Sequence record: NC_073061.1 | DNA length: 45,251 nucleotides | Source of the DNA: Escherichia phage vB_EcoS-101114BS4 | Direction: 5' to 3' (one strand) | Part shown: piece after piece, positions 1 through 45,251 of the stretch | How positions within the stretch are numbered: the first letter of the stretch is position 1 | How the letters are laid out: each line of letters opens with the position of its first letter | Program-made: the position numbers and the translations under genes | Notes under the pieces: model-generated | Seen by the model: the letters and a program-made list of their open reading frames with translations, nothing else | What the model was told of the DNA's origin: nothing | Database searches by the model: none

Positions 1-127
1 GCCAGACGGCAGCATGTCCGCTATAGACCCGCGCTCGGTAATACTGAAATGAGCGCGACTATCCGTGATATGCTTATGCATAACCGCTTTGAGATAGGCG
101 GGCGAGTATTCTGCAATTACTTCGTGG
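1..127. repeat. Terminal direct repeat, identical to 45125..45251 (terminal redundancy or circular assembly overlap)
   Basis: Bases 1-127 (gccagacggcagcatgtccgctatag...ttcgtgg) recur exactly at the window end; the last CDS (44544..45176) runs into the repeat. Confidence 0.9.
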
Positions 128-173
128 CGCGTGCTTGGGCGCGCCATATCGGAAAACCAGTAGGGGCAATACG

Positions 174-461
174 ATGCTATACGATTTGATATTTTGGTTT
201 GGTTTGGGGTGTGCGTCACTCTTTGTTGTGGTGCTGGCGCTGTTGGTATGGCTATTCCTGGTATGGCCCGCGGTGGAAGCAGCCAGCATTACCCGCATGA
301 CGTTCAAGATATACAAGCGCCGAGGCATAACGGAACACCCGACCAGGTTGCGCATGTGGTGGCTATGGTATCGGGATATGATTGGCGGTCGAAGGTTTGA
401 GGCCATCCGGTCATCCGGGTGGGAATGGAAAGGCGTCGGCAAGTGGTCCATTTTCGATTAA
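174..461 (+). CDS. Small membrane protein, possibly lysis-associated
   Basis: ATG at 174 (MLYDLIFWFGLGCASLFVVVLALLVWLFLVW...); hydrophobic N-terminal helices; directly upstream of holin and endolysin. The overlapping minus ORF 74..451 is rejected. Confidence 0.5.
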   Translation: MLYDLIFWFGLGCASLFVVVLALLVWLFLVWPAVEAASITRMTFKIYKRRGITEHPTRLRMWWLWYRDMIGGRRFEAIRSSGWEWKGVGKWSIFD

Positions 462-478
462 ATATGCAAGCGTGATAT

Positions 479-513
479 AGTCCCAGTGAGCTAAAACTTA
501 CTGGGACTTTTTT
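479..513 (+). terminator. Intrinsic terminator-like hairpin abutting the holin start codon
   Basis: agtcccagt / actgggact 9-bp stem followed by tttttt, with ATG of the next gene at 514. Confidence 0.55.
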
Positions 514-804
514 ATGGATAAGCTAAACGAGTGGTTATTCGCCCTCGCGTGTCTTGCAGGTGGCTTCGTTGGCGCTCGCATTCACGGTGAGGCAACGAAA
601 GGGCCGCTAAATTTTGTGTTGTTTATCGTGGTCGGCTTCTTGTGCGCCGTGTTTGGGGCACCAGCTATTGCCGAGTGGTTTAATCTAACCGGACCGAGAA
701 CTGTCGCCGGTCTTGGCTTCGTAACGGCAATCTTCTGGATGCCGGTCGCCGCCAGAATCCGTGAAGCAATTTCCTCGTTCCGTCTGCCGGGGAATGCAAA
801 ATGA
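514..804 (+). CDS. Putative holin
   Basis: 95-aa protein with predicted transmembrane helices (LFALACLAGGFVG..., FVLFIVVGFLCAVFGAPAI...), charged C-terminus, just upstream of the endolysin. Confidence 0.55.
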   Translation: MDKLNEWLFALACLAGGFVGARIHGEATKGPLNFVLFIVVGFLCAVFGAPAIAEWFNLTGPRTVAGLGFVTAIFWMPVAARIREAISSFRLPGNAK

Positions 805-1040
805 TTATCGCCATCCTGTTATTAGTGATCGGGGCTTCGTCGCTGTATAACGTATACGCGCCATCCGTCCAGGATGGCATTTGCGGACGGGTGCTCTACC
901 TGCTTACAGCAATGACCTGTATTATTGGCCTGATGCAAACGGGGGACGTATCGAATACAGTCTGGTCCGTGCTAATCTGGCTATTCGCATTACGCACACT
1001 GCGTAATGCTGTTTTAAATGGGGTAAAACATGCGATTTAG
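801..1040 (+). CDS. Small membrane protein (second holin or antiholin candidate)
   Basis: ATGA overlap with the upstream stop; 79 aa with two hydrophobic helices; overlaps the endolysin start. Confidence 0.5.
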   Translation: MIIAILLLVIGASSLYNVYAPSVQDGICGRVLYLLTAMTCIIGLMQTGDVSNTVWSVLIWLFALRTLRNAVLNGVKHAI

Positions 1041-1521
1041 TGACAACGGTCTAAGATTTACGGCAGCGTGGGAGTCGTTCAGCCCAGTGCCGTATTTCGC
1101 GACTAAGAAGGAGCAGGCCCGCGGCTTGTACACCTGGGGCTACGGTCATACTGGCACTAATCCGCCACAGAGCATTACCCGCGCGGAAGCGCTGGAGCTA
1201 CTCAAGCGTGATGTGGCGTATGCCGAGAACTGGGTGAACAAGTACGCACACCCGAGCATCAATCAGGCGCAATTCGACGCGCTGGTGGATCTGGTAATCA
1301 ATGCCGGTCAAGGTCCGATCGTACCGGATAACATTGCCAATGACTTCGATGACGCGGTGCGCCTGGGTGATTGGGCCAAAGTCCGTGCTACGCTGCCGCA
1401 GTTCCGCAAGCAAGGCGGTGAAGTGCTCAAGGGCCTGGTACGTCGTGCAATCGGCAGACAGGCGCTATTCGATGGTAAGCAGTGGGACGTTGCCGAGAAA
1501 ATCGGTCGTAACGCGGCATAA
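1030..1521 (+). CDS. Endolysin, lysozyme-like (GH24-type)
   Basis: PVPYFATKKEQARGLYTWGYGHTG resembles the catalytic region of phage lambda/P21-type lysozymes as I recall them; 163 aa; sits in the lysis cluster. Confidence 0.75.
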   Translation: MRFSDNGLRFTAAWESFSPVPYFATKKEQARGLYTWGYGHTGTNPPQSITRAEALELLKRDVAYAENWVNKYAHPSINQAQFDALVDLVINAGQGPIVPDNIANDFDDAVRLGDWAKVRATLPQFRKQGGEVLKGLVRRAIGRQALFDGKQWDVAEKIGRNAA

Positions 1522-1537
1522 TAAGAGGAAACACAGT

Positions 1538-1705
1538 ATGTTAAAAAGTATTCTTGATCATAACGCGGACGCGCTTGCCGCACTGGCTAAAACGGAAGAC
1601 CCAGGCGCGCGCGCCATTATCGCGGACACTATCAGTCATGCGGGTGTCTTTGACGTGAAGCTGCCAAGCCCGCCACCGCCGGAAGAACCAGGCCCAGCGG
1701 CATAA
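1538..1705 (+). CDS. Small hypothetical protein with a proline-rich C-terminus
   Basis: ATG 1538, 55 aa (MLKSILDHNADALAALAKTEDPG...LPSPPPPEEPGPAA); no signal peptide or lipobox, so not called a spanin. Confidence 0.3.
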   Translation: MLKSILDHNADALAALAKTEDPGARAIIADTISHAGVFDVKLPSPPPPEEPGPAA

Positions 1706-1711
1706 ACACGA

Positions 1712-1736
1712 AGCCCGGTTAATTCCGGGCTTTTTA
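1712..1736 (+). terminator. Rho-independent terminator
   Basis: agcccgg-ttaatt-ccgggct hairpin followed by ttttt. Confidence 0.7.
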
Positions 1737-1740
1737 TTGC

Positions 1741-1780
1741 TTGACTTGCAACCAACATAGGGTCCATACTGCAACCAATC
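1741..1780 (+). promoter_or_regulatory. Sigma70-like promoter carrying two direct GCAACCAA motifs
   Basis: TTGACT (1741-1746), 17-18 bp spacer, CATACT; GCAACCAA at 1748 and 1771; 20 bp upstream of the ATG at 1799. Confidence 0.45.
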
Positions 1781-1798
1781 AACGAGAGGAGTAATACT

Positions 1799-2011
1799 AT
1801 GGAACCTGAATTTTTCTGCGCGATTATGTGCCGCACGTCTGCCACGCATTTGATTAACCCGGACTGGCGCTACGATGTTTTCCTGATTGATGGTCGATAT
1901 TACATCATGGACGAGTACGGGAACTGGGCTGAAGTGTACCGCTTCAGCGATACTATGCGTGTTTGGATGACAATTGACGGATTTAGCGCCGCGTTCACTG
2001 ATTCGGAGTAA
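1799..2011 (+). CDS. Hypothetical protein
   Basis: 70-aa ORF with GAGG RBS upstream. Confidence 0.5.
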   Translation: MEPEFFCAIMCRTSATHLINPDWRYDVFLIDGRYYIMDEYGNWAEVYRFSDTMRVWMTIDGFSAAFTDSE

Positions 2012-2159
2012 CACACTATGACACGTAATGATATTTGGGTACTGGCTATCTGGTCCACCGCAGCATTCATCGGTATGGCTATTTGCGAATTGTTATAGCC
2101 CGCCGCCATAGGGACCGTGGTATATTGTCTTCGGTCCCATAATCAGGAAGTAAATTAAT

Positions 2160-3302
2160 ATGCACCCGCAAACTAAAATTACCGACGAGCAATTGATCGC
2201 TGAATTGCAATCTGGCACTACCTCGAAAGATATTGCGAAGAAATACGGCCTTTCCCTTCGTAATGTCTATATGCGCAAAGCCCGCCTGTCGAAGAAAGGT
2301 ATTGGACACGGCAACGATGCTGTAATCCGTAAGCGCGTTGCCGATGGCTTCGGCGTTAAGCGTGTATCCGCCCTGGTGCGTGGCAATGGCGAAGAGGTCA
2401 TGTCCTGGGTCATCACCGAGCAGGACAAGGAGCGCCAACTTGAAGCAATGCGCGCCGTTGTCGAGGGTATGAACAGCGAAATCACACCGGCAGCACCAGT
2501 GAGCGCTCCGCCAGTCCCGATCCAGGCGCTTGACCTGCTTAACCTGTATACCGTGTCGGACTTCCACCTGGGAATGTTGGCATGGGGCGAGGAGACTGGC
2601 GAAGACTGGGATATGGCAATCGCCGAAGACCTTTTCTACCGCTGGTTTGTCGAAGCCTTCGCCCGCGCGCCGGACGCTGGCACTGCCGTAATCAATATCC
2701 TCGGTGATATGGCCCACTTTGACAGCCTCGACGCCGTTACGCCAGCCAGTGGTCACGTACTGGATGCCGATACCCGCTACCAGAAGTTGGTCCGCTACAT
2801 GATTCGCATGGTGCGCAACGTGGTTGAACTGGCGCTGCAAAAACACCATAAGGTCAAACTGCTAATCGTCCAGGGTAATCATGATGAGTCCGGTATGATT
2901 TGGCTGGCTGAAATGTTCAATACCCTGTACGAGAACGAGCCGCGCGTTGATGTGGACACGTCACCGGACGTATACAAAATGGTGCAGCACGGCAAGACAA
3001 CGCTGTTCTTCCACCACGGGCACAAAGCACGCTTTGACGCTATTGAGCCGGTCATGATTTCTAAATTCAGACAGGCTTTCGGGTCCAGTGAGTACAGCTA
3101 CGCGCACGTGGGCCACTTGCACCACCAGAAGATTGTCGAATCCCGTAACATGATTGTTGAACAGCACCGGACCCTTGCCGCGAAAGACGCATATGCAAGC
3201 CGTGGCGGTTGGATGTCCGGTCGCAGTGCAAACGTCATCACCTATAGCGCCAACTACGGCGAAGTAGCGCGCTTAACCATTAGCCCGGAAATGTTGAAAT
3301 GA
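2160..3302 (+). CDS. HTH domain fused to a calcineurin-like metallophosphoesterase
   Basis: N-terminal helix-turn-helix-like segment (TSKDIAKKYGLSLRNVYMRKARL); metallophosphoesterase motifs SDFH (DxH), GDMAH (GDxxH), GNHDE (GNHD), HHGH. Confidence 0.6.
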   Translation: MHPQTKITDEQLIAELQSGTTSKDIAKKYGLSLRNVYMRKARLSKKGIGHGNDAVIRKRVADGFGVKRVSALVRGNGEEVMSWVITEQDKERQLEAMRAVVEGMNSEITPAAPVSAPPVPIQALDLLNLYTVSDFHLGMLAWGEETGEDWDMAIAEDLFYRWFVEAFARAPDAGTAVINILGDMAHFDSLDAVTPASGHVLDADTRYQKLVRYMIRMVRNVVELALQKHHKVKLLIVQGNHDESGMIWLAEMFNTLYENEPRVDVDTSPDVYKMVQHGKTTLFFHHGHKARFDAIEPVMISKFRQAFGSSEYSYAHVGHLHHQKIVESRNMIVEQHRTLAAKDAYASRGGWMSGRSANVITYSANYGEVARLTISPEMLK

Positions 3303-3511
3303 TTAGACAAGTATTCATGAGCACGCAGGCCACCCGCCTGAAAGAGCTACGCAAACAGCTTGAAGGCTTGCGCCGATTCGAACGAACGGCAGCGGCAATA
3401 GGCATGACTATCAGTGAGCGGATCGAGATACTATCGCAAATACGCTACACAGAAGGCGCTATAAGCGAAGTAGAAAGCATGTTGACCAGATACTACGGTC
3501 GCGCCGTTTAA
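3299..3511 (+). CDS. Hypothetical protein
   Basis: 70-aa ORF overlapping the upstream stop (ATGA); start uncertain. Confidence 0.4.
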   Translation: MIRQVFMSTQATRLKELRKQLEGLRRFERTAAAIGMTISERIEILSQIRYTEGAISEVESMLTRYYGRAV

Positions 3512-3518
3512 TCCTCCC

Positions 3519-3544
3519 AGCCCGCCGATTTGGTGGGCTTTTTT
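3519..3544 (+). terminator. Rho-independent terminator
   Basis: agcccgcc-gattt-ggtgggct hairpin (one G-U pair) followed by tttttt. Confidence 0.65.
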
Positions 3545-3628
3545 GTGCCTGTTATAATCCCCCTTAGATGGCTGGGCCGTCTCCTATGTTGCCGATGGTC
3601 GGCGCATATGCATAAAAGGGCTTATATC

Positions 3629-4180
3629 ATGGCAGAAATCAAAGTTAAAGGCCGTCGTGCCAAACTGGACGGACGAGTAGCAGTTACCCCGCGCCGTAAA
3701 CCAGGCGAGCAAACAGAACACACCAATCTTGGACCCGAGATCGAATACGGCAAACGTCGTAAAGGCGGCAAATGTGGACGCCCGACCGACTACCGCACCG
3801 TGTATTGTGACCAGCTTCGTCGCTATTTTGCTGATGCCGTAGCCTGGCAGATCAACTACTCCGACAAGGGCGCTGCGCAAGTAATCCCTCACAACAAGAT
3901 GCCGACTCTCGGTCGCTTTGCCGCGGATATTGGCGTTGGCATCGCTTGCCTGTATCGCTGGGCGCGTGCACATGAGGAGTTTGCCGAAGCGATGGCGGAC
4001 GCTATGGAGTTGCAGAAAACTTTCCTGATGGAAGCTGGCGGCGTGACCATCGCGGCGGGCTTCGCAACGTTCCTGCTTAAAGCCAACCACGGCATTCGTG
4101 ACGATGCTCCGCTGGATGACGACGAAGATGATAACGGCGACGTCGTTGTCGAACCTACCGGCAAAGGCCAGGGTGAGTAA
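3629..4180 (+). CDS. Terminase small subunit
   Basis: 183-aa protein with acidic C-terminus (DDDEDDNGD) immediately upstream of and overlapping the large terminase; central HTH-like segment. Confidence 0.6.
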   Translation: MAEIKVKGRRAKLDGRVAVTPRRKPGEQTEHTNLGPEIEYGKRRKGGKCGRPTDYRTVYCDQLRRYFADAVAWQINYSDKGAAQVIPHNKMPTLGRFAADIGVGIACLYRWARAHEEFAEAMADAMELQKTFLMEAGGVTIAAGFATFLLKANHGIRDDAPLDDDEDDNGDVVVEPTGKGQGE

Positions 4181-5565
4181 TGCGTAACTATGCGGCAGAA
4201 CACCGCGCACTCGAACGCGCGATCGCAAAGCGCAACCGACCGCCACGCCCTACGCGCGTTGCGCAGGCCGTCCGCCTGTATCAGCCTGATTGCCTACCGC
4301 ACCAGGTGGAATTACTGCGCGACACTAAGACTAAAATCCTCGGCCTTTGCTCCGGCTTCGGTGGCGGAAAGTCATGGGTCGCGGCGCGTAAGGTCATCCA
4401 GCTTCTCACACTTAACCCCGGTCATGATGGCATCGTTACAGAACCGACTATTCCACTCCTGGTTAAAATCATGTACCCGGAGCTTGAGAAGGCATTCGAC
4501 GAGGCTGGATTCCGGTGGAAGTTCAACAAGCAAGACAAGATTTATAGCGTGCTGGTGAAAGGCAAATGGACCCGCGTTATTTGTGAGTCAATGGAGAACT
4601 ACACCCGCCTGATCGGGGTTAACGCCGCGTGGATTGTTGCCGATGAGTTCGACACCACTAAGCAAGACGTCGCTATGGCGGCATATCACAAATTGCTTGG
4701 TCGTCTGCGTGCGGGCCTGGTGCGCCAGTTCGTCATCGTATCCACGCCTGAAGGCTTCCGGGCGATGTACCAGATTTTCGAAGTGGAGAAGGATAGCCAG
4801 AAACGTTTGATCAGGGCGAAGACTACCGATAATCACCACTTACCGGCAGACTTTATCGACACGCTGCGGAGCCAGTACCCGGCAAACCTGATTGATGCAT
4901 ACCTGAACGGCCTGTTTGTCAACCTTACGTCTGGCGCGGTCTACAAGATGTTTAACCGCGAAGAGAACGCCAGCACCGAGGAAGTGCAACCGGATGATAC
5001 GCTGATTATCGGTATGGACTTTAACGTAACGAAAATGGCGGCGGTTGTGTACGTCAGACGGCAGCACACTACCGAGAACAAGGAGTTCCGCGACGAGATT
5101 CACGCAGTGGATGAATTCGTGGACCTGTTTGATACCCCGGCTATGATTGAGGCGATCGAGGAGCGCTACCCCGATCATTGTGCTGCCGGTCGGGTCGTCG
5201 TTTACCCGGATAGCAGTGGCAAGTCTCGTAAGACTGTTAACGCATCGTCGTCCGATATCGCGCAACTGGAAGACGCTGGCTTCGAGGTGGAGTATGACAG
5301 CGTCAACCCGCCTGTAAAAGACAGATTGATCGCGATGAATACGATGATGTGCAACTCGAAGGGCGTGCGCCAGTATTTTGTCAACCTGGATAAATGCCCT
5401 ACACTAGCGAAATGTCTGGAACAGCAGGTTTATGACCTGAAGAAAGGCGAGCCGGATAAAACCGCCGGTGTGGACCACATGAACGATGCCGCGGGCTACC
5501 CTGTTGCGCACCTGTTCCCAGTGATTCGACCTATCGCCGTTGTTCCAACTGTAGACTTCTACTAA
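4180..5565 (+). CDS. Terminase large subunit
   Basis: 461 aa; Walker A-like LGLCSGFGGGKSW near the N-terminus, acidic nuclease-type C-terminal half; canonical position before the portal. Confidence 0.85.
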   Translation: MRNYAAEHRALERAIAKRNRPPRPTRVAQAVRLYQPDCLPHQVELLRDTKTKILGLCSGFGGGKSWVAARKVIQLLTLNPGHDGIVTEPTIPLLVKIMYPELEKAFDEAGFRWKFNKQDKIYSVLVKGKWTRVICESMENYTRLIGVNAAWIVADEFDTTKQDVAMAAYHKLLGRLRAGLVRQFVIVSTPEGFRAMYQIFEVEKDSQKRLIRAKTTDNHHLPADFIDTLRSQYPANLIDAYLNGLFVNLTSGAVYKMFNREENASTEEVQPDDTLIIGMDFNVTKMAAVVYVRRQHTTENKEFRDEIHAVDEFVDLFDTPAMIEAIEERYPDHCAAGRVVVYPDSSGKSRKTVNASSSDIAQLEDAGFEVEYDSVNPPVKDRLIAMNTMMCNSKGVRQYFVNLDKCPTLAKCLEQQVYDLKKGEPDKTAGVDHMNDAAGYPVAHLFPVIRPIAVVPTVDFY

Positions 5566-5575
5566 GGAAACGACC

Positions 5576-7096
5576 ATGACCGTTAACGTTGACAACCAGC
5601 ACCCACTCTATGCGCGCATCGCGCAGGAGTGGAAAATGATCCGGGATTGCGTAGCGGGGGAGCGCGCCGTGAAGGCGTGCGGCCCCTTGTACCTGCCACA
5701 TCCCGCCAGTGGCGATAATACCGACCCGAAAGCACGGGCGCGATATAAGGCATATAAGCAACGCGCTGTATTCCTGAACGCCACCGCACGCACGCTTAAT
5801 GCGCTGTTAGGCGTCGCCTTCGCTAAGCCGGTAAGTCTGGACCTTTCCGGGGCGATGGCTGACCTGATTGATGACGTAGACGGCAGCGGAATGCCACTGC
5901 CGCAACTCCTGCGCGGTGCTATGTCGGAAGTGCTGCAATCGGGCCGCGCGGGCTTTATGGTGGACTACGACCGCCAGGCTAACTTTGATGAACTGGGTAA
6001 CGTAGTGCCGCAGACCGCCGCCGAGATGGCGACGCACCGCCCGCTTATCCGCCTGTATACGGCAGAACAGATCATCAACTGGCGGCAGACCCACGGGATT
6101 GACACGCTAATCGTGCTGAAGGAAACGGACGAAATCAGCACCGAAGACCCGGACGACTTTGCAAACCACGAAGTAACGATCTGGACTGAATTGCGCATGA
6201 TTAACGGCGCGGCACACGCCCGCCGCTGGTTTTACAACGCAGACACGTCCGAGGTGCAGATGGACTTGCCGCGTGGCTTCACCCGCACCGAGCTTGTGCC
6301 GCTGGTGGATGCTGCCGGTCGAGCGCTTACTCAACTGCCATTTTGCTGGTGCGGTGCGGTGGACAACAACGCAACGCCTGACGCCGCGCCGCTGGCGGAT
6401 ATTGCATCCATCAACATTAAGCACTACAACGCTGAGGCGGACGTTGCCGAGATCGCGCACATCGTGGGCCAGCCTACCCTTGTCGCCACGGGCTTGACTC
6501 AATCATGGGCCGACAAAAACCTGAAGGGTGGGATTGCTCTCGGCGCGACTAAGGGCGTTATCCTGGGCCAGAACATGGACGCTAAACTGATTCAGGCCGA
6601 GGAGCGCAACTTGTCTGTTGCACTTTGTGAGCGCCGCGAATTGCAGATGGCTAAACTGGGCGCGGCCCTGGTTGAGAAGGGGACTGCACCAAAGACGGCA
6701 ACGGAAGCGGCATACGATGCGCAGACTGACAATAGTATCCTGTCGCTCATTGCCGGTAACGTTGAGAAGGCTTTCAACCGTGCGCTGCAAATCGTCCAGC
6801 TATTCACGGGTGATACCGCGGACCAGCGCGTGACGCTGAACAAGTTCTACACCGAAATCACGGTTGACGCGCAGCTTATGACCGCAATGATGGCTGGTGT
6901 TCAGACCGGTACGGTCCGACTGGCTGACTTCATCAAGTGGATGATGGCGCAGGGCGTTATCGATGACTCGCAAACCGTAGAGCAGGTGGAAGACGAATTG
7001 CGAAATCAGAATCCATTGCCTCAAATGTCCCCTGATGCGGTAGAATCTACCGAAGAAGACCCGGACAAGGTAGCGGACAATGGCGAGAACAATTAA
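5576..7096 (+). CDS. Portal protein
   Basis: 506-aa ORF directly after the large terminase, acidic C-terminal tail; assigned by size and synteny. Confidence 0.7.
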   Translation: MTVNVDNQHPLYARIAQEWKMIRDCVAGERAVKACGPLYLPHPASGDNTDPKARARYKAYKQRAVFLNATARTLNALLGVAFAKPVSLDLSGAMADLIDDVDGSGMPLPQLLRGAMSEVLQSGRAGFMVDYDRQANFDELGNVVPQTAAEMATHRPLIRLYTAEQIINWRQTHGIDTLIVLKETDEISTEDPDDFANHEVTIWTELRMINGAAHARRWFYNADTSEVQMDLPRGFTRTELVPLVDAAGRALTQLPFCWCGAVDNNATPDAAPLADIASINIKHYNAEADVAEIAHIVGQPTLVATGLTQSWADKNLKGGIALGATKGVILGQNMDAKLIQAEERNLSVALCERRELQMAKLGAALVEKGTAPKTATEAAYDAQTDNSILSLIAGNVEKAFNRALQIVQLFTGDTADQRVTLNKFYTEITVDAQLMTAMMAGVQTGTVRLADFIKWMMAQGVIDDSQTVEQVEDELRNQNPLPQMSPDAVESTEEDPDKVADNGENN

Positions 7097-8183
7097 TCAA
7101 CATATGGCGGATCGCATGATTCGCCGTCACATCTTCACCCAGCGCCTGAGCAATGACCAGGCGCGGCGGGTGTTGGCTATGTGGGAGAAGTTCCGGCCCA
7201 CGTTACTTGGCAAGCTGACCGAGTTACTTGATGGCAAAAAGTCCATGAATAACAAGGCACTGACCACACTGTTAACGCAAATCGACAAGACCGTCAAAAC
7301 GGAACTGCGCACCGAGTTTAAGGCGCTGGCTGAAAGCCTTCAGGAGTTTGCCGACACCGAGGCTGATTATCTTGCCGATACATTAACGGCAGCGATCCAG
7401 CCTGCGGTAGCCGTACCGGCTGTTGAGGTTGTTGGCGTAGTGACTGGCGCGCAGATTGCAGCCACGGCTATGAAAAACCCGTTCCAGGGAAACACCATGA
7501 TGCAATGGCCTGATTCACTTTCTGAGTGGACCAGGACGCAGATCGGGAATCAGGTGCGCGCTGGATTCATCCAGGGCAAGCCGACTATGGAAATTATCGC
7601 GGACGTAAAGCGCGCTCTCGGCGGTCGTAGCGCGCAAGCTATCTCAAGTGTTGTTAAGTCCGCAGTAAACCACTATGCGGCGACCGCCCGCGAGTTAATG
7701 GTGAAAGCTAATGACGATATTCTCGAAGGTCGCCAATGGTTGGCTACATTGGATACGCACACATCACCAATGTGCCAGCTACGCGATCGCCTGTTTTATC
7801 CTGTTGACGTCACTCCCGACACCAAAGGAAAGCGCGGCGGGAAAGTGGTGGCTGGATCACAATATGGCGCTGGTCCGGGCAAGCTACATTATTGCTGCCG
7901 TTCGACGGAGACGTGGAAAGTTAAAGGCATGGAAGATTGGCCCAGTGGTAAGCGTCCGGCACTGAAGGCTGACGCGGGTCGATTGCTGAGTGAGCAGGTC
8001 GACGCGCAGACTGATTTCTTCTCATGGGTGCAGCGCCAGCCGCGCCATATTCTGGAGGAATTATATGGGGTGCAGCGCGCAGACCAGATTATGCGCGGCG
8101 TGAAAGTGCCGAAGATGTTCACCGATACCGGCGAACTAATGACTATCGCACAGCTTAAAAACCGGGGGTTATGGCGTGATTAA
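7080..8183 (+). CDS. Head morphogenesis (minor head) protein
   Basis: 367-aa ORF overlapping the portal 3' end; position typical of F/gp7-like head morphogenesis proteins. Confidence 0.55.
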   Translation: MARTINQHMADRMIRRHIFTQRLSNDQARRVLAMWEKFRPTLLGKLTELLDGKKSMNNKALTTLLTQIDKTVKTELRTEFKALAESLQEFADTEADYLADTLTAAIQPAVAVPAVEVVGVVTGAQIAATAMKNPFQGNTMMQWPDSLSEWTRTQIGNQVRAGFIQGKPTMEIIADVKRALGGRSAQAISSVVKSAVNHYAATARELMVKANDDILEGRQWLATLDTHTSPMCQLRDRLFYPVDVTPDTKGKRGGKVVAGSQYGAGPGKLHYCCRSTETWKVKGMEDWPSGKRPALKADAGRLLSEQVDAQTDFFSWVQRQPRHILEELYGVQRADQIMRGVKVPKMFTDTGELMTIAQLKNRGLWRD

Positions 8184-8484
8184 ATATGCAGCGATTGGAC
8201 TGGTTATCGGTCTGGCGGTTGGATTCTGGCAGGGTGATTCCTACCGCACTGGCGTTGTGGCGCAAGAAGCGCAAGAAGCGCAAGCGAAAGCCCAACGGCA
8301 GCAAACTAAGGTTGTTGAGGGGTCGGTGAAGGCTGAGCAGGCCCGCGACGTGGAATACCGGACTATCACGAAAGAGGTTGTAAAATATGTTACGCGTCCT
8401 AACCGTCCTGATTGTAGTTTTGATGCTGAGCGCGTGCGGATCAAGCAAAGCGCCATCGACGCCGCTAACCGAGTCGGTCTATAG
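8176..8484 (+). CDS. i-spanin (Rz-like)
   Basis: GTG start; N-terminal transmembrane anchor IKYAAIGLVIGLAVGFW then charged, coiled-coil-like periplasmic region; the lipoprotein gene is embedded out of frame in its 3' end. Confidence 0.6.
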   Translation: MIKYAAIGLVIGLAVGFWQGDSYRTGVVAQEAQEAQAKAQRQQTKVVEGSVKAEQARDVEYRTITKEVVKYVTRPNRPDCSFDAERVRIKQSAIDAANRVGL

Positions 8485-8617
8485 ACCGCCTTGCACCTTT
8501 GAGAATGCATCGGCAGATCCAGACGAAGACTTGCTGGTTGATGTTAAAAATATGGAATGCGGGGCTAAGCTAAGGGCGCAAGTGCTGGAGTTGCAGAAAA
8601 TAATTCGGGGGCCGTGA
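8387..8617 (+). CDS. o-spanin (Rz1-like outer membrane lipoprotein)
   Basis: MLRVLTVLIVVLMLSACGSS signal peptide with lipobox LSAC; starts inside the i-spanin gene in another frame. Confidence 0.65.
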   Translation: MLRVLTVLIVVLMLSACGSSKAPSTPLTESVYRPPCTFENASADPDEDLLVDVKNMECGAKLRAQVLELQKIIRGP

Positions 8618-8630
8618 TGGCCCCTTTTTT
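8607..8630. terminator. Terminator, possibly bidirectional, between convergent genes
   Basis: gggggcc-gtgat-ggcccc hairpin followed by tttttt on + and by a T-rich tract on -. Confidence 0.7.
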
Positions 8631-8635
8631 GTTAA

Positions 8636-9151
8636 TTACAAACGCATCGGCATGATAACTAAAAAGGCACCTCCTTTGAACAGCACGCGTGTTGCCTTGT
8701 CTACTCCCTGAAATTCCAGTTTTAAGCCCTCAAACTTATGGTCGAACAATTTAGCAATTTTGCAGGCGTCGGACAGGTATGCCCCTTTAAACCCGATAGC
8801 CTCCACTTTATTGCTGACGAAAGACGTAACTCTTCTCCAGTCTGGAAATCGTCCGTCTACAATCTCGATGGGTATGGTAGCTATTAATACGTCTTTACTA
8901 TCGAAGAACGCGGCGGAGGTGCCGTCTATGTTGCAGTATTCGAATTTAGTAGGTAAGCGGCCTTTAATTGATACTATTTTACTTTCACCTTCTGGTACAA
9001 CCGCAGACCCGCAGAACAAACGGTGACCGTCTGTAGCCACGATGTATCCTTTCTCGTCGAAAAATACACCATTTAGGAAGTATCGGACGTCATTAGTTGC
9101 GGCGCATATCGTAGCGGCTTTAAGATCGGCGTAGTTAACTTTAATCATTTT
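8636..9151 (-). CDS. Truncated DnaN (beta sliding clamp)-like protein
   Basis: Motifs DVRYFLNG, VATDGHRL, VDGRFPDWRRV and C-terminal VIMPMRL match what I recall of E. coli DnaN domain II and its C-terminus; start taken at MIKVNY (GAGG RBS), alternative start at 9190. Confidence 0.6.
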   Translation of the reverse strand, partial: KMIKVNYADLKAATICAATNDVRYFLNGVFFDEKGYIVATDGHRLFCGSAVVPEGESKIVSIKGRLPTKFEYCNIDGTSAAFFDSKDVLIATIPIEIVDGRFPDWRRVTSFVSNKVEAIGFKGAYLSDACKIAKLFDHKFEGLKLEFQGVDKATRVLFKGGAFLVIMPMRL

Positions 9152-9205
9152 AATTTCCTCGTGGTTATGTAGACGATAATTCGGGGCCATTACAGCCCCC
9201 TTTTG

Positions 9206-9970
9206 TTAGCGCGGAATACCGCAGATTTCGTTTAACGTCTTCACATCCAGCGCTACTGCCGTTGACTTCGGCTTGTCCGGGTATGGAATGAATTGTTCAA
9301 CTTCAGGCCACGCCGCGATCAGCTTCTTGTCAGTATTGTGCATATCCAGCACGCCGGTAACGGTTAGTTTGAACGCGTCATACTTCGCACGCAATTCACG
9401 GCGGGCCTTGTCGTTGTGGTCCAGGCGCTTGCAGAAATCATGCTCTGCCGGGTAGTCTACGCGACCGCGTGGTAGATATATCGGCAGCGCTTTTCCGTCC
9501 TCATCCACTTCACATACTGACGCGAGCATAATTTCCTCGTACCCCGGTACAATATCGCTAACGTCAGGCGCGAGCGTATTCATATATTTTTCTTCCCAGT
9601 ATCCGCGGTGCTGGCGGTAGCGGTATCCGTCGCCGCTCATATGCAGGGTACGGATGTTACCGCCTGCGTTGATTTCGAAAGTGGAGCAGTAAACGCGTCC
9701 AATGCCTTTCTGACGGTCTTTGTTATAGCTATACGTCGCCTCGTCGGTGTAAACGCTGACGCCGTACATCTGCGACTGGTTATCGCGGATTTCTGCGATA
9801 TATGCGCGTAGCTCGGCGAACGTGTGAATGCCTTCTGGCATACAGTCCAGCGTAATTGCGTACGCCAGGTCGCGAGAGGCCATCATGATTGATTTGGCTT
9901 CAGTCGCGATTTCGTGGTCGCGCAGGATGTTAGCCAGAATCTGGTTTTTAATGTCTTTTGTCAGTCTCAT
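9206..9970 (-). CDS. Hypothetical protein, co-transcribed with the DnaN-like gene
   Basis: 254-aa ORF starting MRLTKDIKNQ with GAGGA RBS; no motif recognised; antisense to the flanking structural genes. Confidence 0.6.
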   Translation of the reverse strand: MRLTKDIKNQILANILRDHEIATEAKSIMMASRDLAYAITLDCMPEGIHTFAELRAYIAEIRDNQSQMYGVSVYTDEATYSYNKDRQKGIGRVYCSTFEINAGGNIRTLHMSGDGYRYRQHRGYWEEKYMNTLAPDVSDIVPGYEEIMLASVCEVDEDGKALPIYLPRGRVDYPAEHDFCKRLDHNDKARRELRAKYDAFKLTVTGVLDMHNTDKKLIAAWPEVEQFIPYPDKPKSTAVALDVKTLNEICGIPR

Positions 9971-9990
9971 TTGTGTTTCCTCATTGTTGG

Positions 9991-10017
9991 TGTGCAACCA
10001 ATATAGTGCAACCAATA
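9991..10017. promoter_or_regulatory. Divergent control region with two direct TGCAACCAAT motifs
   Basis: TGCAACCAAT at 9993-10002 and 10008-10017, between the minus-strand start at 9970 and the scaffold start at 10120. Confidence 0.5.
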
Positions 10018-10119
10018 CCTGTATTGCAAGCGAATTTTGCGATTATTTTTATCGCTGATAATATTAAAGGCGTGAAGTCGAGCGGGTGGCCCGCTCTGCC
10101 ACGATCCCAGGGGGATAGC

Positions 10120-10824
10120 ATGGAAATTACTAAAGCAGAATATGACGCGTTGCCGGAAGGTATGAAGGCGCTTTTTGTTGCCAATGGCGACGGGTATAAA
10201 TCAACATTTATGTCCGCTGAGGAAGTACAGGCGGAAATCAAGGGTCTGAAAGACAACAACGCAAAGCTGGTGAGCGAGAAGAAAGCAGAAGCTGAACGCC
10301 GCGCCGAAGCCGAGCGCCTTGCGAAAGAGAAAGAGGAAGCCGCCGCGCGCAAAAATGGCGACCTCGAAGCGATCGATAAATCCTGGAAGGATAAGTTGGC
10401 AAAACACGAAGCTGACACATCGGGGAAAATCGAATCCTATCGCAAGCAGATCCACGACCTTACTATCGGCAGCGCTGCCAAAGACCTGGCATCGAAGCTA
10501 TTTGGTAAGAATGCTGGCATCATGCAACGCCACGTAATGGAGCGCCTCGCGCTGGAAGACGGTGAAGACGGCAGCTTGAAAGTGCGTGTCTTGCAGGATG
10601 GCAAACCGTCCGCGCTGACTATGGACGAGCTTGAAAAAGAGTTCCGTAATAACGCTGATTTTGCATCCGTCCTGGCTGGCACGCCCGCCGGTGGCGCTCC
10701 GAGCAAACCGACACAGGTTATCGAAGATGCGAAGTCTAAAATCACGATGGGCCATAGCTTCGGTATCACGGACCTGACGAAACAGGCAGGGGATATCATC
10801 GCTAAGATGGGCGACGACGAGTAA
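10120..10824 (+). CDS. Scaffolding protein (putative)
   Basis: 234 aa, charged and coiled-coil-rich (AEAERRAEAERLAKEKEEAAARK), directly upstream of the major capsid gene. Confidence 0.6.
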   Translation: MEITKAEYDALPEGMKALFVANGDGYKSTFMSAEEVQAEIKGLKDNNAKLVSEKKAEAERRAEAERLAKEKEEAAARKNGDLEAIDKSWKDKLAKHEADTSGKIESYRKQIHDLTIGSAAKDLASKLFGKNAGIMQRHVMERLALEDGEDGSLKVRVLQDGKPSALTMDELEKEFRNNADFASVLAGTPAGGAPSKPTQVIEDAKSKITMGHSFGITDLTKQAGDIIAKMGDDE

Positions 10825-10828
10825 GCAG

Positions 10829-10853
10829 ATCGCCCGCGAAAGCGGGCGATTTT
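10829..10853 (+). terminator. Terminator-like hairpin
   Basis: atcgcccgc-gaaa-gcgggcgat perfect hairpin followed by only ttt. Confidence 0.45.
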
Positions 10854-10921
10854 GCGAGCGCGTAAATCTAAGGTAACATTAACGTCACTGGGCGAATGCT
10901 CACAACTCAAAGGATTTCGAT

Positions 10922-12016
10922 ATGTCTTTAACAGTGTTCCAGCGTAAACTCGTTACCGCGGTTACGCAAATGATCCCCGACAACCTGAACGTGTTCAACG
11001 CTGCCGCTAATGGCGCTGTTGTTCTCGGTACAGGTGAAGTGCTGAAGGACGTTGTAGAAAAAATGTCCGTCGGCTTGATCGCCAACCTCGTTACTGACCG
11101 TAACGCATATGCGCCTGTTGGCACACCGGCAACCGCTAAAGTGCTGGCGCGTATGCTGACTAACTCGGTTAACCTCTCCGCGAAAGTGGGTCCGGTAGCA
11201 ATCACTAAGGCTATGATGGCTAAGATCGAAACCAACGTTAACAGCGTTGCGGCTGAGATTGCGGCACAGGCTACTCAAGCGATTATGCTGCATTACCTGA
11301 AAGCTGGTATCGGCGCAAGTAAAGCGGCGATCGAGAGCAACGCAGCGGCAGCATACACCCAACCGGCGCGCGTTGATGGCGTTGGCGGTCGTACCTTCCC
11401 TACCCTGGCAGACTTCCCGCTGGCGGCTTCTAAGTTCGGCGATCAGGCGTCTTTGATTAAGTCCTGGTTTATGGACGGCGTTACCTGGGCTAACTTCATT
11501 GCCTATCAGGCACTGCCTTCCGCTGAGCAGGTATTCGCGATCGGCGATCTGCAAGTAATGGGTGATGGCCTGGGCCGTCGTTTCATTATCTCCGATGCCG
11601 CTGCCGATGCTATGGGCGCTGGCAAAATGCTGGGTCTGGTCCCTGGCGCGGTTGCAGTTACCACCAACGGCCTCGATATGCTGGCGCAGGAAAAAGGCGG
11701 TAACGAGAACATCGAGCGCTGGTGGCAGGGTGAGTTCGACTTCAACGTGGCTGTTAAAGGCTACCGTCTGAAGGCGTCCGCTCGTACCCCGATCGAAGGC
11801 GTCCGCTCTTTTGCCCTGGGTGATATCACCACTAAGGACAACTGGGAACTGGATCAGGGCCAGGTAGACAACGCTCCGGCAACCGTCCAGGACGTTGGCG
11901 GCGAAAGCGATACTAAAGGCCGTCGTAAGGCGCAGACCGCACAGGCCGTGCCGACCCGTAACATCAAGGAAACGGCTGGCGTACTGGTTACGCTGACCGC
12001 GACCAGCGCGTCTTAA
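10922..12016 (+). CDS. Major capsid protein
   Basis: 364-aa ORF after the scaffold gene, followed by a strong terminator; assigned by size and synteny. Confidence 0.75.
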   Translation: MSLTVFQRKLVTAVTQMIPDNLNVFNAAANGAVVLGTGEVLKDVVEKMSVGLIANLVTDRNAYAPVGTPATAKVLARMLTNSVNLSAKVGPVAITKAMMAKIETNVNSVAAEIAAQATQAIMLHYLKAGIGASKAAIESNAAAAYTQPARVDGVGGRTFPTLADFPLAASKFGDQASLIKSWFMDGVTWANFIAYQALPSAEQVFAIGDLQVMGDGLGRRFIISDAAADAMGAGKMLGLVPGAVAVTTNGLDMLAQEKGGNENIERWWQGEFDFNVAVKGYRLKASARTPIEGVRSFALGDITTKDNWELDQGQVDNAPATVQDVGGESDTKGRRKAQTAQAVPTRNIKETAGVLVTLTATSAS

Positions 12017-12033
12017 TCGGCGCACATCCCAAA

Positions 12034-12059
12034 GGGGCGGGCTTATGCCCGCCTTTTTT
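12034..12059 (+). terminator. Rho-independent terminator
   Basis: ggggcgggc-ttat-gcccgcc hairpin followed by tttttt. Confidence 0.8.
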
Positions 12060-12074
12060 ATAGGAGCGAATAAA

Positions 12075-12575
12075 ATGTATGGCGACCCGCAAACCTTTAC
12101 TGATTATGCCGCAGCGCGTGGCGTTGAAATTACGCTGGGCGATGCAACGCGACACCTTACCATCGTTAATGACTTCCTCAACGGCCTCAACTGGATCGGC
12201 GAACAAGCCGACCAGACCGGAATCGACGCATGGCCCCGCATTAATTACCCGTCAGACGGTAAGCCGGTGCGAGACACGCTCACTGAAGTTGTGGCGGTAG
12301 TGCCTGCCGGGCAAATCGTAGACTTCGCATCAATCCCTGTTGCCGTTGAGCAAGCCGTTTACCGGCTGGCGCTGTTGGTGGCGGACGATATTGATATTTC
12401 TCCGATCGGCGGTGGCAAAGAGACTATCCGCGAAACGGTTGGCCCAATCACGATGGAGTATGACCCCGCTACAATCGGCGGATACGTGGCGTTCCCGTGG
12501 TGGGATGGCTTGCTGGGCTACTGGGTGAACGTAGACGGCAACGCTTCAGGTAACTTTGACGTATACAGGGGCTAA
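12075..12575 (+). CDS. Head-tail connector / head completion protein (putative)
   Basis: 166-aa ORF (MYGDPQTF...) first after the capsid terminator; assigned by synteny. Confidence 0.5.
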   Translation: MYGDPQTFTDYAAARGVEITLGDATRHLTIVNDFLNGLNWIGEQADQTGIDAWPRINYPSDGKPVRDTLTEVVAVVPAGQIVDFASIPVAVEQAVYRLALLVADDIDISPIGGGKETIRETVGPITMEYDPATIGGYVAFPWWDGLLGYWVNVDGNASGNFDVYRG

Positions 12576-12676
12576 TATGAATCCGGCTGTTATTGCAGCG
12601 TTGCTGGCAGCGCTGGCGACGAAAGAGAAAGAGGAAGAACCAGTACCGCCGGAAGCACCGGCGCGGGAGGAAGACG

Positions 12677-13030
12677 ATGGCGGGCTTTGACTACGCGGGC
12701 TTAAAGCGGAAAGTTAATCCGCTGATTAAAAAATTCGGCATGACAGTTACCGTGACGCGTCCCGGATCTGTTGACCGCGTTAACGGCGACGAAGTGGTAA
12801 TCCCGCCGACCTCGTTTGATATCATCGGACTGCGTGAGGAGTACAAGCCACGCGAGATCGACGGTACCCTGGTCATTGCCGGTGATGTTAAATTCTTATG
12901 CCAGGCGGTGGAGCAATTGCAGGTAGGCGATCTGGTTAACCTGAATAACACAGACTACCGGGTCGTTAATACTAACCCCCTGCAACCGGCGGGCACGACC
13001 ATGCTGTTTCAATTACAGCTAAGGGGCTAA
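12677..13030 (+). CDS. Head-tail joining protein (putative)
   Basis: ATG at 12677 (MAGFDYAGLKRK...), 117 aa; the K/R-rich upstream extension in the ORF track is treated as non-coding. Confidence 0.5.
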   Translation: MAGFDYAGLKRKVNPLIKKFGMTVTVTRPGSVDRVNGDEVVIPPTSFDIIGLREEYKPREIDGTLVIAGDVKFLCQAVEQLQVGDLVNLNNTDYRVVNTNPLQPAGTTMLFQLQLRG

Positions 13031-13031
13031 C

Positions 13032-13625
13032 GTGGCTGAGGTCTACTCGTTCGCCGCTACCATTGCAACATGGGTAGATAAGACGAAGGAGAACAACGAC
13101 AAGGCGGTGCGGGCGACCGGTATGCAAATACTCGGACGCCTGATTGAGATCTCCCCGGTGGGCGACCCCCGCCGGTGGAAGATTAACAAGGCTTACGCGA
13201 TGGCCCGCCAGCACGCGAACAAGGTGAACGCCGCACAGCGGCGCAAGAATGGCGGCAAACTGAAGCGCGGGCAGAAGAAGCACGCCAGTGTGCTCGTATC
13301 GTTCAAGACTAAAAACGGCAACGTCACGTTCCGCCAGCGTGGCTGGGCCGCGAAGAATTACACCGGCGGGCGCTTCCGGGGAAACTGGCAGGTGTCTTTC
13401 GACCGTCCGGCTGTTGGCGCTGTTGACCGAGTGGACAAGGCCGGAACGGCAACATTAGCCGCAGGGCGTGATGTGCTGGCGCATTATGATTCTGGCGAAT
13501 ATGGGTCGATCTGGTTTACTAACAATGTGCCGTATGCGCAGCGGCTTGAGTATGGCTGGAGTAAACAAGCGCCCGCGGGGATTGTTCGCGTCGTAGCGGC
13601 AGAAATCAATTCGAAGGTGAAATAA
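13032..13625 (+). CDS. Neck / tail completion protein (putative)
   Basis: GTG start, 197 aa, between connector genes and the major tail gene. Confidence 0.5.
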   Translation: MAEVYSFAATIATWVDKTKENNDKAVRATGMQILGRLIEISPVGDPRRWKINKAYAMARQHANKVNAAQRRKNGGKLKRGQKKHASVLVSFKTKNGNVTFRQRGWAAKNYTGGRFRGNWQVSFDRPAVGAVDRVDKAGTATLAAGRDVLAHYDSGEYGSIWFTNNVPYAQRLEYGWSKQAPAGIVRVVAAEINSKVK

Positions 13626-14047
13626 TGAGCAATACTCTAATCCGCAAGGCGCTTAACAGCGTAGTTGAAGAATTATCGGTAAGCCTGAGCACTAACCAGC
13701 GCCCGATCAAGGTTAACTGGGAGAACGTGAAGGGCGACCACGCTATCGGCAATGGCGTGTACCTGGAGCCGTACTTGCTTCCGGCACCGACCCAGTTTGT
13801 TGGCATTCAGCAGAAGGGCCGGATCTACGCAGGCGTGTATCAGGTTGCCGTAGTGTTCCCCGCGGGCACTGGCACACAGTATGCGAGCGAACTGGCGGAC
13901 GCCATCGCGACGTCAGACAAATGGCAGGGCGTCAAGATTACCGGCGCTACCTTCCAGCTTCAGGACGCGCCCTACACCAGTTCGGTGATTGAAGATATCG
14001 ACCGCGCCCGCATCGTGGTATCGGTCCTGTATAACTGTTGCGCCTGA
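13625..14047 (+). CDS. Tail terminator / tail completion protein (putative)
   Basis: 140-aa ORF overlapping the upstream stop (ATGA), immediately before the major tail protein gene. Confidence 0.5.
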   Translation: MSNTLIRKALNSVVEELSVSLSTNQRPIKVNWENVKGDHAIGNGVYLEPYLLPAPTQFVGIQQKGRIYAGVYQVAVVFPAGTGTQYASELADAIATSDKWQGVKITGATFQLQDAPYTSSVIEDIDRARIVVSVLYNCCA

Positions 14048-14108
14048 TTTGGCGCAATTCTGCGCGTGCTGTATCATTAATCCGTATATCTAAACAGGAG
14101 CTTTCATT

Positions 14109-14834
14109 ATGGGTTATCAACTTCCTAACGGGTCTAGCGTCCAGATTGGGTCCGTACTGGGCGACGGCATCGCTGTTACGGCAGCTACCAACGCCACCGC
14201 GTCGATCTCTGACCTCGCTACCGGTTGCGTTATTACCTGCGCGGAATCTCATGGTCTGGTTGTTGGTGATGTGGTTATGTTCACTAAAACCCCGTGGGTC
14301 CGTGCGCTAAACCGCGCGTTTATCGTTGGCGCAGTGTCTACCAACGATGTGACGCTGGCGCGCTTCGACTCCTCGGACGTCACCAAATATCCTACCGGTG
14401 CTTTTGCAGTAGGCACTCCGGGTGAAGTGGTGAAGGTGTCGAGCTTTATCGACTTCCCGTTTATCACCAACGTTGCCGTGTCGGGTGGCGACCAGCAGAC
14501 GACTACCTTCCAGCCGTTGCAGGTGAACACCGCGATCAGTCTGAACACCACGAAAAACCCGTTGGTCCAGACGTACACCTTCACCCACGACGAAGAAGAC
14601 CCGATCCGCCCTATCCTGGAAGACCTGGACGATACACAGAAAACCACTGTTATTAAGTTCACGAACCCAGCGGCAGCAAGCGGCAAAGGTGAGATCCGTA
14701 TTTACCCGGCAAAGGTATCTTTCCAGAAGATTCCATCCGCTGAAGTAAACAACGTGGAAACGGTACAATCCACTCTGACCATGCAGTCTGATATGGTTAT
14801 CTACCGTAAGGATCTGGTCGAGGCACTGTCTTGA
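14109..14834 (+). CDS. Major tail (tube) protein
   Basis: 241-aa ORF with AGGAG RBS, followed by a terminator and the chaperone/tape-measure genes. Confidence 0.7.
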   Translation: MGYQLPNGSSVQIGSVLGDGIAVTAATNATASISDLATGCVITCAESHGLVVGDVVMFTKTPWVRALNRAFIVGAVSTNDVTLARFDSSDVTKYPTGAFAVGTPGEVVKVSSFIDFPFITNVAVSGGDQQTTTFQPLQVNTAISLNTTKNPLVQTYTFTHDEEDPIRPILEDLDDTQKTTVIKFTNPAAASGKGEIRIYPAKVSFQKIPSAEVNNVETVQSTLTMQSDMVIYRKDLVEALS

Positions 14835-14864
14835 TTTGGTCGCTTAAATAGCGAGTGTTAATAT

Positions 14865-14887
14865 GGGGCCAGCACGGCCCCTTTTTT
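14865..14887 (+). terminator. Rho-independent terminator
   Basis: ggggcc-agcac-ggcccc hairpin followed by tttttt. Confidence 0.7.
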
Positions 14888-14903
14888 ATTGGAGAATATT
14901 ACA

Positions 14904-15266
14904 ATGGCTAAAGCACCACTCTTCACACTTGACCCTAAGCCGACCTTTAAGCTGCCGATTGAGATCCCGCGCCCTGGTGAGAACGAACCAGGCAAGATGA
15001 CGTTTACCGTCCGCCACCGCCCGATCGACGAGTTTTCGCAGACCATGCAGGACACCGAACGCAAGCTATCGGAATATGACGACAATGACCCTGACGGCTT
15101 TAACGTTATGGTTGAGGCCATCATGCACGTCGCTGAAGGCTGGAATCTGCCAGACCAATTTAACGCTGAGAACGTCCGCCGTCTGGTAGTCAACTACCCC
15201 CGTGCGTTCGGCGTGTTCCACACCTCGTACTACCTCGAATTGATGGGACTACGTGAAAAAAACTAA
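14904..15266 (+). CDS. Tail assembly chaperone (lambda G-like)
   Basis: 120-aa acidic protein (GGAGA RBS) between major tail and tape measure genes; ends next to a slippery heptamer. Confidence 0.7.
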   Translation: MAKAPLFTLDPKPTFKLPIEIPRPGENEPGKMTFTVRHRPIDEFSQTMQDTERKLSEYDDNDPDGFNVMVEAIMHVAEGWNLPDQFNAENVRRLVVNYPRAFGVFHTSYYLELMGLREKN

Positions 15267-15580
15267 TTGAGGCGGCGCGACGCTTTTATGGCCCGCCGCC
15301 ACCCTCCGAAGATGTAGCCGCAAGTTTATGGGGCGCGGCCCCCGAAGATGTTTGCCCGTCTGTTGCGCTATGGCCCGACAACGCGAAGATAGTCGCAGTC
15401 TTCACAGATTGCTCTACGCAATGGCGCACCGGATTCGGTGGGGCATACGGCATCGACTACGGAGTTCTGGAGTGGCTATTTAAGATGCACGGCATCGAAA
15501 ACGAGCAACGTGCATTTAAAGATATAAAGCTAATGGAACGGATCGCGCTTGACGAAATGGCGCAACAAAACCCCGCATAA
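14904..15580 (+). CDS. Tail assembly chaperone frameshift product (lambda GT-like), made by a -1 shift near 15257..15263
   Basis: The -1 frame stays open for about 105 codons after the slippery site (KKLIEAARRFYGPPPPSEDV...QQNPA) and stops at 15578-15580. Confidence 0.65.
15257..15263 (+). other. Programmed -1 ribosomal frameshift slippery heptamer A_AAA_AAC
   Basis: aaaaaac in X_XXY_YYZ register three codons before the chaperone stop; conserved G/GT architecture of tailed phages. Confidence 0.65.
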
Positions 15581-15583
15581 TGA

Positions 15584-15750
15584 AGCGGGACAAGCGGGAC
15601 GTCCCGATCTGTCCCGTTTTGCCCCGCCCCCTGTAAAACTGCATATCTACTCACTTTCATTGCATAAACTCAAAGCGGGACAAGCGGGACGTCCCGATCT
15701 GTCCCGCCCCCTAAATATGCATACCTATTCAGATTTCGTGCATAAAACAA
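15584..15750. repeat. Two tandem units of about 90 bp, each with GCGGGACAAGCGGGAC, the palindrome CGGGACGTCCCG and TGCATA motifs
   Basis: aagcgggacaagcgggacgtcccgatctgtcccg occurs at 15584 and 15674; palindromes at 15595-15606 and 15685-15696. Confidence 0.85.
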
Positions 15751-15907
15751 ACGGGACAGAAAGCGGGACAAACAAGGGGCGGGACAAAGCGGGACAGCAC
15801 CCCGTCCCCGTCAGTGCTGCCGCGGGTTTCAGCCGATCGGGACAGGCGGGACAACTCCCAGTCTTTCAGACTAGACGGGGGTCAATGGCCCCCCTCGTCT
15901 GAGACTG
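15750..15907. repeat. Copy A of a duplicated iteron-plus-hairpin element (copy B at 43319..43527)
   Basis: Four to six GCGGGACA direct repeats followed by the imperfect long hairpin cagtctttcagactagacgggggtcaatggcccccctcgtctgagactg (15859-15907). Confidence 0.85.
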
Positions 15908-15976
15908 AATAAGGTTTGTTTGAAATTCGCTGATACAATGTCAATCGGCAACTGCATAAAAAAAGGGGACTGCATA

Positions 15977-18622
15977 ATGGCAGATCAAGCAGCAGGCATC
16001 ACGCTAAAGGCGGATGTTGCACAAATCAGAACGGCGAATACGGTGCTGGACTCATTCGCGCAGAAGTCCGAAAACACCGAAAACAAGGTCAAGAAATTAA
16101 ACGACACCCTCGGCAACTCAAAAAAGGTGACGAGTGACGCCGCGGGCGGAATGGGGAAGCTGGCAACTGAATCGCAGCGGGCCGCCGATGGCATGACGAA
16201 GCAGGAGCGACTTGCCAACCGCTTAGGCATGTCGACCAAAAACCTGGGCTTCGCATCGCGTAACGCCGCATTTCAGTTACAAGATATCGCGGTCACGCTC
16301 GAGATGGGTATGCCGGTGCACCGCGTCATGATTCAGCAGCTACCGCAGTTAACCGGGGCATTCGGTGGACTGGGTAACACGCTGCGTTATGTTGCTGGCT
16401 TTCTCGGTCCGGTAGGGATCGGCCTTGCTGCGGTAACGGCAACGCTAGGCGTAGGCGTGGCTATTACGTCCCGCGCAGAAAACCAGGTAGCGGCGCTGAA
16501 TAAGACGCTGGCGCTATCCGGTAACATCTCGGGCCTCACCGCTAACCAGATCCTGGTGCTGTCGGAGAACGCCGAACGAATGGGCGGTTCATTCAGCAAG
16601 ACGCGTGACACAATTCAGGCGCTGGCGGCGGCAGGTGTGAAAGCGGGTGCTGACTTCGGCGCGCTGGCGAAAGTAGTGAACGACTTCGCGAAGGTGTCTA
16701 ATCAGCCGATCGCCGACGTGGTGGAGTCCATCTCCAAATTGTCCAACGACCCGGTGGGCGGCTTGCGCGCACTGGCGGACAAGTATCACGTCGTTACCGA
16801 GGCGCAGATCCAGCAGGTGCAGTCACTGGTTACGACGGGTCGCGAAACGGAAGCGGTTGCGCTGGCTAACAAAACCGCAGCGGCGTCGTTCACCAGCATG
16901 ACCAACGAGATCAAGTCCAACATGGGTACGCTTGAGCGGTCGATGAACGTCGTAACATCGGCAGCTAAATCTATGTGGGACGCCATCCTGGATGTGGGCC
17001 GCGCGCAGTCTTCGAATGAATCCGAGATGAAAGCGCGTGAATCATTGCAGCGCATGACCACGGCCTACTACGCTGAGATGAAAGCGGTCAACGCTGCCGG
17101 TGGGGTAATGACTGAGGCGCAGAAAGCACGAATTAACATGCTTTATAGCGAACTGGTTGCACAGGAAAAAGTAGTAGCGTCGCTTACCCTGCGCAACCGT
17201 GCGGAGCGTGACAACGCCAGCGCCGCGGACAAATCAGCGAAGGCGAACGAGGAGGCCAACCGCACCGCCCGCGACCGTGCCGCGTTCGAGAAGGAATTTG
17301 CCACCAACGCTAAGAAGCGCGCCGACGAGATCGCCCGCCTCAATTTGCTGAATAAGCGCGGTGTGATTAACGAGAAAGAACTGGCTGAGGCGGTGAAGCA
17401 GGTCAACGAGCGCTACAAAGACCCCGCACCGAAGAAGGCGGCAGCAATTCGCGTCGATGCCGGTGTTAAAATGCTGGAGGTCGCGCGGAGCGAACTGGCA
17501 CAGCTTAAGGAGTCCGGCAAGCAGATCGAGGCCAATGCCACAACGCAGACCCGCACGCAGCGCGCACAGGCCGCGTTGAATAAGCTGGTGGCGGATAATG
17601 AGCAGATGGTCGCAGCAAGCAAGGAGCGCACTCTAACGGCAGCAGAAAAGCAGCAAATGGCTGAGTTCGAGGCGGTTAAAGCGGTACGAGAGCAGATCGT
17701 CGAAGAAGCCAAATTGCTGGACGCGAAAGAGAAGCAGATCAAGGCACACGCCCAGGTCGAGGCATTCATCAAGAACCAGAATGCCGAGCTAAGGGCCACC
17801 GCTGCGGGCTATGCGCTTTCCACTCGCGAAGCGGCTAACCTGCGCGAAGAATTACAGCTAATTGACCGCCTTCAGCGTGTCGGGGCTAACGATACCGATA
17901 TCGACAACGCGGTGTCTAAACTGCGCGAAGTGCAGGAAGCACAGACCGGTGCTAACGCCTCGTTGTGGGATGGCTTCAGCCGCGGGCTTAAGGATAGCGT
18001 GGATGAAATGGGGAACGGCTACACGCAGATGACGTCACTCACAAAATTCACGTTCGGCGCTATGCAGGACACGATGAACGAGTTTTTCGAGACGGGCAAG
18101 CTGAACGCGAAGGATATGGTTAAGTCCATCCTGAGCGAGTTAATCAAGCTGGCTACCTCACAGGCGTTTAAGTCCATCGTTAGCGCTTTCGGTGGGGACG
18201 GCGGCAAAAACGGATTGTTCGGCGCTATCTTCTCTGGCCTTACTAAGAACGCGGACGGCGGAGCGTACGCAGGGGGCAATCTCGCGGCCTATTCGGGGCA
18301 AGTGGTAAGCCAGCCTACCTTTTTCAGTTATGGCGTTCAGGCGTTCGCTAAGGGCGCTGGATTGATGGGTGAGGCGGGGCCTGAGGCAATCATGCCACTG
18401 AAGCGCGGGCCGGATGGGAAACTGGGCGTTGCCGCTGCCGGTGCTGGTGGGGGTGGGATGATTGTAACAACCAACGTGAACATGGGTACCGGTAAGACGG
18501 ACACCAGTGTGAGCGGACCGGACCCACGCACCGCGCAGGCGTTCGGAAAGCAAATCACCGAGTCGGTCAAGGCCGAGATCGTGAAAGCGACGAAACCGGG
18601 TGGAGTACTTTACAAACGATGA
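15977..18622 (+). CDS. Tail tape measure protein
   Basis: About 880 aa, alpha-helical Ala/Gln/Glu-rich coiled-coil-like, Gly-rich C-terminal region; start chosen at ATG 15977 with AGGGGA RBS. Confidence 0.85.
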   Translation: MADQAAGITLKADVAQIRTANTVLDSFAQKSENTENKVKKLNDTLGNSKKVTSDAAGGMGKLATESQRAADGMTKQERLANRLGMSTKNLGFASRNAAFQLQDIAVTLEMGMPVHRVMIQQLPQLTGAFGGLGNTLRYVAGFLGPVGIGLAAVTATLGVGVAITSRAENQVAALNKTLALSGNISGLTANQILVLSENAERMGGSFSKTRDTIQALAAAGVKAGADFGALAKVVNDFAKVSNQPIADVVESISKLSNDPVGGLRALADKYHVVTEAQIQQVQSLVTTGRETEAVALANKTAAASFTSMTNEIKSNMGTLERSMNVVTSAAKSMWDAILDVGRAQSSNESEMKARESLQRMTTAYYAEMKAVNAAGGVMTEAQKARINMLYSELVAQEKVVASLTLRNRAERDNASAADKSAKANEEANRTARDRAAFEKEFATNAKKRADEIARLNLLNKRGVINEKELAEAVKQVNERYKDPAPKKAAAIRVDAGVKMLEVARSELAQLKESGKQIEANATTQTRTQRAQAALNKLVADNEQMVAASKERTLTAAEKQQMAEFEAVKAVREQIVEEAKLLDAKEKQIKAHAQVEAFIKNQNAELRATAAGYALSTREAANLREELQLIDRLQRVGANDTDIDNAVSKLREVQEAQTGANASLWDGFSRGLKDSVDEMGNGYTQMTSLTKFTFGAMQDTMNEFFETGKLNAKDMVKSILSELIKLATSQAFKSIVSAFGGDGGKNGLFGAIFSGLTKNADGGAYAGGNLAAYSGQVVSQPTFFSYGVQAFAKGAGLMGEAGPEAIMPLKRGPDGKLGVAAAGAGGGGMIVTTNVNMGTGKTDTSVSGPDPRTAQAFGKQITESVKAEIVKATKPGGVLYKR

Positions 18623-18629
18623 TAAAATG

Positions 18630-18657
18630 GCCCTCACATACAACGTGGGGGCTTTTT
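18630..18657 (+). terminator. Weak terminator-like hairpin after the tape measure gene
   Basis: gccctcac-atacaac-gtgggggc hairpin followed by ttttt, then ATG at 18659. Confidence 0.4.
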
Positions 18658-18658
18658 C

Positions 18659-19258
18659 ATGGCACAAGGTACAATCACACTAACGAACGGAAGTAAGACC
18701 GTCACGGGCGCGGGGGCGGCGTTCCTGAGCGAGATCGGGAAGGTCCGCGTATTTGCCCGCATCGACGGCAACGACTACACCGGCAAAATTGCAGCATTCA
18801 ACTCTGATACAGTCATCACCCTGGTGGATAACTGGGCCGGTCCGACAAAAGCCGGTGCAGCCTACGAGCTAATCGAAGCGCACGACCCGCGATCAAACGA
18901 ATGGCCCTATTACTGGCACATGCAATTGCAAGGTGGCGGCGACGTGCAGTTGGCTTTCCGGTCGGAGGAATTGCAATTCGGCAATGGCTACGGGCAGAAC
19001 ATCGCGGATGGCCCGAACGCCGAGACGAAACAGTTCCCCGTGCAATTCATCGGACTGACTACTGACAAGTGGTGCGACCCTAAACTGGTGTACAACTTCC
19101 TTCGCGGGCATTTCGTCAAGCCGTTTGTAGTCACCGCGCCTGATGGTGAAACAGGTTTATTCGTGGTCGAGCGTTCGAGCTTGTCGTACACTGACAACGG
19201 ACACTACACGGCAACGGTATCCGCCACCCTTAAGACTGCTATTGGATTTGTAAGATGA
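18659..19258 (+). CDS. Minor tail protein (lambda M position)
   Basis: 199-aa ORF directly after the tape measure gene; N-terminus MAQGTITLTNGSKTVTGAGAAF resembles the N-terminus of the fibre gene at 26136. Confidence 0.6.
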   Translation: MAQGTITLTNGSKTVTGAGAAFLSEIGKVRVFARIDGNDYTGKIAAFNSDTVITLVDNWAGPTKAGAAYELIEAHDPRSNEWPYYWHMQLQGGGDVQLAFRSEELQFGNGYGQNIADGPNAETKQFPVQFIGLTTDKWCDPKLVYNFLRGHFVKPFVVTAPDGETGLFVVERSSLSYTDNGHYTATVSATLKTAIGFVR

Positions 19259-20043
19259 ATAAACTCTATCGTGAGGCGACGCGCTTTGACCCATCGGGCC
19301 GCGTTCGCCTGATTCACATTGATGCGCAGGACGTGGAGCCGGGCGACGGCGCGATCGGCGCGGGCCACCATTATTTCCATTACTGCTTTATTCCGCACAC
19401 TGCCGAAGATATTGCTGCCGCTGGGGGTGACGAGGGCAAGCTAAAGCCAAAATCTATCTTCTTCGGCGGGCAGGAGTTCGAATTTTGGCCCTTCGATTTG
19501 TCTGGCCTCAACTTCTCCACATCAACGGCAGCAGAACCGCAGCTAACCATCGTCGATATTGGCGGGATTATCACCCGGCTGTCACTGAATCACGACCAGC
19601 TACTGGGCGCGAAGGTTGAAATCATCGACACGTTTGCGAAGTTCCTGGACAACGGGCCGGATCCAGACCCGACTCAGAAACGTGTCCAGGAGTTTTACAT
19701 CGACTCACAGGTCGGTCGCAATCCGGGCAAACAAATCACCTTCGCATTATCCTCACCCGCGGATATGGAGGGGCAAGTCGTCCCGCGCCGCCAAATCATG
19801 AATATGTGCGAATGGGCGCTCAACGGGAAGTATGCCAGCGGGGACGGGTGCACGTGGAACCTTGCACAACCAGGCATCAAGTATTATGACGAACGCGGTA
19901 ATGAAGTCATCGCGATGGAGATGGACCGGTGCGGCGGCTGTTTGTCCGACTGTTATCTTCGATTCGGACAAGGGCTTGCAGATCCGAAAGCGGCGGTACT
20001 GGATTACGGCGGCTTTCCGGGGTCCAGATTAATTAAGGGGTAG
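19255..20043 (+). CDS. Minor tail protein L-like
   Basis: 262 aa; C-terminal cysteine cluster (CEWALNG...DGCTWN...MDRCGGCLSDC) as in lambda gpL; synteny M-L-K-I-J. Confidence 0.65.
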   Translation: MNKLYREATRFDPSGRVRLIHIDAQDVEPGDGAIGAGHHYFHYCFIPHTAEDIAAAGGDEGKLKPKSIFFGGQEFEFWPFDLSGLNFSTSTAAEPQLTIVDIGGIITRLSLNHDQLLGAKVEIIDTFAKFLDNGPDPDPTQKRVQEFYIDSQVGRNPGKQITFALSSPADMEGQVVPRRQIMNMCEWALNGKYASGDGCTWNLAQPGIKYYDERGNEVIAMEMDRCGGCLSDCYLRFGQGLADPKAAVLDYGGFPGSRLIKG

Positions 20044-20045
20044 TC

Positions 20046-20786
20046 ATGTTAACGAAAAAGGTTAAGAGCGATATCGCCGCACACGTTGCGGCATGTCTGC
20101 CGGAAGAAGCGTGTGGCCTGGTTGTCATGGTGGGTCGTAAGCAAGTATTCATCCCGTGCCTGAACGTATTCGAAGACCCTACCGGCGCGCGCTCGCGTAA
20201 GGACGCGTTTACAATTAGTGATATGGCATGGATGGACGCCGAGGATATTGGTGACGTCGTGCGCGTAGTCCACTCACATCCAGGCCAGCGGGAGTTAACC
20301 CCGTCATTGGGCGACGTTAACGGATGCAACGGCAGCGGCATTGTGTGGACCATCGCCAATGAGTATGGCGACTTTATCGAGATCGACCCGGAAGACCCGC
20401 CGCTGGTAGGTCGCCGATTTGTTCTCGGAATTACGGATTGCTATGGCCTCGTCATGGACTGGCACAAAAAACAGGGCGTGATTCTGCCTGACTTCCGCGT
20501 GCCGTATAACTGGTGGGAAATGGGCGAAAGCCTGTACATGGATAACTGGTATGATGCGGGATTCAGGGAGTGCGAGGAGAATACACCGGGGGCAATGGTC
20601 ATCATGCAGATTAGCGCGCCAGTGCCTAACCATGCTGGGATCTTCCTTCCGGGCAACCAACTACTACACCATATCTACGGCAGCTTGTCGAGCGTGGTCC
20701 CCTTCCGGGCAGGATTTTTCCGCGACAATGTGGTTAAATGGGTGCGTCATAAAGACTTACCTGGGGATATTACAGAATGGCAATGA
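20046..20786 (+). CDS. Tail tip assembly protein K-like (MPN/JAMM plus NlpC/P60-like)
   Basis: VVRVVHSHPGQRELTPSLGD (JAMM-type HSHP motif) and a downstream Cys/His region; 246 aa; synteny. Confidence 0.75.
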   Translation: MLTKKVKSDIAAHVAACLPEEACGLVVMVGRKQVFIPCLNVFEDPTGARSRKDAFTISDMAWMDAEDIGDVVRVVHSHPGQRELTPSLGDVNGCNGSGIVWTIANEYGDFIEIDPEDPPLVGRRFVLGITDCYGLVMDWHKKQGVILPDFRVPYNWWEMGESLYMDNWYDAGFRECEENTPGAMVIMQISAPVPNHAGIFLPGNQLLHHIYGSLSSVVPFRAGFFRDNVVKWVRHKDLPGDITEWQ

Positions 20787-21394
20787 CCACATTTAAATTG
20801 TACGGCGTCTTAGGACGTCGTTTTGGTAAAGTGCATAAGCTGGACTGTTTCACACCTGGCGAGGGTATCACCGGCCTATGCGTGAAGTTACCAGGCTTAC
20901 AGGACTTTCTAATGTCGGCCCACCTGAACAGCATGATGTTCAAGGTGCGCAAGGGCAAGCACACAATGACCAGCTACGACGAGTTGGGCGAGTTCCACGG
21001 CGACCGCGTAGTTACCATCGCGCCAGTCATGACTGGTGCTAAAAGCGGACTTGGACAATTGCTGGCGGGCGTAGCTATCGTGGTGGCGTCGTTCTATACC
21101 GGTGGGCTTGCCGCTGCCGCTTTCGGTGCTTCCGCTGCGACCGCTGCCGCTATTGGAACGGCGACGTTTTCGTTCGGTATGTCGCTTGCGCTGGGCGGCG
21201 CTATGCAATTGCTGTCACCGCAGCCGAAAGGATTGCAGACACGGCAGGACGTGGATAACAAGGCGTCGTATGCGTTTGGCGGGCCTGTAAACACGACCGC
21301 GCAAGGTACGGCACTTGGTGTATTATGGGGCGAGCGTGAGATCGGCGGCGCTATTATTTCAGCCGGAATTGTAACCGAGGATTTGAACGAATGA
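20777..21394 (+). CDS. Tail assembly protein I-like
   Basis: 205-aa ORF with Gly/Ala-rich hydrophobic C-terminal half, between the K-like and J-like genes. Confidence 0.6.
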   Translation: MAMTTFKLYGVLGRRFGKVHKLDCFTPGEGITGLCVKLPGLQDFLMSAHLNSMMFKVRKGKHTMTSYDELGEFHGDRVVTIAPVMTGAKSGLGQLLAGVAIVVASFYTGGLAAAAFGASAATAAAIGTATFSFGMSLALGGAMQLLSPQPKGLQTRQDVDNKASYAFGGPVNTTAQGTALGVLWGEREIGGAIISAGIVTEDLNE

Positions 21395-24300
21395 CGATTG
21401 TATACGACGTCACGGGTCATAAAGGCGGCGGTGGCAAACAGCACACCCCACAGGAGACGCCTGATAGCCTGCATTCGCTGGCTAAAATCCGCATCTTGCT
21501 CGCACTGGGCGAGGGCGAATTTGAAGGCATTCCCGACCCTAACGAATTACGGCAGCGTGTATACCTGGACGGCACACCGATCCAGAACGCCGACCTGTCG
21601 GATAACTTCCCCGGCGCGCGTGTGGAGTTCCGCCCCGGCACGCAGCACCAGGATGTGATTCACGGTTTTTCAGCGGTGGAAAGCGAGCAAACAGTAGGCG
21701 TAAAACTGGAGAACGGCGCGCCGTGGGTGCGCCAGATTTCGGACACCAGTTTGGACGCCGTGCGCATTCGAATCGGTATTCCGGCCCTGTACACCAACGA
21801 AGATAATGGCGACCTGGTGGGCGGGCGCATCGACTATAAAATCGTTGTGTATACCGACAATGCTGATCCGCGGGAGTTTACATTCGCTGCCGTTGGTAAA
21901 ACAATGTCGCTGTATGAGCGCGATCACCGAATCGAATTACCGCCGAACGTTAACACCGGCTGGCGCGTGGAGGTGCACCGCACAACGGCAGACTCCACAT
22001 CGGCAAAAGTGGTCAACGATATTCAGGTACAATCCATTACTGAGATTATCGACGCCCGCCTGCGATACCCGCTAACCGCGCTGTTGTTCGTGGAGTTCGA
22101 TGCTAAGGCGTTCCAGAACATCCCGCGTGTGTCCATCAAGTGCAAAGGCCGCAAAGTGCTGGTGCCGAACAACTACGACCCGATTAATCATACCTATTCT
22201 GGTGACTGGGACGGCACATTTAAACGCGCCTGGACGGATAACCCTGCGTGGCACTGGTACGATATTTGTATTACTGAGCGCTTCGGCCTCGGTCGTCGTG
22301 TCAAGCCACAAATGCTAAACCGTTACGCACTCTACCAGATTTCGCAGCGCTGCGATCAGATGGTCAGTGACGGCAACGGCGGTCAGGAAATCCGATTTAA
22401 GAATGATATGTACATTCAGTCGCAGACCGACGCCTGGACCGTGCTGAAGGATTTAGCGGCTATCTTTGCGGGCATGACCTGGTGGGGCAACCAGATGTTG
22501 AATATCGTCAGTGACCAGCCTGTCGCAGCGGTATCGCATACTATCACCAACGCCTCGGTCATTGATGGTCGATTCGACTACGCATCGGGAAGCCAGAAAA
22601 CTCGGTATTCCACGTTCTCGGTAGCCTACGGCAACCCGAAGAACCACTATGATGACGCCATCGCAACGGGTCAACGTGTCGAACTGGTGCGCCGCCATAA
22701 GATTAACCGCCTTGATATCACGGCGATCGGCTGTACGCGAGAATCTGAAGCGCAACGCCGCGGGCACTGGGCGCTAATCTCCAACCAGCTTGACCAGCAA
22801 GTCAGCTTTAAGGTTGGCATGGAGGGGTTATTCTTTATTCCGGGGAGCGTAGTCGCGATCGCAGATACTAACATTTCTGGCGGCTTCGAGACACGCGGCG
22901 GACGCCTGTTGTCAGATCCAGGCACGCGCACCGTGCTGAACACGGACAGCGAAATCACGTTCCGCCCTGGTGATAAATTCCTGGTGCGCACCGATAGCGG
23001 TAATGTGGAGACTCGCGAGATTGCCAGCGTCAACGGCAACCAGGTCACGCTAAAAACCGCACTGGACTCCGACCCGATTCCCGATCAGCCGTTTTGCGTT
23101 GATGGCGATGATATCCAGTTGCAGAAGTTCCGCATCACAGACCTGGAATATGACGACGCTACCAGCACTTTTTCGGTGCGCGGGATTGAGTACAACGATA
23201 GCAAATATGATGCCGTTGATAATGGCGCGCGTCTTGATCCGGGTATCTTCACTCAAGTGCCGGACGGCGTGATGAAGGGGCCAGAATCCGTTACTATCAC
23301 CCCGTCGCAGATTTCATCGCAAGGCCAGCTAATCACCAACGTAGATATTGTTTTTCCGCCGGTGAAGGATGCCGTTGTGTACGAAATCCAGTGGCGACGT
23401 ACCAGCTTGCAGAATCTGGAAGTACAGTGGGGCAACGACTGGGTTAACATCCCCCGCACGGCGTCGAACGGCGCGCACATCCCGAACGTGTTTTCTGGTA
23501 ACTACCAGGCACGCGTCCGCGCTATCGGTATGGGCGAGATTTCAGCCCCGTGGGTGTCATCCGAAATCACGCCGGTCGAGGGCCGTCTTGGCGGGCTAAA
23601 CGCGCCAATCATTACCAACGCGATTTCGGGCCTTCATCAAATTTTGTGGAAGTGGAATCACAACAACGCCGCGACGGATATTTCGTATACCGAGCTTGAA
23701 GTGCGCAAGCTGGGTGAGACTGAATGGAAATTCTTGACCAACGTCCCATATCCGGGGTCAGACTATGCGCAAACGTCGCTGGAATTCGGGATCTACCAGC
23801 AGTTGCGCGCACGCGTAGCGGATAAAATCGGCAACCTGTCGGACTGGTCAGACCCGTTTGACGGTCAGGTGAGTGACAAAGTTGACGAGTACATGCAGGG
23901 GCTTGATGACGAGTTCTTGACTTCCGAGGACGGTAAACACTTCCAGGAAGCAATCGACACCATTCCACAAGGCATTTACGAGGCCATGCTCACCGACGCG
24001 CAGCAGTTGTTTAACGCCCGCTCCGAGTATCAAGGGATTTATGCGGAAATCAAGGTGGCGTACAACGTTGCGGTGGACGCAAACGAGGCCGTAGCGCAAC
24101 TGGAAACGCTGATCGGCACGCGCCTTGACGATGCGGAAGCGTCAATCCACACGTTGCAGACTGCGCAAAGCACGCACGAACAAGCGTTCGCCCAGTATCA
24201 ACAAACTGTTGCCGCTAAGTTCGGGGAACAGGAAGCTGCCATCCAGCAGGTACAAACGGCAACGGCAGACGTAGCGGGCGCGCTGGCTGAGTATAAGACC

Positions 24301-24837
24301 CAGGTAGCGGCACAGTTCGGTCAGCAGTCCGCAGCGATCGAGCAGAAGATGACGTCTTCGTTTAACCATGCTGGCGGTAGCGCCACCTACAGCCTTAAAG
24401 CTGGCGTGACGTATAACGGGGCTTACTATGATGCCGGTATGCAGCTTTCCGTTGTGGCGGAAGGTGGCGCGGTTAAATCTCGCATCGCGTTCAAGGCGGA
24501 CCAGTTCTACATCATGCACCCGTCGAATGGGTCGCTTTCGTCCGCGTTTATCGTCGACGGCGGTCAGGTGTACATTGACACGGCGCGCATCAAGAATGCG
24601 TCCATCAACTTCGCACAGATCACGGACACGCTGCAATCCAATAACTGGAATCCGGGTAACAGCGGCTGGCGAATCGCGAAGGATGGCGGGGCGGAGTTCA
24701 ACAACGTAACGGTACGCGGCAACTTGTTCGCGACTACGGGTAATTTCGGATTCTCCGGCGGGTCCGTTACGATCGACGCAACGGGCGTCAACGTGCCATT
24801 ACCTGGAGGGGGAAGGGTTAAAGTCGGGACGTGGTAA
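21391..24837 (+). CDS. Central tail fibre / host specificity protein J-like
   Basis: 1148-aa ORF at the J position of a lambda-like tail tip module. Confidence 0.8.
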   Translation: MTIVYDVTGHKGGGGKQHTPQETPDSLHSLAKIRILLALGEGEFEGIPDPNELRQRVYLDGTPIQNADLSDNFPGARVEFRPGTQHQDVIHGFSAVESEQTVGVKLENGAPWVRQISDTSLDAVRIRIGIPALYTNEDNGDLVGGRIDYKIVVYTDNADPREFTFAAVGKTMSLYERDHRIELPPNVNTGWRVEVHRTTADSTSAKVVNDIQVQSITEIIDARLRYPLTALLFVEFDAKAFQNIPRVSIKCKGRKVLVPNNYDPINHTYSGDWDGTFKRAWTDNPAWHWYDICITERFGLGRRVKPQMLNRYALYQISQRCDQMVSDGNGGQEIRFKNDMYIQSQTDAWTVLKDLAAIFAGMTWWGNQMLNIVSDQPVAAVSHTITNASVIDGRFDYASGSQKTRYSTFSVAYGNPKNHYDDAIATGQRVELVRRHKINRLDITAIGCTRESEAQRRGHWALISNQLDQQVSFKVGMEGLFFIPGSVVAIADTNISGGFETRGGRLLSDPGTRTVLNTDSEITFRPGDKFLVRTDSGNVETREIASVNGNQVTLKTALDSDPIPDQPFCVDGDDIQLQKFRITDLEYDDATSTFSVRGIEYNDSKYDAVDNGARLDPGIFTQVPDGVMKGPESVTITPSQISSQGQLITNVDIVFPPVKDAVVYEIQWRRTSLQNLEVQWGNDWVNIPRTASNGAHIPNVFSGNYQARVRAIGMGEISAPWVSSEITPVEGRLGGLNAPIITNAISGLHQILWKWNHNNAATDISYTELEVRKLGETEWKFLTNVPYPGSDYAQTSLEFGIYQQLRARVADKIGNLSDWSDPFDGQVSDKVDEYMQGLDDEFLTSEDGKHFQEAIDTIPQGIYEAMLTDAQQLFNARSEYQGIYAEIKVAYNVAVDANEAVAQLETLIGTRLDDAEASIHTLQTAQSTHEQAFAQYQQTVAAKFGEQEAAIQQVQTATADVAGALAEYKTQVAAQFGQQSAAIEQKMTSSFNHAGGSATYSLKAGVTYNGAYYDAGMQLSVVAEGGAVKSRIAFKADQFYIMHPSNGSLSSAFIVDGGQVYIDTARIKNASINFAQITDTLQSNNWNPGNSGWRIAKDGGAEFNNVTVRGNLFATTGNFGFSGGSVTIDATGVNVPLPGGGRVKVGTW

Positions 24838-24844
24838 ATGAGAA

Positions 24845-24866
24845 GGGGCCATCCGGCCCCTTTTTT
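24845..24866. terminator. Terminator (bidirectional) between convergent J-like and RBP-like genes
   Basis: ggggcc-atcc-ggcccc hairpin followed by tttttt; nearly identical sequence recurs at 27669..27690. Confidence 0.75.
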
Positions 24867-25830
24867 AATACATGTTAGGTATGACGAGTAACGGGGTTGG
24901 GACGGCTATGTTGCGGTTAGGCATCTGGAATTGCTGCCGTGAGTAGTTACCGATTACGCGATTACGCGCCGCACTAACCACGTTGCCCGCCATGCGTATC
25001 CCGTTCATTCGAACGTGGTTGTAGCCGCTGTTGTTCTCAATGAGCGCGCCGGTATATGAAAGCTGTACGAGGCTATTACCGATATTCTGACCGCCGGTGC
25101 CGATATTAATTACCGAATTGAGCACAAACGGCTTGTTAACGGTCGAGAACGTGACCTGCCCCTGGTTGTTCGTCATGGTGATACCAGTCCCCGGTGATGG
25201 AGGCGTATTGTTGAAGATAACCAGATCCAAGTCCACTTCGGCCCCGACGTCATCAATCCCGCCATAAGACGAATTGCGGACGATGATACTACTACCATCG
25301 AAGCCTACCGATACGTTGCCATTATCCCAGCGCGCGAACGGGATACCGCCCACAGGCAAAGGCATACTACCGTTCACGTGCACGCGCTGCGCGTAGCGGC
25401 AGGTCATTAACCGGGACACGTTGGAAATCGCGGTGAAGTCTGTCGAGTTCGCCACCAGTAAGCCCGCATTGCGTGACCCCACCGGCAGCACTTCCATAAT
25501 TATACCAGCCCATTGCGGGAGGCCGCTGTATGCGTTATGCGCGTCCGCGCCTCGAAGGATAATTCCACTATCCCCGTTGCGCTGTACCGACGTCACGTAG
25601 AACGGGTCGGGGAGAACCAGCGTCTGGTCGAACACCTCAAGCACTTCTACCGGGCGCGTGAGTGCAACGACAAGGTCCGACCCTGGTGTTAGCGGGGTAT
25701 TAATGGTCAGCGTCTTGTCGGACTGGCAGCGCTGATCAAACGTAGTGCAGTATGACGGAGCGCGCAAACCGGCAGTTATCTCCATAATCGGTCGTCCGTC
25801 GTTGTAGTCGATGAGTATTCCAGCGCCCAT
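24865..25830 (-). CDS. Putative receptor-binding protein (tail tip RBP)
   Basis: 321-aa Asn/Gly/Ser/Thr-rich protein antisense to and directly downstream of the J-like gene; start at MGAGILIDY with GGAG RBS; function inferred from position and composition only. Confidence 0.4.
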   Translation of the reverse strand: MGAGILIDYNDGRPIMEITAGLRAPSYCTTFDQRCQSDKTLTINTPLTPGSDLVVALTRPVEVLEVFDQTLVLPDPFYVTSVQRNGDSGIILRGADAHNAYSGLPQWAGIIMEVLPVGSRNAGLLVANSTDFTAISNVSRLMTCRYAQRVHVNGSMPLPVGGIPFARWDNGNVSVGFDGSSIIVRNSSYGGIDDVGAEVDLDLVIFNNTPPSPGTGITMTNNQGQVTFSTVNKPFVLNSVINIGTGGQNIGNSLVQLSYTGALIENNSGYNHVRMNGIRMAGNVVSAARNRVIGNYSRQQFQMPNRNIAVPTPLLVIPNMY

Positions 25831-25832
25831 TA

Positions 25833-26054
25833 TTACCACTCCCGTGATTTAACAGATACAGTGCCTGAGAAATTGCCGTCGCTATCGGCAGATAGGCCCG
25901 TGAAGCGCATGTCCACGTCCCCGGCAGGGACTTTTTGCCCGTCAACGTAGCGTAACATGCAGCTACCGTAAGCAACCGTAATGCAATCGCCGTTGTTGCG
26001 TTCTACAGCACAACCGGACAAAAGGACCGCACAAATCATAATTAAAGTTTTCAT
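25833..26054 (-). CDS. Small lipoprotein, candidate superinfection-exclusion protein (Cor/Llp-like by context)
   Basis: MKTLIMICAVLLSGCAV signal peptide with lipobox LSGC; 73 aa; immediately upstream of and overlapping the RBP-like gene. Confidence 0.55.
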   Translation of the reverse strand: MKTLIMICAVLLSGCAVERNNGDCITVAYGSCMLRYVDGQKVPAGDVDMRFTGLSADSDGNFSGTVSVKSREW

Positions 26055-26135
26055 GTTATCATCTCCTATATTTGGTTGAGTTTTAGTATTGCACCGCTCA
26101 ATCAAGAATGCAACCAATTTTAAGAGGATTCAGCT
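26055..26135. promoter_or_regulatory. Divergent control region between the lipoprotein and lateral fibre genes, with a TGCAACCAAT motif
   Basis: GCAACCAA at 26110-26117 and a degenerate copy (ttggttga) at 26073; 18 bp upstream of the ATG at 26136. Confidence 0.45.
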
Positions 26136-27662
26136 ATGGCAGCGGGTACTATCTTATTAACCAATAACAGCCGGTCGGTAACGGGGACCGGTACGACGTT
26201 TTCGGCGTTCAAAGCCGGTGATTTCCTTTCTGTCGTAGTGGGGCAAGTCCCCTACACTATCGCGGTTGAATCTATCGAAAGCAACACCGGGCTTACTTTG
26301 GTGCTGCCGTTTGACGGCCCAACGGCATCCGGCCTCGCATGGGATGGCGTTGCGCGCGATACCATGTCGCTGGCAACGATGGGCGTAACAGTCCAGGCAC
26401 AGAAAGCACTGCGTATGCTTATTGCGGACGAGAACAACTGGCGTGCAATCTTCGGCGACGCTGAAGAAATCACAGTTACGTTACCGAACGGCACAGTGAT
26501 GCAGGGTATGTCGTGGGGCTACCTGTCGCAGCTAATGAAGCAGATCGACCCGGTGGAAATGCTCAACCTGCAACAACAAGCCGCCGCATCTGAGGTCGCA
26601 GCGAAAGGATACCGCGACGAGGCCGAAGGCTTCAAGAACGATACTAATACCATCAAGACGCAAACCAACCAGATTAAGACTGATACGCAGGCGATCCACG
26701 ACGCCACCAATACGATCAAGACGCAAACCGACCAGATTAAGACCGATACGCAGGCCATCAAGGACCAGACCAACCAGATTAAGACTGACACTGGCGTTAT
26801 TCGAGATCAGGCCAACACGGCGAAGACTGACGCACAAGCGGCCCGAGATGCAGCGCAGGGATACCGCGACGAAGCCGAAGGCTTCAAAAACTCAATCGAC
26901 CCCACTAAGTTCATGCAGAAGTCGCAGAACCTGGCGGACGTTGCCGACAAGTACGCCGCGCGCAACATTCTGGGGGTGGGCGATGACAGTATCGTTAAAC
27001 ACGCAACATTACGCCTGAACGGTGGCGAATCATTAACATTCAATGAAGTGGAGGCTAACGGCTTAATTCTATCAAACGCCTCGATGGGAATCGACAATTG
27101 GGTAGGCTTCACCATGCATAAATGGTACGCCGACTGGACACGCGCAGGAATTGTGCGTGCGGGTGACACCCACGTGTCAGACTACCGCATCCACGTGTGG
27201 AAGAATGGGGCTACTGAGGCGCTATTCCGCTTCCTGCCGGACGGGCGTCTGATTCAGGGTAACAGCGGCAACCCATCGTCGGCGGAGTTTCAGAAAGCAC
27301 CGCTATCAGACCGGGACGTGAAGAAAGAAATCCAATACACGGACGGCGCGGAAAGTTACAACCGAGTACGGCAATGGCTACCAGCAATGTTTAAGTATAA
27401 GGAGTCGGACGTACAGCGTTACGGCCTTATCGCGCAGGACCTGGCCATGATTGACCCGGAATATGTGCACTTGCTGCCAGGACACGGAATCTACGAGGAC
27501 GTTGTTGTTGGCGTGGACGAGGAAGGGAACGAGATTGTCGAGCAAAAGGAGATCGGATACACCGACGATGTGCTGTCGCTTGACAGTAACGTGCTGTTGA
27601 TGGATCTATGCGCCGCCTTCGTTCACCTGTTGCAGAAAGTAGAAAAGCTGGAAGGTAAGTAA
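26136..27662 (+). CDS. Lateral tail fibre with C-terminal intramolecular chaperone-like domain
   Basis: 508 aa; shaft repeats (TNTIKTQTNQIKTDTQAI); C-terminal segment with SDRDVKKEIQYTD...YGLIAQDL resembles the autoproteolytic chaperone domain of phage fibres and endosialidases. Confidence 0.65.
   Translation: MAAGTILLTNNSRSVTGTGTTFSAFKAGDFLSVVVGQVPYTIAVESIESNTGLTLVLPFDGPTASGLAWDGVARDTMSLATMGVTVQAQKALRMLIADENNWRAIFGDAEEITVTLPNGTVMQGMSWGYLSQLMKQIDPVEMLNLQQQAAASEVAAKGYRDEAEGFKNDTNTIKTQTNQIKTDTQAIHDATNTIKTQTDQIKTDTQAIKDQTNQIKTDTGVIRDQANTAKTDAQAARDAAQGYRDEAEGFKNSIDPTKFMQKSQNLADVADKYAARNILGVGDDSIVKHATLRLNGGESLTFNEVEANGLILSNASMGIDNWVGFTMHKWYADWTRAGIVRAGDTHVSDYRIHVWKNGATEALFRFLPDGRLIQGNSGNPSSAEFQKAPLSDRDVKKEIQYTDGAESYNRVRQWLPAMFKYKESDVQRYGLIAQDLAMIDPEYVHLLPGHGIYEDVVVGVDEEGNEIVEQKEIGYTDDVLSLDSNVLLMDLCAAFVHLLQKVEKLEGK
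26608..26892 (+). repeat. In-frame tandem repeats inside the fibre gene
   Basis: 63-bp unit (accatcaagacgcaaaccaaccagattaagactgatacgcaggcg...) repeated about 2.6 times, flanked by two copies of ggataccgcgacga(g/a)gccgaaggcttcaa. Confidence 0.8.
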
Positions 27663-27668
27663 TGAGAA

Positions 27669-27690
27669 GGGGCCATACGGCCCCTTTTTT
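27669..27690. terminator. Terminator (bidirectional) between the fibre gene and the end of the leftward operon
   Basis: ggggcc-atac-ggcccc hairpin followed by tttttt. Confidence 0.75.
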
Positions 27691-28264
27691 AGTTTGAGTT
27701 TTCCCAGTCCATTTTGCGCCGTACTAACGGGCTTTCGTAATATTCCTTGCCCTCCACTTCCACCAGAGGCCAGTCGTTGACAATCACGTATGGTTCCGCA
27801 ATATCCTCAATCACGCCGTGTGCGCTATGTTGCCCGAACGATACGCCCACCAGGATAACACCGGCAACCCGACGGGTGAGATACTCGCGAGCGCAACGCG
27901 CCTCTACCAGTCCGCGACGGATGCCGCTGGTGGCTTTGACCTCGTAGGTCCAGACGGCATCAATCATGTGCTCACGGAAGTCGGGGCCGGACTTAACCTT
28001 GCGTTTACCGACCATGATAATATCGCCGCGGTCGATAGTATTGGCGCTAAACAGGCCGGTACGCATAAGCAAGCCTTGCGGGATACAACTACGCCCGCCT
28101 GCCTGCCCTTCAAGGTACATGCCAGCAAACATCTCGCCCAGCACACCGACAAGTCGGCTTTGCTTGCACGCGTCAGACTTTAATCGCCACTGGTCAAACT
28201 CGACGCTCGCCAACATTGCCGCTATGTGGAATTGTTTACCGGTTATTTCGTATTCGCCGTACAT
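27689..28264 (-). CDS. Hypothetical protein, possible PD-(D/E)xK-type nuclease
   Basis: 191 aa; segment GPDF...IDAVWTYEVK is compatible with a PD-(D/E)xK core but is weak evidence. Confidence 0.45.
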   Translation of the reverse strand: MYGEYEITGKQFHIAAMLASVEFDQWRLKSDACKQSRLVGVLGEMFAGMYLEGQAGGRSCIPQGLLMRTGLFSANTIDRGDIIMVGKRKVKSGPDFREHMIDAVWTYEVKATSGIRRGLVEARCAREYLTRRVAGVILVGVSFGQHSAHGVIEDIAEPYVIVNDWPLVEVEGKEYYESPLVRRKMDWENSN

Positions 28265-28306
28265 TGTGAAGCCCTCATTGCTGCGGGCCGAAGCCCGCTA
28301 TTAGAA

Positions 28307-28900
28307 TTATTTAAGTGCGCTAGTCACCAGTGTTTTTTCCATATTGCGGAAGTCTTCCGGCGTCATGAGTATTTTGGACCCATCCTCGCCAGTGAGCACT
28401 ACCATAGGCTGGACTTCTTGATCTGCCACACCGAAATTGGCAGCTTTAACCGTCTTTCCGAACGAGGCCACCGTATCCTCGGCAACGCGCATTGCACTGT
28501 TATACGCATTAATCTCGCCATCCAGGCGCACGGACAGGTCCGAAGGCTTGAACGCGCCGCCGGTCTTGATAGGCCAACCTTTGAGGCTGTCGAATTGCGC
28601 TGCCGTTGTATCGATCTGAATCTCGTCATGCACGGTCATGTAAGACTCGCCCAGCAAAGCGGAATACGCAACCAGATCAACAATATTGTCTTCCTGGTGC
28701 TTACGGTGCTGGCGCACCAGCTTCAGGCAGATCAGGAAGGTCCAGGCTTCTTGCTCGGTAAGGTCGCGACCGGTAAGCGCGTTAAACACGGCAGCGATTT
28801 GCTTCGCGCTGCGTTCTTCTTTCGCGTTGTCATAGCCGTTTTCTTTCCCGCGCTGTTCCATAGTGGTGGCGGCGTTCTTGCAGTATTCAAATGCTTTCAT
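28307..28900 (-). CDS. Hypothetical phage protein
   Basis: 197 aa with AAGGAAA RBS; the N-terminal 85 aa resemble a widespread phage family of unknown function (not verified). Confidence 0.55.
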   Translation of the reverse strand: MKAFEYCKNAATTMEQRGKENGYDNAKEERSAKQIAAVFNALTGRDLTEQEAWTFLICLKLVRQHRKHQEDNIVDLVAYSALLGESYMTVHDEIQIDTTAAQFDSLKGWPIKTGGAFKPSDLSVRLDGEINAYNSAMRVAEDTVASFGKTVKAANFGVADQEVQPMVVLTGEDGSKILMTPEDFRNMEKTLVTSALK

Positions 28901-28950
28901 GATGTTTTCCTTTTAGTGGGGGCCGGATTGCCCCGACGCGTTAACTATAG

Positions 28951-28972
28951 TGCAACCAACCTATTGGTTGCA
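28951..28972. promoter_or_regulatory. Perfect palindrome TGCAACCAA-CCTA-TTGGTTGCA (candidate operator)
   Basis: 9-bp inverted arms with a 4-bp spacer, overlapping the stop codon of the HAD gene and 50 bp upstream of the next start. Confidence 0.6.
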
Positions 28973-29431
28973 AGTAAATTTTGCTACGTTTATAGAATAA
29001 ATTTTCGGGACCAGATCGCCGCACGCGCGACGGATGGCTTCGATATTCTTCGGGCAGTCTTCAATGATGACCAGTTCGGACACGTCCGCATAGCACACCA
29101 TTTTGAACACCGCGCACGCCTTAAACTCTGGCGGCGGGGTGTCATCCAGCATGTGGCGCATAAACAACCGGCCCACCGGGAAGATCTCCAGTTGCTCGGC
29201 GGTGGTGTCCCAACATTCGCGCTGCCGGTTTGTCAGATACGCGATCTCGAAGCCTTGCTCTTTGTACATGCGCAACAGCGGCAGCATATCCATGTTAAGG
29301 TCTTCGCGTACGTGTGCTTTGTGCCACTTCGCCCAAAAGGTTGATTTGGTTTTTATGCCGGGCACCAGGTCAGCACGCGCATCACTTGAACCATTAATAA
29401 CGCCATCCAGATCACAAATCAGTAGTTTCAT
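28961..29431 (-). CDS. HAD-superfamily phosphatase, 5'(3')-deoxyribonucleotidase-like
   Basis: N-terminal HAD motif I LICDLDGVI; 156 aa. Confidence 0.55.
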   Translation of the reverse strand: MKLLICDLDGVINGSSDARADLVPGIKTKSTFWAKWHKAHVREDLNMDMLPLLRMYKEQGFEIAYLTNRQRECWDTTAEQLEIFPVGRLFMRHMLDDTPPPEFKACAVFKMVCYADVSELVIIEDCPKNIEAIRRACGDLVPKIYSINVAKFTCNQ

Positions 29432-29652
29432 TTTAAGCTCTCAATAAGGGTGTGTCGGGCGCTTCGCGCAGTAAAGGAGTTGCATACGAAGTGGCAACGT
29501 TTGGTTATGACAAGCCAACCGGTAAGGTCCAGGCCCATGATGGATTCGGGTCGGGATACACGCATCACGCGGTCGCGGCGCGGGTCAATGGAGAAGTCCC
29601 GTTGCATTTGGTCCACTACCGCGGGGTCGCGGTCAACGACTAAGATATTCAT
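29428..29652 (-). CDS. Hypothetical protein
   Basis: 74-aa ORF with GAGAGAG RBS, translationally coupled (ATGA overlap) to the downstream gene. Confidence 0.5.
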   Translation of the reverse strand: MNILVVDRDPAVVDQMQRDFSIDPRRDRVMRVSRPESIMGLDLTGWLVITKRCHFVCNSFTARSARHTLIESLK

Positions 29653-30118
29653 GTAGTTCTCTCTCGCTCATTATTTCAATTTGTGCGCTGCCGTTTGGCG
29701 GCGCTTCATCAAATATTATCAATTGCTGGCACTTGTTATTGCTCGGCCCAACTTCGCCGGTCACAGCATGGATGAATCGCACACGCCAGTCCAGAAGAAT
29801 TATCATATTGGCAGTCTTCCGGGCCAGCTTCGCCCACTTCGTTGACGTGTCCTGATTCAGTAGCATGACAGTACGGCGTCCGTGCGCAGCGCACTCGACC
29901 CACGGCAGCGGATCGGAGTACGGCGGATTGCACCACTTCCACCCTTTCAACTCTGACCAGTCCGCCTCAAGCGCGCTATGCTCCGCCGTGAAGTAGCGCG
30001 GTAGCAGGTGATTGGTGTCGCTTGCCGCCATATCGTAACGGAATCGGTATTTCTTACGAAGCGGTTTAAATAAAGCTGGCGGCGTACGCCAGCTATCTTT
30101 TTGCTCACTCTTCGTCAT
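29633..30118 (-). CDS. DNA N6-adenine methyltransferase, phage Dam-like
   Basis: WCNPPYS (motif IV N-PP-Y) and upstream WRTPPALFKPL, about 160 aa, consistent with the short phage Dam family; start chosen at the ATG at 30118. Confidence 0.6.
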   Translation of the reverse strand: MTKSEQKDSWRTPPALFKPLRKKYRFRYDMAASDTNHLLPRYFTAEHSALEADWSELKGWKWCNPPYSDPLPWVECAAHGRRTVMLLNQDTSTKWAKLARKTANMIILLDWRVRFIHAVTGEVGPSNNKCQQLIIFDEAPPNGSAQIEIMSERELHEYLSR

Positions 30119-30569
30119 TCTGCGGGTCCAGTGCGTATAGGGCAATCTTTTCGTATTTGCCGACTATGCGATGCACGCGCTTTGCGTCCTCTTCACTACG
30201 TGGGCGCGCATCCGGGTAGTAGCTACCCGTCTGAGTATTGTGCCACGCCACAAGCACCAAATCTTTACGATCAACCTTAGACTGTCTACCTTTAGGTCGC
30301 ACGTACTCCTCCGCACGTTTGCAATGTTCCCGCAGCCCTTCGGCAGTGATGCGGTTTAGCGCAACGCTGGTTGTGTATCCGGTGCGCTGCATAATCCCCA
30401 TCAATTCGAAAAGCAGTTCGAAGCGTTCCTCTAACTCCCGGCGCACTTTCTTCTCTCCTTCATATAGCGCCTGGTTGGTGTCCGCCAGCGCGTTCGCGCG
30501 TTCGGCCTGTTCACGGGCTTCGAGGCATTGCGCGGCCCAGTATGCTTTTTCTTCTTGTAAAATTTTCAT
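30105..30569 (-). CDS. Hypothetical coiled-coil protein
   Basis: ATG at 30569 (MKILQEEKAYWAAQ...) with GGAG RBS; the GTG at 30611 lies inside the terminator hairpin and is rejected. Confidence 0.55.
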   Translation of the reverse strand: MKILQEEKAYWAAQCLEAREQAERANALADTNQALYEGEKKVRRELEERFELLFELMGIMQRTGYTTSVALNRITAEGLREHCKRAEEYVRPKGRQSKVDRKDLVLVAWHNTQTGSYYPDARPRSEEDAKRVHRIVGKYEKIALYALDPQNDEE

Positions 30570-30588
30570 CGTGTTGTCTCCAGGTATT

Positions 30589-30613
30589 AAAAAGGGCGTC
30601 CAACCGGACACCC
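30589..30613 (-). terminator. Internal intrinsic terminator in the leftward operon
   Basis: On the minus strand: gggugucc-gguu-ggacgccc hairpin (one G-U pair) followed by uuuuu. Confidence 0.55.
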
Positions 30614-30623
30614 TTAAGATAAT

Positions 30624-30648
30624 GCAACCAATCTAATTACGCAACCAA
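30624..30648. promoter_or_regulatory. Pair of direct GCAACCAAT motifs
   Basis: GCAACCAA at 30624 and 30641 (17-bp spacing) between the stop of gene 30650..30973 and the internal terminator. Confidence 0.5.
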
Positions 30649-30649
30649 T

Positions 30650-30973
30650 TTATTCATAAAAATTCGGGTCGCGCGCTACATCTACCAGATAAAGGTTGCT
30701 CATTCGGTTGCCGTAGTGCCCTGGCGTGCGCTGGCGACACACAACTGCGAAGCCTGGAGGGATTGTATTGCCGGTTTCGATAATCCACGCCACGCGCGCG
30801 CCAGACAGCTTCTTGCCGTTGCATTCGATACGCGTACCGCCATCGGCAGTGTTAAGGTTGCCAATCTTGCAGCCGGTGGACTTCAGACGGATGACGCCGG
30901 TCTTACTGTCGTAGGTGAATAGTTGGTTAGTCATTGCGACCGAAAAATCGATGGCTTCGAATGTAGTGTTCAT
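30650..30973 (-). CDS. Hypothetical protein
   Basis: 107-aa ORF with GAGGA RBS; a C-terminal H..N..N pattern is too weak to call an HNH nuclease. Confidence 0.5.
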   Translation of the reverse strand: MNTTFEAIDFSVAMTNQLFTYDSKTGVIRLKSTGCKIGNLNTADGGTRIECNGKKLSGARVAWIIETGNTIPPGFAVVCRQRTPGHYGNRMSNLYLVDVARDPNFYE

Positions 30974-31665
30974 TTTAAATTTTCCTCATTGACTGCTATT
31001 GCGAAGCCGCGCGGAGTGAGCGACCGGATTAATTTGGTGCGGGCAGATTTGCCACCGAGGCGACTATACTGCTTCGAGTACCCTTTTTCAACGAATACCG
31101 GCTTTTTCTCCGGCATACGAAAGCCATTGCCAGTCCATAAACAGGTCAGCTTTGGGTATGAATCGCGGTCGTTGATGTATTCCGGGAACAACGGATGTAC
31201 GTCATCCTCCGGCAGATAGCCGCCATATTCCCACGGATCAAACGAGTGGTCTGGCTTGCGCCACTGGGTGGATAGCACACTGCGCGGATTCTCAATCATA
31301 TATGGCACTTCAAAGAAGTCACCCAGGTAAGCGGCAATCTTCGCGGTGCGCACTGCCTTAAGCTGAAAGGCGGGGTCTTTCGCACGCTTGCACGGGAAAG
31401 CTGGCGCACCGCTCACCGCCAGATCCGTACACGGCGGAAACGCGTAGATAATATCCGGCGTGCCGAAATCGCCATTCATCGCGCGGTCCACGAAGTCCAG
31501 ATCGATAAACTCGTTACGATAGCGGATACCGCGACCATAAATCCGGTAGTCAAGGTAAGACCCGTGATCGGCTTCCGAGTAGTTGAAACAGTAGCATTTA
31601 TGCCCCATCTCGGCAGCGCGCTCTATCATCAAGCCGCTGCCGTCAAATAATGACCAGATAATCAC
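30970..31665 (-). CDS. Compact C5-cytosine methyltransferase-like protein
   Basis: GTG start with AGAAGG RBS; motif I SLFDGSG, motif IV FPPCTD (catalytic Cys), motif VI-like ENP; only 231 aa, leaving little room for a target-recognition domain. Confidence 0.55.
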   Translation of the reverse strand: MIIWSLFDGSGLMIERAAEMGHKCYCFNYSEADHGSYLDYRIYGRGIRYRNEFIDLDFVDRAMNGDFGTPDIIYAFPPCTDLAVSGAPAFPCKRAKDPAFQLKAVRTAKIAAYLGDFFEVPYMIENPRSVLSTQWRKPDHSFDPWEYGGYLPEDDVHPLFPEYINDRDSYPKLTCLWTGNGFRMPEKKPVFVEKGYSKQYSRLGGKSARTKLIRSLTPRGFAIAVNEENLK

Positions 31666-33086
31666 TTGCGCACCTTCTTAGCTTTCATGTATTCCATCAA
31701 GTCGTCCTGGATGTCGCGCTTACCATCGCGGCGGTCCGCCACCAGTTCGTCCAGTGTCCCGCGTGCCTGGATAATATAGACGAATACCGGTCGAGGGTGC
31801 CCGGCTTGCATCTGGCGAACTGGCCCGATACGCTCCACGATCTGCGCAAAGTGCTCATAGTTCCACGTATCCGAGAAGATAGCCAGGTGATGACCGCCGT
31901 CCTGCAAGTTAAGGCCGTGACCAGCCGATGCCGGGTGTGCGAACATGATGGGAATCTCGCCCCTGTTCCACGCTTCCATATCCTTATTGCCCTGCTTACC
32001 CTTACCCATCGCAACGCCGTGGGGAAACTTCTTCTTCAGACGTGCCAGGTCGTGCTTGTACTGGTACGCAACGAGCAACGGCGCTCCGTTCAACTCCTCT
32101 ACGATACTTTCCAGCGCGTCCAGCTTGGCGTCGTGAATCTTCTCCCACTCGTCGGTCCGCTCTCCGTCTTCGTCCACCTTATACACGGCACCGGATGCAA
32201 GCTGAAGGCACTTGATGGTCTTAGCCGCAGCGTTCGCCGCTTCCACTGTTCCGCTTTCCAGTTCGGCAAATAGCTCACTCTCAAACTGGTCATAAATCTT
32301 GCGGGCTTTCTTCGGCAGGTCCACGACAACCGGCGTGTAGATTGGCTTGTCACATCCGAAGTATTCAGCCGCGTCCACGGTAAGGGATACATCGGACAGG
32401 CGCTGTTGGATCTCCTTCTCGGAGTTCTTTAGCGGGGCGTGCTGCATAGTGAAGCTGCCTGGCTTAACAGGCTTGCTAATAAACCAGCGATCGGTGAATG
32501 CCTTATAGCTACTGCCGAGTCGTTCGCCACCGTCGACAAACCACGTCTGGCCCCATAGGTCTTTCAGTCCGTTTGGTGCTGGTGTGCCGGTCAGGTTAAT
32601 CCAGCGCCTGACGTGCTTATGTGCGATCGCCGCCAGTGCGCGTGCGCGCTTACTGCCTTGCTTGCTGCGATAGCCTTTCAGCTTAGTGGATTCATCGGCA
32701 ACAACGACCGTAAAAGGCCACTCGTCGCCGCAATACTCGACAAGCCACTCAACAACATCGTAGTTGACACAAACCACGTTAGCGTTGCTCTCAAGCGCCG
32801 CAATGCGGTCCTTCTCTGGCCCGGTGCCGTCTACTACCAGCAGGGCGGGGAATCTCCATTTTTCTTGTTCCGGGGGCCACGTACCGGACGCAACGCGCAG
32901 CGGGGCCAGCACCAGTACGCGGTCCTCCTGGTTGGACAGGATGCCAGTCTGGAACATTTTGTTTAGCGCCCACATAGTCGCGCCGGTTTTACCGGACCCC
33001 ATTGTCGCCCAAATATTGCAGCGCTCATGCTTGAGAATAAACGCGGTTATCAATTTCTGATATTCGCGACGTCGGAATCGTGCCAT
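31662..33086 (-). CDS. SNF2/DEAD-like ATP-dependent helicase
   Basis: Walker A ATMGSGKTG, DExx box VVADESTKL, NLTGTPAPN; 474 aa from the ATG at 33086. Confidence 0.75.
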   Translation of the reverse strand: MARFRRREYQKLITAFILKHERCNIWATMGSGKTGATMWALNKMFQTGILSNQEDRVLVLAPLRVASGTWPPEQEKWRFPALLVVDGTGPEKDRIAALESNANVVCVNYDVVEWLVEYCGDEWPFTVVVADESTKLKGYRSKQGSKRARALAAIAHKHVRRWINLTGTPAPNGLKDLWGQTWFVDGGERLGSSYKAFTDRWFISKPVKPGSFTMQHAPLKNSEKEIQQRLSDVSLTVDAAEYFGCDKPIYTPVVVDLPKKARKIYDQFESELFAELESGTVEAANAAAKTIKCLQLASGAVYKVDEDGERTDEWEKIHDAKLDALESIVEELNGAPLLVAYQYKHDLARLKKKFPHGVAMGKGKQGNKDMEAWNRGEIPIMFAHPASAGHGLNLQDGGHHLAIFSDTWNYEHFAQIVERIGPVRQMQAGHPRPVFVYIIQARGTLDELVADRRDGKRDIQDDLMEYMKAKKVRK

Positions 33087-33090
33087 ATCT

Positions 33091-33309
33091 TTATTCCGCC
33101 TTTTTCCAGACTTCGGTTTCACTGTTCCAATTCCTCTTTGTGGCGTCGTAGTTGGTGGCGTGTCCAATGTGCACACCGGTCGCGCGGAAGCTCTTAAACT
33201 TCTGCCAGCACACTGTCAACGGCAGCGGGTAATTCATGCCTGCGATAAACCATACGCGATCGCCAGGTTTGCACTCGCCCAGCTTGGTGAGTCGGTAATG
33301 TTCTTTCAT
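33091..33309 (-). CDS. Hypothetical protein
   Basis: About 72 aa; start at the third in-frame Met for RBS spacing. Confidence 0.45.
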   Translation of the reverse strand: MKEHYRLTKLGECKPGDRVWFIAGMNYPLPLTVCWQKFKSFRATGVHIGHATNYDATKRNWNSETEVWKKAE

Positions 33310-33351
33310 CGTCATGCCTCCAAAAATGGCGGGACAAGCCCGCCGTATTGA

Positions 33352-33525
33352 TTATTCTTGTTCTGCGCGATAGCGGCGCTGCCGTTCACGTTCTTTCTTA
33401 TTGCGGCACGATTTGCACTCGGCCCGATGCCCGTCTGGACTGCGCGCAGTCTTTCCGGTGTATTTGTGGAACTGGGATAGCGGCTTGATGCAGCCGCAGT
33501 TACTGCAACGTTTTTCTTCAATCAT
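33352..33525 (-). CDS. Zinc-ribbon protein
   Basis: 57 aa with CSNCGC...CKSC (two CxxC pairs); GAGGA RBS. Confidence 0.5.
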   Translation of the reverse strand: MIEEKRCSNCGCIKPLSQFHKYTGKTARSPDGHRAECKSCRNKKERERQRRYRAEQE

Positions 33526-33565
33526 TTCTAAAATCCTCGATAGGGCTAACCGGCACACTATACCG

Positions 33566-33844
33566 CTACGCGACCAATTCAGCAACCAATAAATCGCAGT
33601 CGGCTATGTTGTCAATAACGCGAACGTCAGCACCGCGGCGGGCCATTCGCTCATGTTCTAGCACCTGGTGCGGCTTCGGTTTTCCGCCGGGGCGCTTCAC
33701 TTCGACGAATACTATGATGCCGTTGATGATAATAATCAGGTCGGGCGCACCTGCGCGCCCCTCCCATGCCAGTTTACGGCAGAATCCGCCGACCTCTTTC
33801 ACCCGTCGCATCAGGTGACTTTGTATCTTGCCTTCGGGTGTCAT
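33566..33844 (-). CDS. VRR-NUC domain nuclease
   Basis: APDLIIIINGIIVFVEVKRPGGK carries the PD-(D/E)xK signature in the VRR-NUC arrangement; 92 aa. Confidence 0.7.
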   Translation of the reverse strand: MTPEGKIQSHLMRRVKEVGGFCRKLAWEGRAGAPDLIIIINGIIVFVEVKRPGGKPKPHQVLEHERMARRGADVRVIDNIADCDLLVAELVA

Positions 33845-34032
33845 TTGGTTTGCAACTCCACGTTACGCAGACGGAGGTCTACCGGTATGTCCGATCGCCC
33901 GGTTAGCGCCAGCGCCAGGTTTTCAGGCGTGACAAGTGCCGTGATGGTCTTGCCACGTTCCAGTCTAAGGACGATGCGAATCTCGTCATCGTCCGTCGCG
34001 CCAGCGCGCATTATGCTTAATTCTGCTTTCAT
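33841..34032 (-). CDS. Hypothetical protein
   Basis: 63 aa from the ATG at 34032 (MKAELSIMRAG...) with AGGAAG RBS. Confidence 0.45.
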   Translation of the reverse strand: MKAELSIMRAGATDDDEIRIVLRLERGKTITALVTPENLALALTGRSDIPVDLRLRNVELQTK

Positions 34033-34036
34033 AATC

Positions 34037-36328
34037 TTACTTCCTATACCGATACATGATGTCGCCTTCGGCGGCAAGTGGGAAACCTTTCGCCCATATA
34101 GGCAGGTCACACATCAGCGCGCAAAGCTCCTCGGTCGTGTAATCGTCGGTGTCCGGCACTTCGGTGATCAATTCATCGTGCACTGACAGGACGATTTCAT
34201 AGCCCGCAGCTTCAACACCAGGCATGGACCATGCGAGAATATCGCGGCACAACGCCTGTACGATGTTCTCCGTAAGTTTGCCGCCGTAGGTATACTGGAA
34301 TCCCCACTGGCGCGTCGTCTGATTCTCGCCCTGATATTTGATGCGGGTACTGGTGCGCTTCTTGCCGGTGTCTTCGTCAATCTCGGTAGTGACAGACAGC
34401 GCGATTCCGGGGTAGCTCATGATTCGCCCTGACGGCAACTCAACCTTCAGCCACCAGCCCGCGGCGTTCGGGTCGTCGCGTTCCTCGTCAAAGGTGGGGT
34501 CGTGCTTCGCCTTCGTGCGCACAATCTTGAGCGCTTTCTTGCCATCCGGGCGAACGTTCGCGCCAGCCCAGTATGCCTTACCTGGATTGCGTATCGCACA
34601 TAACACCGCCTCCTCAAGCTCGGCCCAAAAGGCTACGGTCTTCGGGTGAGATTCACGCCACATACGTTTGATCGCGTCGCAGGTCAACCACACGTTTTTA
34701 GGCAGTATGTAAGTCGGGCGCTCGTCTTTCTTGCCGGGCTTCGGCGGGCGCTTCGCTTCGTTGATGCGGGCAAACTCATAACCGCGTTTAGCCGCCGCCC
34801 AAATATGATCGGGGAATGTTCCCTTCATGACGTCAGCCATTGCGTACAGGTCGAGGCCCAGGTTTTTAGCAAACTGCAAGAACGCCGCGACGCCGCCACC
34901 ATAGCCCAGTCCCAATTCACACGCCTTACCAATCTGGCGTAGGTCTTTGCGGTTGGCTTTGATGTAGTCCGGGTCAAGGCCAAACATCTTACCGGCAGTT
35001 TCACAATAGATATCGCGTCCGGCCTTAAACACCATAAGCGCGGTTTTCTCGCCAGCGATCCAGGCAAGGCCACGCCCTTCCACGTTGGAGTAGTCCGCTA
35101 CAACAAACTTCTTGCCATTAGCCGGGATAATGCACCCGCGAACGGTCGAGGCGGTTAGCTTCGATATGTCATACGCCCAGTGCGCGGTCCCGCGTAACAG
35201 GGAGTTGATGCCGTTGGTGAGCATGTGCGACCGTACCCAAAACGAGACGTCGCTCTCACCTTCGCGGCGCTTAATCTTCCCTTCGTGGTCATCACTGTAC
35301 TCGCCACGTGCCAGGTTTTGAGGCTGAAAGCCTTTACCGGCCCAGCGTAGTGTGCGCTTTGCCCCACCATACTGAAGACAACCACGGCGGCGACCATCGG
35401 CAGAAAGACCATTGACGAGCGGATTGTATTTAGTCGATGCCGTTGATGACGCGCCGAGGCGCATTTCAATAAGCACTTTGCCCTCGTCGGGGAAGTCTGG
35501 ATCTTCCAGCAAGTCATTCAGCGTGGATTTCTGCGCGTTGTGAATGGTGAACGCCGGGGCAATATCACGCAGGATTGGCAGGAAGTCATTACCGGTCAGT
35601 TTACCGCCGAACAGTTCCCAGGCTTCTTCCTTCAATTCTTCTTTGTGCACCTGCACCGCCTTGATCGCGGCGTTCGCCAGGTCAACGTCCACATAGAAGC
35701 CACGGTCGTTAATCAACTGGTCGATACGCAGGATTTCATCTTCCTTTGGTGAGTTGCCCCAGTCCGGTATTCGCCAGTAGACTTCACGCATTGCGATAAT
35801 ATCTAGCGCGGCATAGCGCAGGAATTTAGCCCATTCTTCAGGGTGAGTCTCGCGCGTGTAGCGGCGGATTTTGTAGGTCTTAGGGGTCGGCTTACAAAAT
35901 CGCTTAATCAGCGCCTTGCCTGCCTTATCCTTCGCGTGCTCTGCGTCAACGCCCAGCACCTGGCATTGCATATCGAGGCCACCCGGCAGCGCGTGACGAA
36001 AGGCCATAATCATCGTATCTTCGATCTGGCTTACCGGCAGGTCGATGCCCCACTTTTCACGGATAACCAAGCGGTCAAACAGGAGGCCGTTAGCCATCAC
36101 TATTTTTGCTTTCTTGCGGGTTACCTGGCGTAGCGCCTTGCGCAGTTCACGCGGCATCGTGGGGGATTCAGTGGCGTCCCATGTCTGCACGCGGCCCTCG
36201 TCGATGGCGTAGGTGCAAATCATAATCTCGGTGGATGGGTGTTCTGCATAGGCATACGCACCTGCTTTCTTCAGGTCCACCCCGCTATATGTCTCGGTGT
36301 CAAGAAACAGGCGTTCGAAGTCTTTCAT
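34037..36328 (-). CDS. DNA polymerase I (family A) with 3'-5' exonuclease domain
   Basis: Exo motifs LFLDTETYSG, YAALDI; polymerase motifs DYSNVEGRGLAWIAG (A), RQIGKACELGLGYGGG (B), VLSVHDELITEV (C); 763 aa. Confidence 0.9.
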   Translation of the reverse strand: MKDFERLFLDTETYSGVDLKKAGAYAYAEHPSTEIMICTYAIDEGRVQTWDATESPTMPRELRKALRQVTRKKAKIVMANGLLFDRLVIREKWGIDLPVSQIEDTMIMAFRHALPGGLDMQCQVLGVDAEHAKDKAGKALIKRFCKPTPKTYKIRRYTRETHPEEWAKFLRYAALDIIAMREVYWRIPDWGNSPKEDEILRIDQLINDRGFYVDVDLANAAIKAVQVHKEELKEEAWELFGGKLTGNDFLPILRDIAPAFTIHNAQKSTLNDLLEDPDFPDEGKVLIEMRLGASSTASTKYNPLVNGLSADGRRRGCLQYGGAKRTLRWAGKGFQPQNLARGEYSDDHEGKIKRREGESDVSFWVRSHMLTNGINSLLRGTAHWAYDISKLTASTVRGCIIPANGKKFVVADYSNVEGRGLAWIAGEKTALMVFKAGRDIYCETAGKMFGLDPDYIKANRKDLRQIGKACELGLGYGGGVAAFLQFAKNLGLDLYAMADVMKGTFPDHIWAAAKRGYEFARINEAKRPPKPGKKDERPTYILPKNVWLTCDAIKRMWRESHPKTVAFWAELEEAVLCAIRNPGKAYWAGANVRPDGKKALKIVRTKAKHDPTFDEERDDPNAAGWWLKVELPSGRIMSYPGIALSVTTEIDEDTGKKRTSTRIKYQGENQTTRQWGFQYTYGGKLTENIVQALCRDILAWSMPGVEAAGYEIVLSVHDELITEVPDTDDYTTEELCALMCDLPIWAKGFPLAAEGDIMYRYRK

Positions 36329-36495
36329 TGCTTTATCCTCACTACTGCGTCAGCGCTGCCGATCATGGAGAAGATACCATCCGACAAGGCAATCTCTTCG
36401 CCGTTGTTGCGAATCTCGGCAACGGTAAAATACTCGCCCAGCAATTTGGACCATACACGCATTCCGACTTTTACTTCACTGGCTTTAATACGCAT
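36325..36495 (-). CDS. Small hypothetical protein translationally coupled to the polymerase gene
   Basis: About 56 aa (MRIKASEVKVGMRVWSKLLGEYFTVAEIRNNGEE...); its stop overlaps the polymerase ATG (ATGA). Confidence 0.35.
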   Translation of the reverse strand: MRIKASEVKVGMRVWSKLLGEYFTVAEIRNNGEEIALSDGIFSMIGSADAVVRIKQ

Positions 36496-36510
36496 TTTCA
36501 TTGTCCTAAT

Positions 36511-36534
36511 AAAAAGCCCGCAATAAGCGGGCTT
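36511..36534 (-). terminator. Internal intrinsic terminator between the SSB-like and polymerase genes
   Basis: On the minus strand: gcccgc-uuauu-gcgggc hairpin followed by uuuuu. Confidence 0.6.
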
Positions 36535-36552
36535 GAATAGTGGGCTTTGCCC

Positions 36553-37341
36553 TTAACGGCGGCGACGTTTACGTGGTGCTTCGTCTTCGTCGTCGTCGTC
36601 CTCATCTTCGTCATCGCGGGACTTGCGACGCTTGCGAGGTTTTTCGTCTTCCTCGTCTTCGTCATCGTCATCACGACGCTTGGATTTCTTGGACTTGCGC
36701 GGCTTATCATCTTCGTCATCGTCATCACGACGTTTGGACTTCTTAGCCTTGCGCGGTGCTTCATCTTCGTCATCGTCGCCCAGGTCGTCATCGGAACAAG
36801 AAGACCCGCCGCCACCGAAGGAGTCACCATCGTCACGGAAGCGAAGACCCATCAAGCCAGCACCAAGACCTTTACCGTTGGTGTTGTTCCACGCCCAAAT
36901 ATCCAGGGACACGTTGCAATAACAACCGGAATAGATTTCCTGGCCTTCGATCTCGTCGCCGTCGATGGTCAGACCCTGTTCGGTCTGCTTCTCGCCCAGT
37001 GACGTTTGAATGTTAGGCTGTTTGAACGATTTGGCGTTGATGTACAACATGCCTTCGAATTCTTCGGTTACTTCGTCGCGCTCGTCGCCGTCACGAACTG
37101 CGCATTCCTTAGAATCCTGGGCGTAGTGGCGGTCCATCCACTTATCGGCGTTCTTCTCGGATTTCAGCTTATCGGTAAGCACTGCGCGCGCTGCCGCTTC
37201 CACTTTGTCCACCTGCGGATCTTCTTTATCAAGAAGAATCACGGCACGGTATGCCGGTTTTTGTCCATCCTGTTTAGGGGTATCACGTTCCCAAATTTTC
37301 AGGAAGCATACGCGTACATTTTTCAGGTTGACTTTAGCCAT
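36553..37341 (-). CDS. Putative ssDNA-binding protein with a highly charged repetitive C-terminal tail
   Basis: Start MAKVNLKNVRV with GAGGA RBS; position between nuclease and polymerase as in conserved phage replication modules; C-terminal 80 aa are alternating acidic and basic repeats. Confidence 0.45.
   Translation of the reverse strand: MAKVNLKNVRVCFLKIWERDTPKQDGQKPAYRAVILLDKEDPQVDKVEAAARAVLTDKLKSEKNADKWMDRHYAQDSKECAVRDGDERDEVTEEFEGMLYINAKSFKQPNIQTSLGEKQTEQGLTIDGDEIEGQEIYSGCYCNVSLDIWAWNNTNGKGLGAGLMGLRFRDDGDSFGGGGSSCSDDDLGDDDEDEAPRKAKKSKRRDDDDEDDKPRKSKKSKRRDDDDEDEEDEKPRKRRKSRDDEDEDDDDEDEAPRKRRRR
36575..36790 (-). repeat. In-frame tandem repeats encoding the charged tail of the SSB-like protein
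   Basis: About 57-bp unit repeated about three times (...atcttcgtcatcgtcatcacgacg(c/t)ttgga(t/c)ttcttgg...) giving DDDDEDxKPRKxKKSKRR repeats. Confidence 0.75.
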
Positions 37342-37395
37342 TTTCATTTCCTCATTTCGCATGTATCGGGGTTATTGTGAGCCACCCCGTTCGGC

Positions 37396-37419
37396 TTGGT
37401 TGCTAATTTACTTGGTTGC
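37396..37419. promoter_or_regulatory. Pair of direct TTGGTTGC motifs (reverse orientation of GCAACCAA)
   Basis: cttggttgc at 37395-37403 and 37411-37419 in the gap between genes 37430..37672 and 36553..37341. Confidence 0.5.
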
Positions 37420-37429
37420 GCCTAAGCGG

Positions 37430-37672
37430 TCAAGCACTTTTATTAAAAAGATTTCGTGTCACGTAGTTGGTGGCGTTCTCGATCCAGCTTAACGGCGGGC
37501 GGTCGATGTGCTTCTCAACCCAGTCGACGGCGACGTCGCTATATCCGTCGTCCAGCCAGCGGGATGGATGGCGAATCATCCAGGCCAACATTAACACGCC
37601 TTGCACGCAATGCAGGATAAATCCCAGCGCGCCGAGCATAATCATCAATACGAATGCGAATACCTTATTCAT
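37430..37672 (-). CDS. Small membrane protein
   Basis: 80 aa with N-terminal hydrophobic helices (VFAFVLMIMLGALGFILHCVQGVLMLAWMI). Confidence 0.5.
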   Translation of the reverse strand: MNKVFAFVLMIMLGALGFILHCVQGVLMLAWMIRHPSRWLDDGYSDVAVDWVEKHIDRPPLSWIENATNYVTRNLFNKSA

Positions 37673-39095
37673 TGCTTAAGTCCTCGTCAGTAGCTTCAGA
37701 CCACGCGGGGCGCGGGTCGTCGATTGGTGCCAATACCGGTTTAGCCGGTGCGCGCGTGATTTTATCACACAATTTAGCCCACACTTTCGGTTTCTCGTCC
37801 TTCAATACCTTCTCGGCATCGGTAGGACTGAGCAATGTTTCTTTGTACATTACATCGCGCTTGATCCGGGCCTTCGTGAAGATTTCAATCACTTCGCTCT
37901 CATCCGCCCACTTGCGATTACCTTCCTTACCGGCAACCATCTTGAGGCCCAGCGATTCGCCATCACCCGCCATCACCGCCTTGAATACTGCGGACTCGAT
38001 AGCCTTGATGTGCTGACGCATTGCGTCGAGGCCTTCGTATGCATTACGCAGTTCCGCCGCGCTCATAGCGCCTGGTGCCGCCTCCTTTTTGCCACGCTTC
38101 GCACGTCGTGCCGCTTTCCGGGCTTCGCGGGTCATATTGCGGTCGTGGTTGGCGCATTCTTCCTCTGTCGCCACGCTCACGTCGTCGCCCAGGTCTTCGT
38201 CGGTTGCCGTTGGTGGGGTCATCGTGTCGATGGCGGCCTTAGCGCGGGCACTACACTGATCCGCAAATCGGCACCACTGACAGGCGTCAACGCTCGGTCG
38301 GAAGTCGGCACGGGTAAGTCCCTTCTTGCCTCGGGAATACGCGTCCAGTGCCGCGACCGCTCGCTTGGACGCAAACTTAGCGAATATCTCCAGCGCTTCC
38401 ACTGTAATATCCCACTCCGACGCCCCGCCGCAATACGGCTGGAAGATTACCAGGCGAACGGTCGTAATGTCGTACATGGTTTGCAGCTTGCGCAGCAGGC
38501 CCAGCGCGTACAACATAAGCTGTTTGTTTTCTTTCGCCTCGACCTTATGTCGCCCGGTCTTCAGGTCGCCAACAATAAGCATGTACGTGCCGTCGGTCTT
38601 CTTCATGACCATGACCATATCGGCAGTGCCAAACGTCTTCACCCTGTTGCCGTCTATCTCGAAGCCAGGGTGCAAGATGCGGGTGAGATCGGCGCGCATT
38701 TCAAGCTGGACAAACTCCGCCACTTCAAGGAGCGGTCGCCAGTGGTCGATGTACGCGTCACACTGTTTCACCATATCGTCGTTGACCAGTACGCCGCCTT
38801 TCGGTGCTTTCGGGTGCGCCTTTACCGGCCCCTTACCTTCGTTCTCAACGTAACACCCTTTGTACGTCTTCGCGGATAGCTTCTTCTCTCCGGCAATGAT
38901 GCGGTTTAGCACGACTTCTGATACGGTGTGCATACTCGTACCGTTAATCGCAGCTTGCCCGGATTCGTTCGGGATACCTTTTTCGACTACCAGGGCGGCG
39001 GGGCACCCCATCCATTTTTTAGATCCCGATGGCCCGAGTAATGAGTGTTCGGTATTGCTACCGGATTGCGTTTTGCGCTTTGGTTTAATAGCCAT
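37665..39095 (-). CDS. Cas4/RecB-like PD-(D/E)xK exonuclease with iron-sulfur cysteine cluster
   Basis: N-terminal Cys (WMGCPA), IVGDLKTGRHK and QLMLYALGL nuclease motifs, then CQWCRFADQC (CxxCx5C); 476 aa. Confidence 0.6.
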   Translation of the reverse strand: MAIKPKRKTQSGSNTEHSLLGPSGSKKWMGCPAALVVEKGIPNESGQAAINGTSMHTVSEVVLNRIIAGEKKLSAKTYKGCYVENEGKGPVKAHPKAPKGGVLVNDDMVKQCDAYIDHWRPLLEVAEFVQLEMRADLTRILHPGFEIDGNRVKTFGTADMVMVMKKTDGTYMLIVGDLKTGRHKVEAKENKQLMLYALGLLRKLQTMYDITTVRLVIFQPYCGGASEWDITVEALEIFAKFASKRAVAALDAYSRGKKGLTRADFRPSVDACQWCRFADQCSARAKAAIDTMTPPTATDEDLGDDVSVATEEECANHDRNMTREARKAARRAKRGKKEAAPGAMSAAELRNAYEGLDAMRQHIKAIESAVFKAVMAGDGESLGLKMVAGKEGNRKWADESEVIEIFTKARIKRDVMYKETLLSPTDAEKVLKDEKPKVWAKLCDKITRAPAKPVLAPIDDPRPAWSEATDEDLSNE

Positions 39096-39280
39096 TATTC
39101 CACCCTTGTAAACTGGACAATTACATATTTACAGATATTAGCCATTCCCGCCTGTTCGACACGGCGGTGCACTTCATGCTGCGCATCTATCCAGCACATC
39201 GAGGCGTCATGGTTAACAACCATAAAAGAGAAGTGGTCGTTTGTTTTGTGGCAAGTTGCCAGCACGAAGAATTTAGCCAT
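39095..39280 (-). CDS. Hypothetical protein
   Basis: 61 aa from ATG 39280 (MAKFFVLATCH...), overlapping the upstream stop (TAATG). Confidence 0.4.
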   Translation of the reverse strand: MAKFFVLATCHKTNDHFSFMVVNHDASMCWIDAQHEVHRRVEQAGMANICKYVIVQFTRVE

Positions 39281-39531
39281 TATTTCGTCTCCCAACGGTC
39301 AATTACTTTTTCCTCCGACGATACGGCAAAGCGAACATATTCCAGATTGGAGTCCGCCCAAATATAGAAGTCGGGGTTAGTAAATGTGGTGCGCTTAATT
39401 TGCGCGGGGTTATCGCGGCGTTTATCTATTACGGCAACGCGTGATTTAAAGTTGCCGGTACGTTCGAATAGCCAATAATAAGGGCGCTGGTCGCGTGAAT
39501 CCACCGCCTCGATTAGCGTGAAGCGTGCCAT
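39280..39531 (-). CDS. Hypothetical protein
   Basis: 83-aa ORF (MARFTLIEAVDSRDQRPYYW...) with GAGGA RBS. Confidence 0.5.
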   Translation of the reverse strand: MARFTLIEAVDSRDQRPYYWLFERTGNFKSRVAVIDKRRDNPAQIKRTTFTNPDFYIWADSNLEYVRFAVSSEEKVIDRWETK

Positions 39532-39544
39532 TGTCTCGTCCTCT

Positions 39545-39571
39545 AAAAATAGGCCCGCAGATTAGCGGGCC
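39545..39571 (-). terminator. Internal intrinsic terminator in the leftward operon
   Basis: On the minus strand: ggcccgc-uaaucu-gcgggcc hairpin followed by uauuuuu. Confidence 0.6.
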
Positions 39572-39579
39572 GGATAATA

Positions 39580-39705
39580 TTAATCTTCACCGCCGAGTTG
39601 TCTATAAACCTCGTCCGGGTCGTCGCCTCTTTCTTCGCAGAAGGCGGTGAATGCCGCCCAATTTTCTGCTATGAAATCGAGCGTGATTCTCATTTCATAG
39701 TCCAT
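39580..39705 (-). CDS. Small acidic hypothetical protein
   Basis: 40-aa ORF (MDYEMRITLDFIAENWAAF...) below the ORF-track size cutoff, ending at the internal terminator. Confidence 0.3.
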   Translation of the reverse strand: MDYEMRITLDFIAENWAAFTAFCEERGDDPDEVYRQLGGED

Positions 39706-39709
39706 TATA

Positions 39710-40228
39710 TTAATCTTCTAATTCGAAATAAGTTTCGACGATTGCTTTTAATTCCTGGTGGAACTCTTCCACGTCGTCATCTTCCAGCTTGGCAACGGAT
39801 TTAATTTCGAATTCTTCCAGCAGGTCGTCAAATTCGTCGTTTGCGTCGTCGTCATCACCGCCAGCAATAATAGCGGCATACTGCTTGATTTCGTCGCGCA
39901 TCTCTTTCAGCGGATCGGCATCTTTCTTGCCTTTACCTTTCGCCGGTGCTTTCTTAGATTTCGCCGGGGCTTCTTCTTCGTCGTCCGCGTCGTCTTCTTC
40001 TACGGCTTCTTTCTTAGCCTTGCCCTTTGCTGGCGCTTTTTTGGTCTTAGCCGGTGCTTCGTCTTCAGCGTCGTCATCTTCGACTACTTCTTCTTTTGCC
40101 TTGCCCTTAGCCGGGGCTTTCTTCGCTTCCTGTTTACCAACGGCAGCGCCAGCAGTTTCATAATGCTTAGCGATGGTTTCCAGTGCTACTACGCCGCGTG
40201 TGATCAGGTTTACGATTTGCTCAAACAT
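39710..40228 (-). CDS. Lys/Ala/Glu-rich repeat protein (histone H1-like composition), first gene of the leftward operon
   Basis: ATG 40228 (MFEQIVNL) with GGAG RBS; repeats EAPAKTKKAPAKGKAKKE; the upstream in-frame ORF extension is treated as 5' leader. Confidence 0.55.
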   Translation of the reverse strand: MFEQIVNLITRGVVALETIAKHYETAGAAVGKQEAKKAPAKGKAKEEVVEDDDAEDEAPAKTKKAPAKGKAKKEAVEEDDADDEEEAPAKSKKAPAKGKGKKDADPLKEMRDEIKQYAAIIAGGDDDDANDEFDDLLEEFEIKSVAKLEDDDVEEFHQELKAIVETYFELED

Positions 40229-40424
40229 TGTATATCTCCGATTGGTTAAGTTTAGGTGTCGGCAGTCAACTTCGTCGGTGGCCTTAACATAGTGCCAGGT
40301 TACGCGTTCTCCCTTTCGGGTAGTGGACCTGGTTATATAATCACGGTTGGGAATCCTGACACTTCGATCCGGCCCCTGCGTTGCCCCTCTCCAGTTTGCG
40401 TCCTGCATCCTGTCGACGGAGTGA

Positions 40425-40454
40425 ATAATAGATTGGTTGCAGGTGGGGTGTCAA
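40425..40454 (-). promoter_or_regulatory. Candidate sigma70 promoter for the leftward operon
   Basis: On the minus strand: TTGACA, 18 bp spacer, TATTAT; the spacer contains TGCAACCAAT; leader of about 190 nt to the ATG at 40228. Confidence 0.5.
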
Positions 40455-40465
40455 CAACTAATTTC

Positions 40466-40524
40466 AAAAAAAAAAAAGCGCCGAGGCAAAATGCGACGGC
40501 GCTAACCAATAAGAGACAATGAGA
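40466..40524 (-). ncRNA. Candidate small RNA unit (promoter, about 60 nt, intrinsic terminator)
   Basis: Minus-strand TTGAAA-N17-AATAAT (40532-40560) followed by hairpin gcgccg...cggcgc and a U12 tract (40466-40502); the transcript would contain ugucucuuauugguua. Confidence 0.3.
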
Positions 40525-40573
40525 CGTGATTATTATTACACGCGTGCGCGCCCGTTTCAATATACAAAAGGAG

Positions 40574-40602
40574 TTGACACCCTGCAATTTTAGGTGTAGT
40601 TT
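40574..40602 (+). promoter_or_regulatory. Candidate sigma70 promoter for the rightward operon
   Basis: TTGACA (40574-40579), 17 bp spacer, TAGTTT (weak -10), 30 bp upstream of the ATG at 40634. Confidence 0.4.
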
Positions 40603-40633
40603 CGTTGGTCATTAACCAATAGGAGACAGAACA

Positions 40634-40963
40634 ATGCATATCAACGACGCTATCGAAATGTTAACTAAGACCGTAAGCGGTGAGACAAGCCGGTCCTGGG
40701 CTTATACCGATGCCGTTGGTGCGGCGTTATTTGAAATCGAACGCCTGCGCAGTGTCGAAAAAGAATTGCGCGCCAAGCTGGAATTACTCAACGGTACGGC
40801 AGCAAGCAAGCTGCAAAAACACAATGAAGAAATGGAAGAATACAAAAAGCAGGTTATCCGTTTACGCGACGAGGGCAAGTCCTGGGCGATGATTGCCGAG
40901 TTGACCGGAATTAATCAGAGCACCGTGCGCTCCTGGGTACGCAATAATAAAACTTCTAAGTAA
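40634..40963 (+). CDS. Putative transcriptional regulator with C-terminal HTH
   Basis: 109 aa; C-terminal SWAMIAELTGINQSTVRSWVRN is HTH-like; first gene of the rightward unit. Confidence 0.5.
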   Translation: MHINDAIEMLTKTVSGETSRSWAYTDAVGAALFEIERLRSVEKELRAKLELLNGTAASKLQKHNEEMEEYKKQVIRLRDEGKSWAMIAELTGINQSTVRSWVRNNKTSK

Positions 40964-40973
40964 GGCAACGGCA

Positions 40974-43238
40974 ATGAGCTTAATTAAATTCGCAGTAACA
41001 AGACCCGCTAAAAAAGGCGAAAAAGCCAGGGCGGAAAACTTCGAGATGACCACTGATGAGTTTTTCGAATTTATCAATGATGCGAAAGAAATCTCCTCGG
41101 TGCACATCAACAAGACTGAAGATAAAGCCGAGTATGCGCGCCGCAAGCGTAAGGCCGATGGCATCGTGGCCTATACCAATGATGGGTTACGCCGCAAGAC
41201 CAGTGCGGTCGACCGCTCGATCCTGTTCTTCGATATTGACCGCACCGACACCCGCACATTACGCCGCTGCCGTAAAGCGTTCACCGACGCTGGTCTGGAG
41301 CATGTATTCCACACCACGACCGGCGACCGTCACCCACTGAAAGGCGGCACACGTTGCGCCCGTTTCCTGGTGCTCACTGACAAGCCTGTACCGGCTGAAG
41401 ACCTGGGCCGCGTCCAGTATGCGCTATTAGACCAACTGGGCCTGTCAGATGTGGACTTCGACGATTGTACGAAAGACACCAACCGCCTTATGTACCTGCC
41501 TCACCAGCAGTCTGTCATAAAGTGCCACTACGGAAAGCGCGCCCGTGTCCGTCGTCTGCTTCGCCTGGCTGACAAGCTGGGAGTGGAGAAAGAGGAAGTG
41601 CGCCGCGAACTGACCCAGGGCGCCGATGGCGTGGCGGACGGCATTCTGGATTGGTGCTTCCAGGCTGGCTTTGAACCACTGTCATCCGGTCGCGGTTATG
41701 AAGTGCCTTGCCCGAACGAGCACCTGCATAGCGGCGGCGGGTCGACGGCTATCATGGTTAAGGATGGCGAGATCCGTTTCAAGTGTATGCACACCGGCAA
41801 CGAATGCTGTTCCGAACTGAATAAACACCAGCACCTGGCGCTGCGTCTGATCGGCATCCCGGACCACTTGAACGTTGAACCGCACAACATGTCACGCAAG
41901 CAAATCGCCGCCATCCTTCCGGGACTGGACGACGAGGAAGTGGAATCATGCTATGAACATATTGTTGATGCGGTCGGCGACGGCGACGAGTACGGCGAAT
42001 GCACCGACGCTGACCTGGACAACGAACCTGTTGCACTATTCAGTAAGCACGACCCGATCATCGAAGGCCTGGTCAACTTCAAATCGACCTGGTATCTTGC
42101 CGGTGAGTCGAACATTGGTAAGTCGTTCTACGTGCTGGGCCAGATGGCGTCCGTATCTGCCGGTATTCCGTTTGGTGGCGCGAAGGTCGTCCAGTCGCAT
42201 TGCTTCTATTTCGACGCGGAAGGTGGCGAAGCCTCCAACCAGCGTAAGGAAGCACTGCAGATTAAATACGAGCACGACCTCGACAAGCTGCACATTATCG
42301 ACCTGCAATCACGCGGCTGGGATATTACCAGCAAGTCAGGCTTGCGCGAGGTTATCAGCTTTATCAACCGCACCGCTAACGGGGAGCCGGTTGGCCTGGT
42401 GGCCTTCGACTCACTCAACCAGACTGTAGCGCTGCGGTCCGCTGATGCCAAACCGTTCGACGAGAACAACGCCAGCGATATGGGCGAAGTGGTCAAGGCG
42501 CTGAAGGCCATTGCGGAAAATACAGGCGGCAGTGCGGGCGTCATCCATCACCCGGCTAAGGGTGCAAACGGCAGCAGATCCCCACGCGGGTCCGGCGCGC
42601 TTCATGGTGCTGTCGATTCTGCGTTCTTCCTGGAACAGCCGGACGATAATCAGCCAGGCCAACTCAACCTGTATCACGAAAAATCCCGTAACGGCATCAA
42701 GCAAGCGCCGCGTGGCTTCGTCCTGCTCAAATGCAAGGTGAAGGTGGATCTCCGTAAGTCCGAGGCGTTCGAAGCCCACCAGTCCACCAGCACCGGTCCG
42801 GACTTCGGCGATGTGGTTGCCGGTTGGGACGTCAAGCCAATTGCATCCACGCCACGCGACGAGACTCTCTACCTCGTACCGGTCGCCCTGGCACCGTTCG
42901 CTGTCGAACAGGCTAAGGCCGCAGGCAAGGCCGCAGTTAAGGAAGAGAACACCGCCGGACCGCGCAACGAAAAAGAGAAGGTGCTTTATGCGGCACTGGA
43001 AAAACTGATGGAAGATAACCCGGACCATACTGGATTCAGTAAATCGGCAATTGTCCGCCAGGCTGGACTCGCGAAAGGCGGAACATCGACGAAGGCAATC
43101 GACGATATGGTGGAGCGCGGCGTGCTCGGTTTTTATACAGATCCACACACCGGGGCCATCTATGGGTCGTCGAATCTGGTCATCAAATCGGATATCCCAA
43201 TCACGCTTTCGGCGACCGATGATGACCTGAAAGATTAA
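40974..43238 (+). CDS. Primase-helicase (primase/polymerase N-domain, zinc-binding region, P-loop helicase)
   Basis: 754 aa; ILFFDIDRTD, cysteine-rich CPNEHLH...FKCMHTGNECC, Walker A GESNIGKS, Walker B-like LVAFDSL. Confidence 0.7.
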   Translation: MSLIKFAVTRPAKKGEKARAENFEMTTDEFFEFINDAKEISSVHINKTEDKAEYARRKRKADGIVAYTNDGLRRKTSAVDRSILFFDIDRTDTRTLRRCRKAFTDAGLEHVFHTTTGDRHPLKGGTRCARFLVLTDKPVPAEDLGRVQYALLDQLGLSDVDFDDCTKDTNRLMYLPHQQSVIKCHYGKRARVRRLLRLADKLGVEKEEVRRELTQGADGVADGILDWCFQAGFEPLSSGRGYEVPCPNEHLHSGGGSTAIMVKDGEIRFKCMHTGNECCSELNKHQHLALRLIGIPDHLNVEPHNMSRKQIAAILPGLDDEEVESCYEHIVDAVGDGDEYGECTDADLDNEPVALFSKHDPIIEGLVNFKSTWYLAGESNIGKSFYVLGQMASVSAGIPFGGAKVVQSHCFYFDAEGGEASNQRKEALQIKYEHDLDKLHIIDLQSRGWDITSKSGLREVISFINRTANGEPVGLVAFDSLNQTVALRSADAKPFDENNASDMGEVVKALKAIAENTGGSAGVIHHPAKGANGSRSPRGSGALHGAVDSAFFLEQPDDNQPGQLNLYHEKSRNGIKQAPRGFVLLKCKVKVDLRKSEAFEAHQSTSTGPDFGDVVAGWDVKPIASTPRDETLYLVPVALAPFAVEQAKAAGKAAVKEENTAGPRNEKEKVLYAALEKLMEDNPDHTGFSKSAIVRQAGLAKGGTSTKAIDDMVERGVLGFYTDPHTGAIYGSSNLVIKSDIPITLSATDDDLKD

Positions 43239-43318
43239 TTTTTGCGCGCATTGGTTGCCAAATTGAGTGTTTTTAGCTGGTCGCATTGGTTGCCGTGTAG
43301 TGTAAATATAGTGAATAG

Positions 43319-43527
43319 TTATGCAGTTTTATTGCATAAAGTAAGCGGGACAAAAAGCGGGACAGACAGGGGGCGGGACAAAGCGGGACAGCACCCCTGT
43401 CCCGCCCCGGATGGCGCGGCTTGCAGGGGGGCGGGACAGGCGGGACAAACCCCAGTCTTTCAGACTAGACGGGGGTCAGTTGGCCCCCCTCGTCTGAGAC
43501 TGCATAAAATCCGGGATTGCATAATGT
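43319..43527. repeat. Copy B of the duplicated iteron-plus-hairpin element, flanked by inverted TGCATAA motifs
   Basis: Six GCGGGACA repeats (43345-43450), hairpin cagtctttcagactagacgggggtcagttggcccccctcgtctgagactg (43453-43502), ttatgcag at the left and ctgcataa at the right edge. Confidence 0.85.
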
Positions 43528-43718
43528 ACGGCAGCATGATGTGAATTGCTGTCGTCGACGAACTAGGCAACCAATGCGAGTTGCAAAATGGAGAGTGAAA
43601 AATGCAGTTTGCAGTTACAGCGGATAGGGATCGGCTTTTTCATACGCATGATTAATATTGGTTGCAATCAGCCTGGCACCTTGCTAGATTGGTTGCTCAC
43701 CAACATGAGGACTGAACA

Positions 43719-44045
43719 ATGAGAGCATTAATCTGGAATTACTCACTGGCAATGGCGGCGGCACAAGAAGCGGCGGAGTTCGCCGGTGAAGGGGCGGAAG
43801 CGGTCGAAAGACTAGCGGCAGCGTGGTCCGTTGTTCGCTTCGCGCAGCAGGCCATCGCCTGGATGCTTGAGCGCCGCTTCGACACGATGGCGGAGATCCA
43901 GCCGTTGGCGAACGCTATCCAGGACTACGCGCTTGCATTTGCCCGTGAGCGCCTGGCGTATCGCTTCGGTATTGGCGATAAGGCAGTGACAAACGTCGCC
44001 AGGATTAAAGCCCAGCGCGAACTATTCGCCCAGCTTGCGAAATAA
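43719..44045 (+). CDS. Hypothetical protein
   Basis: 108-aa Ala-rich ORF with GAGGA RBS. Confidence 0.5.
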   Translation: MRALIWNYSLAMAAAQEAAEFAGEGAEAVERLAAAWSVVRFAQQAIAWMLERRFDTMAEIQPLANAIQDYALAFARERLAYRFGIGDKAVTNVARIKAQRELFAQLAK

Positions 44046-44054
44046 GGGGCTAAA

Positions 44055-44324
44055 ATGAGCCGTAGGCGAGCTAAACAGCTTTCTTGGCACATTCCCCTGC
44101 ATTGCATACGAATATGGGCTAAGAACGCGATTGAGGGCGATTCCGTGTACTGGTGCTATCGCGATGACGTGAAGCCACTAACGCAGACTCGCTACTTGCA
44201 CCAGTTCGCAGCACAACATGATTTCTATGTGCGGACTTCCTTGCAACCAATGGGAATACGTATTACATTACGCCGGAAGCCCGCCGTTGAGCGGGTAGGC
44301 AAACACTGGAGACTGAGCAAATGA
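44055..44324 (+). CDS. Hypothetical protein
   Basis: 89-aa basic ORF; contains a GCAACCAA motif at 44243. Confidence 0.45.
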   Translation: MSRRRAKQLSWHIPLHCIRIWAKNAIEGDSVYWCYRDDVKPLTQTRYLHQFAAQHDFYVRTSLQPMGIRITLRRKPAVERVGKHWRLSK

Positions 44325-44530
44325 CGCCAATGCAAATAACGCTAATGGACGGCTTCTTACAAGGTAATATCGACCTGGACAGCTGCCGCGACTCCTACAC
44401 CTATTACGGCATCGCTACGGTATGCGACGGCGACAGCAAAACTGCCGACGAGGTCGACGAAAGCGAATGCGACCACAACCCGCAAGATGAAATCATCGTG
44501 TGCGACAAGTGCGGCACGGTTAAACTTTAA
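44321..44530 (+). CDS. Small cysteine-rich (zinc-ribbon-like) protein
   Basis: 69 aa with CDGD...ECDHN...CDKCG; ATGA overlap with the upstream stop. Confidence 0.45.
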   Translation: MTPMQITLMDGFLQGNIDLDSCRDSYTYYGIATVCDGDSKTADEVDESECDHNPQDEIIVCDKCGTVKL

Positions 44531-44543
44531 GGAGACTGAGAAA

Positions 44544-45176
44544 ATGAAATTACTATTCCGCCGTAACTCAGATGGCTATATCCTGAAGCCGATCCAGACC
44601 TTATCGAACTGGGTACGCCTCCACCACGTTGCAAGCGATAAAGTCTGGTGGGCGACTAAGGCAAAGCTGCCGGAGTACTACGAAATCCTCACACACGATA
44701 TCGAGCGCGGCGATGTGCTGCGGGATATTCGCGACGGGCAATTGTGGGTCGTGGAATACACCTACCGGCACGGCCTGCGTATGACGTCCCGCAAGGATGG
44801 CGTAGCGGGCAACATGGTCAAGGGCATGACGTACTTCGGGCTAATCAACTACGAACGAGTGGGCCGCAAGTACAGCCTGCGTGCCCGCCAGCCACATGAG
44901 CGAGCGAACGCCATAGCTGACGTCGTCAACCGCGTAACGCGTGAGGTGGCGCAGAAGATGAGCGTTGAGTTCCGCAAATCCCAGCCAGCGTATGCGACCT
45001 ACGACGCCCGCCAGGTGCAGGCCAGACTTAACAAGGCCACGCATGAGATAATTAATCACGTTGATGCCGTGACGAATGCGCAGCGCATGGCCCGCGAATA
45101 CGGCGTAGGATTCATCCGTGTCGAGCCAGACGGCAGCATGTCCGCTATAGACCCGCGCTCGGTAATACTGAAATGA
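44544..45176 (+). CDS. Hypothetical protein
   Basis: 210 aa from ATG 44544 (MKLLFRRNSDGY...) with AAGGAG RBS; its 3' end lies in the terminal repeat. Confidence 0.55.
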   Translation: MKLLFRRNSDGYILKPIQTLSNWVRLHHVASDKVWWATKAKLPEYYEILTHDIERGDVLRDIRDGQLWVVEYTYRHGLRMTSRKDGVAGNMVKGMTYFGLINYERVGRKYSLRARQPHERANAIADVVNRVTREVAQKMSVEFRKSQPAYATYDARQVQARLNKATHEIINHVDAVTNAQRMAREYGVGFIRVEPDGSMSAIDPRSVILK

Positions 45177-45251
45177 GCGCGACTATCCGTGATATGCTTA
45201 TGCATAACCGCTTTGAGATAGGCGGGCGAGTATTCTGCAATTACTTCGTGG
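45125..45251. repeat. Terminal direct repeat, second copy (identical to 1..127)
   Basis: Exact 127-bp match to the window start. Confidence 0.9.

What the first reader, a model, noticed from the sequence alone, without database searches (positions are those of the whole stretch)
1746..44250. GCAACCAA(T) motif strongly over-represented and concentrated at intergenic sites
By eye I find 19 copies of the 8-mer GCAACCAA on either strand: 1748, 1771, 9994, 10008, 26110, 28952, 28964 (rc), 30624, 30641, 33582, 37396 (rc), 37412 (rc), 40433 (rc), 43251 (rc), 43286 (rc), 43567, 43658 (rc), 43689 (rc), 44243. A random 8-mer is expected about 1.4 times in 45 kb on both strands. Most copies sit in gaps between genes, often as direct pairs 15-35 bp apart, once as a perfect palindrome, and once inside the spacer of a sigma70-like promoter. 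Orientation relative to transcription is not fixed, which favours a protein-binding site over a promoter hexamer. The HTH protein at 40634..40963 is a candidate binder.
Basis: seen in the sequence. Interest (0 to 1): 0.7.

Follow-up and report, generated by a model that had tools for sequence, protein, structure and literature searches.

The report
Conserved promoter-overlapping DNA site, binder unknown

Summary
GCAACCAA occurs 20 times against about 2 expected. Sixteen copies lie in the 8.5% of the window that is non-coding (p = 3e-14), and two more overlap the last codons of genes. The window is a Dhillonvirus. All 20 copies are intact at orthologous positions in the relatives examined.

Copies overlap the -35, spacer or -10/+1 of about nine sigma70-type promoters that drive non-structural genes, in either orientation. 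The orthologous SSB promoter in related phages without the motif is a clean TTGACA-N17-TATAGT. The motif is therefore an added operator-like element, not a promoter hexamer.

The proposed binder, the 109-aa HTH protein, is not supported. The same motif is over-represented and intergenic in Eiauvirus (23 copies) and in the Guernseyvirinae phage VLCpiS11a (13); Otaku also has 12 against 1.7 expected, though mostly in annotated coding DNA. None of these phages encodes that protein. Two sister lineages carry a one-base variant (CAGCCAAC), confined to the 3' end of the helicase-primase gene and the gap after it.

My best reading is a clade-wide binding site for an unidentified trans-acting factor, probably repressing early promoters. 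It is undescribed in the literature I could search and moderately interesting.

The parts
1741..1778 (+). Promoter P1 (TTGACT-N18-CATACT, rightward, just after terminator 1710-1733). Motif copies at 1748-1755 (spacer, -29..-22) and 1771-1778 (abutting the -10, -6..+2).
   Evidence: Copies. Promoter called by the scan tool at 1741..1770. Footprint in 6 genomes.
9994..10029 (-). Promoter P2 (leftward TTGCAA-N18-TATATT) driving the Nmad5 and polIII-beta-like 'moron' genes. Copies at 9994-10001 and 10008-10015 (both on the + strand) sit at -8..-1 and -22..-15 in reverse orientation.
   Evidence: promoter called at 10029..10000. The conserved block begins exactly at the motif, whatever the leftward gene is.
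20653..20660 (+). Copy inside the tail gene 20046..20786. Probably a chance occurrence held by coding constraint.
26110..26117 (+). Single copy in the divergent gap between the lipoprotein/Cor-like gene (leftward) and the tail fibre gene. Best read as the -39..-32 element (ttggTTGCAT as -35) of a leftward promoter. LM40P1 has a two-copy version, TTGGTTGC-N9-TTGGTTGC-AC-TATATT.
28944..28973 (-). Promoter P3 (leftward TTGCAA-N18-TATAGT). The inverted pair 28952-28959 (+) and 28964-28971 (-) has 8-bp arms and a 4-bp spacer, at -22..-15 and -34..-27.
   Evidence: promoter called at 28973..28944.
30612..30648 (-). Promoter P4 (leftward; TTGCAT -35 supplied by the motif, -10 TATCTT, which is TATATT in relatives). 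Copies at 30624-30631 and 30641-30648 (+ strand) sit at -22..-15 and -39..-32. A terminator hairpin starts at about +1.
   Evidence: Hand-read promoter, not called by the scan tool.
33540..33589 (-). Promoter P5 (leftward; TTGCTG -35 supplied by the motif, -10 TATAGT), upstream of the Lar-like zinc-ribbon gene. Copy at 33582-33589 (+) overlaps the last codons of the VRR-NUC gene. A degenerate TTGGTCGC lies 12 bp downstream.
   Evidence: An equivalent site lies upstream of the Lar-like gene in VLCpiS11a.
37396..37433 (-). Promoter P6 (leftward TTGACC-N17-TAAATT), upstream of the gp2.5-like SSB gene. Copies at 37412-37419 (-21..-14) and 37396-37403 (-5..+3), both in forward orientation.
   Evidence: promoter called at 37433..37405. 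Orthologous promoters without the motif in 4 phages.
40425..40454 (-). Promoter P7 (leftward TTGACA-N17/18-CTATTA/TATTAT, 11 of 12 consensus matches), the first promoter of the replication-gene operon. Copy at 40433-40440 lies in the spacer.
40241..40620 (.). Three core-only variants, (c/t)TAACCAAT, at 40241 (-), 40504 (+) and 40614 (+), clustered in the divergent control region. The third lies in the 5'UTR of the HTH gene.
   Evidence: three of the four AACCAAT copies outside full motifs fall in this 400-bp region. Conserved in relatives.
43251..43293 (-). Two copies (43251-43258, 43286-43293) directly after the helicase-primase stop codon, flanking the CGGGACA repeat cluster on its left. No convincing promoter here.
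   Evidence: A cluster at or after the 3' end of this gene is present in all four motif-positive lineages.
43567..43574 (+). Single copy to the right of the repeat/hairpin region, about 45 bp before the position where relatives' physical genome ends map (43617/43618).
43658..43696 (+). Promoter P9 (rightward; TTGCAA -35 supplied by the motif, N17, TAGATT). Copies at 43658-43665 and 43689-43696 (- strand) sit at -39..-32 and -8..-1. This is the first promoter inside the terminal repeat of relatives.
   Evidence: Hand-read promoter. Its 5'UTR is paralogous to that of P2.
44243..44250 (+). Copy inside gene 44055..44324. Probably chance.
40634..40963 (+). It is Dhillonvirus-specific, with a hypervariable N-terminus and an invariant C-terminal tri-helical HTH.
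40974..43238 (+). Helicase-primase (RSF1010 RepA-like helicase core, Cys/His cluster at residues 246-287, C-terminal winged-helix-like domain). A candidate binder because motif clusters sit at or after its 3' end in every motif-bearing lineage.
43345..43450 (.). Cluster of GCGGGACA repeats plus a large hairpin (region B). A second cluster without GCAACCAA lies at 15586-15860 (region A). This is a separate, Dhillonvirus-specific repeat system.
   Evidence: Annotated as repeat regions A and B in the SO-1 record.
29633..30118 (-). Dam-family N6-adenine methyltransferase (NPPY motif). It is the only detectable protein whose presence or absence matches that of the GCAACCAA motif across nine lineages.

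Best explanation
GCAACCAA(Y) is a DNA-level binding site for a sequence-specific trans-acting factor used by a clade of enterobacterial siphophages: Dhillonvirus, Eiauvirus and some Guernseyvirinae.

In this Dhillonvirus, 13 copies are laid over the core elements (-35, spacer, -10/+1) of about nine otherwise ordinary sigma70 promoters that drive the non-structural genes: replication, recombination, modification, 'moron' genes and the terminal-repeat genes. Five more flank the repeat region just past the helicase-primase gene.

The most likely mechanism is that the bound factor occludes RNA polymerase and so turns down all early promoters together as it accumulates. This would be a genome-wide operator system in a virulent phage.

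Shown here: the site is real, exact, intergenic, conserved, promoter-overlapping, orientation-independent and an add-on to pre-existing promoters.

Inferred: that a protein binds it and that the effect is repression.

The binder is unresolved. The comparative evidence argues against the 109-aa HTH protein. It points to something shared across the clade: a conserved replication-module protein such as the helicase-primase or the Lar-like zinc-ribbon protein, or, less likely, a host protein.
For: - Over-representation: 20 copies vs 2.0 expected. It is among the top over-represented 8-mers in every relative.
- Position: 16 of 20 copies lie in the 8.5% of the window that is non-coding, p = 2.7e-14.
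- Conservation: all copies are intact at orthologous positions in 5-8 relatives although flanks are only 85-95% identical. Motif columns are 98.4% identical against 88.6% for other non-coding columns.
- Promoters: the scan tool independently calls sigma70-like promoters at five motif sites. -10-like hexamers are enriched at fixed offsets on both sides of the motif across three genera: 9 of 42 abutting the 5' side, 8 of 42 overlapping the 3' end on the other strand, against a background of about 1.2 per offset.
- Add-on nature: the SSB promoter is TTGACA-N17-TATAGT/TATATT in four motif-negative phages. In Dhillonvirus and VLCpiS11a it carries the motif in the spacer, and in eiAU over the -35.
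- Gene class: every motif-bearing promoter in the window drives non-structural genes.
- Clade-wide use: the same motif is over-represented and intergenic in eiAU-183 (17 of 23 non-coding, p = 8e-13) and VLCpiS11a (10 of 13, p = 2e-9). A one-base variant, CAGCCAAC, sits at the same locus in Shemara and TS33.
- DNA-level selection: the copy inside the helicase-primase gene is read in different frames in different phages.
Against: - No binder has been identified. Neither small HTH at the control region tracks the motif.
- The C-terminal winged-helix-like domain of the helicase-primase is not conserved in its putative recognition helix among the four GCAACCAA lineages.
- Pair spacings (12-35 bp) show no helical periodicity, so cooperative dimer binding is not evident.
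- Three sites (43251, 43286, 43567) have no convincing promoter.
- In VLCpiS11a one copy lies at about +15 in a 5'UTR rather than over the core promoter.
- In Otaku only 3 of 12 copies are non-coding by the deposited annotation.
- Repression rather than activation is inferred from geometry only.
- No transcription start sites or expression data exist for any of these phages in the literature I could search.
Confidence: 0.55

Rival explanations
1. One reading: the 109-aa HTH protein (40634..40963), the first gene of the rightward early operon, is the repressor that binds GCAACCAAT in Dhillonvirus. The other genera would then use a different, unrelated protein for the same site.
For: - It is the only recognisable DNA-binding regulator among the small early proteins.
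- It sits at the divergent control region, next to a motif-bearing promoter and three weaker TAACCAAT copies.
- Its C-terminal HTH, including the recognition helix TGINxSTVRSW, is invariant across all alleles while the N-terminus is hypervariable.
- The predicted structure is a long helix plus a tri-helical HTH of the resolvase/IstA/DeoR/LuxR type, which could bind an asymmetric site.
Against: - The family is confined to Dhillonvirus and is absent from all outgroup genomes by profile search.
- The identical motif is used in Eiauvirus and two Guernseyvirinae lineages.
- An unrelated protein evolving the same 8-9 bp specificity is unlikely.
- The HTH protein's distribution matches that of the CGGGACA repeats, which are also Dhillonvirus-specific, at least as well.
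Confidence: 0.15
2. The site serves replication rather than transcription. It would be a recognition or loading sequence for the helicase-primase, comparable to DnaA boxes, P4 alpha octamers or the RSF1010 ssi primase sites. It would be anchored at an origin by the helicase-primase gene, with extra copies at promoters where RNA polymerase opens the duplex.
For: - Clusters sit at or after the 3' end of the helicase-primase gene in all four motif-bearing lineages. The variant motif is found mostly there in Shemara (3 of 6 copies) and TS33 (5 of 7).
- In the window the flanking copies lie on opposite strands around the repeat cluster: 43251(-) and 43286(-) against 43567(+).
- The helicase core is RSF1010 RepA-like, and a conserved Cys/His cluster suggests a primase zinc-binding domain.
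- About 45% of copies cover -8..+3, the region melted in open complexes.
- Motif orientation follows genome position rather than transcription sense.
Against: - Known primases recognise 3-5 nt, not an exact 8-9-mer (established knowledge).
- Nothing in a priming role explains strict avoidance of coding DNA.
- The strand arrangement around the gap is convergent in eiAU but divergent in Dhillonvirus and VLCpiS11a.
- The helicase-primase of Shemara and TS33 is as similar to the window's (44%) as those of the motif-positive outgroups (45-48%).
- Region B may relate to packaging or the terminal repeat rather than being an origin, because relatives' genome ends map 170 bp away.
Confidence: 0.15
3. 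A host protein conserved in Enterobacterales binds the site, and these phages recruit it to regulate their promoters.
For: The motif is identical in phages of Escherichia, Edwardsiella, Klebsiella and Serratia that share no candidate regulator. No phage-encoded transcription factor tracks it.
Against: - Bas75 and JSSK01, which infect E. coli as Dhillonviruses do, lack the motif.
- The one-base variant in Shemara and TS33 is easier to explain by a co-evolving phage protein.
- I know of no E. coli factor with this consensus. The nearest from memory, the TTGGT/ACCAA half-sites of PdhR and UxuR, are palindromic with fixed spacing, which is not seen here.
Confidence: 0.08
4. The motif marks a site-specific DNA modification or strand interruption made by phage enzymes, which in turn affects promoter use or DNA processing.
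For: - The Dam-family N6-adenine methyltransferase is the only protein with a phyletic pattern matching the motif: 4 of 4 motif-positive and 0 of 5 motif-negative lineages. It has an intact NPPY motif.
- Nmad5, a domain associated with DNA modification, is 3+/0- and is driven by a motif-bearing promoter.
- All adenines of the motif lie on one strand.
- Polynucleotide kinase, a ligase-like protein, HNH and VRR-NUC genes lie in the same operon.
Against: - The co-occurrence rests on only about five independent lineages and may reflect shared ancestry.
- A 161-aa methyltransferase is unlikely to read 8-9 bp.
- Family members of known specificity target GATC (from memory, not tested here).
- Modification would not by itself explain the promoter-overlapping geometry.
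Confidence: 0.05

Closest known systems
Dispersed asymmetric repressor sites in temperate phages: mycobacteriophage L5 gp71 'stoperators' and phage P1 C1 operators (established knowledge, not tested here)
   Same: A short asymmetric site present in about 20 copies, scattered over the whole genome, almost only in short intergenic gaps, with some copies overlapping promoters. One factor would control many operons.
   Different: - L5 stoperators have a single orientation relative to transcription, whereas here only 7 of 18 copies are in the sense of their operon.
- Those systems belong to temperate phages and use an identified immunity repressor.
- This phage has no recognisable lysogeny genes, and no cognate protein has been identified.
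DnaA boxes, and SV40 large-T antigen sites
   Same: An asymmetric 8-9 bp site that works in either orientation, clustered next to the replication gene or presumed origin and also placed over promoters. A replication protein could then double as a transcriptional repressor.
   Different: The sequence is unrelated. Binding by the helicase-primase is untested, and its winged-helix-like domain is not conserved among lineages that share the motif. The origin itself is not mapped.
Classical Cro/CI-type operators at a divergent control region
   Same: Sites overlap the -35, spacer and -10 of sigma70 promoters, usually two per promoter. One pair forms an inverted repeat (28952/28964).
   Different: Most sites are single asymmetric half-sites at irregular spacing and are spread over the whole genome rather than confined to one control region. 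The XRE/Cro-type protein that relatives encode at the control region does not track the motif and is absent from this window.
T4 MotA box (middle-promoter element)
   Same: A phage-specific 9-bp word associated with many sigma70-dependent promoters of non-structural genes. In 4-5 promoters the motif supplies the TTGC of the -35 region.
   Different: MotA boxes have a fixed position (about -30) and orientation and replace the -35. Here the position varies from -39 to +3, both orientations occur, and several promoters keep a consensus TTGACA.
RSF1010 oriV ssi sites
   Same: The helicase is RepA-like. In the window, motif copies lie on opposite strands on either side of an iteron-like cluster.
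   Different: The ssi sites are roughly 40-nt hairpin-forming elements present twice per replicon. They are not an 8-mer dispersed over promoters.

Membership tests
Sigma70 promoter hexamer (-35 or -10) itself | Fixed position and orientation relative to the partner hexamer and the transcription start | tested here: not met
   Registers range from -39..-32 to -5..+3, and both orientations occur. Orthologous promoters function as TTGACA-N17-TATAGT without the motif.
Repressor operator overlapping a promoter | The site overlaps core promoter elements so that the bound protein excludes RNA polymerase | tested here: met
   Five tool-called promoters and four hand-read promoters contain the motif in the -35, spacer, or -10/+1.
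Repressor operator overlapping a promoter | A cognate sequence-specific DNA-binding protein is encoded and co-distributed with the site | tested here: inconclusive
   The HTH109 protein is Dhillonvirus-only, while the motif spans four lineages. The XRE protein does not track the motif. Only the Dam-family methyltransferase matches the phyletic pattern.
Repressor operator overlapping a promoter | The site is selectively conserved relative to neighbouring non-coding DNA | tested here: met
   Column identity is 98.4% against 88.6%. All 20 copies are retained in relatives.
L5-type stoperators | Many asymmetric copies in short intergenic gaps across the genome | tested here: met
   Sixteen of 20 copies are non-coding, spread from 1.7 to 43.7 kb.
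L5-type stoperators | One orientation relative to the direction of transcription | tested here: not met
   Seven of 18 copies are in the sense of their operon.
L5-type stoperators | The binder is the immunity repressor of a temperate phage | tested here: not met
   Neither the relatives' annotations nor the domain scans show an integrase or CI-like repressor.
Initiator binding sites (iterons or DnaA-box-like) | A cluster of copies at the replication origin, next to or within the initiator gene | tested here: inconclusive
   Clusters lie at or after the 3' end of the helicase-primase gene in all motif-bearing lineages. The origin is unmapped, and relatives' genome ends map 170 bp from region B.
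Initiator binding sites (iterons or DnaA-box-like) | The DNA-binding domain of the initiator co-varies with the site | tested here: not met
   The putative recognition helix of the C-terminal winged-helix-like domain differs among the four GCAACCAA lineages. Overall identity does not separate A-type from G-type lineages.
T4 MotA-box type activator site | Fixed position at about -30, one orientation, replaces the -35 hexamer | tested here: not met
   Positions and orientations vary. P1, P6 and P7 retain TTGACT, TTGACC and TTGACA.
RNA-level element (5'UTR motif or sRNA target) | Constant orientation in the transcript | tested here: not met
   Both orientations occur relative to transcription. 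There are no Rfam matches.

The most novel reading that the evidence does not exclude
The site is read by the phage replication machinery: the helicase-primase, through its conserved zinc-binding or primase part, or a small partner such as the Lar-like zinc-ribbon protein. Its placement over the -10/+1 of early promoters would couple replication to transcription. Either the replication protein shuts off early promoters as it accumulates, or RNA-polymerase open complexes at these promoters expose the site for helicase or primase loading. Specificity would have switched by one base (A to G) in the Shemara/TS33 lineage.
Probability: 0.2. Interest if true: 0.75.

Novelty: new variant of a known kind. 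Interest (0 to 1): 0.55.

Why it matters
Dhillonviruses are common and widely used coliphages (the BASEL collection, defence-system studies, therapy candidates), yet nothing is known about how they time gene expression.

A single exact word marking essentially every non-structural promoter gives a direct experimental handle. Pulling down its binder would identify the master regulator.

The site is shared across genera that differ in their obvious regulators, and a natural one-base variant exists. This offers a ready-made specificity-swap experiment. It also hints that control may come from the replication module rather than from a classical repressor.

Practically, the motif is an annotation aid for early promoters and module boundaries in these phages, and a design constraint for engineering them.

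Tried and rejected
1. Literature search for the sequence string found only unrelated primers. Searches on Dhillonvirus, HK578 and SO-1 promoters, repeats and transcriptomes found nothing relevant. Ksap1 (PMC11564622) is a different Dhillonvirus protein.
2. Covariation within Dhillonvirus was not possible. The HTH alleles at 78% and 35% identity all keep the same recognition helix and the same motif.
3. A scan of IMG/VR for paired motifs gave non-Dhillonvirus hits that are coding tandem repeats (GCA-ACC-AAT-GCA = A-T-N-A) and so unrelated.
4. RNA explanations: there are no Rfam families or tRNAs, and orientation is not constant in transcripts.
5. The XRE regulator as binder in the outgroups: its recognition helices do not group the motif-positive phages.
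6. The helicase-primase C-terminal domain as binder: the sequence is not conserved where it should be. The fold search returned only the RepA/RecA core.
7. The Lar-like zinc-ribbon protein: differences between A-type and G-type are confounded with phylogeny.
8. Sigma54, sigmaE, IHF, PdhR/UxuR and EcoKI consensus sequences, compared from memory: spacing or sequence does not fit.
9. The 52-bp match to T1-like phages next to copy 40433: that region in phage slyngel holds no motif.

Full report
**Identity of the window.** The window is a complete or nearly complete Dhillonvirus (HK578-like E. coli siphophage). It is 97% identical to vB_EcoS_WF5505 and 96% to phage 'rolling' and has 54% G+C. The layout follows the annotation of relatives. 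A rightward block runs from lysis and terminase genes to the tail genes. A leftward operon of replication, recombination and modification genes spans 40.4 to 27.7 kb. A divergent control region lies at 40.2-40.6 kb. A rightward operon starts with a 109-aa HTH protein and a 754-aa helicase-primase.

**Checking the observation.** GCAACCAA occurs 20 times on both strands, against 2.0 +/- 1.4 in shuffles. Sixteen copies are wholly non-coding although only 8.5% of the window is non-coding (p = 2.7e-14). Two more overlap the last codons of genes. Two (20653, 44243) are internal to genes, which is the chance expectation. One-mismatch variants are scattered in coding DNA and look like background, so the word is sharply defined. 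It extends to about tGCAACCAAT. An unbiased k-mer screen puts it among the most over-represented 8-mers in the window and in every relative.

**Conservation.** All 20 copies are intact at the orthologous positions in five to eight relatives, even where flanking sequence is only 85-93% identical. Across nine non-coding alignments with 6-19 unique sequences each, motif columns are 98.4% identical to the window against 88.6% for the other non-coding columns (Mann-Whitney p about 2e-7, though the columns are not independent). In several promoters the bases between the motif and the hexamers vary freely while the motif does not. That is a footprint.

**Relation to promoters.** The scan tool calls sigma70-like promoters at 1741-1770 (+), 10029-10000 (-), 28973-28944 (-), 37433-37405 (-) and 40454-40425 (-). 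All of these contain the motif and lie in intergenic gaps. The total number of promoter-like calls is no higher than in shuffles, so it is the coincidence with the motif that matters. By hand I read four more promoters (P4 at 30.6 kb, P5 at 33.6 kb, the leftward one at 26.1 kb, and P9 at 43.7 kb). In these the TTGC of the reversed motif supplies the -35.

Taking the -10 hexamer as -12..-7, copies sit at -39..-32, -34..-27, -29..-22, -22..-14 and -8..+3, in either orientation and usually two per promoter. Only 7 of 18 copies are in the sense of their operon. Pooling 42 non-coding copies from three genera, -10-like hexamers are enriched at three specific offsets: abutting the 5' side in 9 of 42, overlapping the AAT end on the other strand in 8 of 42, and two bases beyond the reversed motif in 5 of 42. 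The background is about 1.2 per offset. Every motif-bearing promoter in the window drives non-structural genes. The long structural operons have none, apart from the leftward 'moron' promoters embedded in them.

**The motif is an add-on.** The promoter upstream of the gp2.5-like SSB gene is recognisably orthologous across the wider group, down to a 5'UTR hairpin. In four phages without the motif (Shemara, TS33, Ent1, Bas75) it is a clean TTGACA-N17-TATAGT/TATATT. In this window and in VLCpiS11a the motif sits in the spacer, and in eiAU-183 it covers the -35. This is what an operator laid on a constitutive promoter looks like. It is the main reason I favour repression over activation.

**The proposed binder.** The protein at 40634..40963 has a C-terminal HTH that passes the Pfam cut-offs for HTH_23, HTH_28 and Sigma70_r4_2. 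It is the only recognisable regulator among the small early proteins. Its last 60 residues are essentially invariant, including T-G-I-N-x-S-T-V-R-S-W, while its first 45 residues are hypervariable. The AlphaFold model (pLDDT 86) is a short helix, a 55-residue helix and a tri-helical HTH. Fold matches to the DNA-binding domains of DeoR, IstA, serine recombinases and LuxR/GerE are weak, with E about 1.

**The decisive comparison.** I looked at phages that share the replication module at lower identity. Edwardsiella phage eiAU-183 (Eiauvirus; helicase-primase 46% identical) has 23 copies against 2.0 expected, 17 of them non-coding (p = 8e-13). Klebsiella phage VLCpiS11a (Guernseyvirinae; 48%) has 13 against 1.4, with 10 non-coding (p = 2e-9). 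Serratia phage Otaku has 12 against 1.7. Their version is GCAACCAAC.

Sites recur at equivalent places: the control region, upstream of the SSB gene, upstream of the Lar-like gene, near the scaffold gene, and after the helicase-primase gene. None of these phages encodes the 109-aa HTH, by tblastn or by profile search, and the family is confined to Dhillonvirus-size genomes. At the syntenic position they encode an XRE-type protein. That protein also occurs in motif-negative relatives, and its recognition helices do not group the motif-positive phages. The window has no XRE homologue.

**What does track the motif?** Jerseyvirus Ent1 and the E. coli phages Bas75 and JSSK01 (helicase-primase 31-34% identical) have chance-level counts. 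This argues against a general host-imposed feature, since Bas75 and JSSK01 share the Dhillonvirus host.

Shemara (Salmonella) and TS33 (Hafnia) have one copy each, although their helicase-primase (44%) and Lar-like protein (51%) are as close to the window's as those of the motif-positive outgroups. Forward and reciprocal phyletic screens find exactly one protein present in all four motif-positive lineages and in none of the five motif-negative ones: the 161-aa Dam-family N6-adenine methyltransferase, which has an intact NPPY motif. Nmad5 is 3+/0-. With roughly five independent lineages this may be shared ancestry. I record it as unexplained.

**A one-base variant.** At the 3' end of the helicase-primase gene and in the gap after it, Shemara and TS33 carry CAGCCAAC(AT), that is GCAgCCAAC. 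Three of Shemara's six copies and five of TS33's seven lie there. All four GCAACCAA lineages also have a cluster at that locus:
- Window: 43251, 43286, then 43567, 43658 and 43689.
- eiAU: nine copies between 26870 and 27635.
- VLCpiS11a: 5323, 4957 and 4793.
- Otaku: four copies in the last 190 nt of the gene.

The copy inside the gene is read as A-T-N in eiAU and as Q-P-T in Shemara and TS33. Conservation is therefore at the DNA level. The word thus seems to be ancestrally tied to this locus and secondarily spread over promoters in some lineages.

**Is the helicase-primase the binder?** It has an RSF1010 RepA-like helicase core, an invariant Cys/His cluster at residues 246-287, and a C-terminal helical domain that reads like a winged helix. 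However, the putative recognition helix of that domain differs among the four GCAACCAA lineages. It fits better with the lineage-specific repeats that fill each phage's post-helicase gap: CGGGACA in Dhillonvirus, ACTCGCAA in VLCpiS11a, TTCCGCACA in Otaku. The conserved N-terminal part remains a possibility. The Lar-like zinc-ribbon protein with a basic tail is restricted to the lineages with either motif variant, but its A-type/G-type differences are confounded with phylogeny.

**Separate repeat system.** GCGGGACA repeats (16-20 copies) fill region B (43345-43450) and region A (15586-15860). They end in the same large hairpin and are Dhillonvirus-specific. Region A has no GCAACCAA, so the two systems are independent. 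The HTH109 protein shares the CGGGACA distribution.

I am cautious about calling region B an origin. WF5505 carries an exact 2026-bp terminal repeat whose first base maps to window 43618, and Zar3M starts and ends there too. The region could therefore serve packaging or terminal-repeat formation.

**Conclusion.** The reading as a protein-binding site rather than a promoter hexamer is supported. The specific binder proposed is not.

My best account is an operator-like site for an unidentified factor shared across the clade, probably repressing the early promoters in concert (confidence 0.55).

I found no description of the motif or of this regulatory layout in the searchable literature.

Noticed in passing
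window 15586-15860 and 43345-43450 (with hairpins at about 15865-15912 and 43455-43510): Two clusters of GCGGGACA/CGGGACA repeats (20 copies in all), each ending in the same large inverted repeat. They are Dhillonvirus-specific (18-20 copies against 2-4 in other genera) and independent of GCAACCAA. The arrangement is reminiscent of the two-site ori/crr layout of phage P4. The Dhillonvirus-specific HTH protein has the same phyletic distribution.
   Followed up: partly
whole window (52 copies, e.g. 1060, 2308, 5058, 43528): ACGGCARC and overlapping 8-mers are even more over-represented than the finding's motif (ACGGCAGC 31 vs 3.1 expected). They are mostly coding and biased to the sense strand (36 sense, 13 antisense). 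They are also over-represented in Eiauvirus, Guernseyvirinae, Jerseyvirus and Kagunavirus genomes. The cause is unknown; it could be a dicodon bias or a polar Chi-like signal.
   Followed up: partly
window 29633-30118 (-): The small Dam-family N6-adenine methyltransferase (NPPY motif) is the only protein whose presence or absence across nine lineages matches that of the GCAACCAA motif (4 of 4 against 0 of 5). Nmad5 (9206-9970) is 3+/0-.
   Followed up: partly
window 40458-40560 (- strand): A small leftward transcription unit inside the control region. A promoter-like site (TTGAAA-N17-AATAAT with TG at 40560-40532, or TTGCAG-N17-TATATT further upstream) is followed by a strong hairpin and a run of 12 T. 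The unit is highly conserved, and single-base indels in relatives rule out coding. There is no Rfam match. It contains AUUGGUUAGC, one base off the reversed motif.
   Followed up: partly
window 40341-40392: A 52-bp stretch in the 5' leader of the first leftward gene is 92-94% identical to unannotated DNA in T1-like Hanrivervirus phages (slyngel, ityhuna, swan01). There too it lies in a gap between leftward genes. Its function is unknown.
   Followed up: partly
window 40634-40780 (N-terminal third of the HTH protein): The first ~45 residues of the 109-aa HTH protein are hypervariable, with many unrelated alleles and one allele carrying a 40-residue extension. The last 60 residues are invariant. 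This looks like diversifying selection or domain shuffling on the N-terminus.
   Followed up: partly
window 43617/43618: The physical genome end of relatives maps here. WF5505 has an exact 2026-bp direct terminal repeat starting at this point, and Zar3M starts and ends here. Promoter P9 and the small genes from 43719 onward therefore lie in the terminal repeat and would enter the cell first.
   Followed up: partly
window 30590-30648 and 39552-39604 (- strand): A promoter -10 is followed immediately by an intrinsic-terminator hairpin starting at about +1, twice in the leftward operon. One hairpin might both stop upstream transcripts and cap the new transcript's 5' end.
   Followed up: no
whole window: Motif orientation follows genome position, not transcription. 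Below 35 kb it is 9 plus and 1 minus; above 35 kb it is 1 plus and 7 minus (Fisher p = 0.003 per copy, 0.048 per cluster; the boundary was chosen post hoc). Orientations at equivalent sites match between this phage and VLCpiS11a.
   Followed up: partly
L150 38134-38470; L151 10816-11194: Shemara and TS33 carry a one-base variant, CAGCCAAC(AT), concentrated at the 3' end of the helicase-primase gene and the gap after it (3 of 6 and 5 of 7 copies). The in-gene copy is read in a different frame from the eiAU copy, so the conservation is at the DNA level.
   Followed up: yes
window 28960-28963 versus L007 (Gluttony): The 4-bp spacer of the inverted motif pair reads TAGG in most genomes but CCTA in Gluttony (transcribed strand). 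This is what a flip of the whole palindromic unit would produce.
   Followed up: no

What the first reader, a model, noticed from the sequence alone, without database searches (positions are those of the whole stretch)
2160..3302. HTH domain fused to a metallophosphoesterase upstream of the terminase genes
The protein combines an N-terminal DNA-binding-like HTH with the full set of calcineurin-like phosphoesterase motifs (DxH, GDxxH, GNHD, HHGH). GNHD is the variant typical of Mre11/SbcD-type nucleases rather than the GNHE of lambda-type protein phosphatases, so it may be a DNA-targeted nuclease or phosphatase. Its position just before the terminase small subunit is where packaging-associated or host-shutoff functions are often found.
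Basis: partly seen in the sequence, partly recalled or inferred. Interest (0 to 1): 0.5.

Follow-up and report, generated by a model that had tools for sequence, protein, structure and literature searches.

The report
HTH-tethered Mre11-like phage phosphoesterase
This coliphage gene encodes a DNA-binding domain fused to an intact Mre11/SbcD-like metal-dependent phosphoesterase, most likely a stand-alone DNA nuclease; the family is common in phages, already catalogued and has never been tested biochemically, and it is not tied to DNA packaging.

Summary
Window 2160..3302 (+) is a 380-aa gene of a Dhillonvirus (HK578-like coliphage). It encodes a LuxR/GerE-type HTH, a conserved beta-hairpin/helix element, a flexible linker and a calcineurin-like metallophosphoesterase (MPE) with all five motifs. 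The catalytic residues are invariant across 70 diverse homologues.

It is a full-length member of PHROG 704 ("DNA repair exonuclease"). The family has thousands of members in virulent phages and in proteobacterial prophages.

Fold and profile comparisons place the catalytic domain nearest PolD-DP1, Mre11, SbcD and T4 gp47, and far from lambda-type protein phosphatases. It fails membership of Mre11/SbcD: no capping domain, no Rad50/SbcC partner, no match to the family models.

The packaging inference is not supported. Terminator-like hairpins bracket the unit, and related genera carry the gene elsewhere, mostly beside junction resolvases, ligase, methyltransferases, nucleotide kinases/phosphatases or lysis genes.

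Best reading: an HTH-tethered, Rad50-independent DNA nuclease acting in phage replication/recombination, and possibly in host-DNA breakdown. The closest characterised analogues are the mycobacteriophage MPEs Bxb1 gp47 and A10ZJ24 Gp48. No nuclease activity has been shown. Interest is moderate.

The parts
2160..3302 (+). CDS of the HTH-metallophosphoesterase fusion protein (380 aa plus stop codon)
   Evidence: ORF list. PHROG 704 full-length match, E=5e-161. 97-99% identical to proteins of other Dhillonviruses. AF2 mean pLDDT 92.4.
2145..2150 (+). Shine-Dalgarno AGGAAG, 9 nt before the ATG
   Evidence: Read directly from the sequence. Invariant in phages rolling and Bas83.
2181..2333 (+). N-terminal LuxR/GerE / sigma-70 region-4 type helix-turn-helix (aa 8-58; helices 9-17, 22-29, 33-45, 53-58)
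2337..2474 (+). Conserved beta-hairpin (aa 64-73, 79-88) plus helix (aa 90-105), consensus GF.VKG.ST...G....QWVK; no recognised family
   Evidence: AF2 secondary structure. G77 and W83 invariant in the N-terminal alignment. No specific structural match.
2475..2519 (+). Pro/Ala-rich flexible linker (aa 106-120)
   Evidence: pLDDT falls to about 64 in this block. Poorly conserved.
2520..3299 (+). Calcineurin-like metallophosphoesterase domain (aa 121-380), with no capping domain
2559..2567 (+). MPE motif I: D134-F-H136
   Evidence: D134 and H136 invariant in 70 homologues.
2703..2723 (+). MPE motif II: G182-D183-M-A-H186-F-D188 (GDxxH variant)
   Evidence: G182 and D183 invariant; H186 in 67/70 and D188 in 66/70.
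2739..2777 (+). Family-specific conserved loop T194-P-A-S-G-H199-V-L201-D202-A-D204-T-R206, between motifs II and III
   Evidence: T194 invariant; L201, D202 and R206 at 90% or more. This stretch is a gap in the alignment to T4 gp47.
2874..2885 (+). MPE motif III: G239-N240-H241-D242
   Evidence: N240 and H241 invariant; D242 in 66/70.
3012..3023 (+). MPE motif IV: H285-H286-G287-H288
   Evidence: H286 invariant; H285 65/70, G287 68/70, H288 64/70.
3111..3125 (+). MPE motif V: G318-H319-L-H321-H322
   Evidence: G318 and H321 invariant; H319 in 66/70.
3159..3212 (+). Conserved C-terminal signature E-Q-H-R-T-L-A-A-K-D-A-Y-A-S-R-G-G-W (aa 334-351)
   Evidence: Family consensus EQHxTLAAxDAYAxRGG. 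It aligns with T4 gp47 'TLTAGDENDPRGFW'.
1710..1733 (+). Terminator-like GC hairpin plus T run, closing the lysis unit upstream
   Evidence: Pattern scan: 9-bp stem, 6 GC pairs. Conserved in phage rolling.
1741..1770 (+). Sigma-70-like promoter candidate TTGACT-18-CATACT, overlapped by two TGCAACCAA copies (1747, 1770)
   Evidence: Pattern scan, 9/12 matches; a weak call on its own, since 3 such sites were found against 3.7 expected. The sequence is conserved in rolling and Bas83. Motif copies.
2019..2099 (+). Conserved 26-aa hydrophobic mini-ORF (MTRNDIWVLAIWSTAAFIGMAICELL) with a GGAG ribosome-binding site, just upstream of the MPE gene
   Evidence: Read from the sequence. Conserved with its RBS in rolling and Bas83. 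Not shown to be expressed.
3299..3511 (+). 70-aa ORF overlapping the MPE stop codon by ATGA (phrog_20931, function unknown)
   Evidence: Found only in Dhillonviruses (73 records). Unrelated to the small ORF in the same position in Jerseyvirus.
3519..3539 (+). Terminator-like hairpin plus T run, between this unit and the small terminase gene (probable start 3629)
   Evidence: Pattern scan: 9-bp stem, 6 GC pairs. A terminator is annotated at the equivalent place in Salmonella phage Shelanagig.

Best explanation
The gene encodes a stand-alone, divalent-metal-dependent DNA phosphodiesterase (a nuclease). Its catalytic domain belongs to the Mre11 / SbcD / T4 gp47 / PolD-DP1 branch of the calcineurin-like superfamily.

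It lacks the capping domain and the Rad50/SbcC ATPase that load Mre11-type enzymes onto DNA. Instead it carries its own DNA-binding module: a LuxR/GerE-type HTH plus a conserved beta-hairpin element, joined to the enzyme by a flexible linker.

It is made from its own small transcription unit. It most likely trims or cuts DNA ends and branched intermediates during phage replication and recombination. As with T4 gp46/47, it may also contribute to host-DNA breakdown that feeds nucleotide salvage.

Shown here: the domain architecture, the intact and invariant metal/phosphate-binding site, the fold neighbours, the absence of an ATPase partner, and the variable genomic context. Inferred: DNA as substrate, nuclease chemistry, and the biological role.
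For: - Catalytic residues of all five MPE motifs are invariant or nearly so in 70 homologues sharing only 32-48% identity with the query, so an enzyme is being maintained.
- Profile comparison with T4 gp47 gives probability 79%, E=1.6e-5 over 186 columns, including a shared post-motif-V signature TLxAxD...RG.W. T4 gp46/47 is annotated as required for recombination and host-DNA degradation.
- A DNA-binding HTH persists at the N-terminus across the family, although its sequence varies.
- Neighbours in unrelated lineages are DNA-metabolism genes: RusA overlapping upstream in two Stutzerimonas prophages and NinG nearby; helicase/VRR-NUC/Dam upstream in Drexlerviridae, with polynucleotide kinase and dNMP kinase downstream in Webervirus; junction resolvase and ligase upstream in a Campylobacter myovirus; methyltransferase and dNMP phosphatase downstream in Ruegeria phage DSS3-P1.
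- Characterised stand-alone phage MPEs behave this way. [quoted passage not shown] A10ZJ24 Gp48 degrades DNA in vitro and the host genome in vivo (PMC12287305).
Against: - No activity has been measured for any member of this family.
- E. coli SbcD itself gives no significant profile match (probability 3%), and Bxb1 gp47 only 4.9%.
- The family carries a conserved loop of its own (T194...D202.D204.R206) that is absent from gp47 and could redirect substrate choice.
- Neighbourhoods are heterogeneous and no single partner is conserved.
- An HTH can serve autoregulation or transcription control rather than substrate targeting.
Confidence: 0.5

Rival explanations
1. Primarily a host-takeover nuclease. 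It is made from an autonomous cassette, degrades the bacterial chromosome, shuts off host genes (including defence genes) and supplies nucleotides, as shown for mycobacteriophage A10ZJ24 Gp48. This overlaps with the best explanation in chemistry but differs in target and purpose.
For: - Gp48, a stand-alone phage MPE, is toxic, degrades host DNA and is needed to overcome host defences (PMC12287305).
- In Jerseyvirus the gene sits in an opposite-strand island with a superinfection-immunity gene and an antirepressor, typical accessory or early functions.
- The cassette is exchanged between genera. Jerseyvirus carries alleles 75% and 48% identical to the window protein at the same locus.
- Nucleotide-salvage genes (dNMP kinase, dNMP phosphatase) are adjacent in Webervirus and DSS3-P1.
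- Terminator-like hairpins and a promoter-like site set the unit apart in the window.
Against: - It is only remotely related to the Gp48/Bxb1 gp47 family (probability 4.9%).
- No expression-timing or toxicity data exist.
- No mechanism for sparing phage DNA was found. Methyltransferases are adjacent only sporadically, and none turned up in a screen of 70 prophage loci apart from one.
- Many carriers are prophages, where an unrestrained host-DNA nuclease must be tightly silenced.
Confidence: 0.2
2. A phosphoesterase acting on something other than duplex DNA: nucleotide second messengers or nucleotide pools, or healing of 2',3'-cyclic or 3'-phosphate nucleic-acid ends.
For: - The family-specific loop between motifs II and III could shape a small-molecule pocket.
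- A polynucleotide kinase gene follows directly in Webervirus.
Against: - A persistent DNA-binding HTH plus beta-hairpin module is hard to explain for a small-molecule enzyme.
- There is no match to any PADLOC defence model.
- The top fold and profile neighbours are nucleases.
- The phage already encodes a separate HAD-type phosphatase annotated as polynucleotide kinase, and a ligase.
Confidence: 0.13
3. Mainly a transcription factor, for example a late-gene activator or an autoregulator, whose HTH is the business end and whose MPE domain is regulatory or secondary.
For: - The HTH is of the sigma-70 region-4 / LuxR type used by activators.
- The gene tends to lie at the boundary between replication/recombination genes and lysis/packaging genes, where late regulators such as lambda Q sit.
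- The promoter-like region of its own unit carries two copies of a phage-wide intergenic 9-mer, TGCAACCAA.
Against: - Strict invariance of the catalytic site argues for catalysis as the selected function.
- HTH-less members exist that keep the enzyme: the 317-aa Campylobacter phage protein, and Vibrio phage proteins that share nothing with the first about 80 residues.
- TGCAACCAA is Dhillonvirus-specific and absent from the three Jerseyvirus loci examined (about 8-9 kb each), including the one carrying the 75%-identical protein.
- HTH sequences vary widely across the family.
Confidence: 0.08
4. A packaging accessory nuclease that helps the terminase cut at pac/cos, as HNH proteins encoded next to terminases do.
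For: - In Dhillonviruses the gene lies about 330 nt upstream of the small terminase gene.
- In at least 12 of 70 prophage loci a large terminase gene lies 1-4 kb downstream.
Against: - A terminator-like hairpin separates it from terS.
- In the Drexlerviridae, Jerseyvirus, Fletchervirus, Ruegeria and Vibrio phage loci inspected no terminase gene lies within the 3.5-4 kb flanks.
- The large terminase has its own nuclease domain (PHROG and Pfam terminase hits).
Confidence: 0.05
5. A lambda-NinI-like Ser/Thr/Tyr protein phosphatase.
For: Same superfamily fold. Lambda also carries an MPE gene (ninI) in its nin region just before Q.
Against: - The PPP signature GDxHG / GDxVDRG / GNHE is absent.
- hhalign probability is 0.9%.
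- NinI belongs to a different PHROG, 246.
Confidence: 0.03

Closest known systems
T4 gp47 (phage Mre11/SbcD-like nuclease subunit; phrog_100)
   Same: MPE fold. Motifs I-V align over 186 columns (hhalign probability 79%, E=1.6e-5), including the TLxAxD..RG.W stretch after motif V. It is a phage-encoded enzyme of DNA metabolism.
   Different: gp47 works with the Rad50-like ATPase gp46 and has a C-terminal extension of about 120 aa that has no counterpart here. The window protein has an N-terminal HTH/beta-hairpin module, a family-specific loop between motifs II and III, and GDxxH instead of gp47's GDIFD. It belongs to a different PHROG (704 rather than 100).
Cellular Mre11 / SbcD nucleases
   Different: No capping domain, no Rad50/SbcC-binding region, and no SbcC/Rad50 gene in the phage. 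No match to NCBIfam SbcD/Mre11 models. E. coli SbcD gives hhalign probability 3%.
Cluster-A mycobacteriophage metallophosphoesterases (Bxb1 gp47, L5 gp54, A10ZJ24 Gp48)
   Same: Stand-alone phage MPEs with no ATPase partner. Their predicted fold has the same top neighbours (Mre11, DP1, then LpxH). They show nuclease activity in vitro and have roles in phage DNA replication and host-genome degradation (PMC11795197, PMC12287305, PMC1470463).
   Different: About 255 aa with no HTH. Only motifs III-V align, without significance (probability 4.9%). Bxb1 gp47 also moonlights as the integrase directionality factor, which has no parallel in a virulent coliphage.
Archaeal PolD small subunit DP1 (3'-5' proofreading exonuclease)
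   Different: DP1 works bound to the DP2 catalytic subunit, and no DP2 is present. The phage has a family-A, T7-like polymerase. Sequence identity is only 13%.
Lambda NinI / PPP-family protein phosphatases
   Same: Same superfamily. Also a phage gene located between the replication/nin genes and the late genes.
   Different: PPP signature motifs are absent, and there is no profile similarity and a distant fold score.

Membership tests
Calcineurin-like metallophosphoesterase superfamily | Five metal/phosphate-binding motifs: DxH, GDxx(D/H), GNH(D/E), H, GxH | tested here: met
   D134xH136, G182D183xxH186, G239N240H241D242, H286 and G318H319xH321 are all present and invariant or nearly so in 70 homologues.
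Calcineurin-like metallophosphoesterase superfamily | Beta-sandwich MPE fold | tested here: met
Calcineurin-like metallophosphoesterase superfamily | Pfam Metallophos / Metallophos_2 at or above the gathering score | tested here: not met
   22.1 bits against a cut-off of 27, and 20.0 against 21.5; just below threshold for this protein. 17 of 70 homologues hit Metallophos at E<=0.01. The models are insensitive to this branch.
PHROG 704 ('DNA repair exonuclease') | Full-length match to the family profile | tested here: met
   E=5e-161, residues 5-380 against profile positions 2-390 of 390. The family name is an automatic annotation, not a tested function.
Mre11 / SbcD nuclease family | Match to the family sequence models (NCBIfam SbcD/Mre11; phrog_100) | tested here: not met
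   No NCBIfam SbcD or Mre11 hit even at E<=1. phrog_100, which holds T4 gp47 and E. coli SbcD, is not among this protein's hits.
Mre11 / SbcD nuclease family | Remote homology of the nuclease domain | tested here: inconclusive
Mre11 / SbcD nuclease family | Capping domain C-terminal to the nuclease domain | tested here: not met
   The protein ends about 58 residues after motif V. The alignment covers only gp47 residues 4-220 of 338, and 192 residues of the 362-residue Mre11 chain.
Mre11 / SbcD nuclease family | Rad50/SbcC-type ATPase partner encoded alongside | tested here: not met
   No such gene is annotated in the nearly identical phage Bas83 (71 features), nor next to the gene in any of the eleven annotated phage loci inspected.
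PPP Ser/Thr protein phosphatases (lambda NinI type) | Signature GDxHG ... GDxVDRG ... GNHE | tested here: not met
LuxR/GerE / sigma-70 region-4 HTH DNA-binding domains | Helical HTH domain with profile similarity | tested here: met
Cluster-A mycobacteriophage MPE (Bxb1 gp47 family) | Sequence-profile relatedness | tested here: not met
   hhalign probability 4.9%; only motifs III-V align. A functional analogue, not a family member.
Terminase-associated accessory nucleases | Conserved adjacency to and co-transcription with terminase genes | tested here: not met
   Terminator-like hairpin at 3519-3539. In the Drexlerviridae, Jerseyvirus, Fletchervirus, Ruegeria and Vibrio phage loci inspected no terminase gene is annotated within the 3.5-4 kb flanks.
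Any nuclease | Metal-dependent cleavage of DNA | not testable with these tools
   Requires purified protein and substrates.

The most novel reading that the evidence does not exclude
The HTH and beta-hairpin module makes this a self-targeting, Rad50-independent Mre11-type endonuclease. On this reading it is a horizontally exchanged cassette that phages use to destroy host or competitor DNA selectively while their own genome is spared, by phage methylation or by absence of the recognised sites. That would make it a phage-borne, restriction-like host-shutoff or counter-defence weapon built on an MPE fold, and a candidate for the unidentified host-DNA degradation function of T1-like phages. That T1 degrades host DNA through an unidentified gene is my recollection of the old T1 genetics literature; a literature search here found nothing on it.
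Probability: 0.12. Interest if true: 0.65.

Novelty: new variant of a known kind. Interest (0 to 1): 0.35.

Why it matters
The family is a core or near-core gene of several of the commonest groups of enterobacterial siphophages: Drexlerviridae including Webervirus, Dhillonvirus, Jerseyvirus and Kagunavirus. Many of these are used in phage therapy and in defence-system research. It was found in 2061 deposited phage records, 4651 representative protein clusters and in proteobacterial prophages.

Databases label it inconsistently. Names seen include "DNA repair exonuclease", "phosphoesterase", "transcriptional regulator", "HTH-type regulator/nuclease SbcD", "sigma-70 region 4 protein" and "DNA polymerase II small subunit". 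No member has been characterised.

If it is an Mre11-type nuclease that replaces the Rad50 clamp with its own DNA-binding domain, that would show a second, simpler way to deploy this catalytic core. It would also assign a function to a gene relevant to phage replication, host takeover and toxicity of therapeutic phages. If it is ordinary end-processing, the value is mainly better annotation.

Tried and rejected
- **Packaging link.** Rejected: terminator-like hairpins bracket the unit, and the position is not conserved across genera.
- **A conserved two-gene module with the overlapping small ORF 3299..3511.** Rejected: that ORF occurs only in Dhillonviruses. The equally placed Jerseyvirus ORF shows no similarity. 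No homologue was found in 70 prophage loci.
- **The small ORF being Ksap1, the KpAvs2 trigger of Dhillonviruses.** Rejected: Ksap1 lies between a methyltransferase gene and a phosphatase gene. Its homologue in the window is 29428..29652 (-), with the L47 and T50 residues that escaper mutations change.
- **Restriction-like pairing with a methyltransferase.** Only anecdotal adjacency was seen (Drexlerviridae, DSS3-P1, one Pantoea prophage). A jackhmmer screen of 70 prophage loci found nothing further nearby.
- **TGCAACCAA as the target of this protein's HTH.** Not supported: the motif is Dhillonvirus-specific and absent from the three Jerseyvirus loci examined, including the one carrying the 75%-identical protein.
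- **Conserved neighbours by all-against-all BLASTP clustering of 76 genomic loci.** Apart from the MPE itself the largest cluster had 11 members, so there is no fixed partner.
- **Database searches without useful hits.** PADLOC gave no hit for the MPE. Rfam gave no family in the window. A single-sequence search of PDB sequences returned only spurious designed-repeat matches.
- **Literature searches that found nothing relevant.** 'phrog_704'; T1 host-DNA degradation / gene 2.5; 'DNA repair exonuclease' + escaper; Dhillonvirus + phosphoesterase. A retron paper and the PUA-Cal-HAD paper were opened and proved irrelevant to this gene.
- **Failed tool call.** The first search for related loci attempt with the 70-sequence alignment failed for lack of a conserved stretch. 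It was repeated with an 11-sequence alignment.
Full report
**What the window is.** The 45,251-base window is a complete Dhillonvirus genome, an HK578-like virulent E. coli siphophage. The region 1500-5600 is 96.6% identical to Escherichia phage SP1 and 90-97% identical to about 150 other records. The first and last 127 bases are identical, which indicates an assembly overlap of a circular or circularly permuted genome.

**Checking the observation.**
- An ATG-started ORF occupies exactly 2160..3302 on the + strand (380 aa). An AGGAAG ribosome-binding site lies 9 nt upstream.
They are D134-x-H136, G182-D183-x-x-H186, G239-N-H-D242, H285-H-G-H288 and G318-H-x-H321.
- The protein matches PHROG 704 ("DNA repair exonuclease") over its whole length at E=5e-161. 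Pfam's generic Metallophos models score just under their cut-offs.
- An exhaustive search found 4651 representative clusters at E<=1e-3, and tblastn found the gene in 2061 phage records.
- I aligned 70 homologues that are 32-48% identical to the query. The metal- and phosphate-binding residues are invariant (D134, H136, G182, D183, N240, H241, H286, G318, H321) or conserved at 90% or more (H186, D188, D242, H285, H288, H319).
- AlphaFold2 on that alignment gives mean pLDDT 92.4.

**The N-terminal part.**
- For this protein alone the HTH signal is weak (GerE E=0.011).
- Homologues hit Sigma70_r4_2 (1.5e-9), GerE (2.4e-8), HTH_1, HTH_8 and others.
- A profile of residues 1-118 hits the DNA-binding domains of RhlR (5e-4), NarL, GerE, DesR, ComA and FixJ in the PDB.
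- After the HTH (aa 8-58) comes a conserved beta-hairpin plus helix (aa 60-105; G77 and W83 invariant). It has no recognisable relatives.
- A low-confidence Pro/Ala linker (aa 106-120) follows, and then the enzyme domain (aa 121-380).

**Which kind of phosphoesterase.**
- In profile-to-sequence comparison, T4 gp47 aligns over 186 columns covering all motifs (probability 79%, E=1.6e-5). The alignment includes a shared stretch after motif V: family consensus TLAAxDAYAxRGG against gp47 TLTAGDENDPRGFW.
- E. coli SbcD (probability 3%), lambda NinI phosphatase (0.9%) and Bxb1 gp47 (4.9%) give nothing significant.
- Lambda NinI shows the PPP signature GDLHG / GDLVDRG / GNHE, which this protein lacks.

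GNHD by itself does not establish that, and the structural margin over non-nuclease MPEs is modest.

**Membership of Mre11/SbcD fails on defining features.**
- There is no hit to NCBIfam SbcD or Mre11 models, nor to phrog_100, which contains T4 gp47 and E. coli SbcD.
- There is no capping domain. The chain ends about 58 residues after motif V, and the C-terminal 120 residues of gp47 have no counterpart.
- No Rad50/SbcC-like gene is annotated in the nearly identical phage Bas83. Its replication set is T7-like: family-A polymerase, gp2.5-like SSB, exonuclease, helicase-primase, ligase and methyltransferases.
- The family also has its own conserved loop between motifs II and III (T194-P-x-S-G-H-x-L-D-x-D-x-R206), which is a gap in the gp47 alignment.

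**Genomic context in the window.**
- Terminator-like hairpins at 1710-1733 (after the lysis genes) and 3519-3539 (before the small terminase gene, probable start 3629) bracket the gene.
- Downstream of the first hairpin lies a sigma-70-like TTGACT-18-CATACT site. The scan found 3 such sites in the region against 3.7 expected, so the call is weak by itself. Its sequence is conserved in other Dhillonviruses.
- A conserved 26-aa hydrophobic mini-ORF (2019..2099) follows, and then the MPE gene.
- A 70-aa ORF (3299..3511) overlaps the MPE stop codon by ATGA.
- The window additionally carries a 216-nt insertion with a 70-aa ORF (1799..2011) that phages rolling and Bas83 lack.

**Context elsewhere is not conserved.**
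- *Jerseyvirus.* In Shelanagig the 75%-identical gene sits on the opposite strand in an island between the tail-tube and tail-chaperone genes, with a superinfection-immunity gene and an antirepressor. Jerseyviruses SP-101 and LDT325 hold a 48-49% identical allele at the same locus. That points to cassette exchange between genera.
- *Drexlerviridae.* In tuinn and Webervirus KpKT21phi1, and in Yersinia phage YP10S2 with the same layout, the gene follows helicase, VRR-NUC and a DNA methyltransferase and precedes the lysis genes. In Webervirus it precedes polynucleotide kinase and dNMP kinase.
- *Other phages.* In Ruegeria phage DSS3-P1 a methyltransferase and a dNMP phosphatase follow it. In a Campylobacter myovirus an HTH-less version follows a junction resolvase and a ligase. 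In a Vibrio phage it lies among lysis genes, an HNH endonuclease and head genes.
- *Bacterial genomes.* A scan found 76 loci, mostly in proteobacterial chromosomes and evidently prophages. There RusA overlaps it upstream in two loci and NinG lies nearby. Endolysins lie mostly within 4 kb upstream. Large terminases lie 1-4 kb downstream in at least 12 of 70 loci. Integrases, a methylase, a primase and a transposase also occur.

The recurrent theme is the boundary between the replication/recombination genes and the late genes, with DNA-metabolism neighbours. It is not the terminase. The small downstream ORF is not a conserved partner.

**Literature.**
- I found no paper on this family.
- The nearest characterised analogues are the cluster-A mycobacteriophage MPEs. 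[quoted passage not shown] Its predicted fold has Mre11 and DP1 as top neighbours, and it shows weak Mn/Mg-dependent exonuclease activity (PMC1470463, PMC11795197).
- A10ZJ24 Gp48 is expressed early and is toxic. It degrades linear, plasmid and genomic DNA in vitro and the host genome in vivo, and it is needed to overcome host defences (PMC12287305).
- T4 gp46/47 is annotated as required for both recombination and host-DNA degradation.

**Interpretation.**
- An invariant catalytic site together with a variable but persistent DNA-binding module argues for an enzyme that works on DNA. Nuclease-like fold neighbours, remote homology to T4 gp47 and DNA-metabolism neighbours point the same way.
- I therefore commit to a Rad50-independent, HTH-tethered Mre11-like nuclease acting in phage replication/recombination, possibly also in host-DNA breakdown. 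Confidence is about 0.5 for the chemistry and target and lower for the exact role.
- Architecture, conservation, fold neighbours and context are shown. Substrate, activity and role are inferred.
- Rivals are a dedicated host-takeover nuclease, a non-DNA phosphoesterase, a transcription factor, a packaging accessory and a protein phosphatase. Their evidence and refutation tests are listed separately.

**Novelty and score.**
- The gene is 97-99% identical to deposited and annotated phage genes, and the family is catalogued. The window therefore adds no new family.
- As a kind it is a variant of known MPE nucleases: its own DNA-binding domain replaces the capping domain and ATPase clamp, and it has a family-specific active-site loop.
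- It is widespread in important phage groups and entirely uncharacterised. Interest is moderate (0.35).

Noticed in passing
window 15585-15853 and 43345-43447 (repeat 15718-15894 / 43312-43488): Two non-coding clusters of the octamer GCGGGACA hold 14 of its 16 exact copies in the window, against 1.9 expected. They share a 177-nt repeat (81% identical) that ends in a hairpin-rich conserved tail. One cluster lies just before the tape-measure gene and the other just after the helicase-primase gene. The clusters are conserved in other Dhillonviruses and were not seen in the non-Dhillonvirus loci examined. They look like iterons: an origin or a regulator-binding array.
   Followed up: partly
window 1747, 1770, 9993, 10007, 26109, 28951/28964, 30623, 40433, 43658, 44242: The 9-mer TGCAACCAA occurs 11 times exactly, against about 0.35 expected from length. 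At least nine copies lie in intergenic or promoter-like sequence; 43658 and 44242 were not checked against a gene map. Copies are often paired: a perfect palindrome TGCAACCAA-N4-TTGGTTGCA at 28951, one copy inside the spacer of a strong TTGACA-18-TATTAT promoter at 40433, and two copies in the promoter-like region of the HTH-MPE unit. The motif is specific to Dhillonvirus loci. It is probably an operator or promoter element of an unidentified phage regulator.
   Followed up: partly
window 29428..29652 (-): A 74-aa ORF between a DNA methyltransferase gene and a HAD-type phosphatase gene (annotated as polynucleotide kinase) is the homologue of Ksap1, the Dhillonvirus protein that triggers the Klebsiella Avs2 defence. 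It keeps L47 and T50, the residues changed in escaper phages, so this phage may well be sensed by KpAvs2, although a natural Ksap1 variant differing at 14 residues escapes (PMC11564622).
   Followed up: partly
window 1790-2005 (ORF 1799..2011): A 216-nt insertion carries a 70-aa ORF with no family match in Pfam or PADLOC. It is flanked by a duplicated GGAGTAA..ACTATG ribosome-binding-site/start sequence and is absent from phages rolling and Bas83. It looks like a moron-like gene cassette slotted in ahead of the HTH-MPE gene.
   Followed up: partly
window 2019..2099 (+): A conserved 26-aa hydrophobic mini-ORF (MTRNDIWVLAIWSTAAFIGMAICELL) with its own GGAG ribosome-binding site lies immediately upstream of the MPE gene in all three Dhillonviruses compared. 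No CDS at this position appears in the annotation tables of rolling or Bas83.
   Followed up: no
window 1-127 and 45125-45251: An exact 127-nt direct repeat at the two ends of the window. It is most simply an assembler overlap of a circular or circularly permuted genome, giving a unique length of about 45,124 bp.
   Followed up: no
window 8608-8633, 14865-14890, 27669-27694, 24845-24867: A family of near-identical GC hairpins, GGGGCC-N4/5-GGCCCC followed by a T run, recurs at the ends of several late-gene blocks. Together with the hairpins at 479-508, 1710-1733 and 3519-3539, this suggests that the late region is cut into many terminator-bounded units.
   Followed up: no
L002 / L088 / L091 (Jerseyvirus loci): Within one genus and at one locus, the island between the tail-tube and tail-chaperone genes, the HTH-MPE gene exists as two alleles. 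One is 75% and the other 48-49% identical to the Dhillonvirus protein, and an HNH endonuclease is inserted after it in one phage. This is evidence of horizontal replacement of the cassette.
   Followed up: partly

What the first reader, a model, noticed from the sequence alone, without database searches (positions are those of the whole stretch)
8176..8617. Spanin pair located far from the holin-endolysin cassette
The overlapped Rz/Rz1-type pair (transmembrane i-spanin with an embedded, out-of-frame lipoprotein o-spanin) sits after the head morphogenesis gene, about 7 kb from the holin and endolysin genes at 514..1521. A split lysis cassette implies separate regulation or a module acquired independently.
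Basis: partly seen in the sequence, partly recalled or inferred. Interest (0 to 1): 0.4.

Follow-up and report, generated by a model that had tools for sequence, protein, structure and literature searches.

The report
Known spanin pair in Dhillonvirus phage
The two overlapping genes are a real outer-membrane-disrupting "spanin" pair, but their position far from the other lysis genes is the normal, already annotated layout of this whole phage lineage, so the finding is ordinary.

Summary
Observation confirmed with one correction. 8176..8484 (+, GTG, 102 aa) has an N-terminal transmembrane helix. 8387..8617 (+, ATG, 76 aa, +1 frame) has a signal peptide with lipobox L-S-A-C (Cys17). The genes share 98 nt and the o-spanin runs 133 nt past the i-spanin stop, so the architecture is "overlapped", not "embedded". 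Both hit Rz-like spanin PHROGs (E 6e-35 and 1e-25). Holin, holin and endolysin at 514..1521 are confirmed, 6.65 kb upstream. No second spanin candidate lies next to the endolysin.

The window is a Dhillonvirus genome (98.9% identical to Escherichia phage vB_EcoS-CHD5UKE2 over 7000..10000). The pair is already annotated as i-/o-spanin in phages Oekolampad and EP23. Kongari et al. 2018 place the EP23, HK578 and SSL-2009a pairs in the overlapped "Jersey" spanin family.

The split layout is present in all 18 Dhillonvirus loci examined and in Jerseyvirus and Kagunavirus relatives. Base composition is typical, and the i-spanin start overlaps the head-morphogenesis stop by 8 nt. Recent independent acquisition is therefore not supported. 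Separate transcription from holin-endolysin is possible, because terminator-like hairpins intervene, but it is untested. Already known; low interest.

The parts
8176..8484 (+). i-spanin gene (102 aa, GTG start). It has an N-terminal transmembrane anchor at about residues 2-18. The periplasmic domain is helix - short linker containing Cys80 - helix.
   Evidence: ORF. phrog_2536 Rz-like spanin, E 6e-35. Transmembrane segment at residues 1-17. GTG start, Shine-Dalgarno, helix and Cys80 are conserved in 18 relatives. The AF2 single-sequence model gives H5-72, a break at 73-83 and H84-99, but pLDDT is only 56.7.
8387..8617 (+). o-spanin gene (76 aa, ATG start, +1 frame). It has a lipoprotein signal peptide with lipobox LSAC (Cys17) and Gly at +2. 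The mature protein is 60 aa, with Cys36 and Cys58.
   Evidence: Lipobox scan. phrog_5672, E 1.2e-25, and phrog_1267, E 2.5e-12. The lipobox Cys and both other Cys are invariant in 18 relatives.
8387..8484 (+). 98-nt dual-coding overlap of the i-spanin 3' end and the o-spanin signal peptide and N-terminus.
   Evidence: Coordinates. In most relatives, nucleotide identity is higher here than in the single-coding parts.
8164..8183 (+). Junction with the head-morphogenesis gene. GGGGG Shine-Dalgarno at 8164-8168, i-spanin GTG at 8176, head-morphogenesis stop TAA at 8181-8183. The 8-nt overlap suggests translational coupling.
   Evidence: Read directly from the sequence. Conserved in all relatives.
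8607..8631 (+). Intrinsic-terminator-like hairpin GGGGGCC-GTG-ATGGCCCCT followed by a T run. It ends the terS - terL - portal - head-morphogenesis - spanin block.
   Evidence: Terminator scan. The hairpin is conserved in 18 relatives.
514..1521 (+). Functional partners: holin (514..804), second holin/antiholin-like membrane protein (801..1040) and soluble T4-lysozyme-type endolysin (1030..1521).
   Evidence: phrog_2359, phrog_2508 and phrog_7. Pfam PF00959, E 1.5e-21. Transmembrane segments.
479..508 (+). Terminator-like hairpin immediately upstream of the holin gene.
   Evidence: A terminator is annotated at the equivalent place in phage WF5505.
1710..1733 (+). Terminator-like hairpin downstream of the endolysin and a 54-aa ORF. 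It lies between the lysis cassette and the spanins.
   Evidence: Annotated equivalently in WF5505.
3519..3539 (+). Terminator-like hairpin just upstream of the small terminase gene.
   Evidence: Annotated equivalently in WF5505.

Best explanation
This is the ordinary two-component spanin of a Dhillonvirus (HK578/EP23-like siphovirus of E. coli). It belongs to the overlapped 'Jersey' spanin family.

Inferred mechanism, from the established lambda Rz/Rz1 model:
1. The i-spanin is anchored in the inner membrane by its N-terminal helix and projects a helical domain into the periplasm.
2. The o-spanin is lipidated at Cys17, sorted to the outer membrane (Gly at +2) and binds the i-spanin C-terminal region.
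3. The complexes, probably disulfide-linked homodimers through the conserved cysteines, span the periplasm but are held in check by the peptidoglycan meshwork.
4. The holin(s) at 514..1040 trigger and the endolysin at 1030..1521 degrades the wall.
5. The spanins can then move laterally and fuse inner and outer membranes, which completes lysis.

The pair is expressed as the last two cistrons of the terminase - portal - head-morphogenesis block. It is translationally coupled to the head-morphogenesis gene and closed by a strong terminator. Its separation from holin-endolysin is the ancestral gene order of Dhillonvirus and Guernseyvirinae, not a peculiarity of this genome.

Shown here: gene structure, targeting signals, homology, synteny and conservation. 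Inferred: membrane fusion, complex formation and co-transcription.
For: - Identity of the window: 98.9% to Escherichia phage vB_EcoS-CHD5UKE2 over 7000..10000. 156 phage records match, mostly Escherichia phages, with five records named Dhillonvirus.
- Public annotation: i-spanin and o-spanin are annotated at the same place in Oekolampad and as 'Rz-like spanin' x2 in EP23 RefSeq.
- PHROG hits: E 6e-35 and 1e-25.
- Signals: transmembrane helix and lipobox.
- Conservation of all signals and cysteines in 18 relatives.
- Literature: Kongari et al. 2018 (PMC6139136) list EP23, HK578, JL1, SSL-2009a, SO-1 and EK99P-1 in the overlapped Jersey i- and o-spanin families. They describe the short EP23 subfamily as two helices with a linker, and two constant o-spanin cysteines.
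- Synteny in Dhillonvirus: holin-holin-endolysin lies 6-7.5 kb upstream wherever the locus reaches that far. The spanins directly follow head morphogenesis in 18/18 loci.
- Same order in Kagunavirus RP180 and Jerseyvirus S532.
- Jerseyvirus SeF1 carries the same four PHROGs, split in the same way: Gp_009/010 versus Gp_063-065 (PMC9409062).
- Dhillonvirus P78 has holins 0031/0032, endolysin 0033 and spanin 0040 (PMC12677095).
- Pairwise homology to the Jerseyvirus and Kagunavirus pairs: E about 1e-15 to 1e-17.
Against: - No experiment on any member of this spanin family was found; function rests on homology and signals.
- The structure model is low confidence (pLDDT 56.7).
- There is no Pfam match to lambda Rz or Rz1, so the mechanistic analogy is by class, not by sequence family.
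- Co-transcription with the head genes is inferred from the gene overlap only. Promoter-like sites in 1..12000 are no more frequent than in shuffles (9 found against 9.8 expected), so transcription units are undefined.
Confidence: 0.9

Rival explanations
1. The spanin pair is an independently and recently acquired module in this phage. It would have been inserted behind the head-morphogenesis gene by horizontal transfer.
For: - The slot between head morphogenesis and scaffold is variable. The o-spanin-to-scaffold distance varies by several hundred bp among relatives, and the reverse-strand genes differ in content and order.
- Spanin alleles diverge faster than the flanks: the o-spanin-only part is 81-98% identical against about 91-93% for the flanks.
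- A distant homologous pair sits in a contiguous endolysin-holin-spanin cassette in Klebsiella phage BUCT541, so linkage has changed at some point in deep evolution.
Against: - The position is identical in 18/18 Dhillonvirus loci and in Kagunavirus and Jerseyvirus.
- GC of 0.529 is at the 28th percentile of same-size windows.
- The 8-nt overlap with the head-morphogenesis stop is conserved in all relatives.

Any relocation predates the divergence of these genera.
Confidence: 0.04
2. The spanins are regulated separately from holin-endolysin. They would lie in a different late transcription unit, so that spanin dosage is tied to head-gene expression rather than to the lysis cassette.
For: - Three strong terminator-like hairpins on the + strand (479-508, 1710-1733, 3519-3539) bracket the lysis cassette and precede terS.
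- A fourth closes the spanin block at 8607-8625.
- Terminators are independently annotated at the equivalent places in WF5505.
Against: - Terminator-like hairpins are frequent throughout the late region, even between structural genes (18 found against 12.8 +/- 2.9 expected; WF5505 annotation). Read-through or antitermination is therefore likely.
- No promoter signal above background was found.
- In the lambda model, lysis timing is set by the holin, so spanins need no distinct control (established knowledge; Kongari 2018 background).
Confidence: 0.35
3. The ORFs are not lysis proteins. For example, the lipoprotein could be a superinfection-exclusion factor and the upstream ORF an unrelated membrane protein.
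For: - There is no direct experiment for this family.
- Phage lipoproteins such as Cor and Llp do act in exclusion.
- A Cor-like lipoprotein exists elsewhere in this genome, at 25833..26054 (-).
Against: - The paired overlapped architecture combines a type II inner-membrane protein with an outer-membrane lipoprotein, and the periplasmic cysteines are conserved. This is the spanin signature.
- No other spanin candidate exists in a genome that has a canonical holin and a soluble endolysin and infects a Gram-negative host.
- The homologous pair lies inside a contiguous lysis cassette in BUCT541.
Confidence: 0.03

Closest known systems
Spanin pairs of Dhillonvirus phages: EP23 p05/p06, SSL-2009a, HK578, Oekolampad bas18_0005/0006
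   Same: - Same genes at the same position, directly after the head-morphogenesis / minor capsid gene.
- 87-97% (i-spanin) and 78-100% (o-spanin) amino-acid identity.
- Same GTG and ATG starts, 98- or 119-nt overlap, lipobox, cysteines and terminator.
   Different: - Allelic only. The window has the 102-aa i-spanin allele ending ...ANRVGL, rather than the 109-aa allele ending ...GVGTATAVQVR.
- It has the matching 'KAPSTPLTESVYRPPCTFENAS' o-spanin N-terminal variant.
'Jersey' overlapped spanin family (Kongari et al. 2018, PMC6139136), as in Jerseyvirus and Kagunavirus
   Same: - Homologous i- and o-spanins: 37-43% identity, shared motifs KYVTRP.R..C.F..ERV.IK and PPC...DEDL.IDV.N.EC.
- Overlapped architecture.
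- Same split from the homologous two-holin + endolysin cassette.
- Same slot between head morphogenesis and scaffold.
   Different: - The Guernseyvirinae i-spanins are longer (128 aa against 102 aa).
- A head-decoration gene and small ORFs lie between head morphogenesis and the spanins, so there is no direct overlap with that gene.
Phage lambda Rz/Rz1
   Same: Same functional class: a type II inner-membrane protein plus an outer-membrane lipoprotein encoded in the +1 frame, with periplasmic cysteines.
   Different: - No detectable sequence homology; there were no Pfam hits for either protein.
- Lambda Rz1 is fully embedded in Rz, and the pair is contiguous with S and R.
- Here the pair is overlapped and 6.65 kb from the endolysin.
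Phage T4 pseT.3/pseT.2
   Same: Precedent for spanin genes not located near the holin and endolysin genes (Kongari 2018, Fig. 8 legend and text).
   Different: - T4 has the separated architecture and a different sequence family.
- In T4 the holin and endolysin are also unlinked from each other.
Klebsiella phage BUCT541 lysis cassette (MZ836210.1)
   Same: Distant homologue of the i-spanin (31% identity over 96 aa, E 1.5e-15) with an overlapped lipoprotein partner carrying lipobox ISGC.
   Different: There the pair is contiguous with a lysozyme and a small membrane protein, in the order endolysin - holin-like - i-spanin - o-spanin.

Membership tests
Two-component spanin (functional class) | The i-spanin is a type II inner-membrane protein with a single N-terminal transmembrane domain. 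| tested here: met
   There is one hydrophobic segment, at residues 1-17, and none elsewhere. It is conserved in 18 relatives.
Two-component spanin (functional class) | The i-spanin periplasmic domain is mainly alpha-helical: two helices joined by a linker. | tested here: inconclusive
   The AF2 single-sequence model gives H5-72, a break at 73-83 and H84-99, but mean pLDDT is 56.7. This agrees with the published description of the EP23 subfamily.
Two-component spanin (functional class) | The o-spanin has a signal peptidase II signal with a lipobox Cys and an outer-membrane sorting residue (not Asp) at +2. | tested here: met
   The N-terminus is MLRVLTVLIVVLMLSAC-G, with lipobox LSAC, Cys17 and Gly at +2. 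L[ST]AC-G is invariant in 18 relatives. Lipidation itself is not testable here.
Two-component spanin (functional class) | The o-spanin gene is adjacent to, or out of frame within, the i-spanin gene. | tested here: met
   The o-spanin starts 211 nt into the i-spanin in the +1 frame, with a 98-nt overlap and a 133-nt extension. This is the overlapped class.
Two-component spanin (functional class) | Periplasmic cysteines are available for intermolecular disulfides. | tested here: met
   i-spanin Cys80 and o-spanin Cys36 and Cys58 are invariant in all 19 sequences. Two constant o-spanin cysteines are noted for the family in Kongari 2018.
Two-component spanin (functional class) | The pair is required for outer-membrane disruption; a null mutant arrests as spherical cells. 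| not testable with these tools
   This needs genetics. No experimental paper on this family was found.
'Jersey' spanin family (Kongari 2018) / PHROG 2536 + 5672 | Significant sequence similarity of both proteins to family members. | tested here: met
   - phrog_2536, E 6e-35, and phrog_5672, E 1.2e-25.
- 87-88% identity to the listed members EP23 and SSL-2009a.
- 37-43% identity to the Jerseyvirus and Kagunavirus pairs, E 1e-15 to 1e-17.
Lambda Rz / Rz1 sequence families (Pfam) | Match to the Pfam Rz or Rz1 models, and embedded architecture. | tested here: not met
   There is no Pfam family at or above its cut-off for either protein. The architecture is overlapped, not embedded.
Unimolecular spanin (T1 gp11 type) | A single protein with an N-terminal lipobox and a C-terminal transmembrane domain. 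| tested here: not met
   The o-spanin has no C-terminal hydrophobic segment. No other ORF in the window combines the two features.
Contiguous lysis cassette (lambda SRRzRz1 type) | Spanin genes adjacent to the holin and endolysin genes. | tested here: not met
   6,654 bp and about eight genes separate the endolysin stop (1521) from the i-spanin start (8176). The same holds in all relatives.

The most novel reading that the evidence does not exclude
The conserved placement of the spanins as the terminal, translationally coupled cistrons of the terminase - portal - head-morphogenesis block could be a functional design rather than historical accident. They are separated from holin-endolysin by three intrinsic terminators across Dhillonvirus and Guernseyvirinae. 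Such a design would tie spanin dosage or timing to head assembly.
Probability: 0.1. Interest if true: 0.3.

Novelty: already known. Interest (0 to 1): 0.07.

Why it matters
It matters little beyond annotation. The pair completes the lysis gene set of this phage (two holins, endolysin, i- and o-spanin). It is also a reminder that spanins must be searched genome-wide rather than only beside the endolysin.

Several close relatives in GenBank lack the o-spanin call, or start it downstream of the signal peptide. The coordinates here can be used to correct those records. The conserved split layout across two siphovirus groups is a modest comparative-genomics point and is already implicit in published annotations.

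Tried and rejected
1. A second spanin or u-spanin near the endolysin. Lipobox and transmembrane scans of all six frames found none. The + strand ORFs between 1521 and 3511 (1541..1705, 1799..2011, 2160..3302, 3299..3511) have no transmembrane segment or lipobox, and hit PHROGs of unknown function or a DNA repair exonuclease.
2. Compositional evidence for horizontal acquisition. GC and GC3 of the spanin locus are unremarkable.
3. A dedicated promoter for the spanins. The sigma-70 scan gives no site near 8176, and overall counts equal those in shuffles.
4. Lambda Rz/Rz1 family membership. There are no Pfam hits.
5. A structure model of the i-spanin. The single-sequence AF2 model has low confidence and was used only as weak secondary-structure support. 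No fold search was run because of that.
6. tRNA and Rfam scans of the window found nothing.
7. Experimental work on this spanin family. None was found in the searched papers.

Full report
**What is there**

The window carries two overlapping + strand ORFs at the reported coordinates.
- ORF 8176..8484 starts with GTG, seven bases after a GGGGG Shine-Dalgarno (8164..8168), and encodes 102 aa. Residues 1-17 form its only hydrophobic segment. The rest is a charged, Q/A/E-rich sequence with a single cysteine (Cys80).
- ORF 8387..8617 starts with ATG, nine bases after AGAGG (8373..8377), in the +1 frame, and encodes 76 aa.
- Its N-terminus, MLRVLTVLIVVLMLSAC-G, is a textbook lipoprotein signal: a basic n-region, an uncharged h-region, lipobox L-S-A-C and Gly at +2.
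- The two genes share 98 nt, and the second runs 133 nt past the stop of the first. The architecture is therefore "overlapped" in the Summer/Kongari nomenclature.
- The i-spanin GTG overlaps the stop codon of the upstream head-morphogenesis gene (7080..8183, phrog_241, E 1e-115) by 8 nt.
- A strong hairpin plus T-run (8607..8631) follows the o-spanin stop.

**More than chance**

- Only three loci in the entire six-frame translation of the 45-kb window pass a lipobox filter, and this is one of them.
- The i-spanin hits phrog_2536 (E 6e-35). The o-spanin hits phrog_5672 (E 1.2e-25) and phrog_1267 (E 2.5e-12). All three are annotated "Rz-like spanin".
- In 18 related loci the following are invariant or nearly so: both start codons, both Shine-Dalgarno sequences, the transmembrane helix, the lipobox Cys, Gly at +2, i-spanin Cys80, o-spanin Cys36 and Cys58, and the terminator hairpin.
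- In most relatives, nucleotide identity in the 98-nt overlap is higher than in the single-coding parts. This is as expected for dual coding.

**The partners**

- ORF 514..804 (96 aa, two or three hydrophobic segments, phrog_2359 "holin").
- ORF 801..1040 (79 aa, phrog_2508 "holin").
- ORF 1030..1521 (163 aa, Pfam Phage_lysozyme E 1.5e-21, no N-terminal hydrophobic segment, hence a soluble endolysin).

The endolysin stop is 6,654 bp from the i-spanin start.

Between them lie two small ORFs of unknown function, a DNA repair exonuclease homologue, another small ORF, terS, terL, portal and head morphogenesis. None of the + strand ORFs next to the endolysin has a transmembrane segment or a lipobox.

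**What the genome is**

- The 3-kb stretch around the finding is 98.9% identical to Escherichia phage vB_EcoS-CHD5UKE2 and 98.3% identical to vB_EcoS_WF5505.
- It matches 156 phage records. Most are named as Escherichia phages and five as Dhillonvirus; the close hits whose records were opened (Oekolampad, EP23, WF5505) are classified in Dhillonvirus.
- In Oekolampad (BASEL collection) the two ORFs are annotated "i-spanin" and "o-spanin". In EP23 RefSeq both are "Rz-like spanin".
- Kongari et al. 2018 (PMC6139136) list EP23, HK578, JL1, SSL-2009a, SO-1 and EK99P-1 within the overlapped "Jersey" i- and o-spanin families.
- They describe the short EP23 subfamily as two helices with a linker, and two constant o-spanin cysteines.
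- A recent description of Dhillonvirus P78 lists holins 0031/0032, endolysin 0033 and spanin 0040, which is the same split.

The object and its position are thus already known.

**Is the split a sign of independent acquisition?**

The split is conserved:
- I mapped the window's holins, endolysin, terL, portal, head-morphogenesis, spanin and scaffold proteins onto 18 Dhillonvirus loci by tblastn. These were 15 IMG/VR contigs and 3 GenBank records. The order was the same everywhere.
- The spanins directly follow head morphogenesis in all 18 loci. Holin-holin-endolysin lies 6-7.5 kb upstream in every locus that extends that far.

The same order holds outside the genus:
- Kagunavirus RP180 has terminase - portal - head morphogenesis - decoration - spanin - scaffold.
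- Jerseyvirus S532 has holin - lysin - ... - terS - terL - portal - head morphogenesis - decoration - spanins - scaffold.
- In Jerseyvirus SeF1 the same four PHROGs (2359, 2508, 2536, 5672) are split in the same way (PMC9409062).
- The Jerseyvirus and Kagunavirus proteins are true homologues, with 37-43% identity and E 1e-15 to 1e-17 in pairwise tests. The shared motifs are KYVTRP.R..C.F..ERV.IK and PPC...DEDL.IDV.N.EC.

Composition and divergence:
- GC of the spanin locus is 0.529, against 0.544 +/- 0.032 for same-size windows, which is the 28th percentile.
- Its nucleotide divergence tracks that of the flanks, apart from somewhat faster evolution and two allelic forms.

Recent modular acquisition is therefore not supported. 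The separation predates the divergence of Dhillonvirus and Guernseyvirinae.

One observation bears on deeper history. In the unclassified Klebsiella phage BUCT541, a distant homologue of the pair lies in a contiguous lysozyme - holin-like - i-spanin - o-spanin cassette. Linkage has therefore changed at some point in the history of this spanin family.

**Is separate regulation implied?**

Not by the layout itself.
- There is no room for a dedicated promoter, given the 8-nt overlap with the preceding gene.
- The sigma-70 scan finds no excess of promoter-like sites (9 found against 9.8 expected) and none near 8176.
- The spanins are most simply the last cistrons of the packaging and head block, translationally coupled to head morphogenesis.

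However, three strong terminator-like hairpins on the + strand separate the lysis cassette from that block: 479-508, 1710-1733 and 3519-3539. The WF5505 authors annotated terminators at the equivalent positions.

Such hairpins are also common between structural genes in this phage (18 found against 12.8 +/- 2.9 expected; WF5505 annotation). Read-through is therefore plausible. Whether holin-endolysin and the spanins share a transcript cannot be decided from sequence.

By established knowledge of lambda lysis, spanins accumulate harmlessly until the holin fires and the endolysin removes the peptidoglycan. Separate control is therefore not needed. T4 is a published precedent for spanins unlinked from holin and endolysin.

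**Mechanism**

Shown here: the signals for inner-membrane anchoring and for outer-membrane lipoprotein targeting, the conserved cysteines, and homology to the Jersey spanin family.

Inferred from the lambda Rz/Rz1 paradigm: C-terminal i-o interaction, disulfide-linked dimers, a periplasm-spanning complex restrained by the murein, and inner-outer membrane fusion after endolysin action.

A single-sequence AlphaFold model gives one long helix (5-72), a break at 73-83 containing Cys80, and a second helix (84-99). This is consistent with the published two-helix description, but the model has low confidence (pLDDT 56.7).

There is no Pfam match to lambda Rz or Rz1. The pair works like Rz/Rz1 but is not a member of that sequence family.

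**Verdict**

Its position is the normal gene order of a large siphovirus lineage. Novelty: already known. Interest: low.

Noticed in passing
window 25833..26054 (-): This is the only other credible lipoprotein ORF in the genome (73 aa, MKTLIMICAVLLSGC, lipobox LSGC). It hits phrog_4281 (unknown function, E 4e-33) and has a weak N-terminal match to Cor superinfection-exclusion protein (phrog_1119, E 6e-4). It lies just downstream of the 1148-aa ORF at 21391..24837 and a reverse-strand 324-aa ORF. It is probably a Cor/Llp-like receptor-blocking lipoprotein, not a spanin.
   Followed up: partly
window 8636..10015 (-): Two reverse-strand genes are wedged between the spanin terminator and the scaffold gene. 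One is a beta-clamp-like protein (phrog_3007, annotated 'RusA-like'; sub-threshold Pfam DNA_pol3_beta_2 match, 24 bits vs cut-off 27). The other is an Nmad5 nucleotide-modification-associated protein (PF18757, E 1e-54). The slot is variable among relatives: Oekolampad has only the Nmad5 gene, and EP23 has both in the opposite order. About 18% of the 3-kb query is missing in many relatives.
   Followed up: partly
window 8440..8617; loci L002, L008-L019: There are two allelic forms of the spanin pair in the genus. The i-spanin is 102 aa (...ANRVGL) or 109 aa (...GVGTATAVQVR), giving an overlap of 98 or 119 nt. The o-spanin mature N-terminal region co-varies with it (KAPSTPLTESVYRPPCTFENAS versus NVPLMPLTESALRPPCKFDNPS). 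The o-spanin-only DNA is 81-84% identical between alleles, against about 91-93% for the flanking head genes.
   Followed up: partly
L002 4836..5066; L020 10113..10343; L004 8776..9271: Public annotation errors in relatives:
- EP23p06 is called from 4908 (52 aa), which omits the signal peptide and lipobox that start at 4836.
- WF5505 has no o-spanin CDS and calls the i-spanin 'hypothetical'.
- In Jerseyvirus S532 the i- and o-spanin labels are swapped and the o-spanin call is truncated.
- The phrog_5672 profile (47 positions) covers only the C-terminal part of the o-spanin, probably for the same reason.
   Followed up: partly
window 135..461 (+): A conserved small membrane protein of unknown function (phrog_2531, E 1.5e-35, one strong transmembrane segment) lies immediately upstream of the holin gene. 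The terminator-like hairpin at 479-508 separates the two. A role in lysis control was not examined.
   Followed up: no
window 1..12000 (+): Intrinsic-terminator-like hairpins are more frequent than in shuffled sequence (18 found against 12.8 +/- 2.9). They sit at gene-block boundaries: 479, 1710, 3519 and 8607. The WF5505 record annotates similar terminators even after the scaffold and major capsid genes. This suggests attenuated or antiterminated late transcription.
   Followed up: no
L021 7546..8680 (Klebsiella phage BUCT541, MZ836210.1): A distant homologue of this spanin pair lies in a contiguous lysozyme - 77-aa membrane protein - i-spanin - o-spanin cassette. The i-spanin is 31% identical, and its overlapped lipoprotein partner has lipobox ISGC. 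All four genes are unannotated or 'hypothetical' in the record.
   Followed up: partly
window 1..45251: No tRNA genes and no Rfam family reached threshold anywhere in the genome.
   Followed up: yes

What the first reader, a model, noticed from the sequence alone, without database searches (positions are those of the whole stretch)
8636..9190. Half-sized DnaN (beta sliding clamp) homolog on an antisense cassette inside the head gene module
The minus-strand protein (171 aa from MIKVNY, 184 aa from the upstream Met) carries, in order, DVRYFLNG, VATDGHRL, VDGRFPDWRRV and the C-terminal FLVIMPMRL. From memory these match E. coli DnaN domain II (DVRYYLNG, VATDGHRLA, VDGRFPDYRRV) and its extreme C-terminus (VVMPMRL), which lines the partner-binding cleft. 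Domain I and most of domain III are missing, so this is roughly half a clamp protomer and cannot form a canonical ring alone. A fragment that keeps cleft or interface strands could heterodimerise with host clamp or titrate clamp-binding proteins, which points to replication takeover or inhibition rather than processivity. The gene is antisense to the surrounding late genes, a moron-like position.
Basis: partly seen in the sequence, partly recalled or inferred. Interest (0 to 1): 0.8.

Follow-up and report, generated by a model that had tools for sequence, protein, structure and literature searches.

The report
Ringless pocket-only phage mini beta-clamp
This coliphage carries a real gene for a half-sized copy of the bacterial DNA sliding clamp that keeps the partner-docking pocket almost unchanged but has lost the parts needed to form a ring, so it most likely binds host clamp-partner proteins rather than clamping DNA; the gene is already annotated in databases, but I found no study of its function.

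Summary

The window is a Dhillonvirus, 99.5% identical to phage WF5505, where the gene is already annotated "putative DNA polymerase III subunit beta". About 14 of 157 matching, mostly Dhillonvirus, records carry it. It sits on a 576-bp low-GC cassette flanked by terminator-hairpin repeats, downstream of Nmad5 and antisense in the head module. The family is large: at least 1052 clusters and 272 phage records, many mislabelled "RusA-like resolvase".

The best reading, inferred and untested, is a ringless, probably monomeric pocket module that traps or recruits host clamp-binding proteins. Heterodimerisation through interface strands is not supported. I found no functional study. Interest is moderate.

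The parts
8636..9148 (-). Mini beta-clamp CDS (170 aa plus stop), most likely start ATG at 9148
   Evidence: ORF. Homologues are 169-173 aa and start at MI(K/R)VNY. SD GAGGA at 9160-9156, 7 nt upstream of the ATG. dN/dS about 0.2.
8828..9148 (-). Residues 1-107: DnaN domain II equivalent (E. coli about 130-247), with the pocket motifs DVRYFLNG, VATDGHRL and FPDWRRV
   Evidence: hhalign probability 99.3% to E. coli 144-250. PDB alignments. In the AF2 model the second inner helix of domain II is replaced by coil at model residues 63-71.
8639..8803 (-). Residues 116-170: equivalent of the second beta-alpha-beta-beta-beta motif of DnaN domain III (E. coli 312-366), with IGFKGAY and the C-terminal VIMPMRL
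9149..9190 (-). Possible but unlikely 14-codon N-terminal extension (the 184-aa ORF used in the WF5505 annotation)
   Evidence: ATG 9190 lies in the loop of hairpin 9183-9199. The extension is absent from all but the nearest homologue calls.
8607..8625 (.). Bidirectional intrinsic-terminator-like hairpin between the mini-clamp stop and the o-spanin stop
   Evidence: Scored as a terminator on both strands.
9183..9199 (.). Second copy of the same hairpin, between the Nmad5 stop and the mini-clamp start; weak T-tract on the minus strand, so read-through from Nmad5 is plausible
8592..8628 (.). Direct repeat copy 1 (37 nt) bounding the 576-bp cassette
   Evidence: the repeat finder family D1, spacing 576. 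Phage Oekolampad, which lacks the gene, has a single copy.
9168..9204 (.). Direct repeat copy 2 (73% identical to copy 1)
9206..9970 (-). Upstream co-oriented gene: Nmad5 (254 aa), probably co-transcribed with the mini-clamp
   Evidence: Pfam PF18757 E=1.4e-54. Start and SD. Dhillonvirus Nmad5 is the protein whose K-to-E mutation escapes Tmn defence (PMC11846954).
10000..10029 (-). Sigma-70-like promoter candidate for the antisense Nmad5/mini-clamp unit (TTGCAA, 18 nt, TATATT)
   Evidence: It lies about 30 nt upstream of the Nmad5 ATG. This is a consensus match only; the scan found no more sites than shuffles.

Best explanation
The gene encodes a ringless, probably monomeric 'pocket-only' derivative of the bacterial beta sliding clamp. 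It consists of domain II plus the second half of domain III, the smallest piece of DnaN that still contains the whole hydrophobic cleft that binds clamp-binding motifs (QLxLF-type). It lacks domain I and the first half of domain III, and therefore both sides of the head-to-tail dimer interface. This subfamily also lacks one DNA-facing helix. So it should not encircle DNA. Proposed mechanism (inferred): it is expressed from its own antisense unit and binds the clamp-binding motifs of host proteins in solution, acting as a decoy that diverts them from the host clamp. Candidate targets are clamp-loader delta, Pol III alpha and epsilon, Hda, MutS/MutL and the translesion polymerases. Delta is attractive because it binds monomeric beta about 50 times more tightly than the ring. 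Shown here: homology, architecture, fold, pocket conservation, purifying selection and cassette structure. Inferred: peptide binding, monomeric state, target identity and the benefit to the phage.
Against: There is no direct evidence of peptide binding, oligomeric state or any phenotype. The pocket is also the best-conserved part of canonical clamps, and part of its conservation could be structural. The relative sets were selected by similarity to motif-rich profiles, which inflates motif conservation. Some carriers, such as Deseoctovirus C1, have primase, helicases and recombinases but no annotated DNA polymerase. They presumably depend on host Pol III and its clamp, so an indiscriminate decoy would hurt them. 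A stoichiometric sponge must compete with avidity-enhanced binding to clamps on DNA. Asn320 is Lys in this allele and variable among Dhillonvirus alleles.
Confidence: 0.4

Rival explanations
1. Adaptor or recruiter rather than inhibitor. The pocket captures a CBM-bearing host enzyme (Pol III core, Pol I, ligase or a repair factor) and brings it to phage DNA or the phage replisome. This would make it a non-encircling accessory factor in the manner of the herpesvirus non-ring clamp-fold processivity factors.
Against: No second binding surface or phage partner was identified. The family median pI is 6.9, so it is not generally basic. The gene is dispensable in most Dhillonviruses that have the same replication module. 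No enrichment of CBM-like motifs in phage proteins.
Confidence: 0.25
2. Accessory subunit of neighbouring DNA-modification or DNA-acting enzymes (Nmad5 here; ParB-like protein, methyltransferase or ASCH protein in other phages), coupling them to replicating DNA or to host replisome proteins.
For: Probably co-transcribed downstream of Nmad5. In C1 and ZCKP8 it closes a cassette with a ParB-like protein, plus a methyltransferase in C1. In Eta it follows parB-like and in PM-CJR it follows an ASCH protein.
Against: No single partner is conserved. Kagunavirus, PSDA-2, Bcep43 and L003 carry it as a lone antisense gene. Most Dhillonviruses have Nmad5 without it. Neighbour clustering of 79 viral loci gave no dominant family; the largest cluster covered 9 loci. 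Nmad5 has no canonical CBM.
Confidence: 0.12
3. It oligomerises into an unconventional clamp, or caps and poisons an opened host beta ring by beta-sheet edge pairing.
For: Truncation leaves free beta-sheet edges. From my own knowledge, the E. coli internal-start product beta* (domains II-III) was reported to assemble into a functional clamp.
Against: Both halves of the canonical interface are deleted. One and a half domains cannot tile a regular six-domain ring. One inner helix is lost. AF2 gives a confident, compact monomer model, pTM 0.90. No multimer prediction could be run.
Confidence: 0.1
4. Decoy against an anti-phage defence or toxin that acts through the clamp pocket or carries a CBM.
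For: It is an accessory, patchily distributed, low-GC cassette. Neighbours in other phages include an ArdA-like protein, DUF7249 and a dATP/dGTP diphosphohydrolase, typical of early counter-defence regions. The adjacent Nmad5 is a defence (Tmn) trigger.
Against: No PADLOC match. I found no literature link between a defence system and the clamp pocket. This is entirely circumstantial.
Confidence: 0.1
5. Non-functional remnant of a captured host dnaN fragment.
Against: dN/dS about 0.2. At least 1052 diverse clusters share the same architecture. The predicted fold is confident.
Confidence: 0.02

Closest known systems
Bacterial beta sliding clamp DnaN (Pol III beta; TIGR00663; Pfam PF00712, PF02767, PF02768)
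   Same: Homologous sequence and fold. The clamp-binding-motif pocket residues are nearly all retained. It has the same C-terminal MPMRL ending.
   Different: 170 aa against 366. Domain I and the first half of domain III are absent, and one inner helix of domain II is lost. The dimer-interface residues are absent. It scores far below the TIGR00663 cut-off (29 against 138 bits). It is therefore not expected to form a ring or act as a processivity clamp.
Annotated but uncharacterised phage 'DNA polymerase III beta subunit / beta-clamp / fragment' proteins (PHROG 3007; WF5505_00019, EP23, TheodorHerzl, Kagunavirus gp06, Serratia Eta gp10, Bcep43 gp15)
   Same: Same family and architecture. The window protein is 100% identical to the WF5505 protein and matches PHROG 3007 end to end at E=2.5e-54. 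An antisense position inside structural modules recurs.
   Different: Nothing differs in kind; this is simply a member. Most family members are 190-250 aa with a C-terminal tail carrying a PxW motif, which this 170-aa enterobacterial subfamily lacks.
E. coli beta* (UV-induced internal-start product of dnaN covering domains II-III; Skaliter, Paz-Elizur and Livneh 1996, from my own knowledge, not checked here)
   Same: An N-terminally truncated clamp that begins near the domain I/II boundary and keeps the pocket.
   Different: Beta* keeps all of domain III and was reported to assemble into a working clamp. The phage protein lacks half of domain III and the interface.
Herpesvirus non-ring clamp-fold processivity factors (HSV UL42, HCMV UL44, KSHV PF-8, EBV BMRF1)
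   Different: They have two complete domains and bind DNA through a basic face. There is no sequence homology and no evidence here of DNA or polymerase binding.
Phage factors that act on the host clamp system: Twort Gp168 (PMC8565349), Mu MuC (PMC12867686), N4 gp8 against clamp-loader delta (from my own knowledge)
   Same: Same host machinery. They provide precedent for phage interference with, or exploitation of, clamp-CBM interactions.
   Different: Those proteins bind the clamp or its loader and are not clamp homologues. The mini-clamp would work the other way round, by mimicking the clamp's docking site.

Membership tests
Bacterial beta sliding clamp (DnaN, TIGR00663 equivalog) | Three clamp-fold domains, about 366 aa, scoring above the curated cut-off | tested here: not met
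   170 aa. TIGR00663 gives 29.1 bits against a cut-off of 137.65. Only domain II and half of domain III align.
Bacterial beta sliding clamp (DnaN) | Clamp (processivity) fold | tested here: met
Bacterial beta sliding clamp (DnaN) | Head-to-tail dimer interface (Ile78, Phe106, Ile272, Leu273) | tested here: not met
   All four positions lie in segments with no counterpart in the protein.
Bacterial beta sliding clamp (DnaN) | Clamp-binding-motif pocket (subsites I and II) | tested here: met
   16 of 17 mapped residues are identical to E. coli; only Asn320 differs, to Lys. Val344 could not be mapped. Binding itself was not tested.
Bacterial beta sliding clamp (DnaN) | Closed ring encircling DNA, loaded by the clamp loader | not testable with these tools
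   No multimer or DNA modelling was available. The architecture argues against it.
Pfam PF02767 DNA_pol3_beta_2 (central domain) | Score at or above the gathering threshold (27 bits) | tested here: not met
   24 bits, E=5e-5, partial match 25-71. Many relatives do carry a precomputed PF02767 hit.
PHROG 3007 (phage mini beta-clamp family, labelled 'RusA-like Holliday junction resolvase') | Full-length profile match | tested here: met
   E=2.5e-54, residues 14-184 on profile positions 1-186 of 190.
RusA Holliday junction resolvase | Similarity to the RusA family | tested here: not met
   No RusA family among Pfam hits at E<=1. All sequence and fold matches are to clamps. The label is unsupported.
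Herpesvirus-type non-ring processivity factors (UL42/UL44) | Two complete clamp-fold domains plus a basic DNA-binding face | tested here: not met
Known anti-phage defence components (PADLOC-DB) | Match to any defence-system protein model | tested here: not met
   No families at E<=0.1.

The most novel reading that the evidence does not exclude
Phages have repeatedly kept a minimal 'pocket-only' copy of the host sliding clamp that works by target mimicry. It would be a soluble clamp-cleft decoy that captures clamp-binding-motif proteins, most plausibly clamp-loader delta and other clamp clients, and so rewires host replication and repair. This would be a takeover principle distinct from known clamp binders such as Gp168, gp8 and MuC, and it would be spread over more than 1000 protein clusters.
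Probability: 0.3. Interest if true: 0.75.

Novelty: new variant of a known kind. Interest (0 to 1): 0.55.

Why it matters
The beta-clamp pocket is the hub through which bacterial polymerases, repair proteins and replication regulators dock, and it is an antibiotic target. A large phage family that preserves only this pocket suggests that phages use clamp mimicry to capture clamp clients. If so, it would give a natural, compact, soluble pocket scaffold for studying or screening clamp-binding ligands. It would also point to the host clamp clients that matter during infection. Natural phage pairs that differ by one 576-bp cassette offer a ready genetic test. On the practical side, the widespread 'RusA-like resolvase' label on these genes should be corrected.

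Tried and rejected
1. Alignment of the C-terminal part to the first half of domain III, as phmmer first drew it. Rejected: the C-terminal profile, the second HMMER stretch, pairwise scores (45 against 31.5) and the Foldseek alignment span all favour E. coli 312-366.
2. An obligatory Nmad5 partnership. Rejected: most Dhillonviruses have Nmad5 without the gene, and most other carriers lack Nmad5.
3. A conserved neighbour across 79 viral loci. None dominates. The largest clusters cover 9 loci: an unannotated protein and a DUF7249-like protein. An ArdA-like protein, a dATP/dGTP diphosphohydrolase and an HNH protein appear in 3-4 loci each. My ORF calling there was crude.
4. A phage-encoded CBM partner. 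A strict scan found only hits in the terminase and capsid proteins. A relaxed scan gave 8 distinct hits against roughly 20 expected from my rough estimate, including QLNLY in the primase-helicase. There is no enrichment.
5. RusA identity and defence-system identity: no support for either.
6. Literature. Searches for DnaN-like phage proteins, Dhillonvirus with Pol III, truncated beta, anti-defence with clamp, and polyvalent proteins with clamp found no functional study of these proteins. Iyer et al. 2013, the source of the Nmad5 family, was not available.
7. Complex or multimer structure prediction and inspection of model coordinates were not possible with the tools.

Full report
**Observation.** The window holds a minus-strand ORF at 8636..9190 (184 aa) containing DVRYFLNG, VATDGHRL, VDGRFPDWRRV and a C-terminal FLVIMPMRL. 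Similarity to DnaN is well above chance:
- phmmer against PDB sequences gives E=1.1e-8 to 3e-8 for E. coli-type beta clamps, query 24-159 on chain 140-284.
- TIGR00663 gives E=4.5e-7, far below its cut-off.
- Pfam PF02767 gives E=5e-5 at 24 bits, against a cut-off of 27.
- A profile of 66 relatives (A1) gives E=5.2e-29 to E. coli beta, and hhalign gives 99.3% probability.

From MIKVNY the protein is 170 aa, not 171.

**Which start.** Homologues are 169-173 aa and begin at MI(K/R)VNY. A GAGGA Shine-Dalgarno sequence lies 7 nt upstream of ATG 9148. The upstream ATG at 9190 sits in the loop of a hairpin that is a copy of the downstream terminator. I therefore take 8636-9148 as the gene. GenBank annotates the 184-aa form in WF5505.

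**Architecture.** phmmer first ran the alignment from domain II into the start of domain III. Three results show instead that the last 55 residues or so correspond to the second half of domain III:
- A profile of the C-terminal columns aligns to E. coli 314-365.
- The A1 profile gives a second stretch on 312-365 in real PDB sequences.
- Foldseek alignments to about 366-residue clamps span about 257 columns for a 171-residue query, which needs a gap of about 85 columns.

Pairwise scores agree, 45 against 31.5. The protein is thus DnaN(about 130-253) joined to DnaN(about 312-366).

**What is kept and what is lost.** The review PMC11139829 lists the pocket residues. Subsite I is R152, L155, T172, G174, H175, R176, L177, P242, R246, V247, V360 and M362. 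Subsite II is H175, N320, Y323, V344, M362, P363, M364 and R365. The hydrophobic dimer-interface residues are I78, F106, I272 and L273.
- Of 17 pocket residues I could map, 16 are identical in the window protein; only N320 differs, as Lys.
- All four interface residues lie in the deleted segments.
- Across the 66 relatives, identity to E. coli is 85% at pocket positions against 26% at 114 other aligned positions.
- That set came from a word-seeded search, which favours shared motifs. I repeated the test on 142 representatives from an exhaustive HMMER scan. Pocket columns are 83% conserved against 40% elsewhere (Mann-Whitney p=2.5e-8).

Selection by profile score still biases this, and the pocket is also the most conserved part of true clamps. 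The result therefore shows retention of the cleft, not binding.

**The gene is functional and mobile.**
- Among five Dhillonvirus alleles, dN/dS is 0.16-0.26 in nine of ten pairs.
- The window is 99.5% identical over 2 kb to Escherichia phage vB_EcoS_WF5505 (genus Dhillonvirus), where the gene is annotated 'putative DNA polymerase III subunit beta'.
- Of 157 matching phage records, mostly Dhillonvirus, only 8 cover the whole 2-kb query; the rest lack about 27% of it. By tblastn, 14 records carry an orthologue at 80% identity or more.
- In phage Oekolampad, Nmad5 abuts the o-spanin gene with a single terminator hairpin between them.
- In the window that hairpin region is present twice, as 37-nt direct repeats at 8592-8628 and 9168-9204, 576 bp apart, bracketing the gene.
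- The gene's GC content is 44.8%, against 54.4% for the window.

Together these describe a discrete acquired cassette.

**Transcription unit.** A sigma-70-like site lies at 10029-10000 on the minus strand (TTGCAA, 18 nt, TATATT), about 30 nt upstream of the Nmad5 ATG at 9970. The order is then Nmad5 (9970-9206, PF18757 E=1.4e-54), hairpin copy 1 with a poor T-tract on this strand, the mini-clamp gene, and hairpin copy 2, which scores as a terminator on both strands. The promoter call is only a consensus match, and the scan found no more sites than shuffles. The unit is antisense to the portal, MuF-like, Rz/Rz1 spanin, scaffold and capsid genes.

**The family.**
- The exhaustive scan found 1052 cluster representatives at E<=1e-30. 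The best 150 are all 170-302 aa and match end to end.
- Motif spacing shows the same deletion in about three quarters of the 94 first-round hits: about 61-79 residues from FPDW to MPxR, against about 114-126 in full-length clamps.
- tblastn finds the family in 272 phage records: Salmonella 100, Escherichia 61 and Klebsiella 26, plus Vibrio, Burkholderia, Proteus, Serratia, Pseudomonas and others.
- Labels include 'DNA polymerase III beta subunit', 'putative beta-clamp protein', 'DNA Pol III b subunit fragment' (a note on Bcep43 gp15) and, very often, 'RusA-like Holliday junction resolvase'. That last label comes from PHROG 3007 and has no support.
- BFVD holds many 163-250 aa viral models with TM 0.72-0.86 to this one.
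- Most members carry a 10-35 residue tail after MPxR with a PxW motif. This subfamily ends at MPMRL, as DnaN does.

**Context elsewhere.**
- An antisense position inside structural modules recurs. The gene lies between MuF-like and scaffold/capsid genes in Kagunavirus, Guernseyvirinae PSDA-2, metagenomic contig L003 and the Burkholderia phage Bcep43.
- In Deseoctovirus C1 and Klebsiella phage ZCKP8 it closes an antisense cassette with a ParB-like protein, plus a methyltransferase in C1.
- In Proteus phage PM-CJR it follows an ASCH protein, between tail genes.
- Elsewhere it lies in early or replication operons: Serratia Eta has parB-like, mini-clamp, helicase; see also Pseudomonas USP_18 and loci L004 and L007.
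- No neighbour is conserved across 79 viral loci.

**Mechanism.**
- The retained piece is the part of DnaN that carries all the mapped pocket residues; the discarded pieces are those needed for a ring. From memory of the clamp topology, this piece includes the beta-sheet spanning the domain II/III boundary, but I could not check that against coordinates.
- The most economical reading is a ringless module that binds clamp-binding motifs in solution.
- I favour a decoy role, with confidence 0.4, for three reasons. This phage has its own family A polymerase, AAA_25 primase-helicase, Enc34-type SSB, DUF2800 nuclease and SNF2 helicase. Phages are known to attack the clamp system. Delta binds monomeric beta about 50 times more tightly than the ring.
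- An adaptor role (0.25) is the main rival. Some carriers, such as C1, have no annotated polymerase, and an indiscriminate decoy would harm them.
- Coupling to neighbouring DNA-modifying enzymes (0.12), ring poisoning or unconventional oligomers (0.1) and counter-defence (0.1) remain possible.
- A dead remnant is excluded by the conservation data.
- The recent finding that Mu's late activator MuC uses CBMs to engage the clamp shows that CBM-pocket contacts reach beyond replication. I found no CBM-bearing phage partner here.

**Novelty and verdict.** The homology is already recorded in GenBank, PHROGs and BFVD, so the existence of the gene is not new. Within the searchable literature I found no description of three things: the precise pocket-only architecture, the selective conservation of the cleft across a very large family, and any function. 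I rate it a new variant of a known kind. Interest is moderate at 0.55: it is a well-defined, testable lead rather than a demonstrated mechanism.

Noticed in passing
window 8636-9148 and at least 20 RefSeq/GenBank phage records: PHROG 3007 is labelled 'RusA-like Holliday junction resolvase', and this name has spread to many phage genomes. The family is a truncated beta-clamp homologue with no detectable RusA similarity.
   Followed up: yes
window 9206-9970 (-): The Nmad5 gene is 254 aa, and residue 216 is Lys. In Dhillonvirus PhiSMA8 a K216E change in Nmad5 escapes the Tmn defence, and the gene was toxic to clone (PMC11846954). Equivalence of the position was not checked by alignment.
   Followed up: partly
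window 8176-8484 and 8387-8617 (+): Overlapping Rz-like i-spanin and o-spanin genes sit inside the head module, directly after the MuF-like gene and away from any endolysin or holin gene in their immediate vicinity.
   Followed up: no
window 8592-8628 and 9168-9204: 37-nt direct repeats of a GC-rich terminator hairpin bracket the gene, 576 bp apart. A related phage without the gene has one copy. This suggests gain or loss by recombination between terminator copies.
   Followed up: yes
window 40974-43238 (+), residue 563: The AAA_25 primase-helicase contains QLNLY, one residue away from the UmuC clamp-binding motif QLNLF. CBM-like matches in the window are not more frequent than I roughly estimated for chance, so this may mean nothing.
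   Followed up: partly
family members P0095-P0236: Most mini-clamps of 190-250 aa have a C-terminal tail after MPxR with a conserved PxW motif (for example LPAWA). It is absent from the window subfamily and its role is unknown; it could be a docking or auto-inhibitory peptide.
   Followed up: no
loci L054, L063, L069, L077, L078, L086-L088, L092 (gene +1 or -1): A small protein with a weak DUF7249 match (YNGWTNYATW motif) is the immediate neighbour of the mini-clamp gene in 9 metagenomic viral loci. A weak ArdA-like protein is the downstream neighbour in 3 loci.
   Followed up: partly
window 8636-9148 versus the whole window: The mini-clamp gene has 44.8% GC, against 54.4% for the window and 52.3% for Nmad5. 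This is consistent with horizontal acquisition.
   Followed up: yes
BFVD hit A0A6J7W9M3_1: A 1394-aa 'large polyvalent protein-associated domain' protein from an uncultured phage contains a region structurally similar to the mini-clamp (E=8e-6, TMq 0.52).
   Followed up: no

What the first reader, a model, noticed from the sequence alone, without database searches (positions are those of the whole stretch)
8636..10119. Two-gene antisense insert between spanin and scaffold genes with its own motif-bearing divergent promoter
Genes 9206..9970 (254 aa, no recognisable motif) and 8636..9151 (DnaN-like) are transcribed opposite to the structural genes, bounded by a bidirectional terminator (8607..8630) and a control region with two TGCAACCAAT copies (9993, 10008). 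Structural modules of tailed phages are normally co-directional, so this looks like an acquired accessory unit. The unknown gene is probably a functional partner of the half-clamp.
Basis: inference. Interest (0 to 1): 0.65.

Follow-up and report, generated by a model that had tools for sequence, protein, structure and literature searches.

The report
Variable accessory-gene slot in a coliphage
This is the swappable antisense accessory slot in the head-gene block of a known Dhillonvirus coliphage. It holds two independent, dispensable genes: the already named Nmad5 gene, and a cut-down bacterial sliding clamp that keeps only its partner-binding pocket. They are not a dedicated two-gene partnership.

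Summary
The window is a Dhillonvirus genome, 99.5% identical to Escherichia phage vB_EcoS_WF5505 over the region. Both genes, the terminator and the repeated motif are real, with small coordinate errors.

The "254 aa, no motif" gene is a full-length Pfam Nmad5 protein (E 1e-54). It is 83% identical to the ΦSMS22 Nmad5, whose K296E (= K216E here) change escapes the Tmn defence and whose deletion is viable.

The "DnaN-like" gene (true CDS 8636..9148, 170 aa) is beta-clamp domain II plus the last half of domain III. It keeps 12 of 12 subsite I residues of the clamp's peptide-binding pocket. It lacks domain I and the whole dimer interface.

Related phages carry Nmad5 alone (most), the mini-clamp alone, both in either order, an extra ORF, or an internally deleted Nmad5, all behind one conserved control region. 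So this is a variable accessory slot and the two genes are not obligate partners.

TGCAACCAAT is a genome-wide intergenic motif, not private to this unit.

Both genes sit in DNA-replication operons in other phages. The likeliest role is early, dispensable replication or host-interaction factors. The mini-clamp's biochemical role is untested.

The parts
8607..8631 (+). Intrinsic terminator ending the terminase-to-spanin late transcript. It may also act weakly on the minus strand to end the antisense transcript.
   Evidence: 8-bp stem, 6 GC pairs, T-run.: -16.4 kcal/mol, z -3.19 on +; -13.6, z -2.45 on -. WF5505 annotators also list terminators in this region.
8636..9148 (-). Mini beta-clamp gene (170 aa): DnaN domain II plus the C-terminal half of domain III. 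Accessory cassette with low G+C.
   Evidence: phrog_3007 E 1.9e-54. AF2 model pLDDT 93.5. Foldseek top hits are the E. coli beta clamp. Family profile against PDB E ~1e-27, matching E. coli residues 137-258 and 314-366. Pocket residues conserved. G+C 44.8%. Start codon corrected.
8592..8634 (.). Direct repeat, copy 1 (the terminator region attached to the clamp cassette).
   Evidence: 8592-8634 and 9168-9208 align with each other, and both match the single terminator region of SECphi18.
9168..9208 (.). Direct repeat, copy 2 (hairpin 9183-9199). This is the copy that travels with the 3' end of Nmad5 and marks the cassette junction.
   Evidence: The fold is not better than shuffles (z -0.7 on +, -0.45 on -) and there is no U-tract on the minus strand, so read-through from Nmad5 into the clamp gene is likely.
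9206..9970 (-). Nmad5 gene (254 aa, PF18757). K216 is the site of the published Tmn-escape substitution.
   Evidence: E 1.1e-54, full length; 83% identical to ΦSMS22 Nmad5, and K296 there equals K216 here. K216 is present. AF2 pLDDT 83.8; no structural relative of known function.
9993..10016 (+). Two copies of the genome-wide motif TGCAACCAAT (9993-10002 and 10007-10016). They overlap the -10 and spacer of the antisense promoter, so they look like operators.
   Evidence: Conserved in 7 Dhillonviruses whichever gene comes first in the slot. Intergenic enrichment.
10000..10029 (-). Sigma-70-like promoter for the antisense slot: TTGCAA, 18 nt, TATATT.
   Evidence: 9 of 12 matches. The sequence is conserved with a 17-18 nt spacer in the relatives read. 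The promoter function itself is inferred.
10037..10064 (+). Candidate promoter for the scaffold and capsid genes (TTGCGA, 16 nt, TAATAT). Its spacer contains the inverted repeat GCGAT-N7-ATCGC.
   Evidence: Read directly from the sequence. It scores 8 of 12, below the scan threshold. Inferred.
10071..10116 (+). Conserved hairpins in the 5' leader of the scaffold mRNA (core GAGCGGG-TGG-CCCGCTC).
   Evidence: -23.3 kcal/mol, z -1.9. Conserved in 7 phages. Function unknown.

Best explanation
Region 8636..10119 is the variable antisense accessory slot of the Dhillonvirus head-gene block.

**Layout.** A conserved control region (9971..10119) carries a sigma-70-like promoter pointing leftwards. Two copies of a genome-wide operator-like motif overlap that promoter. 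Whatever cassette lies downstream is transcribed against the late genes, and the unit is bounded by the spanin terminator.

**Contents in this phage.** Two independent, dispensable cassettes sit in the slot:
1. Nmad5, the resident occupant in most of the genus.
2. A compositionally foreign mini beta-clamp, joined on through a duplicated terminator segment.

**Nmad5.** It belongs to a phage-only family with no recognisable enzyme fold. In related phages it sits at the head of the PolA/SSB/exonuclease replication operon. In Dhillonvirus it modulates sensitivity to the Tmn defence.

**Mini-clamp.** It keeps the clamp's peptide-binding pocket and has lost domain I and the ring-closing interface. 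It most likely works as a soluble pocket module that binds clamp-binding motifs, either as a decoy for host replication and repair proteins or as an adaptor for the phage replisome. It probably does not work as a sliding ring.

**Shown:** gene identities, architecture, cassette independence, pocket conservation, motif distribution.

**Inferred:** promoter and operator function, early timing, read-through co-transcription, pocket-binding activity and its targets.
For: **Identity.** 99.5% to WF5505 over 2 kb, with 157 related phage records.

**Slot variants**
- Nmad5 only: SECphi18 and SM_S22. In total 143 records hold full-length Nmad5.
- Clamp plus Nmad5: the window, WF5505, rolling and CHD5UKE2. 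CHD5UKE2 also has an extra 109-aa ORF.
- Reversed order: EP23.
- Clamp only: AV129, SO-1, TheodorHerzl.
- Internally deleted Nmad5: Teewinot.
- Junctions fall at short repeats. The control region is constant across variants.

**Nmad5**
- Pfam E 1e-54.
- Published genetics in PMC11846954.
- The window has the phrog_3127 / DUF2800 / Enc34-SSB / PolA operon but no Nmad5 in it. Guernseyvirinae-like contigs have Nmad5 right after phrog_3127.

**Mini-clamp**
- Structure and profile matches to DnaN.
- Subsite I is 12 of 12 identical and subsite II 6 of 8 identical to E. coli. These residues are near-invariant across 56 family members, against a mean column conservation of 0.52 (residue lists from PMC11139829).
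- The dimer-interface residues I78, F106, I272, L273, R103, E298 and E304 all lie in segments that are absent.
- The family has 1,114 representative clusters at E<=1e-30, and the best 150 are 146-302 aa.
- It lies directly after DNA polymerase in Edwardsiella phage PEi21.

**Leader.** The Nmad5 leader resembles that of ORF 43719 in the small-gene cluster at the genome end.
Against: - There are no expression data. The promoter is a 9-of-12 consensus match, and such matches are as common in shuffled sequence (2 found, 2.5 expected).
- The factor that binds the motif is unknown.
- Pocket residues are also the most conserved residues of DnaN in general, so their retention proves selection but not a decoy role.
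- No phage ORF in the window has a terminal clamp-binding motif, so a phage partner is not evident.
- A novel oligomer that closes a ring was not tested, because no multimer prediction was available.
- The biochemical role of Nmad5 remains unknown. The published escape allele behaves as a gain of function (deletion does not escape Tmn), which fits no simple model.
Confidence: 0.65

Rival explanations
1. One reading: the two genes form a dedicated operon, and Nmad5 is the functional partner of the half-clamp.
For: In this phage they are adjacent, co-oriented and probably co-transcribed, since no promoter or efficient minus-strand terminator lies between them. Both families occur in replication operons of other phages. 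Salmonella phage SaI_NFG_5577 has both, though 14 kb apart.
Against: Their distributions are independent. About 135 Dhillonvirus records have Nmad5 only, three phages have the clamp only, the order is reversed in EP23, and neither gene is intact in Teewinot. Salmonella phages, the largest group with the clamp (98 records), do not appear among the listed Nmad5 matches. Nmad5 has no conserved clamp-binding motif (alignment).
Confidence: 0.07
2. The mini-clamp is a genuine processivity or tethering factor for the phage-encoded PolA, perhaps as a novel oligomer. Four copies of 1.5 domains would give the six domains of a ring.
For: It has the clamp fold. Every lineage examined that carries it also has a PolA-type replicase. 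In PEi21 it lies immediately downstream of the polymerase gene.
Against: It lacks domain I and the canonical interface. The Dhillonvirus form has also lost one inner-ring helix (DSSP). It is absent from more than 90% of Dhillonviruses, which share the same PolA. No terminal clamp-binding motif is found on PolA or any other window ORF. Earlier authors judged such short homologues dispensable (PMC3201878).
Confidence: 0.15
3. Nmad5 is a DNA-modification enzyme, as it is called in the Tmn paper, and the unit protects or marks phage DNA.
For: The family name reflects its presence in thymidine-hypermodification cassettes of M6/Yua-like phages (PMC9476957). Tmn sensitivity maps to it.
Confidence: 0.12
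4. The slot is an anti-defence or defence-interaction locus. Its occupants are kept or exchanged according to the host's immune repertoire.
For: The only phenotype known for either gene is a change in sensitivity to the Tmn defence. Rapid presence/absence turnover among near-identical genomes is typical of such loci. In podovirus-like contigs the mini-clamp lies in early small-gene clusters, once next to an AcrF31-like gene. This reading is compatible with the best explanation rather than exclusive of it.
Against: Wild-type Nmad5 does not protect against Tmn, and a separate gene (ORF35) is the anti-Tmn factor. Neither protein matches PADLOC models. No defence phenotype is known for the mini-clamp.
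Confidence: 0.3

Closest known systems
Nmad5 of Dhillonvirus ΦSMS22 / ΦSMA8 (Yamashita et al. 2025, PMC11846954)
   Same: Same gene at the same genomic position. 83% identical over all 254 residues, with K216 and the flanking invariant L217/W221/P222 conserved.
   Different: ΦSMS22 and ΦSMA8 carry Nmad5 alone in the slot. Here a mini-clamp cassette is added downstream. The 334-aa annotation in ΦSMS22 is an over-extended ORF that runs into the scaffold gene.
Bacterial beta sliding clamp DnaN (E. coli, PDB 1MMI/2POL)
   Same: Homologous fold. Domain II and the last beta-alpha-beta-beta-beta unit of domain III are retained, along with the motifs RY(Y/F)LNG, TDGHRL, DGRFPD(Y/W)RRV and MPMRL. All 12 subsite I pocket residues are identical.
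   Different: 170 aa instead of 366. No domain I, no first half of domain III and no dimer interface. It scores far below the DnaN equivalog cut-off (28 against 137.65 bits). It is not expected to form the canonical head-to-tail ring.
Short polIII-beta homologues of phages (Kazlauskas & Venclovas 2011, PMC3201878). GenBank notes such as 'DNA Pol III b subunit fragment' (Bcep43 gp15) and 'possible moron gene product' (SO-1 gp7).
   Same: Same family (phrog_3007). [quoted passage not shown]
   Different: Earlier work did not analyse which clamp functions survive. This analysis shows that the pocket is kept and the interface is lost. It also shows that the family is large (1,114 clusters at E<=1e-30) and often antisense inside head modules.
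Phage morons / accessory-gene hot spots
   Same: Presence/absence polymorphism among close relatives, insertion between a terminator and a promoter, and deviant G+C for the clamp cassette.
   Different: The promoter belongs to the slot, not to the individual cassettes. Nmad5 has native composition and is nearly fixed in the genus.
Phage proteins that exploit or block the host clamp: T4 gp45 with gp33/gp55, Mu MuC with the beta clamp (PMC12867686), Twort Gp168 (PMC8565349)
   Same: Precedents for phages rewiring clamp-partner interactions, including for late transcription.
   Different: Those act on or through a complete ring clamp. Here the phage encodes a ring-incompetent pocket module. No link to transcription was tested.

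Membership tests
Pfam PF18757 Nmad5 | Full-length match to the family HMM above the gathering score | tested here: met
   186 bits against a cut-off of 27, residues 1-253 on profile positions 1-206. phrog_1965 E 1.6e-59.
Pfam PF18757 Nmad5 | Family-conserved N-terminal MRLT motif and C-terminal T..KL...WPE / A.AL...TLN..CG.P motifs | tested here: met
   Alignment of 34 members: L217, W221, L246, N247 and P253 are invariant. M1-T4, P222, A238, A240, L241, T245, C250 and G251 are at least 90% conserved.
Pfam PF18757 Nmad5 | Neighbourhood of nucleotide or DNA hypermodification genes (the origin of the name) | tested here: not met
   The window has no hydroxymethylase, kinase, aGPT-Pplase or rSAM gene. 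That context is seen only in Yuavirus MP1412.
Pfam PF18757 Nmad5 | DNA- or nucleotide-modifying activity | not testable with these tools
   No enzyme fold detected. The activity has never been demonstrated, according to the papers read.
DnaN beta sliding clamp (TIGR00663; Pfam DNA_pol3_beta_1/2/3) | Three clamp domains of about 120 aa each (about 366 aa in total) | tested here: not met
   170 aa. Matches E. coli residues 137-258 and 314-366 only. TIGR00663 28 bits against a cut-off of 137.65. PF02767 24.2 bits against 27.
DnaN beta sliding clamp (TIGR00663; Pfam DNA_pol3_beta_1/2/3) | Head-to-tail dimer interface (I78, F106 with I272, L273; R103, E298, E304) | tested here: not met
   All these residues lie in segments with no counterpart in the protein.
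DnaN beta sliding clamp (TIGR00663; Pfam DNA_pol3_beta_1/2/3) | Hydrophobic clamp-binding-motif pocket between domains II and III | tested here: met
   Subsite I is 12 of 12 identical and subsite II 6 of 8 identical. The residues are near-invariant in 56 family members (residue list). Binding itself was not tested.
DnaN beta sliding clamp (TIGR00663; Pfam DNA_pol3_beta_1/2/3) | Encircles DNA and confers processivity | not testable with these tools
   No multimer prediction or biochemistry was available.
Short phage polIII-beta homologues (phrog_3007) | End-to-end HMM match, length about 170-250 aa, phage-encoded | tested here: met
   phrog_3007 E 1.9e-54, residues 1-171 of the 171-residue query that included one extra codon. 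245 phage records. The best 150 library hits are 146-302 aa.
RusA-like Holliday junction resolvase (the label PHROGs gives phrog_3007) | RusA fold or family match | tested here: not met
   No RusA hit in Pfam or NCBIfam. Structure and profile match DnaN only. The label is a misannotation.
Moron / accessory cassette | Present or absent among otherwise collinear close relatives | tested here: met
   Six slot arrangements found in the genus.
Moron / accessory cassette | Composition deviating from the surrounding genome | tested here: inconclusive
   Met for the mini-clamp: 44.8% G+C against 54.4%, lowest 0.2% of windows. Not met for Nmad5: 52.3%, with GC3 like its neighbours.
Two-gene functional module (obligate partners) | Co-occurrence and conserved adjacency across genomes | tested here: not met
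   Independent distributions and variable order.

The most novel reading that the evidence does not exclude
The mini-clamp family is a ring-incompetent, free-standing copy of the beta-clamp's peptide-binding pocket. The family has more than 1,000 sequence clusters and is widespread in PolA-encoding phages. Under this reading, phages use the protein to capture proteins that carry clamp-binding motifs. Candidate targets are the host Pol III alpha, delta and epsilon subunits, Hda, Pol IV/V, MutS/L and ligase. Capture would either sequester these proteins from the host replisome or hand them to the phage replisome. That would be a new kind of host-takeover or replication-hijacking factor, based on mimicry of a hub protein's docking site.
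Probability: 0.25. Interest if true: 0.7.

Novelty: already known. Interest (0 to 1): 0.35.

Why it matters
For genome annotation, it corrects several errors:
- The "unknown" gene is Nmad5.
- The PHROGs label "RusA-like resolvase" for the clamp family is wrong.
- The deposited start codons of both genes are over-extended in some records.

For phage biology, the Dhillonvirus head block contains a promoter-equipped slot whose cargo is exchanged by recombination at short repeats. That makes it a natural site for engineering therapeutic phages. The same genus is already being engineered around Nmad5 and Tmn.

The most useful lead is the mini-clamp. It is a large, uncharacterised phage family that preserves exactly the docking pocket of a central bacterial hub protein, which is also an antibiotic target. 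A simple binding experiment could show whether phages use pocket mimicry.

Tried and rejected
- **PADLOC and NCBIfam scans of both proteins.** Nothing beyond a sub-threshold DnaN hit.
- **Rfam scan of 8400-10300.** No known RNA family.
- **Is the 232-aa protein at 39710..40408 a diverged Nmad5 paralogue?** It has the same length as the Guernseyvirinae Nmad5 clade. hhalign gives probability 0.1%, so the idea is rejected. The protein is phrog_3127.
- **Terminal clamp-binding motifs in all window ORFs of at least 60 aa.** None found.
- **Literature searches.** 'DnaN-like' with 'phage' returned nothing. 'Sliding clamp' combined with 'moron' and 'Dhillonvirus' returned nothing relevant. A search on the related genus names returned 56 papers, none dealing with the clamp-like gene. 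Only the 2011 survey notes the short forms.
- **Is the internal hairpin 9183-9199 a functional terminator?** It is not more stable than shuffled sequence and has no U-tract on the transcribed strand. It is better explained as a recombination scar.
- **Is TGCAACCAAT a private operator of this unit?** Rejected because of its genome-wide intergenic distribution.
Full report
**What the window is.** A megablast of 8400-10400 finds Escherichia phage vB_EcoS_WF5505 at 99.5% identity over the full 2 kb, plus 157 related records. Almost all are Dhillonvirus, the HK578-like siphoviruses of E. coli. The WF5505 annotation shows the surrounding order: terminase, portal, MuF-like head morphogenesis protein, i- and o-spanin on the + strand; then two minus-strand genes; then scaffold, major capsid and tail genes on the + strand. 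PHROGs confirms the spanins and the scaffold.

**Check of the observation.**
- Both minus-strand ORFs exist.
- Nmad5 runs 9206..9970. The ATG is preceded by GAGGA, and the N-terminal MRLT is invariant in the family.
- The clamp-like CDS starts at ATG 9148, not 9151, giving 170 aa. That is the start conserved in relatives, where the upstream sequence is different. The 184-aa ORF annotated in WF5505 begins inside a hairpin and is not supported by homologues.
- The hairpin at 8607-8625 is a good + strand terminator and a weaker minus-strand one.
- TGCAACCAAT occurs exactly at 9993 and 10007.

**The motif is genome-wide.** With at most one mismatch the window has 18 copies against 3.4 expected, and none of 100 shuffles reaches 18. 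In WF5505, 14 of 21 copies lie in the 7% of the genome that is non-coding, at operon boundaries and often in pairs. In the control region, the two copies overlap the spacer and the -10 of a minus-strand promoter-like site, TTGCAA-18-TATATT at 10029-10000. The whole control region, including both copies, is conserved in seven Dhillonviruses regardless of which gene follows it. The leader upstream of Nmad5 (ATTGGTTGCAcaccaacaATGAGGA...) is nearly the same as the leader of ORF 43719, in the small-gene cluster at the genome end. I infer an operator-controlled promoter of a shared temporal class. There are no expression data.

**Gene 1 is Nmad5.**
- The 254-aa protein matches Pfam PF18757 end to end (E 1.1e-54).
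- It is 83% identical to the ΦSMS22 protein studied by Yamashita et al. 2025.
- In that study a single K296E change let the phage escape the Tmn defence. The equivalent change is K216E in ΦSMA8 and in the numbering used here.
- Reverting the change restored sensitivity. Deleting the gene gave viable phage that was still Tmn-sensitive. The gene could not be cloned, apparently because it is toxic (PMC11846954).
- The 334-aa annotation in ΦSMS22 runs through the control region into the scaffold gene and is over-extended. K216 is present here, next to the invariant L217, W221 and P222.

**Is Nmad5 a modification enzyme?** The name comes from M6/Yua-like phages, where the gene sits inside the thymidine hypermodification cassette (PMC9476957). 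This window has no such genes, only Dam. In Guernseyvirinae-like phages Nmad5 follows a phrog_3127 gene at the head of the operon DUF2800 exonuclease / Enc34-type SSB / PolA. The window has the same operon (39710 down to 34037, minus strand) but without Nmad5. In lambdoid mEp235 a homologue of the C-terminal domain lies in the PL operon between Nun and cIII. Calling Nmad5 a 'DNA modification enzyme' is therefore not supported here. An association with replication or early genes is.

**Gene 2 is a pocket-only mini-clamp.**
- The model is confident (pLDDT 93.5, pTM 0.89), and its best PDB matches are E. coli beta clamps.
- A profile of 56 family members hits beta clamps at E about 1e-27. It covers E. 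coli residues 137-258 (domain II) and 314-366 (the last beta-alpha-beta-beta-beta unit of domain III).
- I used the residue lists in a 2024 review (PMC11139829). All 12 subsite I residues are identical: R152, L155, T172, G174, H175, R176, L177, P242, R246, V247, V360 and M362.
- Six of eight subsite II residues are identical. N320 is K, and V344 could not be placed.
- These residues are almost invariant across the family, while average column conservation is 0.52.
- The dimer-interface residues (I78, F106, I272, L273, R103, E298, E304) all fall in missing segments.
- The protein scores far below the DnaN equivalog cut-off. The PHROGs name 'RusA-like resolvase' is a misannotation.
- The family is large: 1,114 representative clusters at E<=1e-30, and the best 150 are all 146-302 aa.
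- Kazlauskas and Venclovas noted in 2011 that five of twelve phage polIII-beta homologues are short and cover only domains 2 and 3. I found no functional study.

**The two genes are independent cassettes.** The slot arrangements within the genus are:

| Arrangement | Phages |
|---|---|
| Nmad5 only | SECphi18, SM_S22 and most others (143 records with full-length Nmad5) |
| Clamp distal, then Nmad5 | this window, WF5505, rolling |
| Clamp, Nmad5 and an extra 109-aa ORF | CHD5UKE2 |
| Nmad5 distal, then clamp | EP23 |
| Clamp only | AV129, SO-1, TheodorHerzl |
| Internal 642-bp deletion of Nmad5 | Teewinot |

- Only 14 records (8 phages) in the genus have the clamp gene.
- Window 8592-8634 and 9168-9208 both align with the single terminator region of SECphi18. 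The clamp cassette is therefore flanked by a duplicated terminator segment.
- 9154-9166 and 9976-9988 both match one site in the clamp-only phages.
- The clamp CDS has 44.8% G+C against 54.4% for the window, in the lowest 0.2% of equal-sized windows. Nmad5 has native composition.

**Context of the mini-clamp elsewhere.**
- It lies antisense inside the head module in Kagunavirus, in Guernseyvirinae phage SE1 and in Burkholderia phage Bcep43.
- It lies at the end of a ParB/methyltransferase operon in Deseoctovirus C1.
- It lies in early small-gene clusters of podovirus-like contigs, once next to an AcrF31-like gene.
- It lies directly downstream of the DNA polymerase in Edwardsiella phage PEi21.
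- All of these phages examined have PolA-type replicases.

**Most likely mechanism.** The slot is an insulated antisense transcription unit, with a terminator on one side and a conserved operator-bearing divergent promoter on the other. It expresses dispensable factors that interface with DNA replication and with host systems. For the mini-clamp, what the sequence shows is a retained docking pocket without ring-forming parts. The inference is a soluble module that binds clamp-binding motifs, as a decoy or as an adaptor. For Nmad5, the only established fact is genetic: it modulates Tmn sensitivity and is non-essential. Its conserved C-terminal peptide follows a low-confidence linker and looks like a docking tail, but this is speculation.

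**Verdict.** It is already annotated and partly studied, and the proposed partnership is contradicted by comparative genomics. The open question worth an experiment is what the pocket-only mini-clamp binds.

Noticed in passing
window 1747-1779, 26109, 28951-28972, 30623-30649, 40432, 43250-43697, 44242: TGCAACCAAT recurs at operon boundaries across the genome, often in pairs 13-35 bp apart. At 28951-28972 it forms a perfect palindrome (TGCAACCAAC-CT-ATTGGTTGCA). At 1741-1779 and 40449-40420 it sits between good -35 and -10 hexamers. It looks like the operator of a phage-wide regulator. No binding protein is known.
   Followed up: partly
window 40634-40963 (+): A 109-aa protein with a C-terminal HTH / sigma-70 region-4-like domain (Pfam HTH_23, Sigma70_r4_2; phrog_9366, labelled 'transposase'). 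It is encoded next to a motif-bearing divergent promoter region and just upstream of the primase gene. It is a candidate for the factor that binds the TGCAACCAAT motif.
   Followed up: no
window 43640-43722 compared with 10035-9968 (minus strand): The 5' leaders of ORF 43719 (108 aa, phrog_9839) and of Nmad5 are near-identical (ATTGGTTGC[A/T]CACCAACA(A)TGAGGA...). This suggests a shared promoter-leader cassette, and that Nmad5 is expressed with the small genes at the genome end.
   Followed up: partly
window 8176-8617: The i-spanin (8176-8484) and the overlapping o-spanin (8387-8617) are encoded in the head module, about 7 kb from the holin and endolysin genes (about 514-1521). This split lysis cassette is conserved in the genus.
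   Followed up: no
window 39710-34037 (minus strand); L014 and L015: The replication operon phrog_3127 / DUF2800 PD-(D/E)XK nuclease / Enc34-type SSB / PolA is syntenic with Guernseyvirinae-like phages. There Nmad5 sits right after phrog_3127. In Dhillonvirus that position lacks Nmad5, which suggests the gene moved into the head-module slot.
   Followed up: partly
L023 (Teewinot) 1756-1920; window 9231-9872: Phage Teewinot (41.8 kb) keeps only the first ~33 and last ~8 codons of Nmad5. This is a 642-bp deletion and a natural knock-out.
   Followed up: yes
L004 (CHD5UKE2) 3114-3443: A third slot occupant: a 109-aa ORF (phrog_24635, unknown function) inserted between Nmad5 and the control region in CHD5UKE2.
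   Followed up: partly
Database annotations: WF5505 gp19, SM_S22 CDS6, phrog_3007: Annotation problems. The WF5505 clamp-like gene is called from an upstream ATG (184 aa). SM_S22 Nmad5 is called as 334 aa and overlaps the scaffold gene. PHROGs (and therefore many RefSeq records) name the mini-clamp family 'RusA-like Holliday junction resolvase'.
   Followed up: yes
window 10071-10116: Two adjacent hairpins lie in the scaffold mRNA leader (GAGCGGG-TGG-CCCGCTC within a longer stem, then CCCAGGGGG just before the start codon). They are conserved in seven phages. The second one includes the ribosome-binding region, so translational control or an RNA-processing site is possible.
   Followed up: no
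window 10024-10029: The -35-like hexamer TTGCAA is its own reverse complement. It is placed so that it could serve both the leftward (Nmad5) and a rightward promoter.
   Followed up: no
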